Assembly: GCA_963726255.1 (NCBI GenBank)
Contig: CAVSBL010000002.1
Span: 448,001-512,000, forward strand
Direction: 5' to 3'
Length of the DNA: 64,000 nt
Origin: Candidatus Bathyarchaeota archaeon
GTDB taxonomy: Archaea; Thermoproteota; Bathyarchaeia; 40CM-2-53-6
Shown: positions 1-64,000 of the stretch, piece after piece
How positions within the stretch are numbered: the stretch's first letter is position 1
How the letters are laid out: each line of letters begins with the position of its first letter
Notes under the pieces: generated by a model
What the model was told of the DNA's origin: nothing
Databases searched by the model: none
Seen by the model: the letters and a program-made list of their open reading frames with translations, nothing else
Position numbers and translations under genes: made by a program

Positions 1-74
1 TAGGGGCTGCTTTGTTCTTCTCCCGTTAGCGTAGAGGTAATATGCGTTGGGCCATAGGCTACGTGTCGTGATTC

Positions 75-887
75 ATGTCGATGAAGGTAAGTCCGATAGT
101 CTTCCAAGCTAGTAACGTGGTCGCGGTCATCGCTGTACTCATCATGAATACGTTGGTGAACATACTGCCGCTTAACGGTGTAACGACTGGGCAAGTTTCC
201 GATTCCTATCCCAGTCTATTCACTCCACCAGGCTACGTCTTCTCTATCTGGGGCATGATCTATGCCTTTGCAGTGGTCTTCATGTTCTATCAAGCTAGAC
301 CGAGCGAACGCGCGAAAGCCTACCTGACGCAGATCAACTTCCTATACCTTATCAGCGCTATCGCCAACGTGTCCTGGCTGTTTATCTTCCAATACTCCTA
401 CGGGGTTCCACAGCTTTTCGTTATCTCACTGATCCCTATGACCGCCCTACTTCTCTGCCTAATCTCAATGTACCAGCGCTTGGGCATTGGAAGAATTCGT
501 GTGCCTCGAAACCAGAAGCTTGCTGTTCACCTGCCAATCAGTATCTATCTCGGCTGGGTCTCGCTTGCCATCATAGCCAACATTGCATCAGTCTTGAACG
601 TACTCATTCCAGGCATCCCCATGCCTACGCAGGCGCTTTGGACAGCCATCGTACTGGTCGTGGCTCTGGCGATCACAATTCTCATGGTGTGGACTCGAAG
701 CGATTTCGCGTTCGGGCTTGTAGTTATCTGGGCTTCGATCGGCATTGCGTTCAATCGAGTTGCAATCCCCGCTGTCTTCGCGACTTCAACCGTAACCGCC
801 ACCGTCGTGGCGATTCTCATCCTTGCCACACCATTCCTCAAGAAGGGGGGCTTCATTAGGTTCTACATGACAGCCAGCGGCGAGTAG
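75..887 (+). CDS. TspO/MBR-related tryptophan-rich membrane protein
   Basis: Multi-TM ORF with the motifs YPSLFTPPGYVFSIWGMIY and PISIYLGWVSLA. Confidence 0.75.
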   Translation: MSMKVSPIVFQASNVVAVIAVLIMNTLVNILPLNGVTTGQVSDSYPSLFTPPGYVFSIWGMIYAFAVVFMFYQARPSERAKAYLTQINFLYLISAIANVSWLFIFQYSYGVPQLFVISLIPMTALLLCLISMYQRLGIGRIRVPRNQKLAVHLPISIYLGWVSLAIIANIASVLNVLIPGIPMPTQALWTAIVLVVALAITILMVWTRSDFAFGLVVIWASIGIAFNRVAIPAVFATSTVTATVVAILILATPFLKKGGFIRFYMTASGE

Positions 888-934
888 GCAGGGCCACAAG
901 CCGCATTCTCATCCAATTTCACATGTAACCGCTG

Positions 935-974
935 GGCTGTTTGCGTAGTACTCATGGTGCGCACACACACAGCC
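935..974. repeat. Family-A site (tRNA CCA-end reverse complement TGGTGCG plus TG/CA-rich arm), fold-back form
   Basis: GGCTGT..TGGTGCGCACACACACAGCC, shared with about 12 other intergenic sites. Confidence 0.55.
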
Positions 975-1626
975 CTTACGGTGACAACCTCAACGGTCTG
1001 CGCACCAGCTCATAAGGTACCCAATATCCTCGCTAGTACCAGAAACCCAAGTCGGAGCTATAGAATCTGGACAAGCCAGTGGACTCTTTCGCAAACGTCT
1101 TGAATACAGCCTGAAAGAAACAGGCCTGCATGAATGCGCGACTAGCGGTATCGTGTTTTGCTGTCAGTAAAGAAGCGGTGATCGTTTTGAACCATTGAGA
1201 GATTCCCGCTAGTAAGCGGGGCAGACCTGCCGGATTTGTAACGGCGACCAACCCCTCAGATATGGAAGGAATTAGGCGAGTTTTGGAGTGCCCAGGTCAA
1301 CGTCGGATTTGTGCTCTCGCAGCAGATTATCGATGACAACAATCCAATCAGCCTATTATCTCTAGAGGTGCAGGCTGACTTGGAGGCATGAATTGAATGC
1401 TTGGTTCGAGCGGTTACGTCACGTATTCGAAATGTGGGTTGTTCTTGTTTTCACTCGGTATCCGCATCTCTTAATGATGGATCGATACTCGGAGGAAAAG
1501 GCCCAGATCATGACTAGACTGTCGAACGAGACCAGAACGAAGAACTCAAGGAGCAATAAATCCTCCCGACTTTAGACTGGCTCCTTTCTTGTGCGAATTG
1601 GAGTGCCCTGATTGAACTGACGTTCC

Positions 1627-1677
1627 GGTGTGTGTGGGTCTAGTGGTGCGAGCAGTGGAATTTGAACCGTCGTCGTT
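1627..1677 (-). repeat. Family-A site: tRNA 3' remnant (T-arm, acceptor strand, CCA) plus trailer
   Basis: Reverse complement reads GGTTCAAATTCCACTGCTCGCACCA-CTAGACCCACACACAC. Confidence 0.7.
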
Positions 1678-1744
1678 CGTAGTTAGTGAAGGTATGTAGG
1701 CGCACCAAGGGTACCAAATATGTCTGACCGCACGTGCGCGCTTC

Positions 1745-2944
1745 CTAGGTCGCCGCTGGAGTTGGTTCTTTGATTTTGAACCAGATTATGAAACCGATTA
1801 TGATAGCTAGGACTAGGTTGAGTATGAAGGGGGATTGTGGTGATATGTTGTCCCACATCCACCCACCTAGGATTGGGGACACGGCTGATGCCATGCCGGC
1901 AACGAGCGCCAGTATCCCAAACGTCTGACCGTACCTCTCTCGCCCGTAATGCAGAACAATGTGAGCGTTTAGGGCGGGCATCCACAAACTGTAGACGAAA
2001 CCAGCGAACACGGCGGATATGTACGCGAACTCAGGTCTCCAACCCAACAAAAGCGGCAGAAAACAACCAATAGCGGACCATTCACTAGCCGCCAGGAAAG
2101 GCCTCCCGCCGAGCTTGTCGAGCTTGGAACCCAACGTGAAACCCGTCAGCGCTGGGATTCCAGCGGAGATTGCCAATGCTATCCCTAACTGTTCTGGGGT
2201 AGATTTCATCTCTTTGAAAATATACAACGCCCAGAAGGGGAAGCTGATTCTCCATGCGACTGAATCGAGCGCTACTACCACCAGCAAAGGTATGAGGCTT
2301 TTGTCGGGGCGTAGGAACCCCCACCAAGACCCGGCTGCGGCTTCGGTTCGCTGGATTGGCTCTGGTTTGTAGCCCAGAGCCACGACTCCGAGAGCAGTTG
2401 CAACGAGAACGGCGGAAGTTGTGAAAATTATTTGTCTCGGGAGACCCATCGTGGTCGCTAAGAAACCCCCAAGGAGCGGTGCCAGTGTGGCGGCCGTTTC
2501 AGTTATGCCAAGGTCAATGCTGAAAATCTTTCCAAGTCCCTGCGTTGTGGTTGCGTGGCCGAGCGCCGCGTATGAAGCTGTCCCACGAATCGCCTGGTCC
2601 AAACTCACTAGCACGATGCCCGCGCCCAACAGAACCCAGTATGTGGCGAAAGAGTACGAAAAGAAACCAACCAGCGTCACGAGTCCCCCTACGAGAATGA
2701 AGGGTTTTCGCCCAATTCGATCAATCAAGACACCAATGGGCAAGCGAAGAAATGTGGCGCCCAGGCCTCCGATGGTTTGAGCTTGACCCACGAATGTTAT
2801 GCTAACCCCGATGGCGACGATTAACGGCGCGACGGAGGGAGAGCTGAAGCCAACCGCGAACCCGAAAAGCCCATCCACCATTATCAGGAGTAAGATCTCA
2901 CCCCTGAACAAACTAGGCCGAGCAATTGGGCTCGTCGGATACAC
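1745..2944 (-). CDS. MFS transporter
   Basis: About 12 TM segments; motif A GVLIDRIGRK. Confidence 0.9.
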   Translation of the reverse strand: MYPTSPIARPSLFRGEILLLIMVDGLFGFAVGFSSPSVAPLIVAIGVSITFVGQAQTIGGLGATFLRLPIGVLIDRIGRKPFILVGGLVTLVGFFSYSFATYWVLLGAGIVLVSLDQAIRGTASYAALGHATTTQGLGKIFSIDLGITETAATLAPLLGGFLATTMGLPRQIIFTTSAVLVATALGVVALGYKPEPIQRTEAAAGSWWGFLRPDKSLIPLLVVVALDSVAWRISFPFWALYIFKEMKSTPEQLGIALAISAGIPALTGFTLGSKLDKLGGRPFLAASEWSAIGCFLPLLLGWRPEFAYISAVFAGFVYSLWMPALNAHIVLHYGRERYGQTFGILALVAGMASAVSPILGGWMWDNISPQSPFILNLVLAIIIGFIIWFKIKEPTPAAT

Positions 2945-3164
2945 CCCGAAGCAAACTCGGACACGAAGAGACTATTTCTGGATGTCCACTCATTGCCGGC
3001 AGCGATTTCGAACGTAAAAGAACCGGGCAATGCGGGCTCTGTTCGGTTTATGGCTGTTCGTGTCGGTTGTTCGGCATCGGCGGATGTTTATTCAGAGTTT
3101 TTCATGTCACGCGCCCACATTATACTATATAGTCTTCGAATGAGAAGTAACAGGGAGAGGAAAC

Positions 3165-3497
3165 ATGAAGATTGATGGAGTCGCGTTCTCCATAACCGAG
3201 TGGAGTGCAGTTGAGCCTGTTGAACATAGGGGAGAGAAGGGTTCAGCCTATTGGCGCACGTTGGAGACCGGAAACGTGCGCGTTCGAATCGTCGAATACT
3301 CCCCTGGGTACGTTGCGGATCATTGGTGCACTAGGGGACATGTGCTCTTGGTTCTGGAGGGAGAGTTAGTCACGGAGTTGAAGGATGGAAGAAAATTCAC
3401 GCTGAAACCTGGTTGCAGCTACCAAGTCGCAGACGACGAAAGAAATCCACACAAGTCAAGTACAGAGAAGGGCGCCAAACTGTTCATCGTCGACTAG
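3165..3497 (+). CDS. DHCW-motif cupin protein
   Basis: YSPGYVADHWCTRGHVLLVLEGEL. Confidence 0.9.
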   Translation: MKIDGVAFSITEWSAVEPVEHRGEKGSAYWRTLETGNVRVRIVEYSPGYVADHWCTRGHVLLVLEGELVTELKDGRKFTLKPGCSYQVADDERNPHKSSTEKGAKLFIVD

Positions 3498-3615
3498 GCT
3501 GTGTGTGCTCTATCTGGTGTGACTGAATGTTCGTTAGAGCCACTGAGCATAACAATCTTTAAACTAATTATGACTAGCCACAATCCATTGAGACAGCTCG
3601 GGGAAAAAAGCAGGG

Positions 3616-4401
3616 TTGAACGGTTTTAACCGGAAAATACTATTGAACTTGGTCTTTGTCTCAATTGTACTCCTTGCCTTTTCCACTTTGCTGGGGAGCG
3701 CGTTCGGTCAGGTAGACTGCCCACCTGGATCACCGGGATTCCCGAATTGTGATTCGGGCGGTTTGCTGAGAGATGTCCTGACCTCTGTGCTGACACTTCT
3801 AGTTGTTCTCAACCCTGTAGTTGGACTGGTGTATTTCTCAGGCCTTACAGCTGGTTCGACCGTCCGTCAGAAGCAATTGATCGCAAACCGGGCTTCAGTC
3901 GTTGTTATCGTTCTGCTCTTGTTCTTCGCCTACCTAGGGGACGGAATACTAGCCGCACTAGGCATCACTTTGCATTACATTATGATCGCCGGAGGACTAT
4001 TCATTCTAATCTTCGCGATCAAGGACGCGCTTGGGGGTGCGTCCATTTCGGAGCATATGGATGAATCTGCGACCCCAAGCGGAGGTCAACTGTCTGATGC
4101 AGACGCGGAACGCATTGCCATCATACCGCTCGCGGTACCAGTGCTTGCTGGCCCAGGAGCGATGGCCGCAGTTATGATTTTGAATGATTTGCAATTCGGT
4201 TTCGTGGCGACCGGCATCGCCGTCGTAATCGATGCTACAATATGCTGGGTTACCATGCGGTTGAGCAGCAGGATTTTGAGTGCGGTTAGGCCCTCCTTCT
4301 TGACGATTGTGGGAAAGGTGATGGATATACTTGTCAGCGGTGTAGCCGTTGCATTCCTCATTCGAGGAATTACCGGAGCCTTGGGCATAAGTTTCGTTTG
4401 A
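3616..4401 (+). CDS. MarC family membrane protein with N-terminal extension
   Basis: VVLNPV and IAIIPLAVPVLAGPGAMAAVM motifs. Confidence 0.85.
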   Translation: MNGFNRKILLNLVFVSIVLLAFSTLLGSAFGQVDCPPGSPGFPNCDSGGLLRDVLTSVLTLLVVLNPVVGLVYFSGLTAGSTVRQKQLIANRASVVVIVLLLFFAYLGDGILAALGITLHYIMIAGGLFILIFAIKDALGGASISEHMDESATPSGGQLSDADAERIAIIPLAVPVLAGPGAMAAVMILNDLQFGFVATGIAVVIDATICWVTMRLSSRILSAVRPSFLTIVGKVMDILVSGVAVAFLIRGITGALGISFV

Positions 4402-4500
4402 GGCACACATAATTTGCGAGTGTGGGGGTAAAAGGATTGCACAGCAGCAGAAAATTGAAGAAGATTGAATGTGTACTGAATATGTATCGCACGTGAGAAA

Positions 4501-4817
4501 ATGGTAGACAGGGCATACAAAAAGGACCTACCTGCACTGAGGAACGCTCTTGAGGAATTACGAGAGAGCTTTTCCAATCTTAGTTCTAAGACAGATTGGA
4601 CTAAACTGAGAATTGAACCGTTGCTGAAACATTTGCGATCACTGGACAGTTGTTGGAATCAGGAGAGTTTTCAGGAGAATTTTCACGATTGACAAAAGGA
4701 GTTGAGTTATTTCATTCCGACTTGGTGTATCTTAGAACAAATATCAGAGGGTTGGAAAAGGTTCTTCAGTCTGAGAAGAAATTTCTGGGGCGAAAAAACA
4801 AAAAAAGAAGCGGTTGA
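4501..4817 (+). pseudogene. Hypothetical protein with a single-base frameshift near 4645
   Basis: ORF 4501-4692 continues in another frame (LLESGEFSGEFSRLTKGVELFHSDLVYLRTN...) to TGA at 4817. Confidence 0.5.
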
Positions 4818-4843
4818 GCAGCACGTCCCATTCACCGGTCACC

Positions 4844-4882
4844 TTTCGTGTGTGTGGTGCGGTCTCGTGGTGCGCACACACA
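4844..4882. repeat. Family-A site, fold-back form
   Basis: TTTCGTGTGTGTGGTGCGGTCTCGTGGTGCGCACACAC. Confidence 0.65.
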
Positions 4883-4937
4883 ACCCTCAAGAGCCCAGTA
4901 ATCGTCCCTGAAGATGCGAGGAGAAACATGTCAGAGC

Positions 4938-5087
4938 GAACTTGAGAAAGCGGTCGAACTGATTGAAGCGGAATACTCGAGAGGCGCAGATTGGCTGGGC
5001 GAAATCGCATATGACCCATTGTACGCTGCGGTCTCCGATGACCCCCGAGTCAAATCGATTCTAAGGAAGCTAGGGATTGCTCTCTAA
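4938..5087 (+). pseudogene. C-terminal fragment of a TolB-like/TPR protein
   Basis: ELEKAVELIE...DPLYAAVSDDPRVKSILRKLG resembles the C-terminus of 7414-8967 (SPLFAQARADPRYPELVERI). Confidence 0.6.
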
Positions 5088-5124
5088 GCTTCTTATTTCC
5101 CCACATCATGTGCGGAGCTTTGCA

Positions 5125-5150
5125 TGTGTGTGCGCACCATTAGACCCCCC
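5125..5150 (+). repeat. Family-A site, inverted orientation
   Basis: TGTGTGTGCGCACCATTAGACCCC. Confidence 0.65.
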
Positions 5151-5219
5151 AAGGACAGGAAATATCATGAAATCATAAAATCACAAAAATAGAAAGAGAA
5201 TAGACACCGCATGAATGAC

Positions 5220-5534
5220 TTAGGCGAGGGCTAGAGGAATTACCTTCTCGGTTGGCAGGGCCGGAGACGTCTTATGGCGTGTGAAGAATCCTGGCATCGC
5301 TTTTGTCCAAAGAAGTTGGGCGTTGAATGCGGCTTCTTCATTCTCGGCTTCGAATATTGTTACGCCCCAAGATGGGATGCTCGGAGTTATGTACCAGGCG
5401 ATGACTTTGACTCCCTTTGTAGGCCACTTACCTGATTGGGCCAGTTGGGCTCCTATCTTCGCAATTTCCTTGATGTCTTTGTCGGGATTCAATTCCCAAT
5501 AGGTCATCATTAACATAGCTTTCACCTCCTTCAA
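5220..5534 (-). CDS. DUF3303-like small protein
   Basis: MMTYWEL..KWPTKGVKVIAWY..GVTIFEAENEEA; start probably the ATG near 5516. Confidence 0.65.
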   Translation of the reverse strand: MKEVKAMLMMTYWELNPDKDIKEIAKIGAQLAQSGKWPTKGVKVIAWYITPSIPSWGVTIFEAENEEAAFNAQLLWTKAMPGFFTRHKTSPALPTEKVIPLALA

Positions 5535-5557
5535 ACTTAATGTTAGGGAGTTCCACG

Positions 5558-6034
5558 CTAGGTTTTCGCTTCAGCTCTCCTCGCTAGGATTTGTCTGATT
5601 TCGATTGGGAGCTGAGGCTCGTAGCTCACTTGAAGCATCCACCGTAGTAAGTCGCGTTCCGAAACGAGACCGACAAGTTCCTCTCCATCGATGACTGGGA
5701 GCCTTCGGATACCGTGCTTAGCCATAAGATAAACGGCTTTGTCTATAGAAGTGCCCGGGGTTGCAGTAATAAGCGGACCTGACATTACTCGCCTCACTGG
5801 GGTTATCAGAAGATTCGAGCTCTTCGCAACTCTTCGAGACACATCACGTTCCGTGACAATTCCTACAGGTTTCTTACCTTCGACAACTACCACACACCCG
5901 ATGTTTTTCTTGACGATCTTCTTGAGCGCGTATTGAAGAAGGTCGGTCGGTTTCACGGTTTCAACGGGGCTAACCATTACCGATTCTACGCAGTCAACAA
6001 AACTTCCAGGCTCTCTCTTCCTCATCACGCGCAT
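5558..6034 (-). CDS. CBS-domain pair protein
   Basis: VVVVEGKKPVGIVTERD and IRRLPVIDGEELVGLVSERD. Confidence 0.92.
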   Translation of the reverse strand: MRVMRKREPGSFVDCVESVMVSPVETVKPTDLLQYALKKIVKKNIGCVVVVEGKKPVGIVTERDVSRRVAKSSNLLITPVRRVMSGPLITATPGTSIDKAVYLMAKHGIRRLPVIDGEELVGLVSERDLLRWMLQVSYEPQLPIEIRQILARRAEAKT

Positions 6035-6121
6035 CCCAACTACGGCCCAACACCTTCAGGTATTACTTCTAAGAGTTGCCGTATGTTACTTTCTTACTCG
6101 CAGCGGCGACGGAGATACGAC

Positions 6122-6292
6122 TTTTTCGTGGTGCGTGTGCGCACCGACCTACCCACATCCACTAAAACACGCCTCCGGACTCCATGAATAGAACATGGGA
6201 TTCAGGAGTTGGAAAGCTTATCCGCTCTTTGCATCGTTATTTCACTGTTTAGTCAAGGCTTCCCTGTGCCCCTAACGGGGCGCACACACACT
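6122..6292. repeat. Two family-A sites (6122-6155 and 6266-6292)
   Basis: TTTTCGTGGTGCGTGTGCGCACC; TGTGCCCCTAACGGGGCGCACACACAC (compare 44698 TGTGTGCCCCTAACGGTGCG). Confidence 0.55.
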
Positions 6293-6371
6293 TTCAAGAC
6301 ATGAAGGACGACGGTCCGAATTACGAGGGGGGCACCAGGTAACGCCGGGGTCGTCCCTGTTCAACAGCCCA

Positions 6372-7073
6372 TCACTTGGCCAGGGATACCAGGTCCTTGG
6401 CCAGCTCTTCAGGTTTCGTAATCATCGGCCAATGAGCTGTTTCAATGAGATTGTAGGGGCCTTCCAGCTTTCCCCACTTCCCGGCAATTATCTCGTCGAC
6501 TGGGTCCCCGCTGAGACTGCAGAAGACGTATGCCTCCTTCACCTCGTCGTAGTTCTTTGACAGCGTGATCGGGTCGGTCGCAAGTCTAATCGGCCAGGGT
6601 GTCGCCATGGACATCATCCATTTTCGGTTTGAGCCTCTGACATCCTTTCCGATGCGGTCGATAATCTCCTCGGTGAGTGGAATTGCAGTACCGCCCTGGG
6701 GCGGAGACCCGAACTCGCGCGTAGGGTCGAACCCACCCTGCGGCGTCCTCACCTTCTCTGGTCGGAATGCATCAACGTAGATGACCGTCTCTACCTTTTG
6801 GTGTACGCGGTCCGCCACGGCGGCCACCACTTTGCCCGCAAAGCTGTGCCCCACCAGAACGCAAGCGTCAAGATCGTTGTACTTGATCACGTTGATGACA
6901 TCCTGGATGGCGGTCTCCATGCCGACATCTTTCGTGGCAAGGTGGACCCTTTCGCCCATTCCAGTCAATGTGACTGGATAGGCAGAATGACCCTCTTTCT
7001 CGAGGAGTGGAGTTACCTCCTTCCAGGCCCACGCCCCCAACCATGCGCCTGGAACTAGCACGAATCTTACCAT
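6372..7073 (-). CDS. Alpha/beta hydrolase (methylesterase/SABP2-like)
   Basis: FVLVPGAWLGAWAW, GHSFAG nucleophile elbow, HWPM; start set at ATG 7073. Confidence 0.9.
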   Translation of the reverse strand: MVRFVLVPGAWLGAWAWKEVTPLLEKEGHSAYPVTLTGMGERVHLATKDVGMETAIQDVINVIKYNDLDACVLVGHSFAGKVVAAVADRVHQKVETVIYVDAFRPEKVRTPQGGFDPTREFGSPPQGGTAIPLTEEIIDRIGKDVRGSNRKWMMSMATPWPIRLATDPITLSKNYDEVKEAYVFCSLSGDPVDEIIAGKWGKLEGPYNLIETAHWPMITKPEELAKDLVSLAK

Positions 7074-7229
7074 GGGGACCCTTGGGGATAGCTCGCTACA
7101 TAAGTCTCTCGAATGTAACCTCTGGTCAGAGGGTTGTGTGAAAATAATGCACGAGGGAATCCAACCGTGTTCTCGTGGCATATGACATCATACGCATGGT
7201 GTCGAATCACACCTCACTCGCAAAGCCGA

Positions 7230-7255
7230 GTGTGTGTGGGTCTATTGGTGCGCCG
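7230..7255 (-). repeat. Family-A site
   Basis: GTGTGTGTGGGTCTATTGGTGCG. Confidence 0.7.
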
Positions 7256-7413
7256 CCCCCGCCGCGGGCTTAATGACCTTGACGACGCCGACGAAGACGA
7301 ACGATTACGACGACGCTAATACGAACGACGACATGATTGCTTACGAACGACAAGAACTCTTCAACGAGAACCTACAGAACAGTTCTTCATTGCGTATGAG
7401 TATGAAGTGACTG

Positions 7414-8967
7414 TTGAACAATCGAGTCTCTCGGGTGCGAGTTGAGGAAAGGCTCTATATCAACCGGCTCGGCTATCTTAGCCGAATACGACATCAGGTA
7501 ACCGTGAACCCTTTGCAACCAGCCGACTTCGCCCGGTCGAAGAGCTTCATCCCACCCGCATTCTCCTCAACGAAGCCGACGCTTGATAAGAACAGGGTTG
7601 CAGTCCTGCCGTTACAAAACATGAGCCCCGACCCCGCAGATGAATACTTCGCGGATGGCATGACTGAGGAGCTGATTGACAGACTTTCCCAAGTGAAGAG
7701 TCTACAGGTCATAGCTCGAACGTCGGTGATGAATTACAAGAAGAAAGAGAAGAATGTCTCCGAAATTGCAAAGGAGCTTAGCGTGGGTTCAGTGGTTGAA
7801 GGTAGCGTGAGGAAAGCGGGCAACCGGGTCAGAGTCACAGTTCAGCTAATCAGCGCAGAGACCGAGGCGCACCTGTGGTCCTCCCACTACGACAAGAATC
7901 TGGACGACATCTTCGCTGTCCAGAGCGAAATAGCGGAGAAGGTGGTTGGCGAGCTGAAGACCCAACTACTCGACTCTGAGAAAAGGACCCTAGAAAAGAA
8001 GCCGACCGAGAACACGGAGGCGTACACCTGCTTCCTGCGGGGTAGGGAGCTGTACAATGAGGAGACTGAGACCTCGTTTAGGCAGGCCCTCAGCCTCTTC
8101 GAGAAGGCCATCGTGCTGGATCCCAAGTTCGCGAAGGCCTACGTGGGAGTCGCAGACTGCCACCAATCGCTTGTTGGAAGCGGATGCGAGCCCGATGACA
8201 TCGGACTCCCAATTGTGAACACCTCGCTGGAGCGCGCCATTGAACTCGACCCGAACCTTCCGGAGGCCCACGCATCACTCTGCGGGATGTTCTTCAACGC
8301 GGACGACTCCGTGCGGTCGGAGGCAGAGGCGAGGAGGACTTTGGAGCTCAACCCCAGCCTCCCAGACCCCCACAATATCCTAAGCGAGCTAGCTGCGCTC
8401 AAAGGGGACCAAGGAGAGATGGTCAAACAAATGGAGGCAGCGTACCGACTCGACCCCATCAGGCCCCACCTCATCTGGCTTCTCGGGATGGTGTACCTCT
8501 ATACTGGGAAGGAGGAGGAGGCGCTTGAGCTCTGGAAGAAGACAGAGCAGTTGGCGCCGGCGCCCAGGTACAGAGGCATGGTTGAGTACTACCTGGCCAA
8601 GAGGGAGCTCGACAAGGCTAAGGAGTTCCACGCGAAAGCCGAGAAGCTTGAACCCACCCGTCCCTGGCTCTTCTGGACGAGTGGAGTCATCGCGGCCATA
8701 GAAGGCGACAGGGAGAAGGCGCTGCTCGCGTTCAAGAAGATTGAGGACGCCAAGATGGGCCCGATGGGCTTCAACTTCATCGGGTACGTCCATTATGCCC
8801 TCGGAGACCTGAACTCATTCTTCGCGTACATGGATAAGGCCCTCGAAGCCCATGCACTAGTTACCCTAATACTGATGTACTCGCCGCTCTTCGCTCAGGC
8901 AAGAGCCGACCCACGATATCCGGAACTGGTCGAGAGAATCCGGAAGCAGTGTGGCCTAACGAAATAG
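7414..8967 (+). CDS. TolB-like domain plus TPR protein; the adenylate/guanylate cyclase N-domain usual in this family is absent (possibly 5'-truncated)
   Basis: RVAVLPLQNMSPDPADEYFADGMTEELI, VEGSVRKAGNRVRVTVQLI, TPR repeats; true start uncertain. Confidence 0.8.
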   Translation: MNNRVSRVRVEERLYINRLGYLSRIRHQVTVNPLQPADFARSKSFIPPAFSSTKPTLDKNRVAVLPLQNMSPDPADEYFADGMTEELIDRLSQVKSLQVIARTSVMNYKKKEKNVSEIAKELSVGSVVEGSVRKAGNRVRVTVQLISAETEAHLWSSHYDKNLDDIFAVQSEIAEKVVGELKTQLLDSEKRTLEKKPTENTEAYTCFLRGRELYNEETETSFRQALSLFEKAIVLDPKFAKAYVGVADCHQSLVGSGCEPDDIGLPIVNTSLERAIELDPNLPEAHASLCGMFFNADDSVRSEAEARRTLELNPSLPDPHNILSELAALKGDQGEMVKQMEAAYRLDPIRPHLIWLLGMVYLYTGKEEEALELWKKTEQLAPAPRYRGMVEYYLAKRELDKAKEFHAKAEKLEPTRPWLFWTSGVIAAIEGDREKALLAFKKIEDAKMGPMGFNFIGYVHYALGDLNSFFAYMDKALEAHALVTLILMYSPLFAQARADPRYPELVERIRKQCGLTK

Positions 8968-9091
8968 AAGTCGCGTTTAGTCTAGTGACTGTAGAACCTT
9001 CAACCAACCGTTCTACCGCTTGGCCTTCTGCATTATGATTTGATTGTCCGTTAGCGATATCAGCACGGTATCACCGGCTTTTAGAGTAAGA

Positions 9092-9125
9092 GGGTCTAAT
9101 GGTGCGGGCTACCAAAATTGAACCG
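9092..9125 (-). repeat. Family-A site
   Basis: GGGTCTAATGGTGCGGGCTACCAAAATTGAACCG. Confidence 0.7.
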
Positions 9126-9156
9126 AAAGTTCCGGTAGTTTTCAGTGGAAGAAGTT

Positions 9157-9171
9157 GTGCGGCCGCCGGGA
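9157..9171 (-). repeat. 15-bp copy of the tRNA-Gly 3' end (candidate att)
   Basis: GTGCGGCCGCCGGGA is identical to 52772-52786. Confidence 0.65.
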
Positions 9172-9210
9172 CTCCCTAGTCGACTTTGTGAGACTCGATA
9201 GGTGCCGTTG

Positions 9211-10125
9211 TTAGAAGCCGAAGTATTCGTCTGGAATGAATTTTGCATCCGGGTCGATGCATCTTTTGATCAGGTCCATCGGCAGGAAGCAATTCTCTTC
9301 TTCAAAGAACTCAGCTTCGAACTCCCTTCGAAACCGGTCTCGGGGAATCCTACGCCGCATCTCCTCAACGAAATCAGTTGTGGTTAGGCCAGCTTTGATT
9401 ACGTCGTCGATGCTGATCTTGTGGACCTTGAAGGCTGGGTCTTGTGTGAACTGGTAGAAGACCGAGTTCTTTACCCAGGGTGTGGATGAGGCGATTAATG
9501 TGCCCTGGGTGGTTTGGAGCATGGGAAAGAGCACGCTGTAGAACATCGTCTCGTCATCACGAAAGAAGGCGCACTCGTCGCAGATGCATTGATTTGCGCT
9601 GTAACCCCGCAGCAAGTTCGTGGAGCAGGGCAGAGCGATGATTTGCGAGCCATTCTTGAACCATATGACAGTTCGCTGTATCTTCCCGATGTACTCTCTG
9701 CGAATTGGTCGGGGCATAGCCATCAGGAAGGAGTGGACCCGGTCCATCATGATCATGCTTTGCCGAAACCCAGGGGCGACGATGAGCGTCACGGTCTTGG
9801 AGTTTCTGCATGCGAACCAGATGGCCCTAGCTGCGATCGTCATGGACTTTCCCGATTGCCGTGGGTAAATGACAACGATTCGCTTCCCTGTCTCCCGGAG
9901 AAGCTTGGCTTGGTATTCGGCCGGATTGAATTTCAACGCCTTCTGAGCGAAAAGAACAGGGTCCTCAAGGTCCTGTTCCGAAAGCTGCTCAAATGGTGAT
10001 GAGCCTTCTCCAGGATCCTTCCCTGCGACGATCCTCTCGAAGGCTATTCTACGCCTTTCCTGTAGCCGTTTTTGCTTGTTCTTCGAGCTGTCTGGTAGCT
10101 TCCTCAAATGCCCTCTGCTCCTCAC
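9211..10125 (-). CDS. Terminase large-subunit-like ATPase domain (no nuclease domain)
   Basis: YQ motif, Walker A PRQSGKS, Walker B ICDECAF, motif III ASSTP, FRREFEAEF. Confidence 0.85.
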   Translation of the reverse strand: MRSRGHLRKLPDSSKNKQKRLQERRRIAFERIVAGKDPGEGSSPFEQLSEQDLEDPVLFAQKALKFNPAEYQAKLLRETGKRIVVIYPRQSGKSMTIAARAIWFACRNSKTVTLIVAPGFRQSMIMMDRVHSFLMAMPRPIRREYIGKIQRTVIWFKNGSQIIALPCSTNLLRGYSANQCICDECAFFRDDETMFYSVLFPMLQTTQGTLIASSTPWVKNSVFYQFTQDPAFKVHKISIDDVIKAGLTTTDFVEEMRRRIPRDRFRREFEAEFFEEENCFLPMDLIKRCIDPDAKFIPDEYFGF

Positions 10126-10681
10126 GAAGCTTCGTGATCTCCGCTAGAATCTCTTCTTCTGCGGCGCCGCGAAGAATCATCTCGTTTGTTGCAGCCGTAT
10201 GCGCTAAGAGTCCATACATGGCAGCACGCATCTGGTTCTGCGCGGCGAGTTGCTCGCATTGTGAAAGTTCGTAAATCTGATCGAAGGCGGTTTCCATCTT
10301 CTGGTATAATTTGTTCCTGCGCTCTTGCCGTGCTTGGGCTGCATGAACATTCACCGATCCTTTCTGTTCTTTGAGTGGTTGCTTGTAGGCTTCGGCGAGG
10401 GCTTGGTGGATGAGGCTGTTGGCGTAGCGGAGGCGTTCCAGGATATTTGAGTTGACTGTTAGCTTCGACAAGTGTCGCCAAAGAGCCTCCTCAACGATGC
10501 GGCTTCGGGTCATGTGTTTGTAGTCTGCGGCTTCCTGTAGGGCGAGGTATTGTGTTGCGGATAGTTGGAGTTGCATACGGAAGCTGCGCGGGAAGCCTGT
10601 GATGCGTTTGCGGTGCACCCGCCCCCGGTGGGTTGAAATGTAGCCTATTCGCGGGCGAGATGATGTGGTTTCGGCCTGCAT
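10049..10681 (-). CDS. Hypothetical helical protein (RHH-like segment, coiled coil) upstream of the terminase
   Basis: 210-aa ORF overlapping the terminase start; TRSRIVEEALWRHL. Confidence 0.6.
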   Translation of the reverse strand: MQAETTSSRPRIGYISTHRGRVHRKRITGFPRSFRMQLQLSATQYLALQEAADYKHMTRSRIVEEALWRHLSKLTVNSNILERLRYANSLIHQALAEAYKQPLKEQKGSVNVHAAQARQERRNKLYQKMETAFDQIYELSQCEQLAAQNQMRAAMYGLLAHTAATNEMILRGAAEEEILAEITKLREEQRAFEEATRQLEEQAKTATGKA

Positions 10682-10746
10682 AATGGCGCCATTCCAGCTT
10701 TGCCTTGGTCAATTGTCTACTCGCACGCTTGCTGGTTGGGGGAGCA

Positions 10747-10770
10747 AATAGGTTTATTGGTGAACCTATT
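10747..10770. promoter_or_regulatory. Inverted repeat (candidate operator) between divergent genes
   Basis: AATAGGTT-N8-AACCTATT. Confidence 0.4.
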
Positions 10771-10796
10771 GTACCTATCACGGACGGTGGGTACAG

Positions 10797-11543
10797 TTGA
10801 GGTCGAGAGGGCATGAGGTTAGGGCGGAAGACCCAGACCGCCGATTCATGGTCCTATACGCGATTCAGCGAGGAGCGAAGCGTTTCAACCAGATCTGGTT
10901 CGATAGCGAAGTCAGGGACGTGATCCATAGTAGGCTTACGCTCTCGCGGTACTTGAAAGCGCTAGAGAAGGAGGGCGTAATCAAGCGCAGCCCTGTATCG
11001 CACAAACATGTTGAATACGAGATTGCCGCAGGCGAACAGAGCAGTTGGGTGCTCGCCGCACAAGAGTCAGGTTTTGTCCCCTTCGACATTGAAGTGTTCC
11101 AGTTGATACTCAAGAGCATACGGGACAAAGCAAGCGGCTTGGACATAGCGTTGAACTACGCTTTCAGACGATTCTTTGAAGAAGAAATCAACGACGCCAC
11201 CGCCAAGATCATGGGCGGCATGCCCCAATACCGAAAACCCCTAGCCGAAGCCATGAAACTCACACATACCCCACACGAGAAAATTAATGAGGATTGGAGC
11301 GATGACATGATCACGTGGAGGTCAAGACGATACTACATGTTCCTGAAAAATCTACGGAGTTTGCTGCTCGAGGAACCTGAACATGTGGAGATATACCTTA
11401 AGGAAAGACCGTGGCTACGCCGGCCGAAAGAAAACAGGAATGGTGCCATTCTACATATAGAACGAATCTTGGCAGAGAAATACCCTCACACGCCGGGCGG
11501 GCTCGAACTCAAACACGCACTGAGGCAGGGAGAAAAATCGTAG
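10797..11543 (+). CDS. Winged-helix DNA-binding protein
   Basis: KRFNQI..SRLTLSRYLKALEKEGVIKR..VEYEI. Confidence 0.75.
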   Translation: MRSRGHEVRAEDPDRRFMVLYAIQRGAKRFNQIWFDSEVRDVIHSRLTLSRYLKALEKEGVIKRSPVSHKHVEYEIAAGEQSSWVLAAQESGFVPFDIEVFQLILKSIRDKASGLDIALNYAFRRFFEEEINDATAKIMGGMPQYRKPLAEAMKLTHTPHEKINEDWSDDMITWRSRRYYMFLKNLRSLLLEEPEHVEIYLKERPWLRRPKENRNGAILHIERILAEKYPHTPGGLELKHALRQGEKS

Positions 11544-11576
11544 TTCGGGAGTGCTCGAGTTGCAGTCCCACGAATC

Positions 11577-11604
11577 GTGGGTTCGAATCCCACCGGCCCC
11601 ACTA
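11577..11604 (+). repeat. Family-B tRNA 3'-half remnant (Pro/Trp-like acceptor strand)
   Basis: GTGGGTTCGAATCCCACCGGCCCCACTA; no matching 5' half. Confidence 0.75.
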
Positions 11605-11790
11605 CTTTCGATCAGATATTCTCATATCTATGAGAGACAACAAGGAACATCGGAGTTCCCAACACACGTCGGTTTTATAGTTCGTTCTGCAGCTTGAACC
11701 CCTTATATATGCACGGTTGAAAATTACATAGGGAATAATGATAAGCCAATTAACTATACTCCTTACCATATTTACCTAATTGTTTACGCT

Positions 11791-13824
11791 TTGCGAGCCG
11801 TTCTCCTAACTCTTCTCGTTCTAGTTGTGGCTTCAGTTTCAGTTCAATCGCTAGCTATACCGAAGGGAGGTGCCTTCTCGCCTAGCCAATACGCAGGCAC
11901 GCAAGTGACCTACACGATTACCCTCAAGGGCGCCGACAAGACCACCCTTTCGATTGACGGCGGAACCGGGATCGAGTTCTCCAAGACAAAGACGGTAACG
12001 TTGGACGGATCAAAGTCGCACACCTTTCAAGTCCTTCAGGTAATTTGCCAGAGTGGATGGGAATGTGGAAACCAGGTCAGCGACTGGAAAAAAGGCATGA
12101 GGCTTTCCGCCAACCAATTGACTTGGACGGTCCCAGCAGGCACAACAGAAACAAGAACCTACACAGAAACATACTACGATTATGAATGGGTGTGCACGTC
12201 TTACGACGTCCATGGGTGCACCTCTGGATATTATGTAACGGTACCATACACGCAAGTGTACACTCAGAAGATTTTCACGCCTCCTTGCAAGCCATGCCAA
12301 TACACATTCGAGTATACGCCCCAGTATCGCTTAGTTTGGGAAGACGAGCATAGCTCGGCAGGGCTTTACCAATGGTTTGACTCCTGCGCATCGGTTACAC
12401 TGCTACCGCCCAGCCAGTACAGTTCTTTAGGTCACCCGGACACGGTTGCAGGCGCTGCTGGCGTGAGGTATGCCTTCGGAGGTTGGGCGATAGATGACTC
12501 ACGGTCGGTAGCGAATCAGGTTCAGATGTGCGCCCCTCACAAAGCCACCGCCACCTATCTCACACAATATCAACTGCTGGTTAGCGCTGCATGCAACGAG
12601 CTTAATCCACAAGGAGAGGGCTGGTTCAATGAAGGTGAAACTGCAACCATCTCAGTCGACCCCCAGGTGCCAATACCCGGCTGGCAGGGAACTCTGGGTG
12701 GAACATACGTTTTCGACGGATGGGAGGAAAGGCCTGCTGGGAACATTGCATTTCAGACGCCTACAGCGAACGTGATCATGAACCGGCCCCAAGCCTACTT
12801 CGCGAGATGTAGAGTGGACTACGCCGGGCCCGCTATCGGCGGCGGCATAATCGCCATCATAATAATTTTGGGCGGCATAATCGTCATATGTCGTATCACC
12901 CGCGGCCGCTGGATCATATGTCGCATCTTAGGCCGGAGGTTCGGCCCTATCTTCGGCGGCAGGGGAGGCCAGCCCCTAGGCGGCGGCGTTGGTGGTGGCG
13001 GCTTACTCCCACCGAACGTGACCGGAAACGCCACGTTGACCGGGCCGAACGGAACCCAAACACCATTGACTGCTGGTAACCTGAATCAAGTTGGTCCCGG
13101 AACAACCGTGGACACGGGGCCTCAGTCTTTCGTCCGCGTGGCAACCCCAGCAGCATCCAATTCACAGTCTGTAATTGGACAGCAATCAAGAGTCAGTTGG
13201 CTTGACCCCAATCCCAAGACGCCCATTCCTTGGTTGAAATTCCCCGGACTCTCCCAAATTTACAACGCTGGCAGTTTGCTGCTGCGAGTTGACTTCGGAA
13301 AAATGCTCCTCAGCTGGGCGGAACGAGCCGCAACGCAAGAGGCAGTGATAATCCTCCCTGCCAGCCTAATCGGAGCGGCGACCTCGGCCGCGATGAGTAG
13401 GTGGCTTGCTCGCGTCAGAGGAACCATGGTGCTCATTGAAGCTGTTCAAGACGGCACGGCTGCGGCCATAACGGTTCTCGAAGGAGACGAGAGCAAAGCG
13501 AGCAGCGCGGAACTCTGGCGAAGCGACGACCTGAACAAGGTTATTCAAGTCCGCGCCGGCGAACGCGTGGTTCTGCAAACAGGCCGACACCCAACAAAGA
13601 CTACCGTTGATTTAGCGAAAGGTTTGACACGGCAGTTACAAGACCCATTTGGAACTCTCCACAAATGGTGGAAACTGCCGTCGATGTCAGACGAAACCAA
13701 CGCCGCCCTTACCGTCCTCGGCCCCGAGGGGCCCGTCGCCAACGACTGCCCCAACTGCGGCGAACCAATTAGACCGGGAAAGAAGTTCTGCATGAAATGC
13801 GGAACACGAAAAAACCAGACTTAA
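11791..13824 (+). CDS. Membrane-anchored surface protein: signal peptide, Cys-rich and repeat ectodomain, TM, Gly-rich linker, FecR-like domain, C-terminal zinc ribbon
   Basis: YVFDGWE repeats; TM IIAIIIILGGIIVI; VRGTMVLI..ITVLEG..VRAGERV; CPNCG..FCMKCG. Confidence 0.7.
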   Translation: MRAVLLTLLVLVVASVSVQSLAIPKGGAFSPSQYAGTQVTYTITLKGADKTTLSIDGGTGIEFSKTKTVTLDGSKSHTFQVLQVICQSGWECGNQVSDWKKGMRLSANQLTWTVPAGTTETRTYTETYYDYEWVCTSYDVHGCTSGYYVTVPYTQVYTQKIFTPPCKPCQYTFEYTPQYRLVWEDEHSSAGLYQWFDSCASVTLLPPSQYSSLGHPDTVAGAAGVRYAFGGWAIDDSRSVANQVQMCAPHKATATYLTQYQLLVSAACNELNPQGEGWFNEGETATISVDPQVPIPGWQGTLGGTYVFDGWEERPAGNIAFQTPTANVIMNRPQAYFARCRVDYAGPAIGGGIIAIIIILGGIIVICRITRGRWIICRILGRRFGPIFGGRGGQPLGGGVGGGGLLPPNVTGNATLTGPNGTQTPLTAGNLNQVGPGTTVDTGPQSFVRVATPAASNSQSVIGQQSRVSWLDPNPKTPIPWLKFPGLSQIYNAGSLLLRVDFGKMLLSWAERAATQEAVIILPASLIGAATSAAMSRWLARVRGTMVLIEAVQDGTAAAITVLEGDESKASSAELWRSDDLNKVIQVRAGERVVLQTGRHPTKTTVDLAKGLTRQLQDPFGTLHKWWKLPSMSDETNAALTVLGPEGPVANDCPNCGEPIRPGKKFCMKCGTRKNQT

Positions 13825-13853
13825 TCAGATGAACGAAGAATGCTGACGGTTCT

Positions 13854-14720
13854 ATGAACCAGCGACTTGCAGTCGGTATCTTGCTAGTTGTTTCTGCATT
13901 GATATTGTTGACGTATTCATCAGTACCTACGCAACCTACGCAAGTGTCAGTAACAACAACACTGCCGACCTCCACAACAGTTGTTACTACTTATTCAAAG
14001 TACGTAACGAGTACGAGTTGTATTTCTAATTGCTCCCCCTTGGACTATGCGTACCTCTCGCCGCTGACCCCACACTTTTCGGGAAGCAAGATCTTGAACC
14101 CTCCTAGCGCACAATATGGTTGCACTTATGACGACGCCAATTTCGAGGCTCAATCAGGTCAGGTGTATGCAATTGCAATAAGTTCCGATCACGAAGTCTC
14201 TTTTTACATCTTACCGTCAGACGCGTTCGAGGCATGGATGGCCGGTACGACTTGCCAAGTCTCCGCCATTGGTTTAGGCTCGGGAGACGTGACCAGTGCA
14301 TCCTCGCTCAATTTTGTAATCCCAGAGAGCGGAACCTATTACATTCTGTTCATGAACAATTCGCACGATAACGCTGCCAACTTAAGCTATCTGGGGCAAA
14401 TGATTGGTTCAGCTACGGTAACAACGGCTGTCGTTACCACTTCTTCTGTTTGGAGAGAATACCTTACTTCAACTGAGACATCTAACTTGAGCCCATCTGC
14501 GACCACCTCGTTATTCTCTTCGTCTAGGAGCCTGGTTTTTGCTGCAATCGCGTTCCTTCTCATAGCGCTCGCCGGAGCACTTTTCATCCGGCAAAGATTG
14601 TGGGTAAAAGGAAAGACCCGCAGAATCAAGAAAGCCGGAACAAAGTCTTGCCCAATATGCAACAGTCTTCTGCCGGAGTCCGCTCAGTTCTGCGATGAGT
14701 GTGGCTCCCACCAGACATAA
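13854..14720 (+). CDS. Membrane protein with Ser/Thr-rich ectodomain and C-terminal zinc ribbon
   Basis: Signal peptide, IPESGTYYILFMN, TM, CPIC..FCDECG. Confidence 0.75.
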   Translation: MNQRLAVGILLVVSALILLTYSSVPTQPTQVSVTTTLPTSTTVVTTYSKYVTSTSCISNCSPLDYAYLSPLTPHFSGSKILNPPSAQYGCTYDDANFEAQSGQVYAIAISSDHEVSFYILPSDAFEAWMAGTTCQVSAIGLGSGDVTSASSLNFVIPESGTYYILFMNNSHDNAANLSYLGQMIGSATVTTAVVTTSSVWREYLTSTETSNLSPSATTSLFSSSRSLVFAAIAFLLIALAGALFIRQRLWVKGKTRRIKKAGTKSCPICNSLLPESAQFCDECGSHQT

Positions 14721-14905
14721 TGGGAATGACCGTCCTTGAGAAAAACGCCAAAACCAGAATCGAAACCTAACCTTACTTTCCCTCCTCTTCGTTTCGTAAT
14801 GGTGCCGCTCGTATTTTCGCTTCTCTCACCCCTAGTTTTGAACACGTTCCTAAACATCCTCTTGAAGGCTCAGACTCGGTTCGAACACATCTTGGAAGCG
14901 ACGGC

Positions 14906-15301
14906 TTGAGCAACCCATCGTTTTGTCCAGTCTGCCGCGCTAGGCTTCCGAGCGATGCTACGCTGTGCGAAGAATGCGGAACTTCTATCAGCAAGAAGGC
15001 GGTGCAGACGTCAGAGCGAACGATAGTCGGCCCCGTTGTCCGACATAAGAATCCCTTGCTGGCAGCGATACTAAGTTTCTTCATTCCAGGGCTTGGCCAA
15101 TGGTATTTGCGCAGATGGAAGAGTGGAGCAGCCTGGTTTTTCGGATCAATACTATTGGTTGTCATACTGGACGGGCTTCTAGGGGCGTTGTCCTACTTTT
15201 TGTCACTGGACGTGACGGGCCCTGCAGTTTGGGCGATAGTTGTAGGAGGTTTAGTGATTCGGATTGCTAGCGCATGGCACGCTAGAAAGTTGGCCGATTG
15301 A
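14906..15301 (+). CDS. Zinc-ribbon plus TM2-like membrane protein
   Basis: CPVC..CEECG; KNPLLAAILSFFIPGLGQWY. Confidence 0.75.
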   Translation: MSNPSFCPVCRARLPSDATLCEECGTSISKKAVQTSERTIVGPVVRHKNPLLAAILSFFIPGLGQWYLRRWKSGAAWFFGSILLVVILDGLLGALSYFLSLDVTGPAVWAIVVGGLVIRIASAWHARKLAD

Positions 15302-15423
15302 AGCTGCGAGCAAAGCAACAAAATTGTTCGACTTGTTCCGAATCTTCAACCGACAACGGGCGATTGGTGGGAAAAAGCACAGGGTTGTAGTTAAGGTGAG
15401 AGTGAAGGTTCCGGAGGGCCACA

Positions 15424-15915
15424 GTGACCATGGTTCCTGAGGGTTCGGGTCGTCGGATGAACACGGAAGCATATCGAGCTGAAGCTAACAAGCTCAAGAA
15501 ACTTTACCCCGATGAATTCCTTGCGTTCATTGACGGACAGCTTGTGGGTCACAGTAAAGAAAGCGCCGAACTGTTTTCTGAAATGAGGAGAAGAGAGATT
15601 GGCGGGAACACACTCTCGATTTTCTACACCGGCTCCAACGATACACCAACTACAGGGTCTGTAGGAGAGCTATGCCCAAATTGTAACGCTCCACTCGCGC
15701 CCCCTCCCGCAATATTTTGCCAAGATTGCGGTTATCTTTCACGTTGCGAAAAATGTATGAACCTCATGCCAATTGACGCCGAATTTTGTGGGAAATGCGG
15801 CCCTACTCCACCAGATACGACGAGAACCGACGAGGAGAAGGCTAAGGTCAGGACGACACGTTACTACGCGACATTAGGTCAAGGAAGACCTAATCCGGAC
15901 GAGATGAAACATTAG
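15424..15915 (+). CDS. DUF5678-like domain plus double zinc ribbon
   Basis: LKKLYPDEFLAFIDGQLVGHSK; four CxxC motifs. Confidence 0.6.
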   Translation: MTMVPEGSGRRMNTEAYRAEANKLKKLYPDEFLAFIDGQLVGHSKESAELFSEMRRREIGGNTLSIFYTGSNDTPTTGSVGELCPNCNAPLAPPPAIFCQDCGYLSRCEKCMNLMPIDAEFCGKCGPTPPDTTRTDEEKAKVRTTRYYATLGQGRPNPDEMKH

Positions 15916-16011
15916 GGTTGAAAAAGATCTCTTGGCAGTGTCTAATCGTAAACAAAAATGATGAGACCGATTATCCAAAGCGGGCAATTGGCGGAGGTTA
16001 GTAGGGTCTAA

Positions 16012-16845
16012 ATGAAATGTCCAACGTGCAAGTCGCCTGAGGTTATTCGGATCGTCTACGGCCTTCCAGTAGATCGCGAAGAGGCAATGAAAGCAGACAG
16101 AGAAGGCAAAATCAAGTTAGGGGGCTGTATTGTCGGAGAAGAAAGCCCGAATTTCACTTGCAAGAGTTGTGGAAAGGAATGGCTCACGTTATACCTGGAA
16201 ACAAAACTGGCCTCGCAAGAGGTACTTGCGACAAGTGTGGATTCTCTTAAGCAGCTCGGATACGTGACCAGTATTCACGGGAATGAGATTCAAGCCATTA
16301 AGACTAGACGAATCTTGGACCCTCACGGTGGAGCTATCATAGTCACCATCGAGCATGATGGGGTATCAATAAACTACGAAGGAAGGAAGGCGTTTACGGA
16401 CGCGAAAGACCTCCTCGAAACTCTAAAAGAATCTCATCGAAAGCAAATAAGACGAGAAGCCTTACGCGACCTTTTGGGGCAAGAACGAAGGAATCTCGAA
16501 ATAGCCACGTATGATAGGGAGCTCCTAGAAAGGAACCTCATAGCGCTAAGATTTGGTCAATGGCTTCAGACCTCGCTCAGACCATTTCAGAATTCAGCGC
16601 CGGTTCCTCGTCTTTACGACGCCGTCGTTGATAATCACGAAACTAATCTTGGTGTAATGAACCGCGATTTCAAAGCCAGGGAGGACCTCAGGAACGACAA
16701 GTCGCTCGCGAAGCTTGGCGATTTTCGAAGCATACTGCACAATACCGACGAGAAGCTTCTAGAGAGGCTCAAACTCTTGACCTATGAGATTAATTCTGTA
16801 ATTCAGACATGCGATCAGACCATCCGTTCTGATACTGTACCGTGA
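16012..16845 (+). CDS. Hypothetical protein with N-terminal zinc ribbon
   Basis: CPTCKS..IVYGLP..LGGCIV..CKSCGKEW. Confidence 0.65.
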   Translation: MKCPTCKSPEVIRIVYGLPVDREEAMKADREGKIKLGGCIVGEESPNFTCKSCGKEWLTLYLETKLASQEVLATSVDSLKQLGYVTSIHGNEIQAIKTRRILDPHGGAIIVTIEHDGVSINYEGRKAFTDAKDLLETLKESHRKQIRREALRDLLGQERRNLEIATYDRELLERNLIALRFGQWLQTSLRPFQNSAPVPRLYDAVVDNHETNLGVMNRDFKAREDLRNDKSLAKLGDFRSILHNTDEKLLERLKLLTYEINSVIQTCDQTIRSDTVP

Positions 16846-16947
16846 TTGACGGCTTTGACTCCGACAAACTTGGCACCGAACAACTCGCTCAAGCGAGCGT
16901 TCGCGCGATAGCTTCGATACTGGGACTAGCCAGAAGCCACGATATTC

Positions 16948-16975
16948 GAGGGTTCGAATCCCTCCAAGCCCACGA
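16948..16975 (+). repeat. Family-B tRNA 3'-half remnant (variant)
   Basis: GAGGGTTCGAATCCCTCCAAGCCCACGA. Confidence 0.6.
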
Positions 16976-17097
16976 CCCAAGCAGACTCCGGTGACGATAT
17001 TTGTTTGTGTGGAACGATAAGTGTGGTTGGTGGGGGAAGACGCCGGCGCGCGGTTGCAAGGCAGCCGGCGAGAGGCACAAACTCCCGCCAATAATAC

Positions 17098-17210
17098 GCG
17101 GGGGTTGCCAAACCTTCGTTAACCGCTCACTTCACTTACCAGTTGCCTAGTGCTTAGGGATGTTGATTGTACCCACGATATTGGTGGGTACAAATCCCAC
17201 GGGCCCCACC
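17098..17210 (+). repeat. Chimeric tRNA-like element, copy 1
   Basis: GCGGGGGTTGCCAAACCTTCGT...ACCCACGATATTGGTGGGT-ACAAATCCCACGGGCCCCACC; both blocks recur at 24641-24740. Confidence 0.65.
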
Positions 17211-17349
17211 TTCTGCAGCGTGTTTTCTGGATGGGGCACAAGGGCATTCCTTGACTGATTCCAAAAGATTTCCTAGGCTGCCACTTTTATCTACATGCCG
17301 TCTGGATTCAATCTATTGCGTTGTTCGGAGAATGAAGCTTTAAGTTACC

Positions 17350-17384
17350 TTATGATATATATCATAATATCACAAATTTGTGAT
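17350..17384. promoter_or_regulatory. Two tandem perfect palindromes (candidate AbiEi autoregulatory operators)
   Basis: TTATGATATATATCATAA (17350-17367) and ATCACAAATTTGTGAT (17369-17384) just upstream of the ATG. Confidence 0.6.
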
Positions 17385-17396
17385 GTTGTGGTATGA

Positions 17397-18035
17397 ATGA
17401 AAACGGATATTTTGCTCAGAAAGCTCCGCATGGAGAATATGGAATTTGTCACATCAAAGGAGTTGAGAGCATATTGCAAGTCTTTGAAACTGGATTATGA
17501 CATTGTGATTAGGCATTTTGTTCCACGAGGGTACCTGGTAAGAATACTTAGGGGAATATTCTACGTCAAGTCTCTTGAAGAGTTGGAGCTGGCGAGACCA
17601 AAATACACTCATCTTGAACTCGTAGCGAAAGGTCTCGAACTCAAGAGTGTCAAGCATTGGTATTTCGGCCTGCACACGGCGCTCAAGCTCAATAACATGA
17701 CCCACGAGAGCTTTACGGTTGAAGATGTTGTTAATGACAAGTTGTTCCGCGCGAACCCTATCGCTATTGCGGGCTACAAGTTCAAGTTCTCCAGATTGTC
17801 GCCGTCTCTGCTCGATTTTGGCATAAAGAAAGGAAACAACGGCGTTAGGTATTCCGATCCAGAAAAAACAATTCTTGATTTCATCTACTTATGGAGATAC
17901 AACGGCATCCCTGAAGAGAAGATTGCGGCTGATGTTAGCGGCTGGGCAAAGAGTGTGGCGAGAGTGAAGCTCAGGGCGTATGCGAAGAAGTATCCGAAGA
18001 CGGTGGCGGAGATTGCAGCGAGGGTGGCAAAGTGA
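17397..18035 (+). CDS. AbiEi-like type IV TA antitoxin / transcriptional regulator
   Basis: LVRILRGIFYV, WYFGLHTAL, YSDPEKTILDFIY. Confidence 0.8.
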   Translation: MKTDILLRKLRMENMEFVTSKELRAYCKSLKLDYDIVIRHFVPRGYLVRILRGIFYVKSLEELELARPKYTHLELVAKGLELKSVKHWYFGLHTALKLNNMTHESFTVEDVVNDKLFRANPIAIAGYKFKFSRLSPSLLDFGIKKGNNGVRYSDPEKTILDFIYLWRYNGIPEEKIAADVSGWAKSVARVKLRAYAKKYPKTVAEIAARVAK

Positions 18036-18087
18036 GAGCGGATTTCTAAAAGGTTGCAAATTTCTTTCGGTTGTTGAGTAGGTCTAT

Positions 18088-18291
18088 CTAGTGGACACTT
18101 TCCGCCTTAACTACGCGATGCCAACGAGTACGACCACATTTAGGACATGGAATATACGCTTTCGTAGAAGTCTTAAGTACAAGATATGCGGGCCAGCCCC
18201 AACGAATCCACATTAACCCTTCCTTAATCTGCACGCAACCGCAAGTGAGACACATAACCTGGTACTCAACCATCTTCCTTCTCTTCCTCAC
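18088..18291 (-). CDS. Small zinc-ribbon protein
   Basis: CLTCG..CPKCG; GGAGG upstream. Confidence 0.55.
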   Translation of the reverse strand: MRKRRKMVEYQVMCLTCGCVQIKEGLMWIRWGWPAYLVLKTSTKAYIPCPKCGRTRWHRVVKAESVH

Positions 18292-18405
18292 TGGACCTCC
18301 TTAACATCATCCGTTCCGCGCTCCGTAATTTGCATCATGCGGCGGTCAACCGCCAGGTCAAAAGCCTTCGGTAAGGTGGCCTCGCCGATGCCCTATTCAG
18401 GTGTT

Positions 18406-18630
18406 CTAGTACCACCACATTGGGACGAAAGGTCGCCAGTAGTAAGTCGATTGGTACGTGTACTGTGGATAGAAGTACGGCTGTGCATAGTATCCGTAGA
18501 ACGGTGCATAAGATCCATAGAATCCTCCTCCACGCCCATACCTATTCGCATAGTAATACCCCACGTTACCGCCAACTGCTAACCCTATTGCTGCGCCAAG
18601 CCCGAGTGCCCCAAGTGCCAACCAAGCCAT
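18406..18630 (-). CDS. Small Tyr/Gly-rich protein with hydrophobic N-terminus
   Basis: MAWLALGALGLGAAIG..YGRGGGFYGSYAPFYGYY.. Confidence 0.65.
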   Translation of the reverse strand: MAWLALGALGLGAAIGLAVGGNVGYYYANRYGRGGGFYGSYAPFYGYYAQPYFYPQYTYQSTYYWRPFVPMWWY

Positions 18631-18669
18631 TTTGCTTCCCTTGTATAGTATTTCTAACGTTAAAACAAT

Positions 18670-18915
18670 TTAACGTTTGTTCTTGATTCTCGCCGTGGCT
18701 CTTAGGAGGGGCATCTTCTCCTCATCGTCAAACGAGAACACTTCCTCGATATGCGACCGTAACACTCTAGAGATCTTGTAAGCCAATCTAAGTGACGGAT
18801 TGTACTTGCCCTTCTCTAAGAAAAGAATCGTCTGCCTAGTAACTTCCACCTTATCCGCAAGCTGCTCCTGAGTTAACCCATACTTCTCCCTAAGTTCCTT
18901 AATCCTCGACTTCAT
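18670..18915 (-). CDS. XRE-family HTH regulator
   Basis: [29 protein letters not shown]. Confidence 0.92.
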
Positions 18916-18924
18916 GCAGTACCC

Positions 18925-19266
18925 TCACTCCGCCGGGCGAACGAGCTGATGGTAGACCCACGATGACACAAATACAATCACAGTGCCGATAAAAGCGATA
19001 CCCACCACCCGCTCTATAGCACGGCTAGTAGGCTGAATGAGCGGCAGATAAACAAGGGTGAACGTCAAGTCGACCAGCGTATACATGAATGCGTTTCTGC
19101 ACGCTGTTTTCAAGTTTTGATCCAAGCGCTCGTCAGTTCTTCTGATTAGAAATAAGTTGAAGACGCCAAAGGGGAAAAACAAGAAAAATCTGTAATTGCC
19201 GGTAACTAATCCTAGCAGCCCTACGAAGCCAAGCAGACCTAAGTAACCCATAGGGTTCCTGTGCAC
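18925..19266 (-). CDS. DUF3796-like membrane protein co-transcribed with the XRE regulator
   Basis: YLGLLGFVGLLG..DERLDQNLKTACRNAF. Confidence 0.65.
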   Translation of the reverse strand: MHRNPMGYLGLLGFVGLLGLVTGNYRFFLFFPFGVFNLFLIRRTDERLDQNLKTACRNAFMYTLVDLTFTLVYLPLIQPTSRAIERVVGIAFIGTVIVFVSSWVYHQLVRPAE

Positions 19267-19517
19267 TCGAACCGCCTCATGTCAACTATTTCTAACGTAC
19301 GAACTAGTTAACATTGCGTGCTGAGAACCGACGATGAACATCGAGCAGTTGGACTCTAGTCGACAGCCTATCGAACACGGCTACTCGTGCGGGCTGTTCT
19401 CGAACTCACGCTAATGATTCAGGACAAGGACACATAATACGTGATTGAGGGCAGTTTGTCCGAGGGAAACGACCCGATTAATCTTCCCGGGTTCATCGAG
19501 TGAAGGGGAGAATCACT

Positions 19518-19544
19518 GGGGTTCAAATCCCACCGGCCCCACCA
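19518..19544 (+). repeat. Family-B tRNA 3'-half remnant with CCA
   Basis: GGGGTTCAAATCCCACCGGCCCCACCA. Confidence 0.78.
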
Positions 19545-19606
19545 CGCGACACATCGTGGCTCGGTGGTTCTTCATAAGGGCCGCAGACCCTTGAACTCTA
19601 CATCTA

Positions 19607-20857
19607 GTGCCTAAAGCAGAAGTTGATTCAGCAGGTTACTATCGCTCTCGCAGAAACTTGGCGGACAATAGTTTCTTGACCCTGACCGTCAAGGTTAAGA
19701 CGCATCGGTGTGTGACAGAGCCGATTTGGAAGATGAGCTTCTCGAGTGAACGAAAGCGAAGAATCAAGAGGCTCCAAAGCTGGCTCGCCTCCCAGGACCT
19801 CGACGCCGCTGTATTTCTGAAAGAAGACATGGAACTGAACAATTACAACTACGTCTATTATGGTGGAAACCTTGCCTCGGAAGAGTACTGCGCCGTAGTC
19901 GTAGACACGTCAGGCAATAGCAGAGCGGTTGTTCAGGAGCACGCTTTCGAGAAAGTCGAATCTTCAGGTGAATTTCTGAAGGTAGTCGGAACGCGGCAAT
20001 CCACCGATCAACTAATCTCGAATGTGCGCGCGCTGACACAGTCATACCGGAAGGGCAGAGTGCGTGTTGATAGTGCAAGCTTAACTGCAATCGCATCGAA
20101 GAAGATGGAACGAATCGGCATCATGCGAGACGATGCGCTTACTGAATTCGTCTATGCGGAGCGCTCGCTAAAAAGCGCATACGAAATCAGCCAGATAGAA
20201 ACAGCGGTCAGGATTGGCGCGAAGGCTCTTCAGAGCACAATAGACTCGCTCAAGGCCGGAATCAAAGTTACCGAGATAGCCGTCGCGTTGAAGAAGTCAA
20301 TGCTTGACGAAGGCGCAGTGTCCGAATCCTTCACAACGGACGTAAGAATTAGAAGAGGCGTAAGCGAAAAGGAAGCTAATACGCTTGAGCGTGGCTCTCT
20401 TGTGCTGTTCGATTTCGGGGCCAGGCTTGAATCCCAGTACCTCTCCGACATGGGGCGGACAGTTCCTTATGGTGCGAACGGACAACTGCGAGATTTCATG
20501 AACGAAGTTTATGAAATGAAGAAATTGGGTTTGCGAAAGATCAGGGCTGGGAGGACAGGAAACGAAGTGAGAAGGGAAATCGACGAGCTGATTGGCGAAT
20601 ATGGGTACGCCTCGGTTCACAGGCCGGGCCATCAAATAGGATTGAACGTACACGAGCCATACGAACCGAACCTCGCATACGGGGAAGAAAACAACACGGC
20701 ACTGCGTGAAGGAAACATTGTTACATGGGAACCCGGAATAGGCCTAAGAAATCCGAAACTTGCCCCTGTTCGCTTCGGCCTTGCGCACATGGAGGACATG
20801 GTTCTGGTCAGTGGAGATTCGGAGATGATCGGCCACGTTCCTCTTGAGTTCCAATGA
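19607..20857 (+). CDS. M24 (Xaa-Pro) peptidase
   Basis: Metal ligands DFG, SDMGRT, GHQIG, WEPG, MEDMV; real start probably ATG near 19733. Confidence 0.88.
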   Translation: MPKAEVDSAGYYRSRRNLADNSFLTLTVKVKTHRCVTEPIWKMSFSSERKRRIKRLQSWLASQDLDAAVFLKEDMELNNYNYVYYGGNLASEEYCAVVVDTSGNSRAVVQEHAFEKVESSGEFLKVVGTRQSTDQLISNVRALTQSYRKGRVRVDSASLTAIASKKMERIGIMRDDALTEFVYAERSLKSAYEISQIETAVRIGAKALQSTIDSLKAGIKVTEIAVALKKSMLDEGAVSESFTTDVRIRRGVSEKEANTLERGSLVLFDFGARLESQYLSDMGRTVPYGANGQLRDFMNEVYEMKKLGLRKIRAGRTGNEVRREIDELIGEYGYASVHRPGHQIGLNVHEPYEPNLAYGEENNTALREGNIVTWEPGIGLRNPKLAPVRFGLAHMEDMVLVSGDSEMIGHVPLEFQ

Positions 20858-20981
20858 ACTAGCTCACGCAATATCGGTCATGATACCTCCGAAAGTCAAT
20901 GCTTTGAACTCTACACGGAGTGCTGGGCGTGATAGATCTCAAGGGAACTGTTTCTGAGATTGAAGCTTGGTTGTATGGGCT

Positions 20982-21353
20982 CTATTTCTTCTCCCTGAGG
21001 GCTTCGTTCTTTGCGATGCGTGCTTTGATGAGCTTTCTTATGAGCTCCACTGGGAGGGGTTTATTCATTGAGAAATGAACGGCGGACTTGGTTGTTTCAT
21101 ACCCCTTGAGCTCACGCTTGTGTTCGGCTATGACGGGTGGTCGAAGGAAGATTCCGATATGATTCTTGAACGCTGCGAACCAGACGAGCGCTCCGTGATA
21201 ATTGTAATATGGGATACGGTAGCTGATGCCCTCCACGGCCTCGGGTGCCGTTGCCTTGATGATCCTTCTGACCTCTAACAGCTTGGTCCGTGCCTCTTTC
21301 GGAGCCGCCTTAATGTAAGCGTCCACGTCTCTTGGAGTTTCTTTTGGCATCAT
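20982..21353 (-). CDS. DUF1801/YdhG-like protein
   Basis: DVDAYI..IIKATAPEAVEGISYRIPYY..FAAFKNHIG. Confidence 0.88.
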   Translation of the reverse strand: MMPKETPRDVDAYIKAAPKEARTKLLEVRRIIKATAPEAVEGISYRIPYYNYHGALVWFAAFKNHIGIFLRPPVIAEHKRELKGYETTKSAVHFSMNKPLPVELIRKLIKARIAKNEALREKK

Positions 21354-21556
21354 GCGTTCCGCCGGGGTATTCTCGCCGTGACTTGCTTCTCAAGCCATTC
21401 GTAGACGTGCACTGGCTGCTCGACAATGTTCAGCCTCACAACCTTCACTCCAGGTTGTTTTTGGGTCCACTTGTAAATTTCTTCTCCCTCGGTAATATTG
21501 GAGCATGCGATTGAAATGAACATTCGGAAACTGCACAGAAGGCTGTCATAATGGTA

Positions 21557-22795
21557 TCAAATGGTCCCAGAGCGCCTATATGTGCATGAACTTCCGAGAG
21601 CATCACTACTACCCCGGGTACCCAACTGCTTGGATGGGGAATAGATCAACTGGACCGCGGCCAAGGAGATGCAGGTCGCTGCGATCGCGAAGGCGAACAG
21701 GCCGATGCTTCCATAGGCGTCTTCTACTATGCCTCCTGGGATCGGACCGAAGCTCCAGAGAGTCGAGTTAATCATCGAGAAGAACCCTAGATACTCTGCC
21801 CTCCTGCCGTCTGGCGCTGTCTTCGTGACCCAGCTCAGCATGGCAGGGCTTACTAGCCCGAAACCCACGTAGTAAATTACCCAGCCCGGAACCAATTCGA
21901 CCCACGTTCCCGATAAAGCGAGAGCAATCAAAGCGACGGCCACGATCAGTGTTCCGTAAGCGTATCCTCTAATCTCTCCCAACCGGTCAACGCTTCTACC
22001 CAGCCGGGCGCCAAGAGCCACGGTGGTTACCAGGCCGGCAACAGCGACCAAGCTGACTTCGAATAAGCTGGCACCGAGCATGTAAGCGTAGGTGCCTAGG
22101 AAGGCTGTAACGGCGCCGGTTCCGAGAGTTCTTATCGAAGTGGCGACCGAGAAGACTGCGACATCCCTCATCTCGCGTACCGGTCTCCGCCTCTTAACCG
22201 CTTGGATGCGGCTCTCTGGAACGGCAACTAACAAGAGCAGGAGGTTTGCTGCCATTGCGAGTCCGACTAGGTAGAAGATAGCGTCCAAACCGAACAGGTC
22301 GGCCACAGCGCCCGCTCCTAAGATTCCCACAATTGAACCGACGGCACCCACTGCGCTGATGAACCCGTAACCCCGTGCCCTCTGCTCTACAGGCGTTATG
22401 TCGGCCACGAATGCTTGCAACGCGGTTGAGCCGATAGACAGAAGACTCTCAGCAATCAGGAAGAAGAGACTAACCACAAGGAACCCATTGACGAAGGGTA
22501 TTAGGACGAAGAACGGAAGGGAGGTTGCCTCTCCGAAGATCAGAAGGATTCGTCTGCGCCCCAACTTATCGGAAACCCTCCCAGCGAACGGACCGATGAG
22601 ACTCGATGAGACGTAGGCGAAGGAGAAAGCTGCCAGACCTTCAGCCACGGATACACCATCCCTCTGGACGACGAAAAGCACAAAGTACACGGTGAACACG
22701 CTTGACCTGTTGTTGGAGAGCATCTGGTAGATGGATAGCATCGTGAGCGTACGATTCGCTGTAGGTAGAATACCTCTTCCTCTTTCACTCTTCAT
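21557..22795 (-). CDS. MFS transporter
   Basis: GRVSDKLGRR motif A; about 12 TM segments. Confidence 0.9.
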   Translation of the reverse strand: MKSERGRGILPTANRTLTMLSIYQMLSNNRSSVFTVYFVLFVVQRDGVSVAEGLAAFSFAYVSSSLIGPFAGRVSDKLGRRRILLIFGEATSLPFFVLIPFVNGFLVVSLFFLIAESLLSIGSTALQAFVADITPVEQRARGYGFISAVGAVGSIVGILGAGAVADLFGLDAIFYLVGLAMAANLLLLLVAVPESRIQAVKRRRPVREMRDVAVFSVATSIRTLGTGAVTAFLGTYAYMLGASLFEVSLVAVAGLVTTVALGARLGRSVDRLGEIRGYAYGTLIVAVALIALALSGTWVELVPGWVIYYVGFGLVSPAMLSWVTKTAPDGRRAEYLGFFSMINSTLWSFGPIPGGIVEDAYGSIGLFAFAIAATCISLAAVQLIYSPSKQLGTRGSSDALGSSCTYRRSGTI

Positions 22796-23095
22796 CGAGT
22801 TGCGCCTAGATTCACTGGACGGCTCTCCAGAGGAGCCAGAGTTCCATGGGATCCGTCAACGCTTGTCAGCTCAAGGTTGCAATCAGTCCGGTACCGTGCC
22901 TTGAGTCGCTTTGCGGGATGAGAGAACGGCCTAGCTTCATGCTTGGCCCCTGAACCCGTAGGTGCCGTTTAAGGCCTTCTCGAAGTGGGTGTTTGAACAT
23001 ATCTCCAACTTCTTCGAGTAAGAGAAGAGCTTCTCCATCGCCTCCGCAATCTCAGGTGATGCCTAGCCCGAAACGCGCCCAACCATGGTCCGCTT

Positions 23096-23308
23096 TTGGG
23101 CTCGACGCTGCAAAGCTTGCGACGTGGCCGACCAACGGAAATAGATTACCTGAACGGGGAAATAGTGCAATGTGGTCGACGTTTAGGAGTGCCCACGCCG
23201 TTAAATGCCCATGTCGTTGAACCCGTCCACCAAGTCGAACAGACCGGCAAATTCCTCTCGGCAGACGCCATCAAGCACAAAATCAAAGAAACACAAGGCA
23301 ACGCGTGA
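23096..23308 (+). pseudogene. Ketopantoate reductase (PanE) C-terminal fragment
   Basis: STLQSLRRGRPTEIDYLNGEIV..GVPTPLN; no N-terminal Rossmann domain. Confidence 0.75.
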
Positions 23309-23423
23309 GAACGCATCGGAGACATGGGGCTAGTGTTGGTGATGTTTTTACCTCTGGGCGTGTGAACCCATGGGAAGCCACCCGAAAAGAAACCGCACTG
23401 AGAAGCCTTCTTGGGGAAGGGTC

Positions 23424-23450
23424 CCGGGTTCAAATCCCACCGGCCCTACG
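23424..23450 (+). repeat. Family-B tRNA 3'-half remnant
   Basis: CCGGGTTCAAATCCCACCGGCCCTACG. Confidence 0.72.
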
Positions 23451-23492
23451 ACTTTCGTGGGTTCAATCGAAACCCATATACGCGGCCTAGGC

Positions 23493-23713
23493 CAACCGCG
23501 GTCTCATTCCGTACAAGGGTTTCGACGCGCTCAAGGCGAAGATAACCAATCCCGTGATCCGCAAGTGGGCGGACACGCTCAAGGCCAAGTCTCGCACCAA
23601 GCTCTTCACATTGCTCCAGTTCTGGGACTGGGCTAGTGAAGTGATTGCTAAAGACCCTAGAACTGGGGAGGAGAAGGTGCGCTACTGGAAGTCGGGGGAG
23701 GAACTGCTTGCTG
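23493..23713 (+). pseudogene. Possible N-terminal fragment of an archaeal tyrosine integrase
   Basis: NPVIRKWADTLKAKSRTKLFTLLQFWDW..SGEELL lies just after a tRNA fragment; resemblance judged by eye. Confidence 0.35.
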
Positions 23714-23714
23714 A

Positions 23715-24293
23715 CTATGACCGTTGTGCTTCTTCTAGTTTCCTTTCTAACTCAGCAACTTCTTTTCTTTTTTCTGTTAGTTGTTCGGCAAGCAGGACTT
23801 TTAGTTTGGCTTTTTTTTGAACCGTCAAATAATATCCTTTCTCAATCTCTTTCCCTCCAGTCAATGCTGTTGCATCTTTAGAGCCGAATACAATAAGTTC
23901 TCCCGGATTGGCCTCCAAGAATGCGGTGTTTGCAAGCACTTCTGATGCGTCTGCAAGTCTTTTGCCTTTATCTGCGGCCTTTTCGACCTTAGTTGGAGGA
24001 TCTGTTGAACTTACTTTTTTCTTTGCAAAGCTCAAGTTTCCGGCTTCGTCAACCTGCACCACCCGAGCACGAAAGCCGCCCCCGATGCCCGAAAAGATGC
24101 TAACCATGCCCCTGCCGTTTTTGTGGTAGTAGAGGCCCGCGGCCAAAGGCCTTCCAGCCCTTATGCTTTCAGTAGCATTTTTGTAAAAAAAAGTTCTTTG
24201 GCTCCATTTAGTGCCTTCTGCAAAGGCTTCATCACTAGTTACTTTAGTAGCAAATATTTTTGATTCTGTCCTTTCTCTTGCGGATGCGCTCAT
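23715..24293 (-). CDS. Hypothetical protein with C-terminal coiled coil
   Basis: 192-aa ORF in an AT-rich segment. Confidence 0.55.
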   Translation of the reverse strand: MSASARERTESKIFATKVTSDEAFAEGTKWSQRTFFYKNATESIRAGRPLAAGLYYHKNGRGMVSIFSGIGGGFRARVVQVDEAGNLSFAKKKVSSTDPPTKVEKAADKGKRLADASEVLANTAFLEANPGELIVFGSKDATALTGGKEIEKGYYLTVQKKAKLKVLLAEQLTEKRKEVAELERKLEEAQRS

Positions 24294-24389
24294 ATTATCA
24301 CATTGAAATTAGTGAAATTTCAAGGTTTGAGTCGGAGTCAGACTAGTTCTGAGGTAGGTAGGATCGGGAACTAAATGAACCCACCGTAC

Positions 24390-24417
24390 GGGAGGTTCAA
24401 ATCCCAACGGTCCTACG
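24390..24417 (+). repeat. Family-B tRNA 3'-half remnant (degenerate)
   Basis: GGGAGGTTCAAATCCCAACGGTCCTACG. Confidence 0.55.
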
Positions 24418-24640
24418 ACGTGCACCTGTTGCGTTAAGGGCTAGTCGACTTCACGGGCTTCGAAAGAAACCGAATTTCTGCGGAAGGAATACGCCAAAGT
24501 CGAAAAACGGTTCTTCGTATGAGCGTTGTCCGTTAATGCTATTTGGGCGTGTGGAGTGGTGATTGCGTTCGACGGGAGAGTGGCCCTTGGTCTGGTTGCA
24601 AACGACCTGCCGAAGTTGTCTAACCTTCATATGAAAACAT

Positions 24641-24740
24641 GCGGGGGTTGCCAAACCTTCGTCGAGGTTTTTGGCCAGTCGTAAAGTAGAACCCTCATGG
24701 AACCCACGATATTGGTGGGTTCGTATCCCAATGACCCCAC
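24641..24740 (+). repeat. Chimeric tRNA-like element, copy 2
   Basis: 22-bp and 19-bp blocks identical to 17098-17119 and 17171-17189. Confidence 0.65.
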
Positions 24741-24830
24741 GACTGATCGCGTCCTATCTTGCTGCAAACTAAGAACAGAAACGGTTCAAAATGAGGCGAT
24801 GAAGTAGCCCCACCGAGAATTTCAATTAAG

Positions 24831-24847
24831 TCCCACCGGCCCCACCA
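24831..24847 (+). repeat. Family-B tRNA 3'-end remnant
   Basis: TCCCACCGGCCCCACCA. Confidence 0.6.
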
Positions 24848-25065
24848 TATCATGGGATTAATAGCTAGTTCTTACTGTGTTCCACTCATTTTGAGCCGTT
24901 TTTGCATCAGTTCACGAAGTTTTGCCAAAGCTCTCCTCACTTGTCCTTGTGCCGGTCCACCAGATGTCCTCGAAAGCCCTTTGCTGACTCAGATGTCTTA
25001 TTATTGGCCCTGAGTTTTCTGCTTGCTAGAATGCCTTATCTCTAGTTCTGTCCCTGCTTTAGTGC

Positions 25066-25431
25066 ATGCCGATTGAAGACATTGTCGGGAATACGGAGCT
25101 TCTAAGGCGAGTCTTGGAACACTACAGATACCGACTGGACAACTTCACGAGTGATGAAGAGATCAAGCCGCTGATAAGCGGGCCGGTGAGACGATACCTT
25201 ACCTTTGGCCAGTTGAAGTCACTGGTTTCCGAAGCCCTGATCGAATTAACTAAAGACAAAGACAATGCAAACCTGAAGCTACCGCTGTACAGCGACCTTC
25301 TGAGGTCTGCGGCTCGTCAATACCTAAAGGACCTAGAACGAATTAAAGAGAAAGCCAGCCAGGAGCTGCCAGACAGCAAACTGAGAGAAATAGAGTTGGA
25401 CATAGAAGCCGCGAAGGAGTGTCTTCGTTAA
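25066..25431 (+). CDS. Hypothetical protein
   Basis: 121-aa ORF with plausible helical composition. Confidence 0.55.
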   Translation: MPIEDIVGNTELLRRVLEHYRYRLDNFTSDEEIKPLISGPVRRYLTFGQLKSLVSEALIELTKDKDNANLKLPLYSDLLRSAARQYLKDLERIKEKASQELPDSKLREIELDIEAAKECLR

Positions 25432-25449
25432 ACGTTCTCACCAACTTTT

Positions 25450-25824
25450 CTACAAAGTCAATGCCTGCAAATCTTGCTTCAGGTAAGTGATTAACAATTG
25501 CTGATAAATTTTAGCGGCTGATTCGTACTCTCGCATCCTTTCTTCTCCGAGCAAATTCCACACAGCCTTTGCTAAGGTCGGGAGAAAATACGGTGCAAGA
25601 TACATTATCCTTTTTGGAACTATCCTTCTGTTTTGCAAGACATGCTCAAATATTCGCGTCAGTTCCGGATGTCGCATTGAAACAAACCGAACTTTTTCCG
25701 CACAAATCGGAACACAATACTCGATTTCCCTCAGAACCTCTTCTCTTGCTCTTTGCTGGAAATTATCTAACATCTTTTGTTCACGTTCAAATCGCTCTTC
25801 CGGTTTCACATTGTGCTCGCACAT
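25450..25824 (-). CDS. Hypothetical protein
   Basis: 124-aa ORF convergent with the previous one. Confidence 0.5.
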   Translation of the reverse strand: MCEHNVKPEERFEREQKMLDNFQQRAREEVLREIEYCVPICAEKVRFVSMRHPELTRIFEHVLQNRRIVPKRIMYLAPYFLPTLAKAVWNLLGEERMREYESAAKIYQQLLITYLKQDLQALTL

Positions 25825-25982
25825 TCAATGCGGTGAGAGGGGCTCGTGTGATAAGTAGCGTCTCGGCAAATTCAGACATACGGGCGCATGGGATTTCACC
25901 CATCGGCGATTTTGCTCCGCGCTTCTGTCGCCTCACTGCATTCGTCCTTCTAGCCCAAGGAGTTTCTCATGGCCGAACAAGA

Positions 25983-26213
25983 CTATTCTATGACGATTGT
26001 TGTAACGGTGGAACGGACGCCGGGAAGTCGCCGTATCTTCCATGTGATGATCTCTTTCAACCCATCCATCGAATCAGCTTCAACTTTCGCAATCATGTCG
26101 TAGATACCGTAAGTTCGGTGGCAGTCCTTCACATTCGGAAGCTTCCGAACTTCTTTGAGCACCTCCTCTTCCGAACCCGGCTCAACGTTGACCAAAACAT
26201 AGGAAACAGGCAT
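25983..26213 (-). CDS. Lrp/AsnC ligand-binding domain protein
   Basis: YVLVNVEPGSEEEV..TYGIYDMIAKVEA..IRRLPGVRSTVT. Confidence 0.92.
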   Translation of the reverse strand: MPVSYVLVNVEPGSEEEVLKEVRKLPNVKDCHRTYGIYDMIAKVEADSMDGLKEIITWKIRRLPGVRSTVTTIVIE

Positions 26214-26363
26214 AACAGAACCTCATCAAACACCTCCAAAGTACGGGTAAAAGCCTTCCCTATGAGTGAACGAAGCCGAAGATTCTCTATGTATCGACTG
26301 AAGCATTACCAGCTTAAAGTAGAGAGAAAATCTGTTGTAGTTCCAGAATGTGTCCAGGAGACA

Positions 26364-27065
26364 TTATGGCTGCGGTCCCAAACCTAGTGCTCTCAGTAGT
26401 TCTTTCGATGGTTTGAGATCTGAAAAAACCCAAGTCGCATTCGCTTGAGATAACTGCTCCAATGAGAATATGCCGCTAGCGATCCCGATCGACGTAGCCC
26501 TAGCCGCGTTGGCTGCGCTCATATCTCTGGGCGTGTCACCAACAATCATAACGTTCTTGCGGTCTGACAGCTTATAGTTCGCCACGCATGTCCTCACAGC
26601 GTCTTCAATCAGGCGGTTGCGGTCAAAATAAGTGTCAGCGTAGAAATGTTCTGCGAAATATGAATCGATTCCCGTGACCCTCAATTTCTCGGTGGCAACT
26701 GCTGAAAGGTTGCCGGTGAGCACTCCTAGAATATGGTTTTGTGATTTTGTAAGAATGCGCAACAGTTCTTCGACTCCTTCGTTTAGTATGGGTCTTTTTT
26801 TCATGTCGCGATAAATCTCGCCCATCCGCGTGAGAACTTTGGAGAGGAAGTATTCTACATTCTCGTCATCTAAGCCGGTCTCAGCCAGAAGTATCTTGCA
26901 GATCTGAGGATCCACCATGCCTGCAAAACGCGATGGGATTACTGACGGCTCCATGCCGACGACATCATGTATAGTTTTGAGATACCGGCGTCTTTCATCC
27001 TCTTCAGCCGCGGAACTCGATACTAGCGTCCCATCAATATCGAACAGAACTATATGCACGATCAA
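26364..27065 (-). CDS. HAD-superfamily hydrolase
   Basis: LFDIDGTL, LTGN, IVGDTPRD. Confidence 0.92.
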   Translation of the reverse strand: MIVHIVLFDIDGTLVSSSAAEEDERRRYLKTIHDVVGMEPSVIPSRFAGMVDPQICKILLAETGLDDENVEYFLSKVLTRMGEIYRDMKKRPILNEGVEELLRILTKSQNHILGVLTGNLSAVATEKLRVTGIDSYFAEHFYADTYFDRNRLIEDAVRTCVANYKLSDRKNVMIVGDTPRDMSAANAARATSIGIASGIFSLEQLSQANATWVFSDLKPSKELLRALGLGPQP

Positions 27066-27171
27066 CTAGATCCGCCCTATCTGGACCGTCTGCAGCTCCC
27101 CACAATAAGAGGAAGCCCTGTCCCATGGAAACCGCACAACAAGCAGATCTCTAGAGGCCAGAACTTCGTAA

Positions 27172-27404
27172 CGGTCGGAAGTGTTAAACATGCAATAGCG
27201 ACATTAGATCTACATGTGATTTCTGTGCCGAAGAAGAAGAAACCAAAGAAGAAAAAGTAACCAAAGAACCAAGCATTTCCATTGCGGCAACGAGCAAGTT
27301 GAAGTAGGTAAGTTAGAGCCCCCGAAGCTCTTCCACTGAAACCCTACTGCCCCTAGGAACCTATGTTTTTTAGGCGATGAATGCCGCATTCGCGGATGCG
27401 GTGC
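27172..27404 (+). repeat. About 230-bp repeat, copy 1 (contains micro-ORF 27225-27260 MPKKKKPKKKK and a GC hairpin)
   Basis: Highly similar to 36014-36244. Confidence 0.85.
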
Positions 27405-27520
27405 TCTCTGGCTTGCACCTCGCGGCCACACTACGCCCGGAAGGGACTCACGCTTGTCAGATTCTGGAGTAGGGGCGCCGCTTCCCATTCATTGTTAGAA
27501 CGGCTTGGCAGGAGTCCAGT

Positions 27521-27953
27521 GATGAGGAAGATGAGAAACACGTGTCTCGAGTACGGGTGCGTCAAATGCTGTTTGAATACGGATATGCTGCTGAGCAGTT
27601 CAGACATCGTTCGCATAATGGGCCTTGTTTTCTCTGAGGATTTCTTCATCGTCAAGAAGAACGGGAACCGCCAGCTCAAGAATCTGTCGGGGAGATGCGT
27701 CTTTCATAACGGTCAGCGATGCACCATCTACAATTATCGGCCTGAAGGTTGTCGGCTGTACCCTGCCATTTTCTATGAAGACACGGGAGAAACAGACCTC
27801 GATTCATACTGCCCACATCACGGAAAGTTTCAATTGACGCCATGTATTCACGCGAAGTCATCAAACTCATTCAAAAATTGGATGTGGAGACGAAGAGACG
27901 ACTCAGATCACGTTGACTTGGTCTCGCCGTTGTTCGCACAAATGTCAGTCTGA
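27521..27953 (+). CDS. YkgJ-family cysteine-cluster protein (probable frameshift near the 3' end)
   Basis: CLEYGCVKCC..RCVF..CTIYNYRPEGCRLYP. Confidence 0.8.
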
Positions 27954-28465
27954 AATCACAACCGAAAAGTATTCAGACCTTCATCTCTCATCTGAGACAA
28001 CACGGAAACATTACGGCAGGTTAAATGCCCAAAATGCGGCAGATACTACATAGCGGACGTAGATAGTTCTCAATGTCCACATGAACCAATTTGACCGCAG
28101 ACCGCAGCTATTAACTGCACAGCATGGGCTAGACAGAGCAAGTGACCATTCCACGGCGACTTCCTCCTAATGTCATGGGACGTAAGGTTGATGGTCGGGG
28201 TTCACTCTCGATAGGACAAGCTTACCAGAACGATTTAATACAGTGTGACAGCACCGGCACTCCCGAGGTATTGTAATGGTAAACTGTGCCAAATGTGGGA
28301 AGGAGATTCCTTCAGGGCAAGAGGTTAAGAAAGGTTTCCTGATGAAGAAGAGCTACCACAAACAATGCATCTAAGTAGAAACCTCTAACCTGAATAACAC
28401 CAGCGCAACCGCCCCTGATCTTCACAAACCTATCCTCTTTTTTGAGGGCCTCTTTAGGGCTTGAA

Positions 28466-28849
28466 CTAATGTGAAAGCCTCTCGCGAACCTCGAAATAGT
28501 GTCGGTATCCTTTCGCGTCCTCCTCGTAATCATACTTCGTCAGCGTGCGCCGGTCAATGTACAAACCTGACCCAAGGTGATCCATCTGCATATTTCTTAG
28601 GCGAGTTGTCTGAACGTCGAGAATGTCCACGTAGTTCAGGCCCTCACTCGGCTTCCACTCTGTGACTGGGGAGGGCTCACTCATCGTGATGAGCTTCAAG
28701 AAGTGTCTGGGAGAACGCTGTTCACTGTGGCCACCTCGACAAACAAAAACCTTCGATTCCATGAAATCATTGAAATGCTCATAGCTTCCGGTGAACTCAA
28801 ACCGGACACCGCATTTTTGGCAGCAACACAAGAAGACACGATTTGACAT
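28466..28849 (-). CDS. Hypothetical protein with Zn-binding N-terminus
   Basis: CQKCG..CRGGH. Confidence 0.55.
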   Translation of the reverse strand: MSNRVFLCCCQKCGVRFEFTGSYEHFNDFMESKVFVCRGGHSEQRSPRHFLKLITMSEPSPVTEWKPSEGLNYVDILDVQTTRLRNMQMDHLGSGLYIDRRTLTKYDYEEDAKGYRHYFEVRERLSH

Positions 28850-29081
28850 GGACCTCTATAGTCCGCTCACCTAATAGACGTCCCTATCAGGAATCGCAAA
28901 CAGCAAGCCATCAAATCCGCCACAAAAACCGAAGTGTTGTTGCGACATCACTGAGAGCCAACATGGTATTCTACCATAGGAGCATGCGGAACGTAGGGTT
29001 CAATCGTGAATGGCATCAGCTAAGGATTGGAGATAACTTGGAAGTCACACTGAAAACGTAGCGAGTTTCAGTAGACGTCAG

Positions 29082-29123
29082 TTTTCGTGTGTGTGGGTAA
29101 CGTGGTGCGGGCAACCAAATTTG
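29082..29123 (-). repeat. Family-A site
   Basis: TTTTCGTGTGTGTGGGTAACGTGGTGCGGGCAACCAAATTTGG. Confidence 0.7.
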
Positions 29124-29177
29124 GACAAAAGGATGCAAGTGAAGGAAAGATATCCGATCCACACTAAAGCAGGGGCT

Positions 29178-29597
29178 CTAGACCGCGCCCCACGTGTGCT
29201 CACAGTTGCAGTAGCTTTTGCCAAAGTCATCATTGCTTGCGTTGCGGGTTTCGCTTTTGAATTCGAAATTCCTTACCCTTGCGGGATACTCGTTGTAGAA
29301 TATACCGTGCCAAAGTGGTCCCAGTAAGGGTTGCGATATGTTCCAGCAGCATCGTGCGTATGTTTCCATCTCAATGCTGATCTTGATTTGAGGGGAGGAG
29401 GCGTTCAAGCTGAATATTGGTAGGTCATTCTCATAGTGCTTGGTTATTTTGACGTCTTTCGTAACATGCTCCTTCCCTTCATCGGGGTCGTAGAAGTTAA
29501 GGGTCTTTGAAACCATTCTTTCACCCCAATCCATAGTACTCTCATGAGATCTCGTATTATTGGTCACACTTGATTTCGTCGCCCATCTCAAATACAA
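29178..29597 (-). CDS. Hypothetical protein, probably a C-terminal fragment
   Basis: Beta-rich ORF ending NCEHTWGAV; the N-terminus looks non-native. Confidence 0.4.
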   Translation of the reverse strand: MYLRWATKSSVTNNTRSHESTMDWGERMVSKTLNFYDPDEGKEHVTKDVKITKHYENDLPIFSLNASSPQIKISIEMETYARCCWNISQPLLGPLWHGIFYNEYPARVRNFEFKSETRNASNDDFGKSYCNCEHTWGAV

Positions 29598-30163
29598 GAA
29601 GGCTAAGATCTACTCACGAAGGCGCTCTTGCTGTTTCTTCGAGTATCTGCAACCACAGACTGCACAGCCATGAAATCCTGAGTGAAGTCGACTCAAATGA
29701 TGACAAACATTGCAGCACCATCGTCGATGAGTCGTCCAATGATGTTCATGCAGTCGGTCGATTGAACGAAATATCTTAGGTGGGTGACACAATTTACAAT
29801 GGCTCAATGGTTGAAATCACTCTTCCTTCGTATCGGTATAGAACAGAGTACAACGTCAAGTCGGCTTAATGGTTGCCAATATACAGAATATAATGAGAAT
29901 AAGGTGTCAAAGGGAGTGCACCCCCCTCAAAAAAGGGCGGCTTTGCGTTGTTTCGTCTTCTCGCGTGCTTTCGCCACCTTCTTATCTCTACCAGCCGTCC
30001 ACGCCTTTTTAGCTCCCCTACTTCTCTTGCTTGCCATACACTAGTCACCTCTCAGATACAACATGGCACTGACACTCGAATAGAACTTCCGATTACATCA
30101 TGCCTGGGGGCATTCCAAAGCATTAAGACTAGTGCCTGGGCTCTCTAATGTTGGCAAATCCGA

Positions 30164-30322
30164 ATGTCAGAAACACCTTGCCCCAAGTGCCAATCTAACA
30201 TGGTTGCAGGCAGTATCGTAGTTCTTGAAAAGGAAGTAGTTGGAACAACAGCAGGAATGAGACTCTATACTAAGATATGCAAGGATTGTGGTTACACAGA
30301 ACTTTATGCGCAAACTCCATAG
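30164..30322 (+). CDS. 52-aa zinc-ribbon microprotein
   Basis: CPKCQSNM..CKDCGYTELYA (below the ORF-track cutoff). Confidence 0.65.
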   Translation: MSETPCPKCQSNMVAGSIVVLEKEVVGTTAGMRLYTKICKDCGYTELYAQTP

Positions 30323-30405
30323 CTTATTGCGTACTCAGCAGACGGTTTTTGAGACAATGAAGAACTGATCACAGCAGTCATGAACTTGACGTTACCCTAC
30401 TTGGG

Positions 30406-30723
30406 ATGATTCTTAAGCGACGACGCTCATCTAAATCCAGACTTAGGTTGCCGATCTCTAGGAACGAATTTGAGAAACTAAAGGCATTTGGTCCAACTTT
30501 AGAAGAAGAAGTCCTCGACTTCCTCAGCAAGAATCGTCAATCGGCCTACACTTCTATTGAGATTGTTCAAAAGCTTTTTGCGACAGCCGTGGTTAAACCA
30601 ATAAATGACCCTACTGTAGAACGAGTAAATGTAGCATTAGAGAGTTTGCTAACAAGAAAAGCGATTGTGGGCAAAGAGCGAGTGACATCTACTGGCTCGG
30701 AATATTATTTCACGACACCATAA
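30406..30723 (+). CDS. Small winged-helix-like protein
   Basis: VLDFLSKNRQSAYTSIEI..ALESLL..YYF. Confidence 0.55.
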   Translation: MILKRRRSSKSRLRLPISRNEFEKLKAFGPTLEEEVLDFLSKNRQSAYTSIEIVQKLFATAVVKPINDPTVERVNVALESLLTRKAIVGKERVTSTGSEYYFTTP

Positions 30724-30896
30724 AAGCAACAAGATAGAGACACCAAACGGTTTGCGCCTTCCGGTACCAAACGACAACGACCAACGCTCTGAGTTGGCTT
30801 GCGGCATCGAAATCAAAGGCCGAAACAAGTGGCTAACAATCATCCAAAACGCAAGTCAAAAGTAGCTCACGCGACCGACTATATATCTGACTGAAG

Positions 30897-31139
30897 GTGC
30901 CGATAGATGCGAATGAGGCAGACCGCTCGCGTGTCGAAGGGATGATTCGGACGTATCTACATTCCAAAGTCTCAATCGCACAAGTAAGAGGGGCAGTCAG
31001 TTCCTCTTCTTTTAGACGAGGGGGACTTAGAGCTGTCCTTGACGAAGTGGAGGTAAGTACTTCAGCGCTATCTGAGGATGACAGGGGTAAGCTTATGGCG
31101 GTTTTGAAGGACGAGCTTCAAAAGTCGGGTTTTCTCTAG
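30897..31139 (+). CDS. Hypothetical protein
   Basis: 80-aa ORF. Confidence 0.4.
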   Translation: MPIDANEADRSRVEGMIRTYLHSKVSIAQVRGAVSSSSFRRGGLRAVLDEVEVSTSALSEDDRGKLMAVLKDELQKSGFL

Positions 31140-31833
31140 AGCTATCAAACGAACGGTAAACAATGAGATCGGAACCTTCGAGAAATGTCGTGCATGTTAC
31201 GGGTTAGGTAAGATTCTGCGTCAGCCATAGCGTTCCCGTTTCTGAGAATCAAAGCATTTTGGGAGACCTGTTTTCTTTTGTTGCGCGAGTGCGCCTTGTC
31301 ACGTAGGAGAATGCGCCGCTGCTCGTTCGAAGCGACCGCAAATGGCTAGGCCTCCTGAGTCACATGAATCGAACCTTTAAGGATGCTAGGCATGTGAAGC
31401 CTGATGAGGCGGGAGCGGCGAACCTGCGCTTTCTGAATGAGATGTACGAGGCCATGGCCAAGGCTGAGAACGAGCCTTGACCTCATTCCCTCTTTTCGTC
31501 TCAGTGTCCCGTAATCAGGGACTTGGGGATCGTCCTACAGTCCCATGTTTTCCTAGTGGGGGACCTCTCTGTCCCTCTTTTTGGAAATGGACACACCAGG
31601 CGCTTGAATAACATGAGGGAATACATCAAAGTCCCAGGTTGCTCCGCCTCGAAGTTGACCATTGAACATGGCCATCTGAAAACGGAGGACAATGAGTTCT
31701 GCCTCGCAATCGGTGAATGGCTCAAAGACTCAATCAAACCAAAGGCGGAAGGCAGCAAAGAGTAGAGAGCGAGGTTCTACGGAAAGGAGCCCACGCCTGG
31801 CAGAAAGGAAAAGTGGTGCTCGCTAGACAATGA

Positions 31834-32220
31834 GTGTTAGGAAGCGGCGGATCACAGCTTCAGCGATTCTTGTTGAGTCAGAAGTTCTTGACGTACGTGA
31901 AGGATGCGAGCGTCGCCGAGCTCATTCAATCGTTAGCTACTGAAGCGAAGAAACACCAATGCACAGTGTTGCAACCTTATGTAAATCCAAACATATTCCG
32001 AATTCCAACCTTGGGAAGTAGAGACCCATTAGTGTCAGCCTACGGTTGGAATGTAGAATTGGGGTTTGTTTGTCCACAGGGGTCAGATTGCATAGGATTC
32101 ACGAAGTACGTCACTCAAGAATTTGAAAAGGCATATGCGGCGAAGCAAGTTGGTGATGTTCGGTTTTTTAACCCAACTGAGAAAAGCCTTCAGATCTCAT
32201 GTCTTTGGATCGATCAGTAG
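31834..32220 (+). CDS. Hypothetical protein
   Basis: 128-aa ORF. Confidence 0.45.
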   Translation: MLGSGGSQLQRFLLSQKFLTYVKDASVAELIQSLATEAKKHQCTVLQPYVNPNIFRIPTLGSRDPLVSAYGWNVELGFVCPQGSDCIGFTKYVTQEFEKAYAAKQVGDVRFFNPTEKSLQISCLWIDQ

Positions 32221-32478
32221 GGATTTCATTAAGGGATGCGGCTGGCGTTTTGGATAATTTGATCTTCTCGATCCTTTTCTATCGCAAAGAGGGCAACCCG
32301 CAACCTTGCTCTTCAGCTCGTAACGGTACCTTTTCGTTGAATAACTCAAATTATGAATCGAGCAATATCGATAGGTTCTTTCCACCCAGTAGACCGCATC
32401 CTTGAAAATCCGTTTAACCTCCCCGTTCCCTTCCACTCGTGCTGCCTCTGACTTTCTCAAATTAATCACCTTGACCAC
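32197..32478 (-). CDS. Hypothetical Zn-binding protein
   Basis: CSIH..CPLC. Confidence 0.4.
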   Translation of the reverse strand: MVKVINLRKSEAARVEGNGEVKRIFKDAVYWVERTYRYCSIHNLSYSTKRYRYELKSKVAGCPLCDRKGSRRSNYPKRQPHPLMKSLLIDPKT

Positions 32479-32693
32479 TCGCTAAGAAACGCTCCAGGGC
32501 TGTGCAGTACGTGGCTCATTTGTGATGTTTGCGCTTTGCGTTTTCGTGTTTGAGCTTGTGCGTAGTTAGATCGTGGAAGTGAACGGTTCTTTTGCATACT
32601 GGACAAGTTATTTTGGACATATCTTGTCAAAGGATGACTAAGTATTTACGGACTTCATTTTGGATGATTGTTAGCCATCTGTCTTTCTTTGCC

Positions 32694-32790
32694 TCAAATC
32701 TGAATCACTGCGGCTTCTGCTGGCGTTTGTCCTTCTAGTGCCATGTGCGGTCTTACGTAATCAAGCGTGAAGTAAATTCTACCTTCTTGA
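32694..32790 (-). mobile_element. C-terminal remnant of a DDE (IS6-like) transposase
   Basis: YVRPHMALEGQTPAEAA motif only. Confidence 0.55.
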
Positions 32791-33044
32791 ATGAAGTAAT
32801 CGTTCACAGCCGAGTGCAACGGACGATTTCTCCGAAGATCAGCTCTGAAATCATAGATGCCCCAGATTTTCTCCATCACAGCCACAATGAGACGATGTTC
32901 TGATTGGAATTCAAGGTGTATGTTCCTTTTGTTTCTCTCCGCAGCTACATGATGCAACGGAGCGTTGTAACCATTGTGAGTCTTGAGGGCGTAAGGATGG
33001 ACATGGTCATGACAATGATACGTTAAGTAGCTCGGTCCATAACG

Positions 33045-33236
33045 GTGGCGCGTGAACACCTCATGGCGAACAAAGCAGACCCACAAAGTAACTGCGGAGA
33101 ATGTGGTAAAGACTTAGTCGATAGGCCCGTCCATAACTGGGGCACATGTGAAGCATGCGGAGTTATGTTCTGTAAGAACTGCCTTCAAGTATTCCACAAC
33201 TTGAATTGTGAGAGTATACGAATAACGCCACACTAA
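33045..33236 (+). CDS. Small Cys-rich zinc-finger protein
   Basis: CGECG..CEACG..CKNC..H..C. Confidence 0.5.
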   Translation: MAREHLMANKADPQSNCGECGKDLVDRPVHNWGTCEACGVMFCKNCLQVFHNLNCESIRITPH

Positions 33237-33353
33237 CCGTGCTGGTACATCGCCGTCGGAGCACTCACATGCATGTCAAACTTATCCTAGGAAGACTTAG
33301 CTTTGATGTGATCACACCGCCGTCATTCAACGTTCTTAATGGTAAGCAAATGA

Positions 33354-33701
33354 ATGAACACTGTTCTTCCGTATGGTTACGAGGTCACTGTGCCATATGT
33401 AAGGAAGAGGCTCTCGATGAGTTCAACGAAGTCTAAGGTCATGGAACGATTCCGATCTTCTCCTGATCTTCTGGTGATTGATGAGGAAAAGGAAGAGCTA
33501 AGCTTAGTTGAGGTGAAGTGGAGAAACTGGAGTCAGCCATACATTGATGCCCAATATCTGGCGCTATCACGATACAAGGAGGCAATGCAATCGTATGGGT
33601 CTTCTCGATCTGGTGATGCTACGCTAACGAGACGTGCCGCTAGTGTCACAGGGGAAAGTCAACCCCTTTATAGCAAGCTGAGGATGCGGAATCGGTGGTG
33701 A
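33354..33701 (+). pseudogene. PD-(D/E)xK nuclease-like fragment
   Basis: SSPDLLVIDEE..LVEVKWR. Confidence 0.45.
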
Positions 33702-33808
33702 ACTTGGTTAATTGTGCGAAGTGTGGAAAGGCGATCGAAGCTGGCAAGGAAGTAAAGAAAGGCTGGATAAGTAAGAAGCAGTATCACGCTGAATGCGCCC
33801 CAAAGTAG
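33698..33808 (+). CDS. 36-aa zinc-finger microprotein just upstream of cdc48
   Basis: CAKCGKAI..YHAEC. Confidence 0.55.
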   Translation: MNLVNCAKCGKAIEAGKEVKKGWISKKQYHAECAPK

Positions 33809-33812
33809 CCCA

Positions 33813-35993
33813 ATGAGTAGTATAGAAATCTCTTTGAAAGTTGCTGACGCCAGGCAGCGAGATGTTGGGCGCGGCAAAGTCTGCGTTGACAACGACACGA
33901 TGCAGAAGCTCGGAATCACTGCGGGACATTTTGTTGAAATTCATGGGAAAAAGATGACTGTAGCTGCTGCATGGCCCGCGTACGCTGAAGATCAGGGACA
34001 AGAAATTGTAAGGATGGACGGCCTTATTCGAAGGAATGCTGGTGTTGCTCTAAACGAGTACGTCAATGTTAGAAAGGCAGACGTGAAAGAGGCTCAAGCG
34101 ATCGTGTTCGCGCCAACAGACGTACGTCTGAGTGTGGACGAGGAGTTTGTGAGTTTCGTGAAAAGACGTTTGATGGACATGCCGTTTATTGAAGGAGACA
34201 TGACCCTTCTTTCGATCTTCGGAAGCGCGGTTCCATTGATAGTTGCGAGAACACGTCCGCGTGGCCCAGTGAAGATTACGGAGACAGCCCAAGTCCAAGT
34301 ATTAAGCGAGCCGACGCCCGAGAAGAAAGGGATCCCGATAGTAACATACGAAGACATAGGCGGTCTACACGAAGAGATGCAAAGAATTCGTGAGATGGTA
34401 GAACTGCCTCTCAGACATCCGGAACTCTTCCAGCGACTTGGTATCGAGCCACCTAGAGGAGTATTCCTGTATGGACCTCCAGGTTGCGGGAAGACACTTC
34501 TCGCAAAAGCTCTGGCTAACGAGTCTGACGCAAACTTCTACGTGATCTCCGGACCGGAGATAATGTCAAAGTTCTATGGGGAATCAGAAGCGAGATTACG
34601 GGAGATATTCCAAAAAGCACAGGAGACATCGCCCAGCATAATCTTCATTGACGAAATGGATGCGATCGCACCAAAACGTGAAGAAGTAACGGGCGAAGTA
34701 GAACGTCGAGTCGTCGCACAACTCCTGTCTTTGATGGATGGAATGGGAGCTCGCGGCAACATAATAGTAATCGGTGCAACCAACCGGCCGAACGCAATCG
34801 ACCCAGCACTACGTCGACCCGGGAGATTCGACCGCGAAATCGAGATTGGAGTTCCAGACAAAGCGGGAAGATATGAAGCACTCCAGATTCATACGAGGAA
34901 TATGCCCCTGAGTGAAGACGTGGATCTGAAGCGACTTGCAGACGTGACACATGGATACACTGGAGCCGACATTGCCTCGCTATGTCGAGAAGCAGCAATG
35001 AAGGCGCTCCGACGGTACATACCAGAAACCAACCTGGAGAAGGAACGCATTGCGCCCGAAATCCTCGAAAAAATGGTTGTCAAGATGGAAGACTTCACGT
35101 CAGCATACCGAGAAATCACACCTACAGCAATGCGCGAAGTCTATGTCGAAATCCCACAAGTGAAATGGGATCAGGTCGGTGGTTTGAAGCAAGTCAAACA
35201 GGAACTCATGGAATCTGTTGAATGGCCGCTTAAGAAGCCTGAAGTATTCAAGAGAATGGGAATCAATCCGCCGCGTGGAATCCTGCTCTACGGACCACCT
35301 GGTTCCGGTAAGACGCTGCTAGCACGAGCGGTAGCAACAGAAAGCGAGGCCAATTTCATTTCAATAAAAGGCCCAGAAATATTCTCCAAGTGGGTTGGAG
35401 AGTCAGAGAAGGCTATCCGCGAAGTCTTTCGAAAAGGAAGAACCGCAGCTCCTGCAATAATATTCTTCGATGAATTGGATGCCATAGTGCCGAGACGCGG
35501 GTTGGGATACGCTGATTCTGGAGCCAGCGAACGAGTGGTAAGTCAGCTCCTGACTGAAATCGACGGCATAGAAACATTGCAGAACGTTCTCGTAATCGCA
35601 GCCACCAATCGGCCGGACATGCTAGATCCAGCAGTGATGAGACCAGGAAGATTCGATAGACTAATCTACGTTCCCTCCCCAGACTTCGACTCACTCAAAG
35701 AGATCTTCAAAATTCACGCAAGCTCAATGCCCCTCTCTAAAGACGTGTCATTGGACGAACTCGCAAGGAAATCACGAGGCTATTCAGGCGCAGACATCGA
35801 AGCAATCTGCAGAGAAACGGCCATGAACGCTTTACGAGAAGACATAGATGCCACAGAAGTCTCAAGCCGAGATTTCGATGAAGCAATGGAACGAGTTGGT
35901 CCTAGCATAGCCCCCGAAGACGACGCATGGTACCAGAAATTCTCTAAGAGACTCAGAAGAGAAAGAGCCGCAGCACGTACGCCGGTAGCCTAG
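33813..35993 (+). CDS. cdc48: Cdc48/VAT AAA+ ATPase
   Basis: N-domain DVGRG; two AAA modules GPPGCGKT and GPPGSGKT; RPGRFDR. Confidence 0.97.
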
Positions 35994-36013
35994 GCCAAAT
36001 GACCGCTTCGTGG

Positions 36014-36329
36014 CGGTCGGAAGTGTTAAACATGCAATGGCGACATTAGATCTACGCGTGATTTCTGTGCCGAAGAAGAAGAAACCAAAGAAGAAAAAGT
36101 AACCAAAGAACTAAGGATTTCCTTTGCGGCGACGAGCGGGTCGAGTAGGTAAGTTCCGCGAAGCTCTTCCACTGAAACCCTACTGCCCCTAGGAACCTAC
36201 CTATGTTTATTATGTGATGAGTGCCGCATTCGCGGGTGCGGCGCCCTTCGGTCTTACCTCAAGTATTTCATGCGGAGTCATCAACTTCGTCCGAAAATTG
36301 GATGTGGAGACGAAGAGACGACTCAGATC
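36014..36329 (+). repeat. About 230-bp repeat, copy 2 (micro-ORF 36067-36102), followed by only the 3' tail of the YkgJ gene
   Basis: Matches 27172-27404 and 27846-27910. Confidence 0.85.
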
Positions 36330-36497
36330 AGGGAACGCTGAACGTCGAGGCATCTGACGTCCTTTCGCCGGTGTTCCGTGACCGACTCTGTATGGCGAAC
36401 ATTTGGTCTTGGCTTGGGTCGAAAGCAGTTGCCCCCGATGGTGAGGCACGTTAAAATGGAGAGTCGGGCTGTCACCTTGTAGGATAGGCAGTGTGGA

Positions 36498-36800
36498 TTG
36501 GGAAAGAGAAAGGTCCTTTCAGAAGGGGACATTAATCAACTCGTTCTTCCAGGAACGGGCCAGCTACTTGGGATTGTAACCCAAATGTTCGGGTACGATC
36601 GGATAATGGTGAAGTGTTCAGACGGAGCCGACCGAGTCTGTCGGATACGAGGCAAGATGAAGAGGCGGACCTGGATCAAGAATGGCGACGTGGTCTTGGT
36701 TGCCCCCTGGGATTTCCAAACCAGTCGCGCGGACGTACTCTGGCGTTACACACAGAACCAAGCGCAGGCACTTCACAGCAAGGGCATCCTAACGATGTAA
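36498..36800 (+). CDS. eif1a: Translation initiation factor aIF-1A
   Basis: CSDGADRVCRIRGKMKRRTWIKNGDVVLVAPWDFQ. Confidence 0.95.
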   Translation: MGKRKVLSEGDINQLVLPGTGQLLGIVTQMFGYDRIMVKCSDGADRVCRIRGKMKRRTWIKNGDVVLVAPWDFQTSRADVLWRYTQNQAQALHSKGILTM

Positions 36801-36870
36801 TCCCATAGTGCAGGCCTGCATTGCGAAACGAGATGCAATTGAGCGTCTTTCACGTAATCCAGATGATTAA

Positions 36871-37179
36871 TTGTTGCAGGGACACAGGTGCAAGCGATCG
36901 GGGGACTGCTGTGTCATTCATTGGGGATCCTTTGAGGCAACCCACGAGGACATAGTGCGTTGGAAAAGGCAGGGACGAGAAGACATCTTGAAGCACATAG
37001 CGCTTGATTCGACTGACCCTCACAATCGACACGCAGTTTTCGTTACGAAGAGTTGCCCCTTTCTGAAAAGAGAGGAAACAGGCCTATACTCGTGCGCGAT
37101 CCATGAGACAAAACCGTTCTACTGCAGGATCTACCCAGACGACGGCATGTGTGAACACGAGGAAAGCGTAGAAGACTAA
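36871..37179 (+). CDS. YkgJ-family cysteine-cluster protein
   Basis: CKRSGDCC..CPFL..CAIHETKPFYCRIYP. Confidence 0.75.
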   Translation: MLQGHRCKRSGDCCVIHWGSFEATHEDIVRWKRQGREDILKHIALDSTDPHNRHAVFVTKSCPFLKREETGLYSCAIHETKPFYCRIYPDDGMCEHEESVED

Positions 37180-37630
37180 GCCCTGACAACGGGTCCGAAT
37201 TGCGAAACCACATGCCCTCGCCGCTGGAATGCCCACTCGAGGGCGTGCGGAGCATCCCTGCAATGTCTTGACGGCTGGGCGATGCTAAATACATCATGTG
37301 GTCGAAATCACCTAAACCTATGGCGCGGCCGAAAACATGGCTGGACACGCCCAAAGTATGGGCGGGAACCTGCGGCCCACCACCATTCTTGAGTGAGTCT
37401 TCATCGAAGTCGTAGACACAGAGACTCTGGAACCACTGATGGAAAGGCACTATTTGAAGCGGTTCAGAAAACGCTGACTTACCCAGAAAAAGAGATTCAC
37501 GAACTAATACAAAGCGGGATTCTCCGTAGAGACGGCGATGGCCTGAGCTTCACCTCGACTCCCCTAATTGAGGGAGGGGAATCGATAAGGTATTAGTGTA
37601 TGATTGAATTACTGATGGCGTTGTTTGACC

Positions 37631-37744
37631 ATGATGTCTAGGTTCGAAAAGGAAGGACACCGATTTGTGTGCGATAAGTGTGGTTTCGAAACGAACAGTT
37701 CAGAGATCTTCCCTTTACACAAGAAGAATTGTCCCAGAATTTAG
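37631..37744 (+). CDS. 37-aa C2HC zinc-finger microprotein
   Basis: FVCDKCGF..HKKNC. Confidence 0.5.
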   Translation: MMSRFEKEGHRFVCDKCGFETNSSEIFPLHKKNCPRI

Positions 37745-37750
37745 TTTCCT

Positions 37751-37783
37751 CTGCCCGCACCATATGACGCACGCACACGAAAA
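37751..37783 (+). repeat. Family-A site, inverted
   Basis: CTGCCCGCACCATATGACGCACGCACACGAAAA. Confidence 0.65.
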
Positions 37784-37935
37784 CGTTTGACAAGAAACTG
37801 AGATTTCCCGTCATTACCGGTGCTAGAATGTTCGCCTAGTATCTTCGGCGCTTCTGGTAGCACTCTCTACAGTAGACCGGTTTACCCGACGTTGGCACAA
37901 ACGGTACTTGCGTATTTGCGCCGCGCGGCGGTAAT

Positions 37936-38043
37936 GGTAACACGGTAGCAGATCTAGGATCAGGTCCTGGCTACTTCACAGCAGCGATGGCCGAAATCGT
38001 CGGACCCAAAGGAAAGGTCTATGCTGCCGACTCAGACGATAGG
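37936..38043 (+). pseudogene. Class I SAM methyltransferase fragment
   Basis: TVADLGSGPGYFT..VGPKGKVYAAD, cut off by a tRNA fragment. Confidence 0.7.
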
Positions 38044-38055
38044 TCCCACCATGTC

Positions 38056-38082
38056 GTGGGTTCAAATCCCACTGGCCCACCA
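38056..38082 (+). repeat. Family-B tRNA 3'-half remnant
   Basis: GTGGGTTCAAATCCCACTGGCCCACCA. Confidence 0.75.
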
Positions 38083-38106
38083 TCAACGAACCGCTGTCTC
38101 AATAAG

Positions 38107-38484
38107 CTAAGTTTGCAATTCAGCAACTTTGCGCTCGATTTCGTCTCTGATCTGTCTCACTTTCTCAATGGGTTTGCCTTTTGGATCTTCTAGGTTCCAG
38201 TCCACGAGTTTCTTCTGCATCTTGGCGATGATGGGCGCTGGGCATACTTCTTCGACTGAGCATCCCATTGTTACAACTAAGTCAGCTTCATTCACCATTT
38301 GCATGGAAAGGGTCTTTGTGCGGTTCGCTGAAATGTCGATTCCCCTGTCCTTCATAACGGCCGCAACAACGGGATTGATTGCAGTTGCGGGAAGAGTTCC
38401 TGCGCTCATGGCGGACATACCATGGCTTGCTGCAAAGGCTTCGGCCATCTGGCTTCGCCCAGCGTTCTCAACGCAAACGAACAA
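38107..38484 (-). CDS. arsC: ArsC / low-molecular-weight PTP family protein
   Basis: CVENAGRSQMAEAF, TMGC..CP, DWNLEDP; start uncertain. Confidence 0.8.
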   Translation of the reverse strand: MFVCVENAGRSQMAEAFAASHGMSAMSAGTLPATAINPVVAAVMKDRGIDISANRTKTLSMQMVNEADLVVTMGCSVEEVCPAPIIAKMQKKLVDWNLEDPKGKPIEKVRQIRDEIERKVAELQT

Positions 38485-38510
38485 TGTTTTCTTGTTTTTG
38501 ATGTCGGGTT

Positions 38511-39098
38511 TTATGTTTCCCTCGCCTCTGTGCTGCTTCCTTGCTCTGAGGTCTTCTCGTATCTGTGGGCGATGATCTCTGCCATTATGCTGAGGGCTAT
38601 TTCGGCAGGTGTTCGGGCCCCTATGTCCAGACCTATGGGCGCGTTGACTCTTGCTAGCAGCTCGTTTGATACGCCCTGTTGCTTCAGGTGAGAGAAGGTC
38701 GCCGCGACCTTATCTTTGCTTCCAATCATGCCAATGTATCCGGGAAGCTTGTTCTTGGAAAGGCATTCCTTCAAGACACCTTCGTCATGTTGATGCCCAC
38801 GTGTGATGATGACAACGCAGTCATCTGGAAGAAAGTCTGTAGTCTTAATTACTTCCGCGAAATCTCCCAACTTCACTGCATCAGCTAGCGGAAAGCGCTT
38901 CGTATTGGCGAATTCTTCTCGGTCGTCAACAACAACCACAGCAAACTCAAGGGCTTTAGCGAACTCGACTAGAGGAACGGCAATGTGGCCTCCGCCGAAG
39001 ACGTACACCGTGGAGGTGCAAACAATGGGTTCCACGAAGACCTTCAGCTTGCCACCGCAAAGTACTCCAAGGCACTTTGACCCACCCACTTCAGTCAT
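38511..39098 (-). CDS. XdhC-family protein (C-terminal Rossmann domain only)
   Basis: CGG, FGGGHIA, TRGHQHD, YIGMIGS, APIGLDIGARTPAEIALSI. Confidence 0.85.
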   Translation of the reverse strand: MTEVGGSKCLGVLCGGKLKVFVEPIVCTSTVYVFGGGHIAVPLVEFAKALEFAVVVVDDREEFANTKRFPLADAVKLGDFAEVIKTTDFLPDDCVVIITRGHQHDEGVLKECLSKNKLPGYIGMIGSKDKVAATFSHLKQQGVSNELLARVNAPIGLDIGARTPAEIALSIMAEIIAHRYEKTSEQGSSTEARET

Positions 39099-39520
39099 GG
39101 TTCACTCTCAATGGTTGGTTCGATTAGGACTGGTGGCTTTATCGAGTTTGCAATCAAGCTGTACTTTCGAGCCCATTCCAGCGCCTTTCCCACTCGTCCC
39201 ACAGATTCTGCCTTCACCTTGATCTTGGGTCTGAGAATGGTCTGAGTGAACGTGGAAGTCCGATCTAGCAAGTCGACCACGTGACCTTCGGCTTCGCATT
39301 CGTACGAAACTAGGTGAATTCTCAAGCGTTCAGTAGCCCAGATGAACATCATGTGAAAGCACGTGTTCAAAGCGGAAACGTAGGCGTCTTCTGGGGTCAT
39401 GACACCAGGACGACCTTGAAGCGCTGGGGGTGCAGAGAACATCATCTTGGCGCCATTTCCGCAGGCCAGTTCGCCGTCATGGCCCCCGGCCCAGACAACC
39501 TTGGTCCTGTATACTGGCAA
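39095..39520 (-). CDS. OsmC/Ohr-like protein
   Basis: FSAPPALQG..TPED..ALNTCF; KYSLIANSI. Confidence 0.8.
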   Translation of the reverse strand: MPVYRTKVVWAGGHDGELACGNGAKMMFSAPPALQGRPGVMTPEDAYVSALNTCFHMMFIWATERLRIHLVSYECEAEGHVVDLLDRTSTFTQTILRPKIKVKAESVGRVGKALEWARKYSLIANSIKPPVLIEPTIESEP

Positions 39521-39524
39521 TCGC

Positions 39525-39944
39525 TTACACCCAGTGCCTCAGAACCTCATCGACTTCTTCCGCAATCCTGTCAGCAACTTTTCTGGTGGCTGTCATGGTT
39601 TCGTTGTCCAGCTTGCGTCGAGCGCTGAGTTTGGGGCATTGCCAATTCTTCGTCAAGTCAGTTACCACAATTGATGAGGCTGGTTTGCCACTATATTGTT
39701 CTGTGGCAATCTTTGCACACATCTTGTCGCATCCATCAACCGTAATGGTCGGATAGTCTCGTGCGAACTCTCGCTCTTCTCTCCCGCCGGCGAGAAATAA
39801 GGGAAGACAGATTGTTACGGTTTCATTCGGTCTAAGCTTTCCTAAGACCAGACGGGTGGCTACTCGTGAAATCGTCCCTTCAACGCATTCTTCGCCACTG
39901 CACGAGATGATACCAACCTTCTTCTCCGGTCTTTCCGTCATCAT
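39525..39944 (-). CDS. DGC-domain putative zinc-binding protein
   Basis: SCSG, ICL, TVDGCDKMCA. Confidence 0.85.
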   Translation of the reverse strand: MMTERPEKKVGIISCSGEECVEGTISRVATRLVLGKLRPNETVTICLPLFLAGGREEREFARDYPTITVDGCDKMCAKIATEQYSGKPASSIVVTDLTKNWQCPKLSARRKLDNETMTATRKVADRIAEEVDEVLRHWV

Positions 39945-40360
39945 TGCTCCCCCAGCAGCTCATCCACTTTGTTGGCTATTTTTTCAGCAAGCTTCAAAGC
40001 CATTTGCTGGCCGTCGTTATCGAGGAGGGTCACGGTTCTCGGCTTCAGGTGCCTATTCTCCTTGTAGGCATCGACTACTCGGAGGCTCCCGGCGAGGTTG
40101 CCGCCTGCGAGTTTGACGTTCTTCTCAGCGCACTGGAGTGGGCATCCGTCAATCGTTATGCATCTATTGTCGCGCACAAGCCGCAAAGATTCCTGATCCC
40201 CGCTCACAAGTAAGGCAAGACAGAGGGTCTGCGTGACGTCCTTGCGGAGGTTCTCAACGACCTCGTAGGTTGCATCTCTACTGATGCTACCAAACGCCTT
40301 GCCGATTCCACTGCAAGAGATAACGATGATCTTCTTGTGCTGTGGGCCAGTGGATTTCAT
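39941..40360 (-). CDS. DGC-domain putative zinc-binding protein
   Basis: SCSG, LCL, TIDGCPLQCA. Confidence 0.85.
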   Translation of the reverse strand: MKSTGPQHKKIIVISCSGIGKAFGSISRDATYEVVENLRKDVTQTLCLALLVSGDQESLRLVRDNRCITIDGCPLQCAEKNVKLAGGNLAGSLRVVDAYKENRHLKPRTVTLLDNDGQQMALKLAEKIANKVDELLGEQ

Positions 40361-40815
40361 CGTGACTCCAGCTTCTCGTGTTCCGTTTGGAGTTTCTGCA
40401 GCATCAACTTGTAGTAGTCATCGGCATTCAACAATGTCCTCTGATCATCGTTGAGGTTACTGGGTGAAATGGTAGCCAGCCAACCTTTCCCGTACGGGTC
40501 CGAATTAATCAGCTCAGGCTTAGCGGTGAGCTCATCATTCGTCTTATCGACTCTTCCCGACAAGGGGGAGAGCAAAGCAATAGTCGCCTTTGCGCTTTCC
40601 ACAGTTCCGAGTTCCTTGCCCTTCTCAACCCTTGACCCTGCCTTCGCGACTTCGATGAATGCCACGTCACCCGACGTCTTCTGGAGGTAATCACTGACTC
40701 CCACCTTGGCTTGCCCATTCTCGATGCTAACCCACAGGTCGTCGTTTGTATAGTAGAACCCTCTCCGCACTCGCAGCTCGAACTTGTCGTACGTGGTTCG
40801 GAGATATTCGCTCAA
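40357..40815 (-). CDS. gcvH: GcvH-like lipoyl-carrier protein
   Basis: VGVSDYLQ, VESAKA (lipoyl-Lys), PELINSDPYGKGW. Confidence 0.88.
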   Translation of the reverse strand: MSEYLRTTYDKFELRVRRGFYYTNDDLWVSIENGQAKVGVSDYLQKTSGDVAFIEVAKAGSRVEKGKELGTVESAKATIALLSPLSGRVDKTNDELTAKPELINSDPYGKGWLATISPSNLNDDQRTLLNADDYYKLMLQKLQTEHEKLESR

Positions 40816-41021
40816 CTCGAACCGCCTCTCGAAGATGACGCGGCTCTGAAGGGTTCACAGTCCATGCAATAATCCGTGTCTTTGTTTGTCCAGTAGACAT
40901 TCCCGCATCTGGGGCAAGTTGTCTTTCTGAGCCAATCTCTCTTTGGTGGGGGCGCTCTCATGATGTCGGAATACCTGGCACCACAGGCGCATCCTTTGGC
41001 AGTCTCATCGACCCGATCCAT
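40812..41021 (-). CDS. Small Cys-rich protein
   Basis: CACG..CPRCG..CMDC; overlaps the gcvH start. Confidence 0.65.
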   Translation of the reverse strand: MDRVDETAKGCACGARYSDIMRAPPPKRDWLRKTTCPRCGNVYWTNKDTDYCMDCEPFRAASSSRGGSS

Positions 41022-41070
41022 TTCTATTCCGACCTTCGGGGTAGCTCAGCCACCGGTATCAGCCAGTCAA

Positions 41071-41451
41071 TTACCATCGTTGCTTAGAATCCTCCTGCAA
41101 AACACGATGCCTTGTAATCAGATCTTGATTGACCGTAAATGAGGTGTACTTGCCCTTTTCTTTCCTTGTGATTACGCAGGCGTCTTCTAACATGCTGACG
41201 TGGTGGACGACAGTTGAAGCTGGAACCTGCAACGCTTGGACTATGTCGCAGAGGCATAGCTCTTCAACTTCCAGTAGGCCGAGAATCATTAGTCGAACCT
41301 CGTGGCCGATCGCCTGAAAGAACCGCGCCCGTCGGACAAGCGCCTCTGAGTCATCCAGAATAGGATGATTGGTACGTGATCTCTTCACTATGCTGCGTAG
41401 TTCCTGAGGTTTCCGCTTCGAGAGGGCGAATTGAGGCACTAACCTAGACAA
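41071..41451 (-). CDS. ArsR/SmtB regulator
   Basis: FQAIGHEVRLMIL..ELCLCDI..STVVHHVSML. Confidence 0.88.
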   Translation of the reverse strand: MSRLVPQFALSKRKPQELRSIVKRSRTNHPILDDSEALVRRARFFQAIGHEVRLMILGLLEVEELCLCDIVQALQVPASTVVHHVSMLEDACVITRKEKGKYTSFTVNQDLITRHRVLQEDSKQRW

Positions 41452-41608
41452 GTCGTATCGTAGCTATGCGCGTGGCGAGGTATTTATAAAACTAGTTTTC
41501 TAGTTGTATTCTCGAAAGACAGGGTAAACCATATACTCATTCCGAGATTGTCCAAAGTCTTGGTTGAAGTAAACATGAGTTTGATGCAATTATCAGGAGG
41601 AGAATAGG

Positions 41609-42241
41609 ATGAGCACACAGCTTATTCCACCTGAATGGGCGTGGGAGTTTCATGGACATCAGTGTCCCTTCATGCCTATCGGATACCGGATGGGCAAGCT
41701 GGCCATGCAGTACTTGGGCGTGGAACATGAAGCCGACCACGGCTTTTTCGTCTTTCCCGAACTGGGTGAAGGCCACCCGCAGACGTGTATGATGGATGGC
41801 ATGCAGGTTGCGACAGGCGCGACTTACGGCAAGTTGCTTATGGCGAAGACGTTCTACGGGAAACTAGCGGCCACCTTCTACCATAAGAAGAAGGGCGCCG
41901 TGCGCTTCTCGCTGAAACCTGAATTTGTTGACGCAATGGGGAAGTTCGAGTTCTTCGCCTACCGCAAGAAGGGAGTTGAGCCTTCTCAGATTCCACTGCC
42001 GGTGCGGCAGGAAGTAATCAACTGGGTTAACGACCAGCCTGACGATGCAATCTACAAGGTGGAGGCTAAACCGGATTTCACGTATACTCCGCCGAAAGGT
42101 TCGTTCAACAAGACCAAGTGCAATGTTTGCGGAGAATACGTGTTTGAACGATACGTTCGCTTCAAGGACGGGCAACCAGTGTGCATCCCATGTTCGGGCT
42201 TCACGGACTCAAGGCTGGGTGCCTTAAAGGGCACGCAATGA
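41609..42241 (+). CDS. FmdE-family protein with C-terminal zinc finger
   Basis: FHGHQCP, CMMDGMQ, CNVCGE..CIPC. Confidence 0.9.
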   Translation: MSTQLIPPEWAWEFHGHQCPFMPIGYRMGKLAMQYLGVEHEADHGFFVFPELGEGHPQTCMMDGMQVATGATYGKLLMAKTFYGKLAATFYHKKKGAVRFSLKPEFVDAMGKFEFFAYRKKGVEPSQIPLPVRQEVINWVNDQPDDAIYKVEAKPDFTYTPPKGSFNKTKCNVCGEYVFERYVRFKDGQPVCIPCSGFTDSRLGALKGTQ

Positions 42242-42251
42242 GACCATCGAT

Positions 42252-43025
42252 ATGAGCATCACACTTCTACTTGTGGTCACCATTGTCTTTGTCTTTTTGA
42301 TAGGTTTCGTATTCTCGATGTTCGGGCAGGGTGGAGGGTCGGTATACTCCCCGACGATGTTCCTGCTTGGTTACGCAGTGTTGCTTGCTACGTCCACTTC
42401 CCTAGTGTTGAACCTAATAACATCGGTCTCTGCGGGCTACATTTTCTACCGTAACAAGATGATTGACTTCAAAACGTCCCTCATATTCGTGCCGGGTATC
42501 TGCATCGGCGCCCTGCTAGGAGGAGCTCTGGGCAATTTTGTCGATACACACATCTTGCTGTGGCTGTTCGTCTTTTTCCTGGTTGGTGTCGGAGCTAGGT
42601 CTATCTACACCTATTGGGAAAGGGCGCAGGCCGAGAGAGATCAGCCTCCAACAGACTTCTCCGCCGCCATGTACGTGCTCATCTTGTCCGTCAGTTTCGT
42701 CGTAGGATTTATCTCCGGCCTGCTGGGGGTCGGCGGCGGCATACTCATCGTTCCTTTCATGGTCTTCGTTTGTAAGTATCCAGCGAAGTGGGCGGCTGGA
42801 TCTTCACATCTGATTATATCCTTCTCAGCACTTTTCGGAATAATAGGTCATTCGGCATTTGGCAGTCTCGATCTTCCATTGATTGCGGCGACTGGTGTGG
42901 CCGTTCTCATTGGTGGAAATCTAGGGGCGAGAACCAGCATGAAGTTCAAATCTGGAGCGATAAAGGCCGGGCTGGGTCTTATAATGTGGGCGCTTGCCGC
43001 CCAGCTCCTAGTGAAGCTCCTATGA
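42252..43025 (+). CDS. TauE/SafE sulfite-exporter family protein
   Basis: GQGGG and GLLGVGGGILIVP. Confidence 0.9.
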   Translation: MSITLLLVVTIVFVFLIGFVFSMFGQGGGSVYSPTMFLLGYAVLLATSTSLVLNLITSVSAGYIFYRNKMIDFKTSLIFVPGICIGALLGGALGNFVDTHILLWLFVFFLVGVGARSIYTYWERAQAERDQPPTDFSAAMYVLILSVSFVVGFISGLLGVGGGILIVPFMVFVCKYPAKWAAGSSHLIISFSALFGIIGHSAFGSLDLPLIAATGVAVLIGGNLGARTSMKFKSGAIKAGLGLIMWALAAQLLVKLL

Positions 43026-43229
43026 TACATGGAGGGGTACATGAAGCGAGGATGGATCACATTGCTAGGTCTGTCAGGACGTTTGCGGGAACCTGATTGC
43101 TGAGCGGCGCCATCCAGAAGAAACCGACGATCGTTCCGGGAAGGAAGATAGAGGCGAACTTGAAATCCACAAGTTTGTTCCGTGCGAACACGACCGTGGC
43201 AGTAAATTCTTCCCGTACTGGCTGTTGTG

Positions 43230-43430
43230 TTACTCAGGGTTTTCTCGTCTTTCGCGCCATAGTTTCGTCTCATCTTGAGCAAGCCCTTCGTGGCGGTGCT
43301 CCCCAGCCATATGCTTGGGGTAATCATCCTCGCAAAATAGTTGACCGCAGTACGGACATTTCTTGAGCTTCTCGAGCGGAAATTCTTTCCCGCACATTGC
43401 ACATTTAGGCAATATCCAATCCCACACCAA
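43230..43430 (-). CDS. AN1-like zinc-finger protein
   Basis: CAMCG..CPYCGQLFCEDD..H. Confidence 0.6.
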   Translation of the reverse strand: MVWDWILPKCAMCGKEFPLEKLKKCPYCGQLFCEDDYPKHMAGEHRHEGLAQDETKLWRERRENPE

Positions 43431-43532
43431 TGCGTGGTACCCACATTAGAAGGAAACGGTAGAAAAGCATCGCGTGTGCAAGTCTTTGTCGGGAACTGCG
43501 TTGAGCGTTTCATGTCCTATTGCGAGGGATAA

Positions 43533-43718
43533 TTATCGGACTCTGATTGCGTATCTACCGGGTTTAGTGATGCCTAGTTTCTTCGCAACTTCGGACGCAG
43601 CCGGGTCGATTATAACGATTAGGCCACTCCAGTCATCGCTTAGGTCCGTTGAACCACAGTTGGGGCAAACGGGCCCATTGCTTATGAATTTGCAGTTTCT
43701 GCAGGCTTTTTCAGTCAA
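43533..43718 (-). CDS. spt4: Transcription elongation factor Spt4 (RpoE'')
   Basis: ACRNC..CPNCGS..SDDWSG..PGRYAIRVR. Confidence 0.95.
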   Translation of the reverse strand: MTEKACRNCKFISNGPVCPNCGSTDLSDDWSGLIVIIDPAASEVAKKLGITKPGRYAIRVR

Positions 43719-44199
43719 GTAATATTCTCTTCTCAGCCAGACTTTCCTAAATCAGCATGCGACAATCCAATCGAGGTGGGATTGAGATTAAACTGCCGCA
43801 TCCCTACAACTGTCCAGAGACAATTGCAAAGTGCTCTTATTAGCATGACGTGTCTGGTTAATTCTCGGCAGAATAACTGTGGGATACGGAAAAAACAATG
43901 CATTGGCCATAATTCCTGTCAGGCCCGATTTTGTTACTGGGCAATCTTCCAATTCACGGTTACGGTTTCGTTGGAGAAACTCACAACATACCGGTACAGA
44001 ACACATGACGTGATCCTGTACCGGAATAGGGCGCACCGATCCTTGCGCGCCATGGAGATTCAGCTGAAACCAGACCGATATCCCACATTGCCCAGCCGCC
44101 GTTTCGTCATGCCCTGCCGCCCCGTCTGCGGCTTAGATCTTAGACGCGTTCACTTCACATGCCTCCACTGCAGAATCAGAAGAATTCACTCGGGAAAGA

Positions 44200-44662
44200 T
44201 CCCACCCCTCAACGAACTCGAGGATACGCACACGATCTTGGTTCCGAGGGACGACCTGCTTTGGCCTTACACGATTTACATCTTCAAGAATCAGAAGCTT
44301 GCCGCAATTAAACGGGTTCTGTTGAAACAGTTCATTAGAACCGCGGTAGCTCAGGTCCGAAATGGACGTCTCTTGAAGCGTATTCTCACAGGGTGTGAGT
44401 TTATCGCCAACTAACGGAGGTGGAGACACGCAGATCAAGGAATACACTGTCACTAGCAGAATACCACGCTGAGTATGCTTCCCCATCTGACCTTCTTCAA
44501 TATGAAAACGAGGTGGGTCGAACTTTCAATCTTCCACTGTCAGGATTCTGTATCTACAACGCTCGTAGGCTCGTCGACCTTGGCCTACACGAACTTCTGT
44601 TCAGTCTGTTCAAGCCGCATGGCCAAATCATCGCTAAGGGCCTAGCATCCTCTCAAGGCTAG
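44200..44662 (+). pseudogene. MEDS-domain remnant
   Basis: LLQYENEVGRTF..GFCIYNARRL..H; upstream part interrupted. Confidence 0.45.
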
Positions 44663-44690
44663 ATGCCTTTGACCGAAAGAAGGTAGAAAA

Positions 44691-44774
44691 TTTCGTGTGT
44701 GTGCCCCTAACGGTGCGGGGAGCGAAAGTTGAACCGTCGTCCGTTTGGCTTCGTGTGCGTGGGTCTAATGGTGC
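44691..44774 (-). repeat. Two tandem family-A sites
   Basis: TTTCGTGTGTGTGCCCCTAACGGTGCGGGG..TTGAACCGTCGTC and TTCGTGTGCGTGGGTCTAATGGTGC. Confidence 0.75.
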
Positions 44775-45265
44775 TCGCCGCACACGAGTCAGGTTTTGTT
44801 TCCTTCGACATTGACGTGTTCCAGTTGATACTCAGGAGCATACGTGACAAGGCAAGCGGCTTGGACATAGCGTTGAACTACGCTTTCAGCCGATTCTTTG
44901 AGGAAGAAATCAACGACGCAACCGCGAAGATCATGGGCGGCATGCCCCAATACCGAAAATCCCTAACCGAGGCCATGGAACTCACACATGCCCCACACGA
45001 GAAAATTAACGAGGATTGGAGTGATGACATGATAACGTGGCGCTCGAGACGATACTACATGTTCCTCAAGAATTTACGGGCCATACTACTAAAACAACCT
45101 GAACACGTGAAAGTGTACCTAAAAGAAAGACCATGGTTACGCCGGTCCAAAGAAAGCGTGAATGGCCCCATCGTTCTCATAGAACGAATTCTAGCGGAGA
45201 AGTATCCGCACGAGGCGGCTGGACTCGAACTCAAGCACGTACTGAGACGGGGAGAGAAACCTTAG
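44770..45265 (+). pseudogene. 5'-truncated paralog of the 10797-11543 wHTH gene
   Basis: Highly similar to 11048-11543; the HTH domain is missing. Confidence 0.85.
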
Positions 45266-45748
45266 AACGCGAGAGGTTCGAGTTACAATTACCTTTCGTC
45301 TTTAACGGGTTCTTGGTTTAGGCGGGTTGACGGCGTCCTCGAAACCCTTCAGTCCGAGGCCGGCTAGGAACGATTCTGCAATCAACGCGTTTGACGGGAG
45401 AATTGCATAGTCTCGCAATTACCTCCACACTTGCACCTGGGCGCTGCTTCAACTCGGAGGATCAACTTCCTAGCAACCGTCAACATAGAATCCAACACAG
45501 TGTCCCCACCAGGCGTCAAACTGACCGCGCAGAGATTCACATGTCTAATGCAATCATAAGAACCACGGTGACGAAAACCGGTCACCCAGAAACCCCAAGG
45601 AAAGTAAAGTACTTGTGGTCCATGATGACAGTTGCCAGTGACTCATTTGCGCGCCTTTGCCTGCATTTTCATTCTACACTCTCGACGAAGATGAACGCTT
45701 TTCCTCTATAACAGGGTCTAAACAGGGCATTTTGTTGAGGCTTGGACT

Positions 45749-46099
45749 GTGGGTCGAACTATACCTTCTTGGCGTATGGTCGTCGTCGGAGAGCTTGAGA
45801 GGTTGAAGAGATTTCGCCAGTTTCCAAGGTCCGAGGACAAGGAGATCTTCGACGACCTCCTCAATCGATGCAGGTTGTATGCTTCATACGGTAGCACGAT
45901 GGCTTTACCCGTGAAGGAGATTCCACGCTTAATGCCAGTGCTGTTCGGCCAACACAAGCGACTTGGATTTGGAAAGAAGCATCAAATCGATGGAATCATA
46001 AGGTGGCGCGATTTGCGGCAGGATGGCGTCCTTAGGCTGCCCCGATCTGAGAGTACCCTCAACCTGTTTAGGATTGGAATCTTCTTAAGCATAGCTTGA
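45749..46099 (+). CDS. Conserved small archaeal protein (MGRTIPS family), C-terminus probably degraded
   Basis: MGRTIPSWR..EDKEIFDDLL..CRLYAS. Confidence 0.55.
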   Translation: MGRTIPSWRMVVVGELERLKRFRQFPRSEDKEIFDDLLNRCRLYASYGSTMALPVKEIPRLMPVLFGQHKRLGFGKKHQIDGIIRWRDLRQDGVLRLPRSESTLNLFRIGIFLSIA

Positions 46100-46166
46100 G
46101 CATAGCTTAACCAACCCTTCGGGAGCTTGGTGAGGAAAAAAGCGGTTTTGAAAGTGAGCTTGTGTC

Positions 46167-46592
46167 GTGCCAAGACTTGCATTACCTGACAAAGAAACTT
46201 CCAGTCGGATGAGAAAGGTAAGGAGCCGAGGTACCGGTCTTGAGAAAGCAATGCAAGAAATTCTCGAGAGTATAAGCGTGGAATACGAGGCACAACCTAA
46301 TCTGGTTGGGCATCCAGACTTTAGAATAAAGGGAGAAAGAGTTCTGGTCTTTTGCGACAGCTCATTTTGGCACGGCAGACGAAAGGAAGACGTCAGCGGT
46401 CTGACTTTTCACAGAAATAAGGCATTTTGGTCGCGGAAACTTGCCGCTACCAGACGACGAGATCGCATTCTCACTCGAAGGCTAATTGAAGATGGATGGA
46501 CGGTGTTGCGTTTCTGGGATTCAGAGATTCTTCAACGAAGGGATTTTGTTAGAAACAGGCTGAGGAGAGCAGTGCATGCAGAAAACCACTAA
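46167..46592 (+). CDS. vsr: Very-short-patch repair endonuclease
   Basis: MRKVRSRGT, GHPDF, FWHG, GWTVLRFW. Confidence 0.93.
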   Translation: MPRLALPDKETSSRMRKVRSRGTGLEKAMQEILESISVEYEAQPNLVGHPDFRIKGERVLVFCDSSFWHGRRKEDVSGLTFHRNKAFWSRKLAATRRRDRILTRRLIEDGWTVLRFWDSEILQRRDFVRNRLRRAVHAENH

Positions 46593-47676
46593 ACCGCTTA
46601 CCGCAGTTGATGTGTTTTGCGGAGCAGGTGGCTTAACGCTTGGCTTGAAGCAAGCAGGTTTCCACGTAGTGGCTGGGGTCGAGATCAACAAGGAATATGC
46701 GAAAACGTACCTGGCGAATCATCCAGAAGTGAAAGTCTTTACACGAGACGTAAGAGAGGTTAAGGGCAAAGAGATTCTTGAAGCCACTGGGGTCGATTCC
46801 GTAGACCTTCTCGCGGGGTGCCCGCCATGCGAAGGATTCTCGAAACTTACTGACAAGTATCACAGGGATGACCCGAGAAACGAACTTGTTCTAGAGATGG
46901 CTCGGCTAATAGAAGAAATCAAACCCAAAGCTGTGATGATGGAAAATGTAGCGGGTCTAGCTAGAAGGGGAAAGCCGAAACTGGATCAATTCGTAAGGAA
47001 GCTTACCTCATTAGGATATTCTGTGAATTATGACGTGCTGCAATTGGCGAACTACGGTGTTCCGCAATCGCGTCGCAGACTTGTCTTGTTCGCAGGCATG
47101 GGATTCGTGATATTGCCACCAAAGAAAACCAGAGCTTACCGAGAAGATCGTGCCAAGGGGCTGAAACGTTGGATGTGGCTTGAAGATTTCTTGCCCAACC
47201 TTGGAAGGCCAGTAACGCTTTCGAAAGCAATGAAGAACGGTGGGCCGAGAAGGTTCAATTGGCATGTGGTGAGAGACATTGAGGAGATGACGAAAAAGCG
47301 GCTGAGAGCAGTCAAGACTGGCCGTGCTAGAGATTCGCTTCCAAAGGATCTGAGACCTGAGTGCCACACGGATTCGTCTTACGATGGATTCGGAAACGTC
47401 TATGGAAGACTTTCATGGAAGAGCACGCCACCGACGATCACAGGCGGATGTACCACCTTTTGCAAGGGGAGGTTCGGTCACCCAACGCAGTTGAGAACCA
47501 TTTCAGTGCGAGAAGCCGCCCTAATACAGACCTTCCCTCGCACGTATAAGCTCGAGACGGACTGCATGGACATGGTCTGCGATTTAGTCGGCAATGCTTT
47601 CCCTCCGAAGTTCGCGAAGCTTGCTGCAATCGAGTGTTTGAACGTGATTCAAAGTCAGGAGAGGCCTATTCGATGA
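46576..47676 (+). CDS. DNA (cytosine-5)-methyltransferase
   Basis: DVFCGAGG, GCPPCEGFS, ENV, QSRRR, GNAFPP. Confidence 0.95.
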   Translation: MQKTTKPLTAVDVFCGAGGLTLGLKQAGFHVVAGVEINKEYAKTYLANHPEVKVFTRDVREVKGKEILEATGVDSVDLLAGCPPCEGFSKLTDKYHRDDPRNELVLEMARLIEEIKPKAVMMENVAGLARRGKPKLDQFVRKLTSLGYSVNYDVLQLANYGVPQSRRRLVLFAGMGFVILPPKKTRAYREDRAKGLKRWMWLEDFLPNLGRPVTLSKAMKNGGPRRFNWHVVRDIEEMTKKRLRAVKTGRARDSLPKDLRPECHTDSSYDGFGNVYGRLSWKSTPPTITGGCTTFCKGRFGHPTQLRTISVREAALIQTFPRTYKLETDCMDMVCDLVGNAFPPKFAKLAAIECLNVIQSQERPIR

Positions 47677-49559
47677 TTCGAAAATTCACCATGGAATTCG
47701 AACCTGCCACAATAGAGCATTTGGGCTTGAAGCTGTACGTTTCACTACCACCCGTAATTGGTGAATTGGTATCCAATGCGTGGGATGCTGATGCGGAAAA
47801 AGTCGAAGTGAGTTTTCCAAGCGGACCTTTGAACGCAGAATCCGAGGTAATCGTACAAGATTTCGGATCTGGAATGGACGCAGATGAGTTGCAAGACGCC
47901 TATTTGAAAATAGGCAGAAACCGCAGAGAAGTCGACGGATTCGAAATTACTAAGAAATTCAATCGCCCCATAATGGGTCGGAAAGGAATCGGCAAGCTTT
48001 CGGTATTTGGCGTGGCTTCAGAACTTGAGATAAGGAGCATCAAGAATCACAACGCGACTTGTCTGCGGCTGAACTACGATAATATGAAATCTTGGCCGAG
48101 AGGAACGCCGTACGAACCCAAAGTCGTGGAGTCTAGAACTGGTCCGACCGACGAAACAAATGGAACCGAGATCAGAATTAGGGAGCTCCACAGAAAGAAA
48201 GCTATCGAGGCTGACTGGATCCGTCGAGAGCTGGCTAGACGCTACACAGTCATCGGAAACGATTTCAAGGTTTTAGTGAACGGCACCGAGATAACCCCTA
48301 AGGACAGACGACTGCAAGAGGACTGCAGGAAATCTTGGGATGTCGCAGATATCAAAGGAGGCAACGTGATAGACGAATCGGCGGGTTGGAAAGTCGATGG
48401 GTGGATTGGCCTGGTGGCAAAGTCGTCGCAAGTCGATAGAGGAGTTGATGTTTTTGCCAGAGGAAAGGCTGTTGAACTTGAGACGATGTTTGGACTCAAG
48501 ACGACTACGATTCAATTTGCTAGGGCATACGTGGTGGGTGAAATAACTGCAGACTTCCTGGACGCAGCCGAAGACGACATTGCGACAGGAAGAAACTTGG
48601 TTCATTGGGAGTCGGATCGAGGCCAGAAGCTTGCCATTTGGGGGCAGACGGCCCTGAAGTGGGTTTTCAACCAGTGGCTTGACTTGCAACATAAGGAGAA
48701 AGAGGAGAGAGTCATCAGAATAGCTGGATTCAGAGAATGGATGTCTACGAGGACCCCGCGGGAGCAGAAAGTCGCTCAAAAGTTGGTTAATGCAATAGTG
48801 AATGATGAGAACATCGAACCAGAATCAGCTGGGCCGCTCCTCGAAATAGTCAAGACGAATGTGGAGTTTCAAGCCTTTCAGGAATTGGTAGACGAGATTG
48901 AGGAATCCGGAGCCAATGTAGCGACACTGCTCAAGTTATTCCAGGACTGGCGCGTTATCGAGGCCCGTGAATACTTACGACTTGCCGATGGACGACTGGA
49001 GATAATGGAGAAACTCTCCGAACACATCGAAAAGGGCGCAATGGAAGTCAAACAGATTCAGCCCCTGTTCGAAGAGCACGGCTGGCTGGTCGACCCAAGC
49101 TGGAAAAACGTTTCCGGTCAAACGCGATATACAAAGCTCTTGCGGGAGAACTGCGCAGAGCCCAAGGCGCTCGACGAAAAAGACAGAAGGATAGACATTC
49201 TAGGGTACTCTGTGAGCGGTATTCTACATGTCGTGGAATTGAAACGTCCGGATAAAACGCTGGCTCGCGAGGATTTGGAACAGGTTGAGAGATACGTTGA
49301 TTGGGCAAGAGCGAACCTCCTTGGTACGGGCGAAGGAACACCCAACTATGCTCGTGGGTTATTGATTGTCGGGAGATTGAGCAAGGATGCTGCAATTCAA
49401 AGAAAGATGGAAAGACTCGCGGGAGACCACATTTTGGTAGATACTTTCGATGGGCTTCTGGACAGAGCCGAGAAGATCTACGGATTGGACGAACAGACGT
49501 TGCGAAATATAGCCCCAGAATACTCGAAACAAGCTAGAAGAGCTAGGGCAAAAAACTAG
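47673..49559 (+). CDS. GHKL/MORC-type ATPase fused to a C-terminal PD-(D/E)xK nuclease (R-M restriction component)
   Basis: ELVSNAWDA, DFGSGM, GRKGIGK, GTEI; RIDIL..VELKRP; ATG overlaps the MTase stop. Confidence 0.88.
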   Translation: MIRKFTMEFEPATIEHLGLKLYVSLPPVIGELVSNAWDADAEKVEVSFPSGPLNAESEVIVQDFGSGMDADELQDAYLKIGRNRREVDGFEITKKFNRPIMGRKGIGKLSVFGVASELEIRSIKNHNATCLRLNYDNMKSWPRGTPYEPKVVESRTGPTDETNGTEIRIRELHRKKAIEADWIRRELARRYTVIGNDFKVLVNGTEITPKDRRLQEDCRKSWDVADIKGGNVIDESAGWKVDGWIGLVAKSSQVDRGVDVFARGKAVELETMFGLKTTTIQFARAYVVGEITADFLDAAEDDIATGRNLVHWESDRGQKLAIWGQTALKWVFNQWLDLQHKEKEERVIRIAGFREWMSTRTPREQKVAQKLVNAIVNDENIEPESAGPLLEIVKTNVEFQAFQELVDEIEESGANVATLLKLFQDWRVIEAREYLRLADGRLEIMEKLSEHIEKGAMEVKQIQPLFEEHGWLVDPSWKNVSGQTRYTKLLRENCAEPKALDEKDRRIDILGYSVSGILHVVELKRPDKTLAREDLEQVERYVDWARANLLGTGEGTPNYARGLLIVGRLSKDAAIQRKMERLAGDHILVDTFDGLLDRAEKIYGLDEQTLRNIAPEYSKQARRARAKN

Positions 49560-49569
49560 TGGCGTAGAG

Positions 49570-50004
49570 TTGCTCGTGAAGACCGTCGGTCAAGGTCCAC
49601 CGAAGTACCCGAAGAAGGTCCCTCTGGTTTCGTTTCGCCAGAGGGTACCGCATCTGGAAGTGTTTGAACTGAGGGCTAGACCAAACTTCACGCCCTTAGA
49701 CTTCAACATTTTCGCGTTCACGCAAAATCTAGACTGGTCGCTGTCCGACAGGTTCAGGTTTTGGCATGTGCTTGCGGAAGACAAGAGTCTGTCAGGTTCA
49801 CTCAGCGTCTCTAGCTTTCCGCTACACTTGACCCTTCACAGGCTCGACAAGGAAGCGGATGCGTTCTGCCGGTGTATAGTAAACATTGACGGTGAGGTCG
49901 TGGTATGGAGCAATGACGGCGATTATGCCGAGAACTTCTTTGACGAACTATTCGTCAATGTGCCTCCCTCTTTTCACGGGATCACAGATTGGAAAAGCAC
50001 CTGA
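49570..50004 (+). CDS. Hypothetical protein
   Basis: 144-aa ORF right after the R-M operon. Confidence 0.45.
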   Translation: MLVKTVGQGPPKYPKKVPLVSFRQRVPHLEVFELRARPNFTPLDFNIFAFTQNLDWSLSDRFRFWHVLAEDKSLSGSLSVSSFPLHLTLHRLDKEADAFCRCIVNIDGEVVVWSNDGDYAENFFDELFVNVPPSFHGITDWKST

Positions 50005-50171
50005 GGTTGGGTAGATTCGAGTCATGTAATAGAAATGTTTCGTGCTTCCTTAGATAGCGCCATCGGTTGGACCAATAGGATCCCTTCCGCAATAAATCGG
50101 TCGGTAGAAGAAGCCAAAGCTATGAGCTGAAGAATTGGAAGGTCCCAGCAGAAGAGAAGATAGCGCAGGCA

Positions 50172-50426
50172 ATGAACCGCCAGTTTGTGGTGATGGCTGG
50201 ATATTCGTCCGAAGAGCTCGAAAGAATGGGTGATCTGTCGCAGAAGCCGGTCGAGGAGATTCAGGAGCTGATACGGAGGAAGAGCATGGAATCATTGGGA
50301 CTAAACGGAAACGGGAAGCAGAAGATTGTCTCAATGAATGACGTAAGGACTTGGATCCTTCGGGGCTGGGAGTATGTCAACGAGCTGCCGAACGGGGAAG
50401 TGATCATCAGGCTACCAACAGGCTAA
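50172..50426 (+). pseudogene. C-terminal tail remnant of an archaeal tyrosine integrase
   Basis: KQKIVSMNDVRTWILRGWEYVNELPNGEVIIRLP resembles the tail of these integrases; no catalytic domain. Confidence 0.55.
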
Positions 50427-50463
50427 TTCCGGCACATGCGCTCGCCAGGTAGTTGGGACTCGC

Positions 50464-51807
50464 TTAGTTGTTGAAGCGCAGGCGCAAGTCATTGTATCGA
50501 TCAGCGATGAGGCTGACTGGGTCGTAATCGGTTTCTCTTAGTGACATCATCTCTATCAAGTCCTCATCCTGCAGTAGCAGGATCACCTTTCCATTCTTGT
50601 ATTGGCTAATTTGCTCTCTGTATGCCGACTCAGCAGGTGGGAGCCGGCTCACGAGTAAGGCAAGCATTCCGACGCCCCTTTCATCAAGATATCTTGACAC
50701 GGCATTCACTTCCACTTCTGTTATCGGCGTCGAGTAGTTCTTGGCGTCCACGACGATGTACCACAGCTTGCATAGCTTTTTCATATACTTGAGAAATCCT
50801 GCACTGCCGGCTGGAACTTCAAGTACTATATCACGCTCATGCCCGTCAAGGGTTCTGGGTTTCATTCGCGGGGTCTTTAGAGGTGGGCAGAGCGCGTGAC
50901 CGAGAGCCTTTGCAACTATGAGTTCAAAATCGGAGCAGTGTTCTTGGCCGGGTCTGCAGTTGAACAGGGCCACAGCTATCTCTTGTCCTTTCGTCCTAAG
51001 GTCAGCGAAATCCTCAAGAAGCTTCTGGTTCTTCATCAGGCGCTTTTGTATAATCTTTGAAAGTTTATGTAGCGTATGTGAATCGAGGGATGCCACACCG
51101 GAAACTATGTGATCGAAGAGTTCTGCTACGTTCGGGGCTTCTTGGATGAAATTCTGATATCGTGACGATACTGTCTGTTGATTGTTTCCCTTGCGATACT
51201 CTGTGCCGTGGCCCGTGTCTCGGGGATCGATTGCTCCCGATTCAGAGTCCTCTATTAGAGCCTTCGGAAGTTCCTGAGCGTACGGATTAATGATGGACTT
51301 CCTAACCTCTCCGAACTCGGTTTTGCTTTTCTCGGTGGCTGGATATACAACCCAACTCATCGGATGAGTCAGGCACCTCCCGATGTTAGTGTTCACGACT
51401 AACAGCGCATTCTTCAGCTCATGTTGGCTACGAAAGGCTCGCCTCTCGACCAGCTTGCTGAGAACTAGGTCCGGGCCTATCATGCCATTCGAACCGATGA
51501 CATCAGCAATGCACAGGAGATTCATCCATTCACTTTTAGGATGTTTCTCAAGAAGTTCGTTGAACAGTCGTAGTCGTTTCTCTGGCTCCAGTTTTGGGTC
51601 AAAGATTGCTCTGACGGTTTCTACCATTTCATCCGTAACGGAAGTGGGGATCGACCGCACATATTGAAGTTCATTAGAGCTAAGCGCTTGCTCAACCGGT
51701 ACAATATATTTGACTAGAGATCCGCCAGTCAATTCCGGATTATTGTTGACAAGGGGGGAGCGCACTGGACGCCCGAGTCCATTTGACGACGGACGGACAG
51801 ATTCCAT
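50464..51807 (-). CDS. Protein with C-terminal Mrr-like restriction endonuclease domain
   Basis: FELIV..ERDIVL..VVDAKNY..VNAVSRY. Confidence 0.75.
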   Translation of the reverse strand: MESVRPSSNGLGRPVRSPLVNNNPELTGGSLVKYIVPVEQALSSNELQYVRSIPTSVTDEMVETVRAIFDPKLEPEKRLRLFNELLEKHPKSEWMNLLCIADVIGSNGMIGPDLVLSKLVERRAFRSQHELKNALLVVNTNIGRCLTHPMSWVVYPATEKSKTEFGEVRKSIINPYAQELPKALIEDSESGAIDPRDTGHGTEYRKGNNQQTVSSRYQNFIQEAPNVAELFDHIVSGVASLDSHTLHKLSKIIQKRLMKNQKLLEDFADLRTKGQEIAVALFNCRPGQEHCSDFELIVAKALGHALCPPLKTPRMKPRTLDGHERDIVLEVPAGSAGFLKYMKKLCKLWYIVVDAKNYSTPITEVEVNAVSRYLDERGVGMLALLVSRLPPAESAYREQISQYKNGKVILLLQDEDLIEMMSLRETDYDPVSLIADRYNDLRLRFNN

Positions 51808-52130
51808 CGCACTTTCCCTTTGACCTTATGATAAGCTTCCTTTGTCGTTCACTCCATGACCTATGACGGACTCATGTTCGTCGCACGATGTATAAAAAAC
51901 TTGACAAGTCAGTCTAGGGGATTTGACATCATGAGATAAGCATAGACATGTTAAGACGTTGCAGTTCGTTCTAACTGAGATTAATCCATAGCGGAAATAT
52001 GACGCGTTCGTGTCAAGAACGCCGGAATATGCGGCTACATTTGCACCAAGCGTCAACAGGAGAGTCAAAATGCTGAAATGTCTTTGCTGAGGGGCGCAGG
52101 TCTCCCTAAGTCTAAAGGTGTTGGTTAGGA

Positions 52131-52436
52131 ATGACAAGAGCCAAAGGTGATTATGTGAAGGTCCTTGAGAAGATTGACGGGATATCCGCTAAAATTGTAT
52201 ACGACGATACAATCGCGCGGATTGTAGAGACCATCTCGCAATCTCCTAGAATTCATCAAAGAGGGATTGCTACCAAGGCTAAAGTGAGTCGAGGGCTCTG
52301 CTCGTATCATCTCAAGAATTTGGCGAACGGCGGCATTGTGAAGATTGTTGATACGGGCTACAAGAAGTTCTACGTCCTCTCTGAGGATGGCAGGCGCGCT
52401 CTTGAACTCAGGAGAAGCATCTTCCCCGGTCACTAG
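52131..52436 (+). CDS. Winged-helix regulator
   Basis: PRIHQRGIA..SRGLCSYHLKNL..YVLSEDG. Confidence 0.75.
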   Translation: MTRAKGDYVKVLEKIDGISAKIVYDDTIARIVETISQSPRIHQRGIATKAKVSRGLCSYHLKNLANGGIVKIVDTGYKKFYVLSEDGRRALELRRSIFPGH

Positions 52437-52769
52437 CCCCCGGTTGGGCAGCGAGTAGCGCCGAAGGAATAGGCATCGCTCTGTCCTACATGAAGTGACA
52501 ATCAGGCCTCCTCAGGTTTGAGTTGCAATCGATACACCCGTAGATTACCTGCTCCTGAAGCTTCGGCTTTCCATCAGGCCCAAACACATTCATGCGTGCA
52601 ATCTTTGGGTAGGGAGAGTAGAACGGTTTCCTCTTGGAGCAAAATGGGTATTCAATTCAGTGCGCTTCTTCACGTTGAAATCTTATCTTCACGATGTCTG
52701 AAGGTACATCCCACCAACTGCCGGTCTTTTCATTGATCGTATTTATCCATGCGATTCTAGTCTGAAATG

Positions 52770-52921
52770 TGGTGCGGCCGCCGGGATTCGGACCCGGGTT
52801 TCCCCGTTGCTATTATGCAACTTTGAGGCTTGGGAAGCCCCCGTCATAGACCAGGCTGCCCTTCCAACCTCTCCAGGTTGGGAACTGGACCACGGCCTAA
52901 TGGAGCAATCCATGCTCACGC
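52770..52921 (-). tRNA. tRNA-Gly(CCC) with three BHB introns: 52897-52918 (3/4), 52856-52884 (15/16), 52800-52822 (45/46); CCA encoded
   Basis: Spliced sequence GCGGCCG TG GTCC AGCCTGGTCTA TGAC G GGGGC TTCCCAA GCCTC AAAC CCGGG TCCGAAT CCCGG CGGCCGC ACCA; each intron forms a BHB. Confidence 0.9.
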
Positions 52922-53013
52922 ACTCAGAGTCCAGCCACGACGACCGCAAATCGAGAAAGCTCGAGCTCACAATAAAAATCTCCCGACTCCAGCGGAAGAA
53001 ATAGAAGCGTGGA

Positions 53014-53466
53014 TTACCAAATGCCGCATTCCGCACTGGCACTACATGTTTCTCTCAGCTTCCTCAGCAAAGCGCTATCCCTCGACAGGCGCCGAAGAGT
53101 TTTGCTGGTTACGCCGGCGACTTCCAGCTTGTCGAAGGGTAAAAGTTTCAGAATGATGTTCGTGCACATTGTCAGCTCTTCCTGACTAAGCGAAGCCTCC
53201 GCATTGGCTAGCACAGCCGCCATGGTTGCAGTAACGAATGCGTCGCCAATAGTCACATCCTTCAGGCGAGTTCCTTTAGCTGCCTTCGTGAACAGTTTCA
53301 CGAGGTTGTTTCCGATTTCTTCACGCATTTCGTCGGAGAGAATGTACCCTTGTACGGGTATGAAAGTTTCAGGGTCCTTCGTACTCTTTCTCATGATTAT
53401 TCCCCGTTCAAGCATCCAAGATAGGGCAGCTGCAGGTGTGCCCCCTTCGAATATCACGTGCTGCAT
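53014..53466 (-). CDS. Hypothetical protein
   Basis: 150-aa ORF in frame with the upstream ORF. Confidence 0.55.
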   Translation of the reverse strand: MQHVIFEGGTPAAALSWMLERGIIMRKSTKDPETFIPVQGYILSDEMREEIGNNLVKLFTKAAKGTRLKDVTIGDAFVTATMAAVLANAEASLSQEELTMCTNIILKLLPFDKLEVAGVTSKTLRRLSRDSALLRKLRETCSASAECGIW

Positions 53467-53493
53467 GGATGCATTCCTTGCAAACTGATCAGG

Positions 53494-53988
53494 CTAGGCA
53501 CCCACCATTCCCTGGTGCTCTTGTCGTCGCAAGTCAGTGGCATGTGTGGGAAGATCGAGTAAGAGTGCCCTGGCGACATCGATGGTTTCTTCCTTTGCCT
53601 TGTCGGCCAGTCCGTCGGCGAGTTTCGAAACTTGTCGGAGAGGTGGCGAGATTTCGCACAGAGCGTCAATTTCACCTTCGAACTCTTTGAAGATGAATCC
53701 GTCAGCGCAGATTCCGCTCAACATCTCCCCCATCATTCTCTTCGATCGCTTTGTGACTACGTACTGGGCTGAATCAAGCTCCTCAAGCAGTGTGCAGAGT
53801 CCTTTATCGTCCGCGGAGAATTGCTTGGCTGAACCTTCGGAGACCTGCATTGCCTGCTTAACGAGTTTCGGCCGGTAACCTGGTCGTCCCATAAAGCGTC
53901 TCACATATTTTTCAGCTTCTAGAATCGGGACCCTATCGATGAGGCGCACGCGGGGAAGAGAAAGAAGGGTTTCAATTGGGCGTGGCAT
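53494..53988 (-). CDS. Hypothetical protein
   Basis: 164-aa ORF. Confidence 0.55.
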   Translation of the reverse strand: MPRPIETLLSLPRVRLIDRVPILEAEKYVRRFMGRPGYRPKLVKQAMQVSEGSAKQFSADDKGLCTLLEELDSAQYVVTKRSKRMMGEMLSGICADGFIFKEFEGEIDALCEISPPLRQVSKLADGLADKAKEETIDVARALLLDLPTHATDLRRQEHQGMVGA

Positions 53989-54049
53989 TGCCGAAGATAG
54001 TGTGGCATGGAAACGCGTTATAATGATTGCTGAAGGAGGGGAGTGTGGT

Positions 54050-56268
54050 CTACGCTTCCATGAAGTCTTCTGCCTTTTGTGGTTCAGGTGGTAGGCCCTT
54101 GCGTTCGCGTATGCCCGTGATGACCTGGTTGATCAACGATTGCGGTACAGGTGCCCAGTGGGCGAACTCCAACCCCCAGAATGCCCGGCCTTGAGAAGCG
54201 CCCCGCATAACCTCTGAGAGGTCAAAGCTCTCAGCTGTGGGCAACTCCCCTACTACATAGACGAGGTGCCCGCGCTGGTCTACTGAAACGATTTTCCCAC
54301 GTTTCTGCGAGATTACACTTGTTGCGGCTCCAAGTAGCTCTGGGGGTACCTTCACCGTGATTCTTTGGACTGGTTCCAGCAGAACTGGGTTTGCGCTGAG
54401 GAATGCGACGAAGAATGCCCTTCTACTCATTGGCATGATCTGCGCTGGGCCTCTGTGGACGGGGTCTTCATGGAGTGAAATGTCCGTAACCTTCACCTTC
54501 ACGCCTCGGATTTGCTCATACGCAAGTGGGCCTTCCTTGAGTCCCCAACGGTAACCTGCAATAACCATTTCCTTAACCTCTTGGACGTACTGGGCTCCTT
54601 TCGTCACTTCCACAAGCATGTTGCTCCCTTCGTCAACGCTCCAAACCCCACGGGCTTCGTCGGGGGGCCATCCTTCCTCGCGAAGTATCTTTGCCATTTC
54701 GTGGCGGTCTTGGTATTCTCCAATCTTGCCCTCTTTGAGCATGCTGATTATCTTGTCAGGTAGAGGCTCGACGGAGAGGTAGATCTTGTTGTGTTTGTTT
54801 GGCGATTTGCCTTCCACAGGGCCGGCGGTGCCTCTGATGCTTTCGCGGTAGATTACGATCGGTTTGGAGGTTACGATTTCCAAACCGGTTTTCGTTATCA
54901 GCGTGTTAGCTATTTCCAAGTGCAGTGTGCCCATTCCGGCTATGAGGTACTCGCCGGTTTCTTCGTTGATCTTCGTCACGAGGTTTGGGTCTTCGAGGCT
55001 AAGCCTGCGGAGTAGCTCCACGAGCTTAGGAAGGTCCCTGCTGTATTTCGGTTCGACTGCCATCGTAACTACGGGTTCCGTAACGTAATGGACGGCTTCG
55101 AAGGGTGCTATGTCCTTTATCGTCGACAGTGTTTCTCCGGCCTTTGCTGCATCGAGCCCTAGGAGGGCGGGGATGTTGCCAGCGCTTATTGTCCCCACGA
55201 TTTCGCGGTAGGGCCCCATGAATATGCATACTTGCTGAACCCTTTGGTCCACCCTCGCGCCAAGTAGGTGGAAGGTTGATCCTTCCGTGATTGTTCCTGA
55301 GAATAATCTTCCACTGGCAACTACTCCTGCCTGCGGGTCAACCACAATGTTCGTAATCGCCATGACCACGGGACCGTTGTCGTCACAATTCATCATAGCT
55401 TTGCCGACTTCGCTGTCTATGTTCCCCTTCCAAATCTTCGGAATCCGATACTTCTGTGCCACATGTGGCGGGGGCAAATGCTCCACGGCCATGTTGAGGA
55501 TGGCATCGTCAAGCGAGGCCCGCTCTCTTAGTTCGCTTACCTTTTCGTTCAGGTAGGCGTCGACGACATCTGAGAATTTGACATTCTTCTCCTTCGCAAT
55601 TTCCGCGTTGAAACCCCATCGGTCCTTGGCCGAACCCATGGCTACAGTGTTGGTTGCGAAGCTTACCTTCCATATCTCACGGTACTCGGGCTCAGCGTAG
55701 AGCTCGATGAGGCGGTTAAACTCGGTGATTATGCGCCCGATTCTCTCCTGAATCTGCTCGGGGGACAGTCTCAATTCCTTGATGAGGCGGTCAATCTTGT
55801 TAATGTAAAGCAAAGGCCGAACACGTTCCTCAAGCGCCTGCCTCGTCACCGTCTCCGTCTGAACCATAATCTCCTCAACAGAATCCACAACTACAACTGC
55901 GCCGTCAATCGCCCTAAGCGAGCGAGTCACTCTTCCTGAGAAGTCAACGTGGCCGGGGGTGTCGATTAGGTTGATGACGTAGGGGGTACCATTCCTCTCA
56001 TGGAGTAGGCTCACGTTCGCGGCCTTGATGGTCATCTGCCGCTTTTGCTCTTCTTCCATGTAGTCTAGGGCTAGTGCTGTCCCAGCCATGCCTGGTGACA
56101 GAAGGCCAGCAGCCGCAAGGAGGGAGTCGCTCATCGTCGTCTTGCCGTGGTCGACGTGGGCGATTATACCCATATCTTCCGGACGCAGCAACTAGGCTAC
56201 GTCATTCGGATTTGGTCCTTGTTAGCTATGATCCTCTGTATTTCCGTCGTAGATTTGTAACGGGGCAT
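54050..56268 (-). CDS. fusA: Elongation factor EF-2; exon 1 56205-56268, exon 2 54050-56175 (729 aa spliced)
   Basis: AHVDHGKT, DTPGH, NKID, diphthamide loop HEDPVHRGPAQ; the N-terminus MPRYKSTTEIQRIIANKDQIR-N joins only after intron removal. Confidence 0.95.
56176..56204 (-). other. 29-nt BHB-type pre-mRNA intron in EF-2
   Basis: A TCCG AA|T GACGTAGC CTAGTT GCTGCGTC CGGA AG|A T; contains an in-frame TAG. Confidence 0.88.
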
Positions 56269-56485
56269 ATTTTCTCAACTCTGCTCCGAAATCGCGATGG
56301 CAACATAACTCGATGTCATTAAAGCATTACTGTCTGGTGCCTCGTCAAGCCTCGGTCGGTTCAACCGAAAATCGGTCGTTGTGAAGCATCATAGGGTGGC
56401 TTGTGCGAATCCACGGCAGGAGAATTTCAGTATAGTTTTCCACAGAGAAAAGATCTGTAACGCATGATGAAACATTCAGCATGGG

Positions 56486-56623
56486 TCAGCAGGGTGCGAA
56501 CCAGGTACAGCCGAAAATTCTGAGCACCCATAGCATGTAACCCGCGAACAGCCCAATCAAGATGCCCGCCATTAGGGCAAAGAAGATGACCGCACCCAAT
56601 TTTCCTTCGGTTACAACGGACAT
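56486..56623 (-). CDS. 45-aa single-TM microprotein
   Basis: MSVVTEGKLGAVIFFALMAGILIGLFAGYMLWVLRIFGCTWFAPC (below the ORF cutoff). Confidence 0.5.
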   Translation of the reverse strand: MSVVTEGKLGAVIFFALMAGILIGLFAGYMLWVLRIFGCTWFAPC

Positions 56624-56734
56624 AGAAGCCACTTTGTCGGCACGGAATAAAACGGTTTGCAAATGGGTCGCCTTGGTGTGTGAACATGGTTAATTTGTCG
56701 CCTGTGAGTTCCAAGGAGTTTAGGTAGTTGGCCT

Positions 56735-57778
56735 TTGGGTTTCAACCTCTCCCCGCTCGTTGTTAAGCGGCAGCTGCGGTTGGATGACCTGAAGGGGCGA
56801 AGCCTCGCCGTTGACGCCAACAATATGCTCTACCAATTCCTCGCGCTAATCCGCATGCGGGACGGAAGGCCATTCACCGACTCGAAGGGCAACGTTACTT
56901 CGCACTTGGTTGGATTACTTCTTCGCACGACGCGTTTGATGGCAGATTATGGGATACGCCCAGTGTTCGTTTTTGATGGGAAGCCACCTGCGATGAAGAT
57001 GCGGACCTTGGAAGCACGGCGCCAGTACAGGGAAAAGGCGCGGAAGGAGTGGGAAACGGCTGTCCAACGCGGCGACTACTCAGCGGCTTGGTCGAAAGCG
57101 GTAAGGATGAACTCGCTGACGCAACCGATGCAAGAGGATGCTAGGAAACTGCTCGGGCTGCTTGGCGTCCCTTACGTTCAAGCCCCGCAAGAGGGTGAGG
57201 CTCAGGCTGCCCACATGGCGTCCAAGGGTGATGTCTGGGCTGCGAATAGCCGGGACTATGACTCTGTACTTTTCGGTGCTCCTCGGCTAGTTCGGTATGT
57301 AACGATATCTGGGCAAGAATTCTTGCCAAGCAAAGGAATCGCCCGCCCGCTCATACCTGAACTAATTGAACTTAACCAACTCCTGACGGCGCTAGGAATA
57401 ACTCGAGAGCAACTGATCGACCTAGCCATCCTAGTAGGGACCGACTTTAACCAAGGAGTTCGGGGAGTCGGACCTAAAACAGCCCTGAAACTCATCAGGG
57501 AACATGGAGGTCTTGAGAAACTGCCGGACCGATTCAAAACTCAGCTTCCTAACAACATTCAAGCGATACGCACAATCTTCCTCCACCCAGATGTAAGGGA
57601 GGATTACGAGATTCAATTCAAAGGCATGGACGAAGAAGGCCTCAGGAAATTCCTCTGCGAAGAACGTGGGTTCTCCCCAGATAGGGTCAATCTCGCAATT
57701 GAACGAATGCGAGCATTCTACGCCAAAGACCGTTCAACCCTCCAAAGCTGGCTAGGGGGCAACCAAGGAGGAGCATGA
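56735..57778 (+). CDS. fen: Flap endonuclease 1
   Basis: AVDANNMLYQFL, EGEAQA, DYDSVLFG, GTDFN, C-terminal PIP box QSWL. Confidence 0.96.
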   Translation: MGFNLSPLVVKRQLRLDDLKGRSLAVDANNMLYQFLALIRMRDGRPFTDSKGNVTSHLVGLLLRTTRLMADYGIRPVFVFDGKPPAMKMRTLEARRQYREKARKEWETAVQRGDYSAAWSKAVRMNSLTQPMQEDARKLLGLLGVPYVQAPQEGEAQAAHMASKGDVWAANSRDYDSVLFGAPRLVRYVTISGQEFLPSKGIARPLIPELIELNQLLTALGITREQLIDLAILVGTDFNQGVRGVGPKTALKLIREHGGLEKLPDRFKTQLPNNIQAIRTIFLHPDVREDYEIQFKGMDEEGLRKFLCEERGFSPDRVNLAIERMRAFYAKDRSTLQSWLGGNQGGA

Positions 57779-59377
57779 TTGCCGCCGGAGACTTCGTTTA
57801 ACCGGTTTACAGAAGTCTGCAAAGCGTTAGAGTCTACTACGAAAAGGACAGAGAAAGTAGCCTACCTAGTGGACTTCCTGAAATCCCTAAGCCGCGAAGA
57901 AATCACACCAGCCGTCTCCTTCCTAGTTGGTCGGCCTTTTCCCGAATCCGATGAGCGGGCGCTCGATATCGGAGGACAGACGCTTTGGAAGATTAATCGC
58001 GGAAGCGGCCAATCTGCCTTAATCTCAAAACCTGTAACAATCCTAGAGGTCTACAGAACCTTCGAGAAGATAGCGACCGCAAGTGGGTCAGGTTCGCGAC
58101 AGAGAAAGGAGACGCTTGTAGACACATTACTCAGCCGGCTTCCCAGAGCCGACGCCGAGTATTTGATGCGGATTATCTTCGGAGAGATGCGCATAGGCGC
58201 CGTAGAGGGCGTCGTCCTAGACGCAATAGCCCAAGCCGCATCCATCAACCCTGAGCGAGTTCGTAGGGCTAACATGCTCATGGGAAACCTCGCCCAAGTT
58301 GCCGAACTGGCACTCACGAAGGGCCAGGAAGCCATCAAGGACGTGGGCGTGACTCTGTTCGTTCCCATCAAGCCTATGCTCGCGGAGATGGCACAAGATC
58401 TTCAGGAGGTTTTCAAAGAACACGGGGGGACAAGCGCCTTCGAATTCAAGTATGACGGTGCACGCATCCAAATTCACCGGAAGGACGGCACACTCAGAAT
58501 TTTCAGCAGAAGGCTAACCGACGTCACATTAAGCCTGCCGGACATAGTCGAGCTCGCAAGGAAACGCGTTCGTAGTGAGGAATTTCTAATCGAGGGCGAA
58601 GTGGTTGCAACCGGCCAGAATCAGAAGCCCCTTCCATTTCAGGATTTGATGAGGCGATTCAGGCGTGTACACGACGTTGACGTGATGCTGAAGGAAATTC
58701 CGCTCAAACTCTTCCTATTCGACGTCATCTATCTCGACGGAAACCTCCTGATTGATACTCCATACGAAAAAAGGTGGGAGACGCTCCGCATCGTAGTCGA
58801 CGAGCAACTACTGGCTACAAGGATCGTTACGAAAGACTTGGTTGAGGCGAAGAAGTTGATGCAAGCCTCAATCGAGGCAGGGCACGAGGGGCTGATGGCG
58901 AAGGACCTCAAGAGCAACTATGCGCCCGGTGTCCGAGGAAAGAAGTGGTTCAAGATCAAGCCCGCGGAAACATTGGACGTGGTCATCGTGGCTGCGGATT
59001 GGGGTTCCGGGAGAAGGCGGGGCTGGTTAAGTAATTATCATCTCGCCGTGCGGGACGAGGCGTCGGGAGAATTTCTAGTGGTCGGTAAGACCTTCAAAGG
59101 CCTCACCGACCAAGAATTCGTTGAAATCACAAAGAGATTGCTAGAGTTGAAGACTAAGGAAACAGATTACACCGTATATGTGAAGCCGTCGATTGTCGTT
59201 GAGGTAGCCTTCAACGAGATTCAACATAGCCCACACTACAAATCCGGGTTTGCCCTTCGCTTTGCGAGAATCGCTCGGTTCAGGGATGATAAACGGGTTG
59301 GGGACGCGGACACACTGCAAAGGCTCTCAAAGCTCTACCAGGACCAGTTCAGGTTCAAAGCTCCCGCAGAGTTCTAA
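57779..59377 (+). CDS. lig: ATP-dependent DNA ligase
   Basis: EFKYDGAR, EGEVV, HEGLMAK, ALRFARI. Confidence 0.96.
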   Translation: MPPETSFNRFTEVCKALESTTKRTEKVAYLVDFLKSLSREEITPAVSFLVGRPFPESDERALDIGGQTLWKINRGSGQSALISKPVTILEVYRTFEKIATASGSGSRQRKETLVDTLLSRLPRADAEYLMRIIFGEMRIGAVEGVVLDAIAQAASINPERVRRANMLMGNLAQVAELALTKGQEAIKDVGVTLFVPIKPMLAEMAQDLQEVFKEHGGTSAFEFKYDGARIQIHRKDGTLRIFSRRLTDVTLSLPDIVELARKRVRSEEFLIEGEVVATGQNQKPLPFQDLMRRFRRVHDVDVMLKEIPLKLFLFDVIYLDGNLLIDTPYEKRWETLRIVVDEQLLATRIVTKDLVEAKKLMQASIEAGHEGLMAKDLKSNYAPGVRGKKWFKIKPAETLDVVIVAADWGSGRRRGWLSNYHLAVRDEASGEFLVVGKTFKGLTDQEFVEITKRLLELKTKETDYTVYVKPSIVVEVAFNEIQHSPHYKSGFALRFARIARFRDDKRVGDADTLQRLSKLYQDQFRFKAPAEF

Positions 59378-59412
59378 GGTGTAGTAGCCGTGACTTCAAG
59401 GTGTAGTACAGA

Positions 59413-60096
59413 TTGAAGGTCGCAGTTCTCTTCAGCGGCGGCAAAGACAGCGCATTCGCACTATGGTGTGTCCAAATGCAGGGCTGGGACGTGGAAAGCC
59501 TACTCACCGTCATTCCAGAATCCCAAGAATCTTGGATGTTTCACTTTCCCGGCCTAACTTGGACCAAGCTGCAGGCCCAAGCCATGAGCCTACCACAACT
59601 AACCGTTAAGACCCGTGGTGAAAAAGAACGGGAATTAACCGATCTTGCCGACGGCCTTGAGCAACTCAAGAAATCATTAGGCATCGACACGGTGGTTTCA
59701 GGCGCGGTCGCAAGCGAATATCAGAGAACTCGAATCGACAACGTGTGCGAGACGCTCGGACTCAAGAGTATTGCCCCCCTCTGGCACAAGAACCAAGAAC
59801 AACTAGTTAGGGAGCAGATAGAATCCGGCTTTCAGATCATGGTAACAGCGTGCAACGCGCTCGGCCTTACCAAGGAGTGGCTGGGTAAGAAACTCGACGC
59901 CTCGGACTTGCCTAGACTGGTCGCCCTCCGAAAAAAGTACGGCCTTAATGTGGCATTCGAAGGGGGCGAAGCTGAAACCTTCGTCCTAGCCGCACCCATG
60001 TTCAAAGTGCCCCTTACCGTTGTTCGGTCCACGCCGCGTTGGCGTGACGATTCGGGGTACTTGGAGATAGAAGAAGTTCAGCTAGGCCCTCGGTAA
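59413..60096 (+). CDS. dph6: Diphthine--ammonia ligase (Dph6 family)
   Basis: FSGGKDS, SWMFH, SEYQ, EGGEAET. Confidence 0.88.
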   Translation: MKVAVLFSGGKDSAFALWCVQMQGWDVESLLTVIPESQESWMFHFPGLTWTKLQAQAMSLPQLTVKTRGEKERELTDLADGLEQLKKSLGIDTVVSGAVASEYQRTRIDNVCETLGLKSIAPLWHKNQEQLVREQIESGFQIMVTACNALGLTKEWLGKKLDASDLPRLVALRKKYGLNVAFEGGEAETFVLAAPMFKVPLTVVRSTPRWRDDSGYLEIEEVQLGPR

Positions 60097-60114
60097 CTAG
60101 GGTGTGGGACGCCC

Positions 60115-61425
60115 TCAACCATGCGCGAGCTCTGTCGCCAGCTCACGCGTCCTAGCTACAATTTGCCCTACATCAATTGTTTTGAACTGTCGATTCTCCA
60201 TTAGGACTTGCCCATCCACAATCGTAGTGTGAACGTTGGCAGATGAGGCTGAGTAGACTAGGTCTGAGACAACCGTTTCCTTGCCGTAGACCGGGTTCAT
60301 GTTAGGCGACTTTGCGTCCACTAGGATGATGTCCGCTCTCTTTCCCGGTTCGAGGCTTCCGATTTCGCGTTCAACTCCCAAGGCCTTCGCCCCTTGAATC
60401 GTGGCCAAGTCAAGCACCGTCTGGGCGTTCAGAACCGTAGGGTCCCACCTATGCGCCTTGTGCAGCAGAGCGCAGACCTTCATCGTTTCAAACATGTCCA
60501 GGCTGTTGTTGCTCGCTGCGCCATCAGTCCCTAACCCGACGGGGACGCCCGCTTCGAACATTTCCGGTAGGGGGGCGACTCCGCCGCTCGCAAGCTTCAT
60601 GTTTGAAACTGGGCAGTGCGCGACTGCAGCGCCTGACTTGGCGAGAAGAGCGACCTCACTCTTCGTCAGCCAAACACAGTGGGCTGCGAGCATCTTCTTG
60701 GACAGCGCTCCAATCTTATCCAAATATTCGACGACCCGCAAACCATGCTGCTGCTGGGAGTCTGCTTGCTCCTTGCGTGTTTCAGCCACGTGAACGTGGT
60801 TGATCACATCATTCTTCTCGGCAAATTCCTTCGCCCAGACCAGGGTCTCGGCGGAGCAAGTGTATGGTGCGTGTGGGCCCAAGGCGAAGCGGATTCTTGG
60901 ATTGCCAAGGCCCTTGATGTAATCGAGGAATTTCCTACTCTTCTCCTGTTCCATTCGCGCTTTCCCGGGGTCGGATAGATCTATGATGCCGTAAGAAAGG
61001 AAGCCGCGCAGGCCTGATTCGGCCACAGCTTTGGCCACGTCGTCCATAAAGAAATACATGTCCATGAAACTTGTCGTTCCGGATTGGATCATTTCAGCTG
61101 AGCCCAAGAGGGCGCCGTAGTAGCAGGCTTCGCCTGTCAGCTTGGCTTCGAGGGGCCAAATTTTCTTCTGCAGCCAATCCTGCAGCAGCATGTCATCCGC
61201 ATAGCCCCGAAACATAGTCATTGAAAGGTGAGTGTGAGTGTTGATGAGGCCGGGCATGGCGATTTTTCCGTGTCCATCAACCTCTGAGTCAGCAGGGCTT
61301 CTGAGGTTCTTCCCGATTTGCTTGATCTCTCCATCTTGGATGAGGATGGATGCGTCCCGGAACACCTCGCGTTTGTTGTCTTGTGTGACAACCCAGTCGC
61401 AGTTCTTGATCAGCAGCGATGGCAT
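60115..61425 (-). CDS. mtaD: MTA/SAH deaminase-like amidohydrolase
   Basis: PGLINTHTH, PHAPY, HVAET, SNMKLASG, GTDGAASNN; adjacent to ahcY. Confidence 0.85.
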   Translation of the reverse strand: MPSLLIKNCDWVVTQDNKREVFRDASILIQDGEIKQIGKNLRSPADSEVDGHGKIAMPGLINTHTHLSMTMFRGYADDMLLQDWLQKKIWPLEAKLTGEACYYGALLGSAEMIQSGTTSFMDMYFFMDDVAKAVAESGLRGFLSYGIIDLSDPGKARMEQEKSRKFLDYIKGLGNPRIRFALGPHAPYTCSAETLVWAKEFAEKNDVINHVHVAETRKEQADSQQQHGLRVVEYLDKIGALSKKMLAAHCVWLTKSEVALLAKSGAAVAHCPVSNMKLASGGVAPLPEMFEAGVPVGLGTDGAASNNSLDMFETMKVCALLHKAHRWDPTVLNAQTVLDLATIQGAKALGVEREIGSLEPGKRADIILVDAKSPNMNPVYGKETVVSDLVYSASSANVHTTIVDGQVLMENRQFKTIDVGQIVARTRELATELAHG

Positions 61426-61472
61426 GGCCGGTACGCGTGTAAGATTGATTTGGTTGAGTTAAAAGCCGCGCG

Positions 61473-62384
61473 TTAAACGAACGAGGCTACCCCAAAGCCG
61501 CATGCCATCAGAGCAATTGTTAACAGAATGAATAGCACGTTTGAGCCTAGCGCTGGGACCAAGTTGGATGTTCGGTTGTAGTTCTTCAAAGTGATTCGGC
61601 TGGCTTTGTATGCTATGGGTAGGCTGAGGAGCGAGACGAGCACTGGGAGCGGCGCTGCGCCGATAGCCACAGCGAGAATAATTGATGCGTAAGTTGCTGC
61701 CTGGCCTGCCACGTAGAGCCAAGCCGAGCCTTTTTTCCCCACTAGTATTACAATATGACGCCTACCGCCAACTCTGTCAACTTCGGCGTCAGGGAACTCG
61801 TTAAGAAATAGGAGTAGAGCGACGAGAATTGTGATTGGAATCAGTATGACGATGCCTGCAGCGTCGATCAAACCGGTCTGCGTAACGTACACTCCCAAAC
61901 CCATCAGCCCGAAACCGGAGCCAGCGACAATTTCGCTTACGGCGGGAACGCAGAAAGAACTGGCGTGTAGAGGACGATTACGATCGCTCCGTAGACGATC
62001 AGGGGGAGAAGGACGTTGAACAAACGTACCAAGAAGTAGACTCCAATCAAGGCAGCACAGATTATCGTAAACAGGCAGACCGTAAGTGCTTCCGAGGGTT
62101 TCATCATGCCCTTGACGAGTGTGTCGACCCCGCCGCTGAAAGGTGTCTTAGGGGTTTTCGCGTCGATTTTGGAGCGATAGTCGAAGTAATTGTTGAAAGC
62201 GTTCACTGAGGCGTGTGTAAGTAAACCTCCCACCATGACAAGGGCAGCGTCGATGGGAAGGAAGACCCGGTGCGAATAGAATGCGGCTGCTAGGCCGGCG
62301 AATACTATAACGACGGTTAACGGCAGGAAATTCGCTCGAGTAATCGAAACTAAGTTGCTCAAAAGCTACTTTCCAGCTCGCCAC
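61473..62384 (-). pseudogene. UbiA/MenA-family prenyltransferase with two single-base frameshifts (near 62362 and 61950; real or assembly error)
   Basis: NAFNNYFDY..D..TPFSGG and NEFPDAEVD..GRRH lie in different frames. Confidence 0.75.
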
Positions 62385-62463
62385 ACTCGGAGGCTATCTC
62401 AAGCATTTTAACTTACGCGGCCACATTCCACGAACGGAAGGTACGCTCTGGTATCGGGATGAT

Positions 62464-63711
62464 TTGCGCTTGAGCAAAGTCAAAGATCCGTCCTTGGCCC
62501 CTCAGGGTCAGTTGAAAATTGAATGGGCACGTGTGCACATGCCCGTGCTTGAAAGAATCCGTGCGCGGTTTGAGAAAGAAAAGCCGTTTCAAGGGTTGTC
62601 CATGGCGATGTGCATGCACCTAGAAATGAAAACCGCTGTCCTAGGGCAAACAATGCAGGCTGGTGGGGCCTCCGTGGCGATAACTGGTAGCAACCCACTG
62701 TCAACGCAGGATGATGTTGCGGCAGCTCTGGCGAACTCGGGTGTGAACGTGTACGCGTGGCATGGTGTAACGCCCAACGAACACCGCGAAAACCTGTTTC
62801 AAGTTCTCAGCCACAAGCCGCAATTAATAATCGATGATGGCGCCGAGCTTTCGGTGGCAGTTCACACAGACAAGAAGGAGCTTCTCGGGCATGTGATTGG
62901 AGCATGCGAAGAAACCACGACAGGCGTCCACCGCTACAACGCATTGGAGAAGGATGGTTTACTCAAGTATCCCGTGATAGCAGTAAACGACGCCTATAGC
63001 AAATACCTGTTTGACAGCCAATATGGAACAGGCCAATCCGCTCTAGAAGGCGTGATGCGGGCCACAAACATGCTCATCGCCGGAAAAGTAGTCGTCGTAG
63101 CCGGCTACGGTTGGGTGGGACGTGGCATCGCCTTAAGATCGAAAGGCCTCGGCGCAAATGTCGTCGTCACCGAAGTCGACCCCGTCAGGGCGTTGGAGGC
63201 GGCGATGGAAGGGTATCGAGTGATGCCAATGGCGGAGGCCGCCAAGATTGGGGACATATTCATCACCGCTACGGGCGTGAAATCAATCATAACTAAACAG
63301 CACTTCGATGAGATGAAAGACGGCGCAATCATGGCGAACTCGGGACACTTTGATGTGGAAATTGAGGTCAAGGAACTGCGCGCCACTGCTAGCGCAGTAC
63401 GGGTCGCAAGGCAGAATGTGGAAGAGTTCAAGATGAAGGATGGTAGACGGCTCTACCTACTTGCGGAAGGACGTTTGGTGAATTTGGCTGCGGCAGACGG
63501 CCATCCAGCCGAGGTTATGGACATGAGCTTTGCAGACCAAGCACTCGCGGCTGAGTATCTAGTCAAGAACAAGGGTAAGCTGCAGGCAAAGGTCTACAGA
63601 ATGCCGCTTGAGATCGACAAGGAAGTTGCGAATTTGTGGCTTGATAGTCACGGGTTTAAAATCGATAGCCGGAGCGCAGAGCAAACCAAGTATCTCTCTT
63701 CCTGGCAGTGA
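62464..63711 (+). CDS. ahcY: Adenosylhomocysteinase
   Basis: [39 protein letters not shown]. Confidence 0.97.
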
Positions 63712-63713
63712 CT

Positions 63714-64000
63714 TCAGCCAAGTATCCTCCGAACCACCTGCTTCGTCGGAGCGTTCAGCATCCGCGCCAGGGACATCAAGTAGTCGCTGCGGGCTACGAT
63801 TGTGACGACGGGCGCACTAATCAGATAGTACAGCTTCAGAAAGTTCAACGCGAGAACAAACTTCACCCGGCTCCGCTCGCGGAACCCCTTCTGGGCGCAT
63901 AATTCGTGCCTCAAGCGCATCTGAGCATACTGTTCTGCTCGCTGGTTCGTGTCGGAGAACCAACCAGCATGCGCGCGGAGATTCTTGCTCAATTTTGAAT
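63714..64000 (-). CDS. 3' end of an unidentified gene running off the window
   Basis: Reading frame open to the window edge. Confidence 0.45.
   Translation of the reverse strand, partial: SKLSKNLRAHAGWFSDTNQRAEQYAQMRLRHELCAQKGFRERSRVKFVLALNFLKLYYLISAPVVTIVARSDYLMSLARMLNAPTKQVVRRILG

Follow-up and report, generated by a model that had tools for sequence, protein, structure and literature searches.

The question raised by this locus is what the short motifs that recur between its genes are, and whether they belong to a system that captures and shuffles genes. The window (the whole stretch of 64,000 nucleotides analysed here, positions 448,001 to 512,000 of contig CAVSBL010000002.1 from a Candidatus Bathyarchaeota archaeon) was credited in a first-pass annotation with 13 such copies, and direct reading found the described sequence at all 13 positions. 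The 14-mer core GGTCTAATGGTGCG, with at most two mismatches, matched six times in the window; 100 shuffles gave 0.30 matches on average, and none of them reached six; at three mismatches the excess was weak (9 against 4.15, with two of the 100 shuffles getting to 9). Two nhmmer profiles, built only from copies in other genomes, with the window and the near-identical loci L040, L077 and L078 excluded, gave E < 0.05 at 10 of the 13 sites. Site 6122 was borderline (E = 0.4), and neither profile matched sites 3498 and 6266, the former already called weak. Two partial copies, at about 997–1025 and 1697–1720, were absent from the earlier list. The motifs represent a short non-coding repeat that is dispersed between the genes of many Bathyarchaeia genomes.

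The repeat unit is modular, 49–65 nt long, and consists of three parts, P-O-P', as read on the tRNA-sense strand. Part P (GGTTCAAATT-N4-TGCC) is the tRNA T-loop and 3' acceptor strand by sequence, not by fold, part O (CGCACCA) is the acceptor end with CCA, and part P' reads nTAGACC-(CA)n-GAAAA with (CA)4-5, the first base of the nTAG tag being variable. Class I units contain no palindrome; two invariant blocks flank four free positions, with almost no variation in the T-loop and ..ACCA blocks. Class II is palindromic: (TG)n takes the place of P, and inverted arms of about 13 nt surround an asymmetric 14-nt centre. The fold-back forms pointed out in the first-pass annotation are this regular class: among the at least 118 18-mer matches listed, 43 belonged to class I and 41 to class II, with 34 of other types. 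The left neighbour of a unit varies and its right part is constant, the change occurring abruptly at a short fixed word. Units in tandem restore O at their own 3' end, and in L076 they follow each other with a 49-nt period and no cargo. The class I pattern resembles a selected protein-binding site more than a decaying selfish repeat, a point against the REP/BIME-like reading given below.

The copies in the window are as follows, with the strand being that on which the core CGCACCA reads:

951..975, minus strand: class II copy; the plus strand reads TGGTGCGCACACACAC; 0 mismatches; profile II E = 1e-4 (match at 954)
997..1025, plus strand: partial copy GCGCACCA..GGTACC, inverted relative to the 951 copy; 994–1007 at 3 mismatches; weak, no profile match
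1622..1690, minus strand: complete P-O-P' unit of class I, carrying a CGT/ACG-rich tail; the window's best copy, E = 2e-14
1697..1720, plus strand: partial copy GGCGCACCAAGGGTACC, inverted relative to the 1622 unit; 1694–1707 at 3 mismatches
3498..3535, minus strand: decayed look-alike, recognised by eye, with (TG)n, CTCTATC and TGGTGTG; no match to either profile
4844..4885, minus strand: class II copy, E = 3.4e-7; inverted pair with 5125–5146
5124..5147, plus strand: class II copy with a C-rich sequence instead of the right arm; 0 mismatches, E = 1.1e-8
6122..6160, plus strand: class II variant GTGGTGCGTGTG-CGCACCGACCTACC-CACATCC, E = 0.4; L078 is identical here
6266..6291, minus strand: class II variant with centre CCCCTAACGGGGCG; 85% identity to the 951 copy; no profile match
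7229..7335, minus strand: class III copy, i.e., the core, then CCGCCCCCGCCGC, then an unstable ACG-rich stretch; E = 3.5e-6
9084..9130, minus strand: class I unit downstream of a TPR gene; 0 mismatches, E = 3.8e-9 (match at 9092)
29081..29133, minus strand: class I unit, E = 1.1e-7 (match at 29084)
37740..37784, plus strand: unit resembling class I, its T-loop part decayed; E = 0.03
44695..44741, minus strand: class I variant with centre CCCCTAACGGTGCG, E = 1.4e-3 (match at 44707)
44750..44785, minus strand: core plus (TG)n arm, joined through the TGGTGC edge to a winged-helix gene copy that is truncated at its 5' end; E = 3.2e-5
52770..52950, minus strand: multi-intron tRNA-Gly(CCC) gene ending ..GGCGGCCGCACCA; a natural copy of the core, with P' absent after it

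Between 0 and 9 kb, sites separate almost every one or two genes, as had been described. The 1622/1697 arrangement is the same in L077, and site 6266 is conserved in the relative L078, where CGGTGCG stands. At site 7229, indels relative to L078 adjoin the core; class III copies also occur in L017, L062, L078 and L115. Internal repeat families of the window join the units 1622..1690 and 29081..29133, and one of these families also takes in 44695..44741. The parent of the truncated winged-helix copy lies at 10797–11543, and its segment 11048–11347 corresponds to 44770–45069 with 92% identity.

The earlier reading of the consensus as a tRNA T-arm, acceptor strand and CCA is right in sequence and in spacing (15 nt from GGTTCAA to CCA, the same as in tRNA), but the T-stem does not pair. 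In 84 units, mean pairing was 2.56 of 5 compared with 2.70 in shuffles, and a search of these units for a T-stem register found none that is kept and none that does better. A tRNA gene or tRNA-like RNA was ruled out, as there is neither a cloverleaf nor a paired T-arm. Within the window, ARAGORN reported 0 tRNAs, and Rfam gave no tRNA match at E up to 5 and nothing relevant; both overlooked the tRNA-Gly(CCC) gene, which ARAGORN calls in L040. The end of this gene and the repeat core, C/GCGCACCA, have an identity block in common. Moreover, the tRNA-Gly of L040 is followed by P', with related arrangements in L063 and L108, and a genuine tRNA-Gly CCA end can occupy the place of P-O. We infer that P-O derives from, or mimics, a tRNA 3' end.

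An 18-mer database scan returned at least 118 loci, and among the matches listed at least 100, from at least 23 assemblies, carried the titles Bathyarchaeota, Bathyarchaeia or archaeon RBG_16_50_20. One 1.41-Mb contig held at least 11 exact 18-mers. Copies were intergenic in 100 of 103 cases (79 of 84 outside ORFs in another count) and stood singly, in tandem or inverted, tandem and inverted neighbours being common. They are passed on unchanged between genomes 95% identical; the window at 5541–8630 forms with L078 a collinear 3.1-kb block of 95.5% identity that spans three stably inherited sites. Repeat orientation is overall not tied to gene orientation, and class I follows no rule (11 against 16) and shows no preference at gene 3' ends.

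An IS110-family insertion sequence uses the repeat as a specific target. The element at L002 872–1939 belongs to this family (PF01548, 7e-28; PF02371, 2e-27), and in every IS case the junction reads (T)nGTGTGTG|IS|TGTGGGTCTAnTGGTGCG, which places the insertion at the same point of the (TG)n arm each time. This junction was seen in five complete copies whose flanks are all different (L002, L005, L066, L013/14 and L065) and in end remnants in L034, L053, L091 and L115. The ends of the element are ATGAAAAGTCT inverted repeats, unlike those of the repeat, which is the target and not the end. Bacterial IS110/IS1111 elements are likewise described as targeting REPs (PMC1525189, PMC11208160, PMC11187229). 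The first-pass annotation had not foreseen the IS targeting.

Homology between genomes often ends at repeat edges, including one formed by the CCA of a genuine tRNA-Gly gene. In six non-IS pairs of loci from different genomes, one flank was in common and homology stopped within 5 nt of the pattern or at an arm, a result that is inflated because the compared loci were picked for containing the motif and most come from different species with barely alignable intergenic DNA; no compared pair had both flanks in common. Junctions at the O edge were present in the pairs L027/L062, L046/L063 and L002/L014. The window and L040 are 95% identical up to the tRNA-Gly CCA (52769), beyond which L040 has P' and the window unrelated DNA. 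Homology with L108 begins exactly at CGCACCA (37755), where L108 300–469 equals 37755–37924 at 89%. The block collinear with L077 begins at site 1628, and in L077 a degraded tRNA-Gly 3' fragment adjoins a site. An internal duplication in the window begins at O (44770), and the winged-helix copy is truncated exactly there; the segment 44775–52770 lies between an O+P' and the tRNA-Gly CCA. Breakpoints also fall at arms besides the O edge, and one of three synteny breaks relative to a 95%-identical relative (window 5541) lacks any site.

With a probability of roughly 0.55, we read these copies as a REP/BIME-like archaeal repeat of the Bathyarchaeia lineage that acts as an IS target and a recombination junction. 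The 7-nt O core and the (TG)n/(CA)n arms would be the places where recombination creates new joints. Each arm is the reverse complement of the other, so any two copies could pair in either orientation, and the family would therefore form an interconnected set of IS target sites and breakpoints for rearrangement, presumably in accessory genome regions. In addition, class II copies are likely to become hairpins in 3' untranslated regions.

On our best reading, the bacterial REP/BIME family would be the closest analogue. REPs are defined by a palindrome and usually also by a RAYT. Like the REP, BIME and REPIN sequences of Enterobacteria and Pseudomonas, the present repeat is short, non-coding and confined to spacers, with many single, tandem or inverted copies, often just past stop codons; one class is an imperfect palindrome, and copies are specific IS110-family landing sites, which is a frequent, though not a defining, property of REPs. 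It differs in its archaeal host, in arms that are simple (TG)n/(CA)n tracts, and in lacking a fixed GTAG or CGTC tag, as the first base of nTAG varies. Furthermore, the class I copies, roughly one in three, are non-palindromic and carry the tRNA T-loop/acceptor/CCA look-alike, and no Y1_Tnp or RAYT gene was found among the 320 ORFs examined (86 in the window and 234 beside copies).

The first-pass annotation had offered, as one of two readings, att sites of an integron-like kind. In its fullest form, the O core would be the crossover site of a trans-acting site-specific recombinase inserting and excising segments of 49 nt to several kb that lie between a P' and a P-O, with tRNA genes ending in CGCACCA as entry sites. 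The part of this that stood is that homology ends sharply at the CGCACCA edge and that the tRNA-Gly CCA end can substitute for the site; the cut winged-helix gene, the tRNA-Gly fragment in L077, the regenerated O of tandem units and the bounds of 44775–52770 also agree with it, as do the paralogous accessory families that recur beside sites (TPR-cyclase, GNAT, MFS, CBS and a degenerate KaiC-like family, the last of these in 5 loci). However, we consider such cassettes unlikely. No intact recombinase gene was found among the 86 ORFs of the window, as had been stated, and neither a tyrosine, serine or HUH recombinase nor a Phage_integrase match was found among these and the 234 ORFs beside copies elsewhere; the segment 44775–52770 likewise has no integrase. 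Genes in the 0–9 kb region run + - + + - - - + with cores on both strands, whereas known archaeal integrons are described as same-orientation arrays with canonical attC folds (PMC9668308). The unoriented class I copies, the tandems without cargo, the stably inherited sites, the breakpoints at arms and at the site-less place, and the lack of a match to the class I unit in phage and plasmid collections also stand against it.

Integron attC arrays do resemble the repeat in having short recombination-prone sites between single genes, with fold-back potential in one class, and the same source reports archaeal integrons and arrays without IntI (CALINs) (PMC9668308). The repeat differs from them in that genes and sites do not share an orientation, IntI was not found, its sequence, by the account of the first-pass annotation, lacks the attC boxes and would thus be unrelated to attC, and copies are spread over whole genomes and not in one array. 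As in the tRNA-gene att sites of archaeal and bacterial islands and proviruses, the core is identical to the final bases of a tRNA gene, and the tRNA-Gly end is joined to P' in some genomes and not in a 95%-identical one, with homology stopping there. The differences are that copies far outnumber the expected integration scars, lie on both strands and include the cargo-less tandems, and that the tRNA-like part keeps invariant blocks across at least 23 assemblies instead of decaying randomly. Of the source tRNA and integrase proposed for checking, a candidate for the former is the tRNA-Gly with P' trailer in L040; no integrase was found in the flanks of copies, and no two direct copies flanking an integrase-encoding element were found.

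The repeat might instead act at the RNA level, as a co-transcribed 3'-end hairpin (terminator or stabiliser) or as a tRNA-like processing signal between genes. Class II copies lie a median of 66 nt past the upstream stop codon and are co-directional with the upstream gene in 17 of 23 cases (17 against 6; two-sided binomial about 0.035), an orientation bias that hints at such a role. Copies are mildly over-represented in convergent spacers (22/71 against 50/223) and under-represented in divergent ones (11/71 against 47/223), class II is predicted to be able to form a stem of 9–13 bp, and the nearly invariant T-loop and ..ACCA blocks also fit. On the other side, the predicted folds of 11 of the 13 window segments are no stabler than dinucleotide shuffles (z-scores from -2.2 to +2.0), the 84 units keep no T-stem register, Rfam and ARAGORN are negative, and class I is unoriented at gene 3' ends. 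As the whole explanation this is improbable, as it leaves the junctions and the IS targeting unexplained; as a secondary effect, an RNA-level role is compatible with the REP/BIME-like reading.

It is very unlikely that an unseen autonomous element with ends P' and P-O, inserting 3' of ..CACCA (an IS200/IS605-like single-strand transposon or another IS110/IS1111 member), gave rise to the units as its non-autonomous derivatives or solo ends: the sharp boundary between variable left neighbour and constant right part, the fixed word restored at the 3' end of the unit, which permits tandem insertion, and the TnpB, IS110 and IS4/5 genes near copies would suit it, but no coding element with P' and P-O as its ends was seen over about 270 kb of flanking DNA, the ORFs examined included no Y1 transposase, and the sole IS with defined ends has ATGAAAAGTCT ends and takes the repeat as its target.

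Returning to the REP/BIME-like repeat, mobility of the unit itself is only an inference, because neither a mobilising enzyme in the window and flanks nor a clean filled-versus-empty site with target duplication in the compared loci was seen. The second reading in the first-pass annotation, a MITE- or SINE-like repeat, came closer to the evidence in that the repeat is dispersed, multi-copy, intergenic and specific to one archaeal lineage; it did not stand as regards a terminal duplication or an autonomous partner, of which none was found in the window and flanks, or the tRNA-like arm, whose fold is not preserved. With tRNA-derived SINEs and prokaryotic MITEs it has in common that it is a dispersed, short non-coding repeat with a tRNA-like segment. 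The repeat differs from them in representing only the 3' third of a tRNA and in bearing no sign of retroposition; nor did it show a target duplication or the terminal inverted repeats of any identified transposon. The class II arms could, by themselves, pass for MITE inverted repeats.

The dispersed non-coding repeat of the window (family A) is read here, with a probability of roughly 0.55, as the archaeal counterpart of the REP and BIME repeats, a family with an odd module resembling a tRNA end that acts both as a landing pad for IS110 and as a recombination junction. In bacteria, families of REP-like repeats have been studied in depth, and no description of such a family in Bathyarchaeia was found in the literature searched. 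On direct reading, the sequence reported in the first-pass annotation was found at each of its 13 positions. Profiles built from other genomes only recovered 10 of these sites at E<0.05 and one more at E=0.4, but missed those at 3498 and 6266. The 14-mer GGTCTAATGGTGCG with at most two mismatches occurred six times in the window against 0.30 expected, a number reached in 0 of 100 shuffles, while at three mismatches the excess was weak (9 vs 4.15). The repeat search of the window assigned the copies to families D5, D6 and D15. The window itself is archaeal, coding for eIF-1A, Cdc48, aEF-2, Fen1, ATP-dependent ligase and diphthamide synthase.

The scan of the species-representative genome collection with the 18-mer TGTGGGTCTANTGGTGCG gave at least 118 loci (L numbers below), of which 100, from 23 assemblies, carry Bathyarchaeota, Bathyarchaeia or archaeon RBG_16_50_20 titles. 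The flanking modules of the repeat are present in six of the remaining 18 listed loci (L012, L033, L101, L048, L056 and L090), and the other 12 look like chance matches. Among the matches listed, at least 11 exact ones lie on a single 1.41-Mb contig. Because the 18-mer is matched by only two of the window's ~15 copies, the copies per genome are estimated to be of the order of a hundred. Several of the listed loci are cut off by the end of a contig, a practical nuisance that the repeat would explain if short-read assemblies tend to break at it. One contig titled uncultured beta proteobacterium (L048) carries a full class I unit at 418-435, at the contig end and 360 nt from the clearly bacterial genes GlnE and YhdP/AsmA, which could reflect a chimeric assembly or transfer.

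On the tRNA-like strand, the reverse complement of the consensus first proposed, the constant part reads CGCACCA-nTAGACC-(CA)4-5-GAAAA. All of the at least 118 listed matches were classed by the sequence 5' of CGCACCA.

Classes of the repeat among the at least 118 listed matches
Class I: 43 matches, GGTTCAAATT-N4-TGCC 5' of CGCACCA
Class II: 41 matches, (TG)n 5' of CGCACCA
Other forms: 34 matches, including class III, real tRNA ends, C-run variants and chance matches
Class III, G/C-rich: L017, L062, L078, L115 and window 7230
Real tRNA ends 5' of the constant part: L040 and L108

In class II, inverted arms of ~13 nt flank an asymmetric centre of 14 nt; since these arms hardly vary from (TG)n/(CA)n, a pair count on them would be uninformative about covariation. 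Head-to-tail units with a 49-nt period were found by TRF in L076, and at many loci a neighbouring unit lies at most 60 nt away. Locus L076 also holds, at 3232-4018, a 159-nt unit repeated five times in tandem within a long DUF7671-like ORF, which L003 (1-374) matches as well.

An element of ~1.33 kb and ~92% identity, common to L002, L005, L066, L013/14 and L065, encodes a 356-aa ORF matching DEDD_Tnp_IS110 (7e-28) and Transposase_20 (2e-27). The IS110 family has become known for RNA-guided recombination. All junctions of the element are alike, (T)nGTGTGTG / AAAGGATGAAAAGTC...GACTTTTCATAGG / TGTGGGTCTAnTGGTGCG, where slashes mark the element's ends; beyond them the flanks differ, and the right-hand repeat belongs to class I, II or III. 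The repeat is intact once the element is taken out of the sequence, and end remnants occupy the same position in L034, L053, L091 and L115. The repeat is a concrete archaeal example of a dispersed repeat as the natural target of an IS110-family element. IS110/IS1111 elements are known to behave in this way with bacterial REPs (PMC1525189, PMC11208160 and PMC11187229). Complementarity of the bridge- or seek-RNA type between the non-coding region of the element and its target was not significant (the longest match was 8 nt, and 117 of 1000 shuffles had one as long).

The window was compared with contigs of a ~95%-identical assembly (L077, L078 and L040). Of the three real ends of collinear blocks, two coincide with a site or with the CCA end of a tRNA, and one does not. 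The first collinear block begins at site 1628, to the left of which the relative has a TPR-gene paralogue and a degraded tRNA-Gly 3' fragment. The block 5541-8630 passes three sites unchanged, and its left end at 5541 lacks one. The third block runs up to the CCA of a tRNA-Gly(CCC) gene with several introns (window 52770) and stops precisely there; past this point the relative has the nTAGACC-(CA)n-GAAAA part of the repeat and a second degenerate unit, whereas the window has unrelated DNA. In the MFS-cupin spacer, the relative also carries a 140-nt insertion (L077 3001-3140, window 3110) that starts with ACACACACGAAAAA, the arm and tail of the repeat, and has CGCGCC at both sides; no second copy of it was found in the compared DNA.

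Homology with L108 begins at CGCACCA (37755), and a 300-nt internal duplication (11048/44770) begins at the CGCACCA edge and truncates a winged-helix gene. Between genomes, where the compared loci were chosen by motif and come mostly from different species, six non-IS locus pairs have one flank in common, with homology stopping at most 5 nt from the pattern or at the arm of the unit, and no pair shares both flanks. The pairs L014/L046 and L037/L051 share flank and arm, followed by centres in opposite orientation. The repeat marks places of rearrangement in these genomes. The winged-helix protein itself (248 aa, 10797-11543) ends 15 nt before a tRNA fragment of a second, separate set (family B); its other copy (44729-45265) is 5'-truncated, 92% identical and fused to a family-A core. 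It was rejected as a hidden recombinase, having only an HxlR-like HTH in Pfam; PHROGs and PDB sequences gave nothing further, and Atlas only unnamed archaeal clusters.

The sharp junctions at the CGCACCA edge and the tRNA-Gly case lend some support to the integron-like reading of the first-pass annotation, in which the sites would serve to capture and shuffle genes. Against it, genes and sites are not co-oriented, tandem units occur without cargo, and no integrase is encoded by the 86 window ORFs, which hold no recombinase, or by the 234 ORFs beside the copies of other genomes, among which neither a tyrosine or serine recombinase nor a Y1 transposase was found. The archaeal integrons known so far are canonical in structure (PMC9668308). 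The 234 flanking ORFs include IS110, IS4/5, TnpB and Cas1 genes, and the rest were ordinary or accessory, with TPR-cyclase, GNAT, MFS, CBS and a degenerate KaiC-like family recurring. A bolder and improbable extension is that CGCACCA, a 7-nt mimic of the tRNA acceptor and CCA, would be the crossover of a putative recombinase acting in trans and moving segments of 49 nt to several kb between ~100 dispersed sites and tRNA genes of Bathyarchaeia; such a system would do in archaea what cassette shuffling does in integrons, with other sites and another enzyme, and its sites would double as the natural landing pads of RNA-guided IS110 recombinases. If crossover at the tRNA-end mimic were enzyme-driven, it would be a new archaeal route of gene shuffling. 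A search for attP on viruses or plasmids found no match for the class I unit in the phage and plasmid collections, where Bathyarchaeia elements may be scarce or missing.

The KaiC-like proteins (L003, L006, L025, L037 and L051, from three assemblies) have 233-245 aa, a weak KaiC/RecA-like match and 29-64% mutual identity, and no P-loop motif was noticed in their N-terminal 80 residues. Each gene is 30-120 nt away from a copy of the repeat, with position and orientation varying relative to the five sites, and the family was taken as a neighbour rather than a partner of the repeat.

Class II copies may also have an RNA-level role as a side effect. Copies lie outside ORFs in 79 of 84 cases in one count and 100 of 103 in another, and the spacers of 71 copies are tandem (38), convergent (22) or divergent (11), against 126, 50 and 47 in the background. 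Class II copies follow the nearest upstream stop at a median of 66 nt and 17 of 23 run in the same direction as that upstream gene (class I, 11 vs 16). The resemblance to a tRNA T-arm, acceptor and CCA stands as regards the 15-nt spacing from GGTTCAA to CCA and the T-loop and ..GCACCA blocks, nearly invariant across 84 units, but T-stem pairs are not kept, with a mean of 2.56 of five pairs vs 2.70 in shuffles. A folded tRNA-like arm was rejected, as no T-stem appeared in any of five registers and no alternative register was better, and a stable RNA fold was likewise rejected for 13 window segments (z from -2.2 to +2.0, no better than dinucleotide shuffles). Because the T-stem is not kept and the folds are no better than shuffles, the likeness resides in the DNA word and not in an RNA fold.

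Neither ARAGORN, run with or without introns, nor Rfam, under gathering or E-value cut-offs, reported a tRNA or a known RNA family for the repeat, the window sites included. An intron-mode 'tRNA-Ala' at 10412-11602 was rejected, having no convincing 5' half. Both programs miss the tRNA-Gly(CCC) gene at 52770-52950 (- strand), which has several introns and an encoded CCA and was recognised from L040, where its copy is 95% identical. In L027, L055, L059, L092 and L107, a class I unit forms the end of a candidate conserved RNA-like gene, for which RNAalifold gave a weak consensus of -3.84 kcal/mol.

Other features of the window
11559-11604, +, family-B tRNA 3' fragment
16930-16981, +, family-B fragment
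17166-17217, +, family-B fragment
19499-19550, +, family-B fragment
23426-23457, +, family-B fragment
24393-24424, +, family-B fragment
24697-24748, +, family-B fragment
24828-24847, +, family-B fragment
38058-38089, +, family-B fragment
9211-10125, -, terminase large-subunit fragment (Pfam Terminase_6N 2.8e-16, several PHROGs)
18088-18291, -, terminase large-subunit fragment (GpA_ATPase 2.6e-4)
46167-49559, +, Vsr-like mismatch endonuclease, C-5 cytosine methyltransferase and 641-aa HATPase_c_3 protein (phrog_6203, 2e-109) in a row
61473-62362, -, UbiA prenyltransferase, split in two ORFs (143 and 141 aa) covering two Pfam-profile halves

Family-B fragments have a canonical, well-paired T-arm GGGTTCAAATCCCAC and an acceptor strand whose sequence differs by copy; a matching 5' acceptor strand within 450 nt is absent for seven of eight, and Rfam at 11538-11604 found the T-arm/acceptor end only. 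The terminase fragments point to decayed head-tailed provirus material, and the family-B row has the look of scars left by integration, or of split pieces, in a region that holds remnants of proviruses. The three genes at 46167-49559 make up a module of modification or defence type within the segment that runs from the family-A sites at 44.7 kb to tRNA-Gly. The split in UbiA may stem from a frameshift or a sequencing error, or the gene may be a pseudogene. Direct repeats at 27164-27910 and 36006-36330, ~8.8 kb apart, consist of four blocks (D4, D8, D10 and D11) of 44-139 nt and 86-98% identity. These overlap with the beginning of a CxxCxxCC-domain gene and with sequence upstream of eIF-1A.

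Follow-up and report, generated by a model that had tools for sequence, protein, structure and literature searches.

Multiple-intron tRNA genes, with up to three introns each, have been described in the Thermoproteales with SPLITS and tRNAscan-SE (PMC4033280, PMC4090602, PMC8450103, PMC3218864). According to the accessible parts of these papers, the introns are short, lie at non-canonical positions and have relaxed BHB motifs that consist partly of exon sequence; the splicing endonuclease EndA is of the heterotetramer type, and plain covariance models fail to find such genes. A preprint on Asgard archaea describes, in the part accessible to us, genomes in which most tRNA genes are interrupted, with many of the inserts placed in the D arm and overlooked by standard annotation; the inserts are located at BHB-capable boundaries and represent lineage-specific gains. 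In the split and permuted tRNA precursors of Nanoarchaeum equitans, Caldivirga and Thermofilum pendens, as far as the sources at hand describe them, sequence from outside the tRNA pairs with it for processing, and in T. pendens it was an unusually distant promoter that flagged an unusual gene.

Here we describe a tRNA locus of a Bathyarchaeia archaeon, found in a stretch of 64,000 nucleotides (nts) that was analysed as a whole and is called the window below. Comparison with related sequences indicates that the locus is a real, conserved tRNA-Gly(CCC) gene carrying three small introns, and from its sequence we estimate a probability of roughly 85% that it is functional and the sole tRNA-Gly(CCC) gene of the organism. 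It resembles the genes of the Thermoproteales in all the respects listed above, with the EndA type predicted here, but its host is not a member of that order: it belongs to a Bathyarchaeia lineage of mesophilic habitats (soil or wetland) and is not a hyperthermophilic crenarchaeon. The features given for the Asgard system are found here as well, although the phylum is different and Bathyarchaeia are not mentioned in the accessible part of the preprint. As in the split and permuted precursors, outside sequence would pair with the tRNA, and a TATA-like box is found 50-57 nts upstream; unlike in those precursors, however, all parts lie in cis in their usual order, no mature sequence is carried by the leader, and the partner of the leader is the 3′ strand of the acceptor stem, not a second transcript. 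Three-intron tRNA genes are thus known already, and what is new, when compared with the literature by title and abstract, is the Bathyarchaeia lineage and the conserved leader. No paper describing tRNA introns of Bathyarchaeia was retrieved by title or abstract in a search that covered few subscription journals.

Structure and detection of the gene

A reading made from the sequence alone had proposed a tRNA-Gly(CCC) with BHB introns at positions 3/4, 15/16 and 45/46. This proposal is upheld, and the comparison of relatives described below strengthens it considerably. All the features it described are in the sequence; it gave no strand, and the gene is on the minus strand, spanning 52921 to 52770 with four colinear exons within 152 nts (Table 1). 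Neither separate loci nor a permuted exon order, by which split and permuted tRNAs are recognized, is seen. When 22, 29 and 23 nts are excised, a product of 78 nts with encoded CCA remains, which ARAGORN calls as tRNA-Gly(ccc) with a score of 116.3. The identity elements of archaeal tRNA-Gly are the anticodon NCC, the pairs C2-G71 and G3-C70, and the discriminator A73. All of them are present in the spliced cloverleaf, in which the 7-bp acceptor stem, as read from the ARAGORN drawing, includes both pairs and is followed by A73 and the encoded CCA.

Table 1. Features of the tRNA-Gly(CCC) locus and its upstream region, in window positions
Feature	Position	Strand	Remark
TATA-like box TTTTTATT	52971..52978	-	core TTTA invariant in 18/18 aligned orthologs
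Leader block 1, GCGGTCG	52941..52947	-	near-copy of the 5′ acceptor strand
Leader block 2, GGCTGG	52931..52936	-	almost invariant in orthologs
Final 9 nts of leader	52922..52930	-	AGT (-3 to -1, 52924-52922) gives three of the four helix-1 pairs
Exon 1, tRNA positions 1-3 (GCG)	52919..52921	-	spliced parse and ortholog comparison
Intron 1, 22 nts, at 3/4	52897..52918	-	inner hairpin GAGCA/TGCTC and CATT strand of central helix
Exon 2, tRNA positions 4-15	52885..52896	-	same sequence in every ortholog
Intron 2, 29 nts, at 15/16	52856..52884	-	central helix uses D-stem positions 10-13
Exon 3, tRNA positions 16-45	52823..52855	-	anticodon CCC at 52834-52832
Intron 3, 23 nts, at 45/46	52800..52822	-	central helix uses anticodon-stem positions 40-43
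Exon 4, positions 46-73 and encoded CCA	52770..52799	-	T-loop TCCGAAT, C55 at 52791

It had also been suggested that standard tRNA finders can miss such a gene, and they do, because it is broken by three small introns: ARAGORN made no call on the unspliced DNA, and the Rfam tRNA model gave 18.6 bits, below its threshold of 29 bits. In the whole genome, which is 98.5% complete, only 17 genes were above the threshold of this model, and its matches at E 1e-5 or better numbered 5-27 per genome among the 41 genomes of the order that were searched.

As a control for chance, 25 dinucleotide-preserving shuffles of the upstream 272 nts were subjected to the same intron-removal search. None of the 25 scored 110 or more, and two scored 101-103. 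The three-intron arrangement exceeds chance, as judged from this control and from its recurrence in 38 distinct related sequences. A strict BHB-removal search over the 32 CCA-anchored tRNA 3′ ends of the genome solved 16 of them; however, scores of about 101-108 from this search are within the noise of the shuffles, and it failed on relatives with two introns. For this reason, we confined the BHB-removal census to the Gly(CCC) gene and used direct parsing instead.

BHB motifs of the three introns

The definition of the BHB, including the central helix, was taken from the accessible part of the Asgard preprint. With a caret at the exon-intron boundary, the motif at 3/4 has the central helix AGTG/CATT and bulges CG^T and AG^G, the one at 15/16 has GTCC/GGGC with AG^T and AG^C, and the one at 45/46 has CCTC/GGGG with AA^A and AA^A, all as previously read. 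Each central helix is of 4 bp and fully paired in the window, and the spacing of the two 3-nt bulges on opposite strands is exact for all three introns in 38 of 38 sequences. Inside the introns, flanking helices (h′, at least two contiguous pairs) of 5, 1+6 and 5 pairs are formed in the window. On the exon side, no outer helix (h) of at least 2 bp was read in the three motifs, each of which offers one possible pair, and the class is therefore HBh′ and not the full hBHBh′. The central helix at 3/4 consists of leader nucleotides -3 to -1 plus G1, and the other two motifs overlap the D and anticodon stems (Table 1); both points agree with the sequence-only reading.

In a minimum free energy (MFE) fold of the single sequence, the intron hairpins were formed and the full motifs were not reproduced. 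RNAalifold returned the T stem, helix 1 and, for introns 1 and 3, the inner helices. It missed the central helices of introns 2 and 3, where other pairings are in competition.

Conservation and covariation in relatives

Another 17 species of the genus have the complete gene, and all 18 sequences splice in silico to Gly(ccc) with scores of 114.8-120.9. In this set the mature tRNA occurs in 5 distinct sequences, which differ at 9 positions, versus 16, 18 and 17 distinct introns. When metagenome contigs were added to the 17 species, 38 distinct three-intron versions were obtained, in each of which removal of the introns restores a canonical tRNA called as Gly(ccc) by ARAGORN (38/38). Among these versions, 8 distinct mature sequences stand against 31, 37 and 35 distinct sequences of introns 1, 2 and 3, although the metagenome set cannot show how frequently exons 2 to 4 diverge, because the metagenome search, like that for two-intron genes, was anchored on exons (exons 2 to 4). 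The gene is kept across all 38 distinct versions, and decay of this copy in relatives, which would have spoken against the proposal, was not what we found.

The central helices are fully paired in 38/38 (intron 1), 38/38 (intron 2) and 32/38 (intron 3) sequences, and the remaining six have one C.A mismatch in helix 3. Helix 1 covaries from AGTG/CACT to AGCG/CGCT, with both sides changed in two sequences, and one further sequence has AATG/CATT. Intron 1 is 18-24 nts long, and the first two pairs of its inner helix are kept in 38/38 and the third in 34/38; intron 2 (19-33 nts) shows 2-4 pair types at each position of the inner helix; in intron 3 (20-25 nts), the inner helix GTTGC/GCAAC covaries with GCTGC/GCAGC and GTTGT/ACAAC, that is, T-A is replaced by C-G in 12 of 38, and C-G is also replaced by T-A. 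The boundaries themselves have a signature in the 38 versions, in that the exon nucleotides of the bulges change little or not at all and the adjoining intron nucleotides are variable. In the 5′ bulge of intron 1, for instance, the exon nucleotides CG are invariant (38/38) and the next one, the first of the intron, varies (T 10, A 27, G 1).

The conserved and covarying hairpin of the 23-nt insert at 45/46 is also what would be expected of a long variable arm, and if the insert were kept, the product would be a class-II-like tRNA-Gly of 101 nts from a gene with two introns. ARAGORN accepts this form as tRNA-Gly(ccc), 101 nts, with a score of 119.2, slightly above that of the three-intron product. 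Nevertheless, we consider it highly improbable, because the four nucleotides after the hairpin are complementary to anticodon-stem positions 40-43 (fully so in 32/38), and exactly three nucleotides then follow, two variable ones and after them a fixed one. In addition, the paralogous Gly(GCC) gene has an insert at the same position, which tracks its own, different anticodon stem (by reading, intron strand GAAG opposite CTTC), and orthologs without the insert have, also by reading, a 4-nt variable region, which equals that of the spliced product here. Excision of the insert at 45/46 as a third intron is the reading followed below.

The introns at 3/4 and 45/46 were found only in this genus-level group, whereas that at 15/16 is widely shared. 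Sister lineages have the 15/16 intron, with its helix paired in 49 of 49, together with an intron in the anticodon loop that is absent here. One species' copy (L015, in genome G003) has no exon 1, leader or promoter, and its missing 5′ part was absent from the 78%-complete assembly when searched with an 86-nt query and a degenerate pattern; one candidate match was rejected, as it looks like coding sequence and has no promoter box. No likeness among the three introns, or to the Gly(GCC) intron at 45/46, was found by eye, and the neighbouring ORFs had no integrase or other mobile-element marker according to PHROGs and Pfam.

Promoter and conserved leader

The TATA-like box had been noted about 50 nts upstream and was found at that distance, measured 5′ of G1; from the geometry of archaeal promoters it is probably a promoter element. 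Leader block 1 begins 23 nts after it, about where transcription is expected to start. Conservation of the 26-nt leader itself was unexpected, and judging from the alignment it is not a passive spacer. The linker between its two blocks varies in sequence and length, and a 7-mer of the block 1 type is present in 38 of 41 distinct upstream regions of the interrupted type versus none of 42 of the uninterrupted type.

Block 1 is complementary to the 3′ acceptor strand if one G.U pair is allowed, and its partner is positions 66-73 in the MFE fold as well as in RNAalifold. Such a block might be the true 5′ exon. In that case, 52947-52940 would represent positions 1-8, followed by a single 48-nt intron at 8/9 (splice helix GGTC/GGCC, bulges GT^C and GT^G), and the GCG of the first BHB would be left unused. 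Of the 32 CCA-anchored tRNA genes of the genome, 30 have an unbroken 5′ acceptor strand upstream, and here the 3′ strand finds its full complement only in the leader block, which starts at the expected transcription start; the geometry suits an hBH motif with two outer pairs (by reading), and in three related species a change of C6 to T in the block is accompanied by G to A in the proposed partner. Against this arrangement, position 8 would vary (T 27, A 9, C 1 and one mis-parse; n = 38), whereas U8 is invariant in the three-intron model, and two contigs would acquire a C.A mismatch in the splice helix (L179) and A7 opposite C66 (L135). Moreover, three observations are left unaccounted for: in the first bulge a variable nucleotide adjoins the invariant CG, both sides change in AGCG/CGCT, and GCG plus GCCG is the exact acceptor strand of both other Gly genes and of uninterrupted orthologs. 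We consider this 5′ exon very unlikely and retain the GCG of the three-intron model as exon 1. Two further arrangements of the leader were rejected: as mature sequence through position 24 it gives no A14 and no D stem and its linker is not conserved, and splicing at 7/8 out of the leader block lacks any helix of suitable geometry.

Two pairings are open to block 2: it can close a weak hairpin locally with block 1, at -4.7 to -6.4 kcal/mol, or pair with T-loop and T-stem nucleotides in a duplex between the leader and the 3′ end. When this duplex was compared with shuffled leaders, z was below -2 in 17 of 38 sequences, three of which were mis-parsed. The hairpin and the duplex are inseparable on these data, because the partner strands are invariant and all leader changes are C/T transitions opposite G. 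As a degenerate copy of the 5′ end of the gene, the leader of the window's clade has a score reached by 2 of 1000 shuffles, and in another clade no likeness to the 5′ end was found past the first block. The leader may have originated by partial duplication of the 5′ end of the gene. In two further tRNA genes of the genome, the leader also contains the gene's own 5′ acceptor strand, copied exactly, so leaders of this type could be more widespread in these archaea.

Other glycine tRNA genes and C55

Whether a second Gly(CCC) gene exists had been raised as a check, and no other anticodon arm of this kind was found in the genome at up to two mismatches. The genome also encodes tRNA-Gly(TCC), the 3′ end of which is identical to exon 4 (30 nts), and the Gly(GCC) gene, which scores 123.8 in ARAGORN after removal of its insert.

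The canonical T loop has conserved U54, U55 and C56, and U55 is converted to pseudouridine (PMC7912444, from the accessible part). In the present gene U54 and C56 are present, but C55 replaces U55, as had been pointed out. C55 is found in 33 of 38 distinct orthologs, and in 3 of the 32 CCA-anchored tRNA 3′ ends of the genome. This nucleotide, the C13.U22 mismatch in the D stem, and the copy in L015, which lost its 5′ part and by reading has an A27.C43 mismatch, are what a decaying, non-functional tRNA-like relic might show, and since a Gly(TCC) gene exists, GGG codons could then be read by its tRNA through wobble. Even so, a relic is extremely improbable: the 38 versions hold only 8 distinct mature sequences while their introns are nearly all different, the promoter box and the leader are conserved, and C55, being the majority state among the orthologs and common to the Gly(TCC) gene, is not damage. 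A functional gene remains the preferred reading.

Processing machinery and predicted pathway

Genes for a predicted two-subunit-type splicing endonuclease and for an RNA ligase are present in the host. Two EndA paralogs are above the Pfam cut-off, one of which is similar to catalytic subunits known from archaeal enzyme structures (E 7.7e-41) and keeps Tyr, His and Lys in the alignment, and the other shows no His at the aligned place; the two probably form a heterotetramer. RtcB (571 bits) and the RNase P RNA (173.6 bits) are encoded as well. Among the sequencing runs listed as containing the locus, none is an RNA run.

Starting from what is observed, namely how the sequence is built, how it is conserved and covaries, and which enzyme genes the genome encodes, the pathway that we infer, from transcription through the cuts and their order to the fate of C55, would be as follows. 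Transcription from the TATA-type promoter would yield a precursor of about 178 nts, in which the 26-nt leader precedes four exons separated by three short introns. Each intron would fold with the upstream exon, or with the leader in the case of intron 1, into a relaxed HBh′ motif with an inner intron hairpin; a broad-specificity two-subunit EndA would cut in both bulges, and RtcB would ligate the exons. Because the central helix of intron 1 contains leader nucleotides -3 to -1 and G1, this geometry suggests that splicing precedes RNase P, with the 3/4 intron excised while the leader is still attached and RNase P acting later. Similarly, the cloverleaf would form only after splicing, because motifs 2 and 3 occupy strands of the D stem and the anticodon stem.

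A more tentative and rather doubtful possibility, suggested by the predicted pairings, is that the leader is a built-in stand-in for the interrupted 5′ part, pairing in the precursor with the 3′ strand of the acceptor stem and, to some extent, with the T arm. As long as the 3/4 intron interrupts the true 5′ strand, such a stand-in would shield the 3′ end and keep it organised. The leader would remain attached up to the cuts by EndA; the 5′ strand, by then restored and a perfect match, would displace it before RNase P acts.

Implications

The Gly(CCC) decoder of this lineage is invisible to ARAGORN and to the Rfam tRNA model, and the same applies to most of its tRNA set. Because most tRNAs are missed, estimates of genome quality from tRNA counts and inferences on codon reading in Bathyarchaeia would be wrong unless intron-aware tools are used. 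The tRNA-Gly(CCC) family would also provide a dated natural series of intron presence and absence. With an intron motif that depends on the leader, and a leader that mimics the acceptor strand, the order of end processing and splicing would be directly testable in this gene, and its fixed C55 would make it a natural tRNA unable to carry pseudouridine 55.

Detection and anatomy of the Gly(CCC) gene

ARAGORN gave zero tRNA calls on the whole window and an Rfam scan at gathering scores gave no matches there; under permissive settings the Rfam tRNA model returned a single misaligned match of 18.6 bits, under the 29-bit threshold. The sequence-only reading had remarked that standard scanners can miss triple-intron tRNAs. 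The gene runs from 52921 down to 52770 on the minus strand. When the three introns listed in the table were excised, ARAGORN called the 78-nt product tRNA-Gly(ccc) with a score of 116.3. According to its drawing, this product has a perfect 7-bp acceptor stem, a D stem of 3 bp plus a C13.U22 mismatch, an anticodon stem of 5 bp including one G.U, a variable region of 4 nt, the T loop TCCGAAT with C55, A73 and an encoded CCA. As a chance control, 272 nt upstream were shuffled with dinucleotides preserved (n = 25) and put through the same search, removing up to three bulge-helix-bulge (BHB)-like segments; no shuffle of the 25 scored 110 or more, and two reached 101-103. The helices and bulges that had been assigned to the three introns were all found exactly so in the window sequence, as was the box proposed upstream.

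Coordinates of features in the window and on contig C2 of the host genome (G000)
Feature	Coordinates	Strand	Remarks
TATA-like box, TTTTTATT	52978-52971	minus	read from sequence
Gly(CCC) intron 1 (3/4)	52918-52897, 22 nt	minus	excised by coordinates
Gly(CCC) intron 2 (15/16)	52884-52856, 29 nt	minus	excised by coordinates
Gly(CCC) intron 3 (45/46)	52822-52800, 23 nt	minus	excised by coordinates
3' flank of the CCA	52740-52769	minus	
Elongation factor 2 gene	54050-56191	minus	adjoins Gly(CCC)
Methylase/HATPase_c_3 pair	46576-49559	plus	about 3 kb from Gly(CCC), on its 3' side
Gly(TCC)	C2:925550-925644		outside window; one non-canonical intron
Partial copy of Gly(TCC) 3' end	C2:928849-928877		3.2 kb downstream; 3 mismatches in 29 nt
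Gly(GCC)	C2:2185881-2186009		outside window; two introns, by reading
Third tRNA 3' end with C55	C2:28315-28342		T loop TCCAAAT
Isolated tRNA 3' end	C2:134670-134697		

Conservation in relatives

Of the 22 other species of the genus, 18 had long DNA matches to the gene in a search of 41 related genomes, as did one sister-genus species; the four genus members with no long match have genomes 75-89% complete. The complete three-intron gene was present in 17 of the 18 matching species, making 18 sequences with the window's copy, and all 18 gave Gly(ccc) when spliced in silico (ARAGORN scores 114.8-120.9). In this genome-derived set, 9 positions of the mature tRNA vary, giving 5 distinct sequences, against 16, 18 and 17 distinct sequences of introns 1, 2 and 3; at exons 1 and 4 this exon/intron contrast is free of anchor bias. 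When metagenome contigs were scanned with a pattern, at least 80 loci were obtained, or at least 99 together with the 19 genus loci. Among the matches listed, 46 of 99 loci hold the complete three-intron gene, in 38 distinct versions; in 49 the 5' acceptor strand is uninterrupted, and 3 are truncated or unparsed, including L159, a chance match outside tRNA. ARAGORN called all 38 distinct three-intron versions among the matches listed Gly(ccc), and they comprise 8 mature sequences versus 31, 37 and 35 distinct introns 1, 2 and 3; because exon motifs were the search anchors, the divergence frequency of exons 2-4 is not readable from this extended set.

This conservation excludes the possibility that the gene is a non-functional relic, decayed in relatives. 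The single truncated copy, L015 in the 78%-complete genome of one relative (G003:C15), is the sole locus of the 99 among the matches listed that has no 5' part: it lacks the leader, promoter box and exon 1 and retains the 3' half of intron 1 and all downstream sequence, with an A27.C43 mismatch by reading. Its 5' part was not found in the rest of that assembly, and the copy could be a pseudogene or a split gene, or the product of rearrangement or mis-assembly. In-silico splicing and conservation together bear out a tRNA-Gly(CCC) with three non-canonical BHB introns, so that both the observation and the interpretation of the sequence-only reading hold.

BHB motifs across relatives

The central helices of introns 1 and 2 are fully paired in 38/38 distinct versions each, and that of intron 3 in 32/38, among the matches listed; the remaining six carry one C.A mismatch. 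In these 38 listed versions, helix 1 occurs as AGTG/CACT, as the wobble forms AGTG/CATT and AGTG/CGCT, with the two-sided change AGCG/CGCT in two sequences and as AATG/CATT in one, and helix 2 combines an invariant exon strand GTCC with the partner GGGC, GGAT or GGAC. The inner (intron-side) helices of the same listed versions covary in the introns: pair 2 of intron 3 is T-A in 22 and C-G in 12, pair 5 is C-G in 27 and T-A in 4, and intron 2 shows three or four pair types at several positions. In each 5' bulge of the 38 listed versions, little or no variation is seen at the two exon nucleotides and the third, intronic, is variable; in each 3' bulge nucleotides 1 and 2 vary and the third is constant. 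This pattern is the signature of exon/intron junctions. Since an inner helix was read in all three motifs and an outer helix of two pairs in none of them, they belong to the HBh' type, relaxed but counted among the canonical classes in a 2026 Asgard preprint.

Intron history, glycine paralogs and C55

The 49 uninterrupted-acceptor loci among the matches listed all carry a 15/16 insert with a fully paired central helix, removal of which gave Gly(ccc) in 49/49, and 48/49 have an anticodon-loop intron of 12-17 nt. The sister-genus copy (L020) belongs to this group. On this distribution between interrupted and uninterrupted loci, the 15/16 intron would be the older, and the 3/4 and 45/46 introns would be specific to the window's genus-level group, from which the anticodon-loop intron is absent.

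The Gly(GCC) gene of the host, mislabelled Gln(ctg) by ARAGORN, appears to hold two introns, one within the anticodon stem's 5' strand and another at 45/46, the latter identical in position to intron 3 of Gly(CCC) and unrelated to it in sequence. In its 45/46 central helix the intron strand GAAG lies opposite CTTC, matching its own anticodon stem, and its ortholog in a relative (G008) scored 123.8 in ARAGORN once the corresponding insert was removed. The third insert of Gly(CCC) might instead be retained in the mature tRNA as a long variable arm, and a product that keeps it scores 119.2, slightly above the three-intron product. However, the BHB spacing of this insert is exact, its boundaries show the exon/intron pattern, the Gly(GCC) paralog speaks against retention at 45/46, and orthologs without the insert have a 4-nt variable region. 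We therefore rejected the long arm as improbable and regard the third insert as most probably an intron.

The C55 in place of U55, which had been pointed out from the sequence, is the majority state, with C in 33 and T in 5 of the 38 distinct orthologs among the matches listed. It is shared by Gly(TCC), which does not differ from Gly(CCC) over the last 30 nt, and by a third tRNA 3' end, and U55 is absent from 3 of the 32 CCA-anchored tRNA 3' ends of the genome. C55 is a fixed lineage trait, not damage. The partial copy of the Gly(TCC) 3' end may have been left by an element that integrated at the tRNA.

Host, processing machinery and tRNA set

The closest relatives of the adjoining elongation factor 2 (75-95% identity) are in records titled Candidatus Bathyarchaeia or Bathyarchaeota MAGs, and the DNA runs containing the locus come from freshwater sediment, wetland, soil and peat; the host is therefore placed outside Thermoproteales. 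Its genome encodes two paralogs of the splicing endonuclease EndA above the Pfam cut-off. Catalytic subunits of solved archaeal endonucleases align with the whole of the first paralog (E 7.7e-41), which retains the Tyr, His and Lys of the catalytic triad. The second is more distant, with no His visible at the aligned place, which fits a structural subunit and hence an enzyme of the two-subunit type. Reviews link this type to non-canonical introns (PMC4090602, PMC4033280). The RNA ligase RtcB and an archaeal RNase P RNA (173.6 bits) are also encoded.

The Rfam tRNA model found 17 genes above threshold in this 98.5%-complete genome, in which ARAGORN called 2 uninterrupted tRNAs. At E 1e-5 or better the Rfam counts were 5-15 per genome of the genus and 7-27 in the order's other 16 genomes searched. 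Of the 30 genes whose acceptor strand is intact, one is uninterrupted and has that strand 78 nt from the 3' end; in the other 29 the distance is 93-190 nt. From these low counts and distances, the entire tRNA set of the order appears heavily interrupted. A mean of 2.2 intervening sequences per tRNA gene is given for some Asgard families in the abstract of the 2026 preprint. We found no paper on Bathyarchaeia and tRNA introns in a literature search that covered few subscription journals; a three-intron Gly(CCC) seems undescribed in this lineage, such genes being known otherwise. At C2:134670-134697, a T arm, acceptor strand and CCA are nearly identical to those of a tRNA 1 kb upstream (3' end 133669), and no matching 5' acceptor strand occurs within 400 nt; possible readings are a 3' fragment of a tRNA and a gene whose acceptor stem is interrupted.

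Neighbourhood of the gene

Two unrelated conserved sequences, patchy across lineages, occur 3' of the CCA in the window and in L002, L003, L008, L012, L015, L017, L153, L171, L173, L183, L190 and L193. The first type resembles the window's, TCAGACTAGAATC...ATGGATAAATA, and is single-copy in the host genome; the second is the palindrome TCTAGACATTAAT.TCTAGA, with one occurrence elsewhere in that genome (C2:371350). Both may be ends of elements inserted beside the tRNA. Farther off, the genes for a C-5 cytosine DNA methylase and a 641-aa HATPase_c_3 protein (phrog_6203, E 2e-109) overlap at the start of the latter, a pair that looks like a restriction or defence module.

A conserved leader that resembles the acceptor strand

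The first 23 nt after the TATA-like box vary between species; from the expected transcription start there follow two conserved blocks, GCGGYYG and GGCTGG, with a linker variable in sequence and length. The stretch between box and tRNA is not free to vary. Among the matches listed, a 7-mer that can base-pair with the 3' acceptor strand, allowing one G.U at most, occurs in 38 of 41 distinct interrupted-type upstream regions, the exceptions being L015, L135 (one mismatch) and the non-tRNA L159, and in 0 of 42 uninterrupted-type regions. The interrupted type arose once, so these 38 regions count as one event.

The block could also be the 5' exon itself, GCGGTCG plus one nucleotide being spliced to position 9. 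Lying 178 nt from the 3' end, it is the sole full complement of the Gly(CCC) 3' strand; a helix GGTC/GGCC with correct bulges is available, and 30 of 32 genes anchored by T arm and CCA have their 5' acceptor strand intact, 78-190 nt upstream. Such splicing is nevertheless unlikely, since position 8 would be T, A or C by species among the matches listed and two contigs would carry mismatches. It also accounts neither for the invariant CG of the first bulge nor for the two-sided substitution in helix 1, and does not explain why the acceptor strand common to the other Gly genes is restored exactly.

In both the single-sequence minimum-free-energy and RNAalifold predictions, block 1 pairs with positions 66-73. 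With the three BHBs enforced, the best predicted fold pairs the leader with about the last 22 nt of the tRNA at -68.8 kcal/mol, versus -48.1 kcal/mol when the first 17 leader nucleotides are barred from pairing. The predicted duplex of leader and own 3' end (-33.6 kcal/mol) is the strongest of 31 tRNA genes of the genome (next -23.8, median near -14 kcal/mol) and averages -27.2 kcal/mol over the 38 orthologs among the matches listed; against shuffled leaders, z is below -2 in only 17/38 of those listed, three leaders being mis-parsed. An alternative fold, a weak local hairpin of blocks 1 and 2 (-4.7 to -6.4 kcal/mol), is predicted in nearly all lineages. Since all leader changes are C/T transitions opposite G and the partner strands are invariant, covariation cannot separate duplex from hairpin.

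In the window's clade, the leader and the gene's own 5' end are alike at 19 of 24 aligned positions, a score that 2 of 1000 shuffles reached; no resemblance past block 1 was seen in another clade. Two other tRNA genes of the genome, with their 3' ends at C2:1127883 (+) and C2:667336 (-), have leaders that repeat the 7-nt 5' acceptor strand exactly; the copies begin 20 and 12 nt upstream of the true strand, respectively, the latter about at the expected transcription start. Such copies occur in 3 of 31 tRNA genes of the genome versus 13 of 868 mismatched gene/strand control pairs.

The first central helix consists of leader nucleotides -3 to -1 and G1. RNase P cleavage would destroy this motif and, from this geometry, the 3/4 intron would have to be spliced out first; introns of this kind are already anticipated in the field. 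We give a probability of about three in ten to the leader being a stand-in for the interrupted 5' strand, whose place it would take until the true strand is re-formed by splicing. It is this conserved, acceptor-mimicking leader that most deserves experiment.

Follow-up and report, generated by a model that had tools for sequence, protein, structure and literature searches.

The stretch of DNA analysed here (the window) covers 64 kb of the genome of a soil archaeon of the class Bathyarchaeia, and on its minus strand it carries the gene for the essential translation factor EF-2 in an interrupted form. The long ORF of this gene, at 54050..56191, starts at a TTG within the insert (MLRPEDMGIIAH) and encodes 713 amino acids. 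Upstream of it, an ATG at 56268-56266 opens 21 EF-2-like codons (MPRYK...DQIR) which, with the first base of the codon for Asn-22, make up exon 1 (56205..56268, minus strand). If the RNA is read on unspliced, these 21 codons are followed only by M, T and an in-frame TAG (56197..56199, minus strand), so that the frame amounts to a 23-residue ORF at 56197..56268. Exon 2 (54050..56175, minus strand) begins with the second and third bases of the Asn-22 codon, runs to the stop codon and holds the P-loop, AHVDHGKT, and domains II-V. Its Pfam matches (GTP_EFTU at 4.9e-47, GTP_EFTU_D2, EFG_III, EFG_IV and EFG_C) comprise the GTPase domain with the P-loop and domains II, III, IV and V, by which an EF-2 is recognised.

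The nucleotides between the exons are shaped like a 29-nt bulge-helix-bulge (BHB) intron (56176..56204, minus strand). Its central 4-bp helix pairs TCCG (56207..56210), the last full bases of exon 1, with CGGA (56178..56181) within the intron. The 5′ bulge is AAT (56204..56206), with the 5′ splice site between 56205 and 56204, and the 3′ bulge is AGA (56175..56177), with the 3′ splice site between 56176 and 56175; each predicted cut thus follows the second base of its 3-nt bulge. The intron hairpin, h′ (56182..56203), has arms at 56203-56196 and 56189-56182, which form 8 bp including one G-U pair, and a 6-nt loop at 56195-56190. The entire element occupies 56170..56215 on the minus strand if a weak 3-bp outer helix between the exons (56215-56213 with 56172-56170) is included. 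Excision of 56204..56176 leaves an uninterrupted frame of 2190 nt (729 codons and a stop codon), in which the junction reads ...IRN|MG...; in this spliced frame of the window's lineage, a tryptic peptide starting at the junction asparagine would be NMGIIAHVDHGK.

The elements that a first-pass annotation of this DNA had described were all recovered on recalculation. The upstream ATG with its EF-2-like N-terminus and the TAG behind it can be read base for base on the minus strand, and the 23-residue peptide expected from unspliced mRNA corresponds to the short ORF. The proposed fold, with its TCCG/CGGA helix, 3-nt bulges and 8-bp intron stem, is identical to the minimum free energy (MFE) structure computed on 56225..56160, and the joined frame obtained by cutting at the canonical bulge positions is single and intact, with 29 nt removed and a 729-residue EF-2 as its product.

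The fold itself is of modest distinction. Its energy of -18 kcal/mol is modestly better than that of shuffled sequences (z -1.97), 8 of 200 shuffles equalling it. A search for a strict generic BHB pattern gives 25 matches in the window and 14-32 in each of 10 shuffled versions, and looser criteria give hundreds. Since the strict pattern is as common in shuffled DNA, the shape alone is not beyond chance and cannot be used to find such introns. Judged from the sequences, what is beyond chance is the position of the element, which restores the frame exactly, together with its conservation with covariation across 45 sequences. Only at the EF-2 site, among the 25 strict matches, is a short run of open codons (23) connected to a long run (707). 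A plus-strand site at 45709..45742, which joins 126 and 118 open codons, was set aside as probably due to chance; its stem is rich in A-U and G-U pairs and the flanking ORFs have no Pfam match. ARAGORN and Rfam scans found no tRNA and no Rfam match in the window.

The EF-2 gene was then compared in 69 related loci, mostly from Bathyarchaeia metagenome-assembled genomes (MAGs), with EF-2 identity down to about 62%; 62 of these could be assessed. An insert is present at the same boundary in the window and in 44 of the 62 loci, exon 1 always ending in an Arg codon plus A and exon 2 starting with AT or AC. The other 18 are precise intron-less alleles with an uninterrupted IRNxG. The 45 inserts range from 25 to 44 nt and fall into all three length classes (1 mod 3 in 19 cases, 2 mod 3 in 13 and 0 mod 3 in 13), and in silico the canonical BHB cut recovers the IRNxG-IIAH junction in every one of them. 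Every insert also contains an in-frame stop codon (TAG in 41, TGA in 4), at the same offset as the TAG of the window in 44. The first-pass annotation had suggested an alignment with relatives as a check, looking for intron-less alleles or covarying stems; both are found.

The conserved part of the structure is its core. Two 3-nt bulges and a central helix of exactly 4 bp, with all four pairs formed, are present in all 45 sequences; among the 43 distinct ones, 100% of the cells of the central helix are paired, and 4 sequences show double changes from CG to UA. The flanking helix that an archaeal BHB intron should have on the intron side (h′) is likewise present. Its first pair is invariably G-C in the 43 distinct sequences, pairs 2-4 persist through AU, GC, GU, UA and CG exchanges, 7 of its 8 pairs have changed on both sides across the relatives, and 79.9% of its cells are paired overall in a fixed register. 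The covariation score is 0.227 against 0.125 in shuffled alignments, none of 500 reaching it, and all slid controls give 0.105 or less; the sequences being related, the shuffles overstate the significance, which is judged more fairly by the slid controls and by how many distinct pair types occur. Furthermore, RNAalifold, given no structure in advance, predicted the central helix along with the 3-nt gap and the stem's first 4 pairs. The exon-side outer helix (h), with 53.1% of cells paired, consists of A-U, a mismatch, A-U and then, in some sequences, C-G; it looks like a relaxed outer helix. Within a context of 20 nt on either side, the full BHB is the MFE structure in only 31 of the 45 sequences and the central helix is part of it in 37.

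In a tree of EF-2 the intron-bearing sequences form one well-supported clade, and their distribution implies no fewer than 4 changes. It is compatible with an early gain and subsequent precise losses, although the number of changes does not separate gain from loss. A covariance model (R1) built from the 45 introns found those 45 alone among the 545,436 bases of the window and loci, at E values up to 1, and there was thus no sign in these bases of a dispersed repeat of the EF-2 intron. A 117-nt excision considered in one relative (L054) proved spurious, the intron there being a BHB of 32 nt.

The window's insertion point is not the only one. One relative (L029) has an independent second BHB intron of 29 nt (z -8.6), which lies in the P-loop codon and is not picked up by model R1; canonical cuts at this second site (site B) restore the P-loop and a 730-residue EF-2. 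In addition, six loci carry an intein at the P-loop codon, at the same Lys/Thr position.

Taken together, the data argue strongly that the EF-2 gene carries a real 29-nt BHB pre-mRNA intron, which splits codon 22 a short way upstream of the P-loop, as the first-pass annotation had proposed: the insertion site is shared, the frame is restored in 45 of 45 sequences, the stems carry compensatory changes and 18 intron-less alleles exist. Because an insert at the same site, with matching compensatory changes, is found in so many relatives, EF-2 synthesis almost certainly requires that the message first be cut and its exons joined. By analogy with the established biology of BHB motifs, EndA and RtcB, we infer the following course for cleavage, ligation and their chemistry. 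The pre-mRNA would fold locally into the 4-bp helix flanked by two 3-nt bulges and closed by the intron hairpin; the tRNA-splicing endonuclease EndA would cut past the second base of each bulge, and the RNA ligase RtcB would join the exons and probably circularise the 29-mer. The spliced mRNA would then yield a normal 729-residue EF-2 with the junction ...IRN|MG..., and RNA left unspliced would yield only the 23-residue peptide, owing to the in-frame stop kept in the intron. Neither endA nor rtcB was found by Pfam among the 38 ORFs scanned, of 42 with at least 150 amino acids, in the 64-kb window.

Could EF-2 be produced from such a gene without splicing? One way would be initiation at an internal start, either TTG (56191) or ATG (56173), giving an N-terminally truncated EF-2 and leaving the upstream 21 codons as a leader peptide or relic. 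The 713-residue ORF that begins at the TTG within the insert, and the presence of an ATG directly past the junction in the window, are what one would expect of this arrangement. In the relatives, however, the codon after the junction asparagine is ATG in only 17 of 45 sequences and otherwise ATT, ATC, ATA or TTT, so that there is no conserved internal start. Moreover, the protein sequence encoded by exon 1 is conserved: its 21 codons give a gap-free alignment with residues 1-21 of the EF-2 of L043, a locus that lacks the intron (13 of 21 identical), and among the relatives the variability of exon 1 is 0.454 at third codon positions against 0.223 at first and 0.163 at second positions. This roughly twofold excess at third positions indicates that exon 1 evolves as coding sequence. 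Solved EF-2 chains, which the intron-less L043 protein matches at 2.3e-264, align from query residue 4-10 onward. On all these counts an internal start is very unlikely. Alternatively, ribosomes might bypass (hop) or frameshift over the insert without any RNA splicing. The insert is short, starts near a stop codon and holds a hairpin, and in these respects it superficially recalls programmed bypass as in phage T4 gene 60. This is a highly improbable explanation, in that inserts of 25-44 nt in all three classes modulo 3 leave no single frameshift that works, the invariant Asn codon arises solely when the exons are joined (its first base from exon 1, the other two from exon 2), and the feature that is conserved and covaries is a 3-4-3 BHB geometry for which bypass has no need.

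Removal at the RNA level by machinery other than EndA and RtcB, such as another structure-specific nuclease or self-cleavage, is an extremely slim prospect. It draws on an outer helix weaker than that of the strict hBHBh′ motif; yet what is conserved is exactly what EndA measures, a pair of 3-nt bulges at a distance of 4 bp, the cut past the second base of each bulge being productive in all 45 sequences, and a length of 25-44 nt is far below the size of a group I or II ribozyme. Furthermore, according to the relevant section of a review (PMC4033280), no enzyme besides EndA is known to process the BHB motifs of tRNA, rRNA and mRNA. Lastly, the insert might stem from an error in sequencing or assembly, or the gene might be a pseudogene in decay. 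Indel errors do occur in MAG assemblies, and in L014 the apparent frame changes considered as introns are instead two single-base insertions relative to L006. The EF-2 insert, by contrast, recurs in 44 loci, and the assemblies behind these are many, independent and of several kinds, which excludes an assembly artefact; the insert also shows structured covariation, exon 2 encodes EF-2 intact and at full length, with every Pfam domain, and purifying selection acts on exon 1. The probability of an artefact or a pseudogene is thus negligible.

The first-pass annotation knew of no BHB intron in EF-2, and our literature search agrees: no report was met in the full texts searched (a body that lies outside subscription journals and bioRxiv supplements), the sole case in coding sequence being crenarchaeal cbf5. 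A paper on EF-2 evolution mentions no gene intron in its available passages on Bathyarchaeota EF-2 (PMC6143161), and the corresponding part of a 2020 study of EndA substrates gives cbf5 as the only reported case besides its own 5′-UTR example (PMC7714728). As described in the consulted sections of the cbf5 literature (Watanabe 2002; Yoshinari 2006; Yokobori 2009, PMC2738675), the pre-mRNA intron of this pseudouridine synthase gene in Crenarchaeota depends on EndA for its splicing, with cuts between the second and third bulge residues. The same position is predicted for the EF-2 intron, which resembles it also in its BHB-type fold, in being small and lying in a functionally critical codon, in lacking an ORF and in a patchy distribution explained by gain and precise loss. 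The two differ in host gene and in lineage (Bathyarchaeia, not Desulfurococcales or Sulfolobales). The 3-4-3 core is canonical in 45 of 45 EF-2 introns, whereas most cbf5 introns are described in those sections as unconventional or relaxed BHBs; and unlike cbf5, EF-2 has an in-frame stop in every intron and a second insertion site in one relative. The splicing of cbf5 is proven by cDNA and in vitro cleavage, and that of the EF-2 intron is predicted from sequence. By analogy, then, the EF-2 element is one that works like the cbf5 intron and stands outside the cbf5 family, which is defined by the cbf5 gene and its catalytic Asp codon.

The BHB intron in the HVO_1309 mRNA of Haloferax volcanii is a case in which the archaeal splicing endonuclease acts on an mRNA and not on tRNA or rRNA, as is proposed for EF-2, and it has been confirmed both in vivo and in vitro (PMC7714728); since this intron is situated in the 5′ UTR and not in the reading frame, it does not decide whether the protein can be made. 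With the BHB introns of archaeal tRNA and rRNA the EF-2 intron has in common the recognition geometry and the presumed enzymes, but its host RNA is a messenger and its exon-exon helix, drawn from coding sequence, is weak. In eukaryotes, the short intron of the HAC1/XBP1 mRNA is removed by a protein endonuclease and a tRNA-type ligase and alters downstream translation; this is a proven stress switch, with a nuclease and a recognition motif unrelated to the BHB system. The likeness of this splicing, by IRE1 and tRNA ligase (as named in the part of PMC13149111 consulted), to that of the EF-2 intron is one of analogy and not homology, and a regulatory role for the EF-2 intron, unlike that of HAC1/XBP1, is conjecture. 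That splicing might act as a switch tying EF-2 supply to tRNA-processing capacity is likewise speculation; the sole observation related to it is the in-frame stop kept inside all 45 introns.

A wider joint reading would have EF-2 synthesis gated by the tRNA-splicing machinery in a whole uncultured archaeal class, and the stretch coding for the P-loop serving as a recurrent landing site for mobile elements, the latter part drawing on the presence there of two BHB intron sites, independent of each other, and of an intein at the same Lys/Thr position. As a whole this reading is doubtful. If it were true, the 5′-proximal intron with its constant stop would be a HAC1/XBP1-like checkpoint on EndA/RtcB capacity or on RNA folding conditions, BHB introns would be, or would have been, mobile in protein-coding genes, and more mRNA introns would lie hidden in Bathyarchaeia genomes as apparently truncated ORFs. 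The second BHB site and the P-loop intein in any case prompt one to ask whether introns are mobile in the protein genes of archaea.

BHB introns in archaeal coding sequence have so far come from one gene, cbf5, in one crenarchaeal group. EF-2 would be the second host gene, an essential one that serves as a universal phylogenetic marker, in a different and abundant uncultured lineage, and splicing of mRNA by the tRNA machinery would then not be a one-off. Gene callers would place the EF-2 starts inside or after the intron with the loss of about 22 N-terminal residues, and hence the marker-gene sets and EF-2 phylogenies of Bathyarchaeia would use truncated proteins. The 45 variants, together with the intron-less alleles, constitute a natural experiment on what EndA requires in an mRNA, on splicing versus coupled translation and on the reason for the kept stop codon.

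On the minus strand of the window, the EF-2 reading frame opens with an ATG at 56268 and runs for 21 codons, MPRYKSTTEIQRIIANKDQIR, after which the unspliced frame continues as Met, Thr, TAG (56199-56197), closing a 23-aa ORF (56197..56268). The long ORF listed for the gene (54050..56191, minus strand; 713 aa) has a TTG start, reads MLRPEDMGIIAHVDHGKT and carries the full EF-2 domain set in Pfam (GTP_EFTU at 4.9e-47, D2, EFG_III, EFG_IV and EFG_C). The two frames are offset, with 29 nt in between. In the minimum free energy (MFE) fold of 56225..56160 a central helix, TCCG/CGGA, is flanked on opposite strands by the 3-nt bulges AAT and AGA, with an intron hairpin of 8 bp and a 6-nt loop on one side and a weak exon-exon helix of 3 bp on the other. 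Cutting in silico after the second base of each bulge excises 56204..56176, 64 nt into the coding sequence, and joins the exons into a single 2190-nt frame of 729 codons plus stop, in which the codon for Asn-22 spans the junction, one base coming from the end of exon 1 and two from the start of exon 2. The first-pass annotation had proposed exactly this bulge-helix-bulge (BHB) element, with a 729-aa EF-2 after canonical cutting and a 23-aa peptide from the unspliced mRNA; all of its coordinates and structural details proved correct, as did both predicted reading frames.

The shape by itself is not more than chance would provide. Against 200 dinucleotide shuffles the fold of the window's element has a z of only -1.97, with 8 of them folding equally well, and a generic BHB pattern set to strict criteria (4-bp helix including two or more G-C pairs, six or more contiguous stem pairs, three or more of four outer pairs, intron up to 70 nt) finds 25 sites on both strands of the window compared to 14-32 in ten locally shuffled copies. 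The argument must therefore come from comparison with relatives. Of those 25 sites, that in EF-2 alone joins a short open stretch to one of 707 codons. Another BHB-like element, at 45709-45742 (+), whose excision joins 126 and 118 open codons, has a stem rich in A-U and G-U pairs and is probably due to chance; Pfam gave no match for the ORFs flanking it (45391-45711 and 45749-46099).

Divergent from EF-2, on the plus strand, lie genes for the flap endonuclease Fen1 (56735-57778), an ATP-dependent DNA ligase (57779-59377) and the diphthamide synthase Dph6 (59413-60096), which completes the EF-2-specific diphthamide modification. Elsewhere in the window, a Vsr-like mismatch endonuclease, a C-5 cytosine DNA methylase and a GHKL-ATPase (HATPase_c_3) protein stand in a row (46167-49559, +) that looks like a modification/defence cluster, and an ORF at 9211-10125 (-) that matches the N-terminal domain of T4-type terminase large subunits is a possible viral remnant.

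A single scan of a species-representative genome collection with the window's EF-2 protein gave 69 related loci (L-numbers below), mostly MAGs that carry a Bathyarchaeia or Bathyarchaeota label, and their EF-2 shares 44-99% identity with that of the window. In each, the P-loop was located and the sequence upstream was read for an insert; 62 loci could be assessed, the other seven (L003, L020, L023, L024, L027, L030 and L045) having a contig or match that lacks the 5' end. An insert at exactly the window's position, site A, is present in 44 of the 62, and 18 read without interruption through ...IRNxG-IIAH. These intron-less alleles, which look like precise deletions of the insert, are found in L021, L022, L029, L036 and L057 and thirteen others; among them are L025 and L043, close relatives at 77-79% identity, and also Methanocaldococcus and loci with a Woesearchaeota label. 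The 45 introns now in hand, the window's included, are 25-44 nt long, and every one has a 4-bp helix (TCCG/CGGA, TCCG/CGGG, TTCG/CGAA or TTCG/CGAG) between two 3-nt bulges; in all 45, cutting in silico after the second bulge base gives the junction IRN-x-G followed by IIAH or VIAH.

Three of the intron-bearing loci, L001, L016 and L035, are filed as bacterial MAGs (Acidiferrales, Methylomirabilota and Acidoferrum) and yet have an archaeal EF-2 that is interrupted by the same intron and matches the window's at 90-92% identity; they are probably mis-binned archaeal contigs. In L001, around 1.2 kb downstream of EF-2, ARAGORN calls a tRNA-Gly(CCC) of 102 nt (6370-6471, +), whose extra length suggests a putative intron, possibly outside the anticodon loop. 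In L014 (3001-5120) the EF-2 frame shifts twice, through two single-base insertions relative to L006; these were rejected as introns, indel errors of assembly being the likeliest cause.

The 45 elements, with 12 and 8 flanking bases, were aligned with MAFFT, anchored at both ends, and covariation was scored on the named structure over 43 distinct rows. The central helix is paired in 100% of cells, with C-G replaced by U-A in four rows and the neighbouring U-A by U-G in four. In the intron stem, 79.9% of cells pair in fixed register and both sides change in seven of the eight pairs; the second pair, for example, is A-U in 20, G-C in 16 and G-U in 4, and the fourth G-C in 26, U-A in 5, C-G in 4 and A-U in 1. 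The exon-exon helix is weak (53.1%). The whole structure scores 0.227 against 0.125 +/- 0.009 when shuffled, a level reached by none of 500 shuffles, and two-sided changes are seen in 58 cells where shuffling gives 17.3, although the sequences are related and neither comparison is a probability. Sliding the 3' partners by 1-3 columns lowers pairing to at most 52.6% and the score to at most 0.105. The structure that RNAalifold predicts from the alignment alone consists precisely of the central helix and, after a gap of three columns, the first four pairs of the stem. In single-sequence folds with 20 nt of context on either side, the central helix is in the MFE structure of 37 of 45 and the complete motif in 31; in the remaining 14 the motif can form, with competing folds present. 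Covarying stems and intron-less alleles, both of which the first-pass annotation had suggested looking for in relatives, are thus found. A covariance model of the element detected no copies beyond the known 45 in the 545,436 bases of window plus loci, giving no sign there of a dispersed repeat.

The sequence, the fold, the frame restored in silico, conservation, covariation and the intron-less alleles are directly established. Bypass or frameshifting would carry the ribosome past the insert, yet intron length falls in all three classes (1 mod 3 in 19, 2 mod 3 in 13, 0 mod 3 in 13); therefore frameshift or read-through cannot explain all cases, while removal at the RNA level can. Only 17 of the 45 have ATG as the codon that follows the junction Asn (ATT 10, ATC 9, ATA 6, TTT 3), and a conserved internal start is therefore excluded. 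Exon 1 itself is, on its pattern of change, coding: sequence pairs differ on average by 0.223 per site at first codon positions, 0.163 at second and 0.454 at third, and the window's 21 residues align gap-free with residues 1-21 of the intron-less L043 protein (13 identical), which in turn aligns with solved EF-2 chains almost from their N-terminal ends (8hl1, 2.3e-264, query residue 10 at chain residue 4).

With EndA, the tRNA-splicing endonuclease, and the RNA ligase RtcB, established knowledge offers a route: EndA would recognise the two 3-nt bulges 4 bp apart in the EF-2 pre-mRNA and cut within them, and RtcB would join the exons and circularise the intron. Cuts between the second and third bulge residues are described for cbf5 (PMC2738675), and a review names EndA as the sole enzyme known to process BHB motifs (PMC4033280). 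Neither endA nor rtcB was among the 38 of 42 window ORFs of at least 150 aa scanned with Pfam. Four rivals were weighed: ribosomal bypass or frameshifting, translation from an internal start, an artefact or a pseudogene, and cleavage by a different nuclease. Each is contradicted by the spread of lengths over three classes, the Asn codon split between exons, a start codon that is not conserved, the coding pattern seen in exon 1, the recurrence in many independent assemblies and the exactness of the 3-4-3 geometry; even taken together the four are improbable.

In L029, a MAG labelled Nitrososphaeria that has no site-A intron, a different 29-nt insert (2970-2998, +) lies inside the Lys codon of the P-loop GKT. 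The insert clearly folds as a BHB whose exon-exon helix has 13 bp (-34.1 kcal/mol, z -8.58, matched by none of 200 shuffles); canonical cuts in silico give a 730-aa EF-2 with AHVDHGKTT intact, and unspliced RNA meets an in-frame TGA two codons into the insert. This is, as predicted from fold and frame, a second BHB intron independent of site A. One base from it is an intein site: six loci (L011, L020, L021, L022, L036 and L057) have an intein C-terminal end, HN/T, at the P-loop. L020 lacks its 5' end, so the full span was read in five, where an open intein runs from K/C to HN/T between the P-loop Lys and Thr (608 aa in L011, 539 aa in the other four) and the C-extein begins at locus position 3001. 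The inteins begin with Cys and end with His-Asn. L011 has the site-A intron and the intein together.

A quick EF-2 tree (LG+G4) of 60 rows, from which L014, L019 and L057 were dropped as shorter than 500 aa, was rooted on five rows whose labels read Methanocaldococcus, Woesearchaeota or Methanosarcinales. A single clade of 51 rows (SH-aLRT 99) contains all 43 that bear the intron. Presence and absence require at least four changes, against a shuffled mean of 15.1. The intron-less rows within the clade are the L025/L021/L022/L036 group, L043, L029 and the pair L028/L033, which stands at the base in a placement that the tree does not settle. One old gain followed by precise losses fits this distribution, as described for the cbf5 intron, although the change count alone does not separate gain from loss.

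In all 45 introns the exon-1 frame meets a stop within the intron, at the same offset in 44. It is TAG in 41 and TGA in 4: L059, L061 and L063 have TGA in the same three columns, and L048, without a stop at the usual offset, has a same-frame TGA nine bases further on. The stop columns are at least 90% conserved, and their pairing partners are unpaired in register in 17-20 of 43 rows. We infer that selection for a stop in itself keeps the codon. The 13 introns of multiple-of-three length would depend on it most, because read-through there would place 9-12 extra residues directly ahead of the P-loop. That a switch couples EF-2 supply to tRNA processing is a conjecture; the conserved stop and the intron's location, 64 nt into the coding sequence, would be in keeping with it, and both fit simple damage limitation equally well.

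Full-text searches, in which subscription journals were mostly outside coverage and an earlier mention is possible, returned no BHB intron in EF-2, in agreement with the first-pass annotation. In their accessible text, a 2020 paper reports only the cbf5 intron in mRNA besides its own Haloferax 5'-UTR case (PMC7714728), a 2025 EndA structure paper cites the cbf5 papers alone for protein-coding introns, and a study of EF-2 evolution that includes Bathyarchaeota makes no mention of an intron in the EF-2 gene. To what is known from cbf5, the EF-2 system adds a canonical core, a stop that is always present, a second site and co-occurrence with an intein. From its sequence, the EF-2 intron may be classed as the cbf5 mechanism extended to a new lineage and to a new host gene that is essential.

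Follow-up and report, generated by a model that had tools for sequence, protein, structure and literature searches.

The EF-2 gene in the 64,000-nt stretch analysed here (referred to as the window; genome G000) is interrupted by a 29-nt insert that is very probably an old and conserved bulge-helix-bulge (BHB) mRNA intron of the cbf5 type, which would have to be spliced out, as we infer from the comparison of sequences. This reading, proposed in a first-pass annotation of the window, found support on several sides: relatives carry inserts at the same site that fall into all three length frames and have covarying stems, the cut restores Asn in every distinct insert, intronless alleles exist, the genome encodes the splicing endonuclease EndA as well as RtcB, and its cbf5 gene has an intron at the position known from the literature. 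In the proposed mechanism, the pre-mRNA would fold into the BHB (Table 1), cuts between bases 2 and 3 of each bulge would free 29 nt and rebuild an Asn codon, and a two-subunit splicing endonuclease and RtcB would cut the RNA and ligate the exons, respectively, as for tRNA and cbf5 introns. EF-2 is encoded by a single gene in G000; since this sole copy carries the intron, the EF-2 supply of the cell would depend on splicing.

Table 1. Features of the EF-2 locus (positions in the window) and EF-2 loci that bear an intein.
Feature	Position	Strand	Remark
BHB intron, 29 nt, phase 1	56204..56176	-	splits Asn codon of IRN[MI]G (IRNMGIIAH here)
EF-2 exon 1, 64 nt (21 codons and first base of Asn codon)	56205..56268	-	begins with ATG 56268
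Central helix, 5' strand, TCCG (exon 1)	56210..56207	-	4-bp helix
Central helix, 3' strand, CGGA (intron)	56181..56178	-	pairs with TCCG
5' bulge AA|T, 3 nt, predicted 5' splice site	56206..56204	-	
3' bulge AG|A, 3 nt, predicted 3' splice site	56177..56175	-	
Intron hairpin, 8-bp stem (56203-56196 with 56189-56182) and 6-nt loop	56203..56182	-	
In-frame TAG, 5' arm of intron stem	56199..56197	-	terminates 23-aa product of unspliced RNA
EF-2 exon 2 (remainder of Asn codon, 707 codons and stop)	56175..54050	-	TIGR00490 match
EF-2 intein-bearing loci			L267 (G001), L264, L041, L050-L052, L066, L087, L028

Geometry of the insert and its surroundings

Translation of the unspliced frame from ATG 56268 gives MPRYKSTTEIQRIIANKDQIR-M-T-stop, i. 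e. 23 residues with the stop as codon 24, and excision of 56204-56176 leaves an open frame of 729 codons for amino acids. Exon 2 matches the aEF-2 profile TIGR00490 with 885 bits (cut-off 738) over profile positions 22-720 of 720. The first-pass annotation had described an EF-2-like N-terminus that runs into an early TAG, a 23-aa peptide from unspliced mRNA, a BHB with a TCCG/CGGA helix, AA|T and AG|A bulges and an 8-bp stem, and a canonical cut that takes out 29 nt to give an Asn codon and a 729-aa EF-2; all of these elements were confirmed. The 12 pairs of the BHB (central helix and intron stem) have pairing probabilities of 0.84-1.0, and those of the intron hairpin alone reach 0.98-1.0. All nearby 29-nt deletions repair the frame, and Asn at IRN results from the canonical BHB cut only, which is one of 13 registers. 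Spliced EF-2 would give the tryptic peptide NMGIIAHVDHGK after cleavage at Arg21. The outer exon-exon helix, compared across 26 intron loci, is weak, with one pair, a mismatch and then one to three pairs, so that the motif appears closer to a relaxed than to a strict BHB. By itself, the fold of the intron exceeds chance only modestly (8 of 200 shuffles score as well; z -1.97) and is weak evidence, and loose BHB-like motifs are abundant in G000 (37,105 and 255,351 in two scans). What speaks against chance is the comparison with relatives.

Exon 1 appears to change as in a translated EF-2 N-terminus: among 99 distinct exon-1 sequences, differences lie chiefly at third codon positions, with means of 3.97, 3.05 and 9.43 per 20 codons at positions 1, 2 and 3, respectively. 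The closest named EF-2 loci are those of Bathyarchaeia. The gene sits apart from any ribosomal-protein cluster (window 54050-60096) and is divergent from genes for FEN1, DNA ligase and a member of the diphthamide synthase family, with FEN1 lying upstream in several relatives, too. The two ORFs directly after EF-2 (window 53494-53988 and 53014-53466, minus strand) are without Pfam match, and the 164-aa one of them recurs behind the EF-2 genes of loci L031 and L056. Elsewhere in the window, a UbiA-family prenyltransferase gene is found in two pieces (61473-62362, minus strand). Its break near 61937 was scored as a 20-nt intron candidate, which was rejected as it fits a one-base frameshift better.

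Inserts at the same site in relatives

Loci of relatives were found with the G000 EF-2 as query and include kin that are non-independent. In a first set, 41 genomes were searched, 32 matched and 30 loci were returned, 27 of which have an insert at the same site, while one is intronless, one carries an insert elsewhere and one is without its 5' end. Addition of named genome loci, at least 120 metagenome loci (retrieved by a gap motif) and phylum loci brought the total to 249 parsed loci with 171 intron calls, 60 intronless genes and 18 cases without the motif. Two of the calls (L122 and L198), although parsed as EF-2 introns, are TypA-like genes and were dropped, which leaves 169. The counts exclude the 18 motif-less loci as well as L253-L272, and they are based on 104 distinct inserts because many loci repeat one genome. 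An insert in G031 that seemed to be in frame and stop-less is really a 34-nt intron with TAA. A pattern match across the phylum (51 of 401 genomes) does not amount to an intron tally, many of the matches being intronless genes hit by chance.

The same-site inserts (169 loci, 104 distinct) measure 25-44 nt, and their lengths modulo 3 are 0, 1 and 2 in 27, 40 and 37 of the 104, respectively. The central helix is paired in every one of them, as TCCG/CGGA (82), TCCG/CGGG (10), TTCG/CGAA (10) or TTCG/CGAG (2), with a double change from C-G to U-A in ten introns and a change from C-G to U-A together with a U-G pair in two. In the 5' bulge, the triplets AAA (82), AAT (11) and TAA (11) occur; the 3' bulge takes eight different triplets, whose third base, belonging to the exon, is invariably A. 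The first four pairs of the intron stem adjoining the 5' bulge are kept in 104, 100, 103 and 93 of the 104 introns. Splicing would yield an Asn codon in all 104, and reading through the end of the insert would give Asp in 33, Tyr in 32, Asn in 20 and His in 19, the base preceding the exon-2 boundary varying freely. Among 45 hand-picked sequences, 97.8% of cells are paired and 50 double changes were counted, numbers that are inflated by kin; none of 500 shuffles scored as high, and structures slid along the sequence are 23-50% paired. Intronless alleles, for example L023 from the same order and L055, read IRN uninterrupted. The alignment of relatives that had been suggested earlier as a check hence contains both intronless alleles and covarying stems.

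The same-site intron extends from Bathyarchaeia to Nitrososphaeria and so occurs in several lineages of Thermoproteota. The class of G568 (a single-contig genome of family f78) falls together with named Nitrososphaerota loci, and 136 of its 141 genomes matched in a tally that includes one unpublished genome with intact EF-2 (G680); the intron occurs in families f78 (3/3) and f85 (9/9 matched), and EF-2 is intact in f35 (71 genomes). It is also mostly intact in the other orders of the window's class among the matches listed (150 of 269). In a quick, midpoint-rooted EF-2 tree of 99 rows, with sampling biased to kin, all 62 rows with the intron at this site fall within a single branch (82 rows, support 99), in which seven intronless rows are nested, and well-supported branches force at least six changes between presence and absence. 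Sequence types of the intron track lineages, as exemplified by the TTCG/CGAA helix in Nitrososphaeria. The simplest reading of this pattern is one old gain with repeated losses: the intron would have been gained once in an EF-2 clade that comprises Nitrososphaeria, one order of Bathyarchaeia and several more lineages of 'Bathyarchaeota', and would have been lost repeatedly thereafter. Two loci without the common intron, from one genome each, have a BHB insert with an in-frame stop at another place, i. e. L030 from the same order (42 nt at the His/Val codon boundary of AHVDHGK, approximately L030:250-291) and L059 from Nitrososphaeria (29 nt in the Lys codon of HGKT, approximately L059:1470-1498). 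This makes three separate BHB sites in EF-2 within about 40 nt.

Three contigs labelled as bacterial, L031 (Acidiferrales), L046 (Methylomirabilota) and L065 (Acidoferrum), bear an archaeal, intron-containing EF-2 and are probably mislabelled or misbinned. In L265 (G665), the N-terminal EF-2 match runs over 76 codons per 70 query residues, with an in-frame extra of six codons without a stop that lies away from the intron site.

The early stop and competing explanations

Each of the 104 introns has an in-frame stop (TAG in 88, TAA in 9, TGA in 7), which in 100 of them stands at one fixed codon, the third after Arg; the other two frames hold a stop in 24 and 29 introns. Since all three stop codons are used, 101 introns retain the U of the stop but only 70 pair it, and 77 introns would shift the frame regardless of the stop, these counts point to selection on the early stop for its place, beyond pairing. 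A stop in the 5' arm may be kept by selection so that ribosomes on unspliced RNA leave before making a protein whose GTPase motif is disrupted.

The conserved early stop is likewise compatible with a switch that couples EF-2 supply to tRNA processing. Conceivably, and we offer this tentatively, these archaea splice mRNA as a matter of routine and have kept the intron as a control point. Ribosomes on the 21-codon exon 1, terminating on the 5' arm, would then compete with folding of the BHB. Slow elongation or a high splicing capacity would raise the amount of spliced EF-2 message, so that the tRNA-splicing machinery would feed back on translation. Selection for an intron at this place would have left its marks in the fixed position of the early stop and in the two lineages that have, instead of the common intron, another BHB intron about 40 nt away at most. 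Such a switch would be dispensable, because intronless close relatives exist.

Rather unlikely, in our estimate, is that the intron is spliced but a recently mobile passenger, moved by a homing endonuclease from a free-standing neighbouring gene or from an EF-2 intein, with the three EF-2 sites representing a homing hot spot. Some alleles do have a LAGLIDADG intein in the P-loop of EF-2 at HGK|T (HGK|C...HN|T), which follows the 3' splice site at a distance of about 35 nt; seven loci combine intron and intein, one has the intein only, 162 the intron only and 58 neither. The patchy presence with its at least six well-supported changes would also suit mobility. Yet, the three matches to the LAGLIDADG family, the one searched, lie more than 360 kb from EF-2 in G000, the flanking genes of 19 loci vary with none nuclease-like by eye, and the intron sequence types go with lineages.

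RNA and protein records bear on the remaining alternatives. The first-pass annotation had named reads across the splice junction as a check. Of eight RNA runs listed, each with less than half of the query words, four were compared, as assembled contigs. A joint that skips the EF-2 intron was absent from the four runs (contigs of low depth), and three of them keep the intron; this check returned nothing in favour of splicing. Runs X2 and X3, from one study, contain one 107-nt contig each that bridges a 28-nt form of the intron unspliced (depths of 3.6 and 3.5), and X5 contains four contigs with the EF-2 intron. Run X1 is uninformative because it is without cover over 56184-56500; its loose end at 56170 differs in the Arg codon and stems from another organism. 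The intron-retaining contigs may represent pre-mRNA or DNA in the libraries, and they suggest that the unspliced EF-2 precursor is not rare. Since contigs drop the rarer form and libraries can hold DNA, these data neither show nor exclude splicing. The spliced-junction motif of this genus gave 0 matches in metagenome contigs, none of the intronless copies among the at least 120 metagenome loci has the N-terminus of this genus (judged by eye), and no protein with the full N-terminus of this genus joined at IRNMG occurs among the 240 matches listed (of 219 and 2,282). One protein record, P0001, known from the protein alone, reads through the insert without a stop.

Retention of the insert in the RNA contigs that cover the site would be expected if there were no splicing at all and EF-2 without its first 22 residues were made from an internal start (ATG 56173), perhaps by re-initiation after the 23-codon frame, the hairpin serving translational control. 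An ATG indeed follows the Asn codon in 44 of the 104 introns, and gene callers place the EF-2 start at this ATG in 50 of 120 listed near-length proteins. We nevertheless regard this explanation as very improbable. It fails in 56 of the 104 introns because these offer no ATG, GTG or TTG in frame with exon 2, either at that codon or upstream of it. Moreover, exon 1 evolves as an EF-2 N-terminus, Met stands at that place in intronless relatives, too (P0166-P0168), and the conserved BHB, whose cut restores Asn throughout, would be left unexplained.

Ribosomal bypass, in which ribosomes hop over a stretch of message from a take-off to a landing codon, is known from phage T4 gene 60. In an analogous scenario, ribosomes stalled at the hairpin stop would jump to exon 2 while the mRNA stays uncut. 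A hairpin with a stop codon that closely follows a conserved codon looks like a take-off site, and the intron-retaining RNA contigs would fit, but a landing codon in frame with exon 2 that is identical to the codon preceding the stop exists in only 9 of 104 introns, and a synonymous one in 26. Furthermore, a hop is unable to rebuild the Asn codon, of which one base lies before the insert and two lie after it, and the residue placed at the invariant site would vary between Asp, Tyr, Asn and His. We regard bypass as extremely improbable. The chance of an assembly error or a dead gene, finally, is negligible: the window does hold one apparent frameshift elsewhere (UbiA), but the 104 different versions with covarying stems in independent assemblies refute an artefact, a possibility that had been raised at the outset, and the gene is the only EF-2 in the genome and has an intact exon 2.

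Further introns in the genome and known systems

A blind scan of G000 for BHB motifs that break a coding frame and repair it once removed gave 227 candidates from the 37,105 loose motifs and 606 from the 255,351. Ranked by energy per base among the 606, glyA came first, EF-2 second and polB fifth, and cbf5 was also returned; the gene families were confirmed by profile. The glyA intron (C2:1808106, plus strand, L273) comprises 30 nt after NRYAE and opens with a stop codon. In relatives, 16 of 25 glyA loci have an intron of 25-34 nt, in all cases with an in-frame stop, six are intronless and three gave no clear call. In polB, coding for a family B DNA polymerase, 24 nt are inserted at VCS|FGY (C2:586258, minus strand, L274); 11 of 19 relatives' loci carry an intron of 20-26 nt, all with an in-frame stop, and seven rows from six genomes are intronless. 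One of these 19 loci (L315) has an intein-like end at the VCS|FGY motif. The 19-nt cbf5 intron (C2:296552, plus strand, L319) lies between bases 1 and 2 of the Asp codon in GTLDPK. This is the boundary known from the crenarchaeal literature, which makes the intron a positive control for the scan. It is present in 29 of 30 relatives' loci, with a stop inside in 25 of the 29 at varying codons, which apparently extends the site from crenarchaea to Bathyarchaeia. It shares its first seven bases with the most frequent start of the EF-2 introns, which may be a coincidence. Taken together, G000 would hold at least four BHB mRNA introns, in EF-2, cbf5, glyA and polB. Copies of the EF-2 intron elsewhere in the genome were not found within 8 mismatches.

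With respect to the machinery, G000 encodes RtcB and two splicing-endonuclease genes of the PF01974 family, one of them above the TIGR00324 cut-off and the other with a weak beta-subunit match. Judged by these profile matches and by catalytic residues, one is presumably the catalytic type and the other the second subunit, and together they would make up an (alpha-beta)2 enzyme. ARAGORN calls introns in 27 of 30 tRNAs, many at non-canonical positions, although some calls are doubtful. According to the accessible text of PMC5829648, non-canonical introns are cut only by (alpha-beta)2 and epsilon2 enzymes.

Several consequences would follow. If the intron is spliced, protein synthesis in these archaea of sediment, peat and hot springs depends directly on splicing of the tRNA type, and their gene expression includes the splicing of mRNA as a normal step. 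Whether such introns regulate or merely hitch-hike can then be tested on a gene that is essential and for which nature provides intronless controls. Public annotations would start EF-2 at the wrong codon in the 50 listed proteins mentioned above, with effects on its use as a standard marker in phylogenetics; glyA and polB, when split, may be taken for pseudogenes.

Earlier work on the cbf5 pre-mRNA intron is said to include Watanabe 2002 and Yoshinari 2006. The accessible part of Yokobori et al. 2009 (PMC2738675) describes this intron for Desulfurococcales and Sulfolobales, where it measures 16-44 nt and lies between codon bases 1 and 2, and states that introns in other protein genes had previously been predicted. 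Schwarz et al. 2020 (PMC7714728), as far as the text is accessible, report a BHB intron in the 5' UTR of Haloferax volcanii HVO_1309, suggest that its removal matters for expression and name cbf5 as the only other BHB mRNA intron reported. In the accessible text of PMC6143161, neither an intron nor an intein in EF-2 is mentioned. A BHB intron in EF-2, glyA or polB was not reported anywhere in the full-text literature searched, most subscription journals lying outside it, and the earlier impression that none is known for EF-2 stands within that scope. As far as these accessible texts go, cbf5 is the only published BHB intron in an archaeal coding region, and G000 alone appears to have four.

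Like the intron of EF-2, for which this is deduced, that of HVO_1309 is an mRNA substrate of the tRNA splicing endonuclease; in the accessible account it lies outside the reading frame, whereas the EF-2 intron breaks the frame. Archaeal non-canonical tRNA introns share the motif and presumably the enzymes with EF-2, whose substrate in contrast is a protein-coding message. The closest counterpart is the crenarchaeal cbf5 intron as described in the accessible part of PMC2738675. Both are short (16-44 versus 25-44 nt), contain no ORF, have BHB-like ends and a boundary after the first base of a conserved codon, show lineage-specific losses and have been overlooked by annotation. Splicing has been reported for cbf5, according to the same part of that source, and the EF-2 intron is known here from its sequence. 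Unlike cbf5, the host in the present case is an essential translation GTPase, the range covers Bathyarchaeia and Nitrososphaeria, three sites fall within about 40 nt, and the stop occupies one fixed codon in 100 of 104 introns, as opposed to the varying codons of the 25 stops among the 29 cbf5 introns of relatives.
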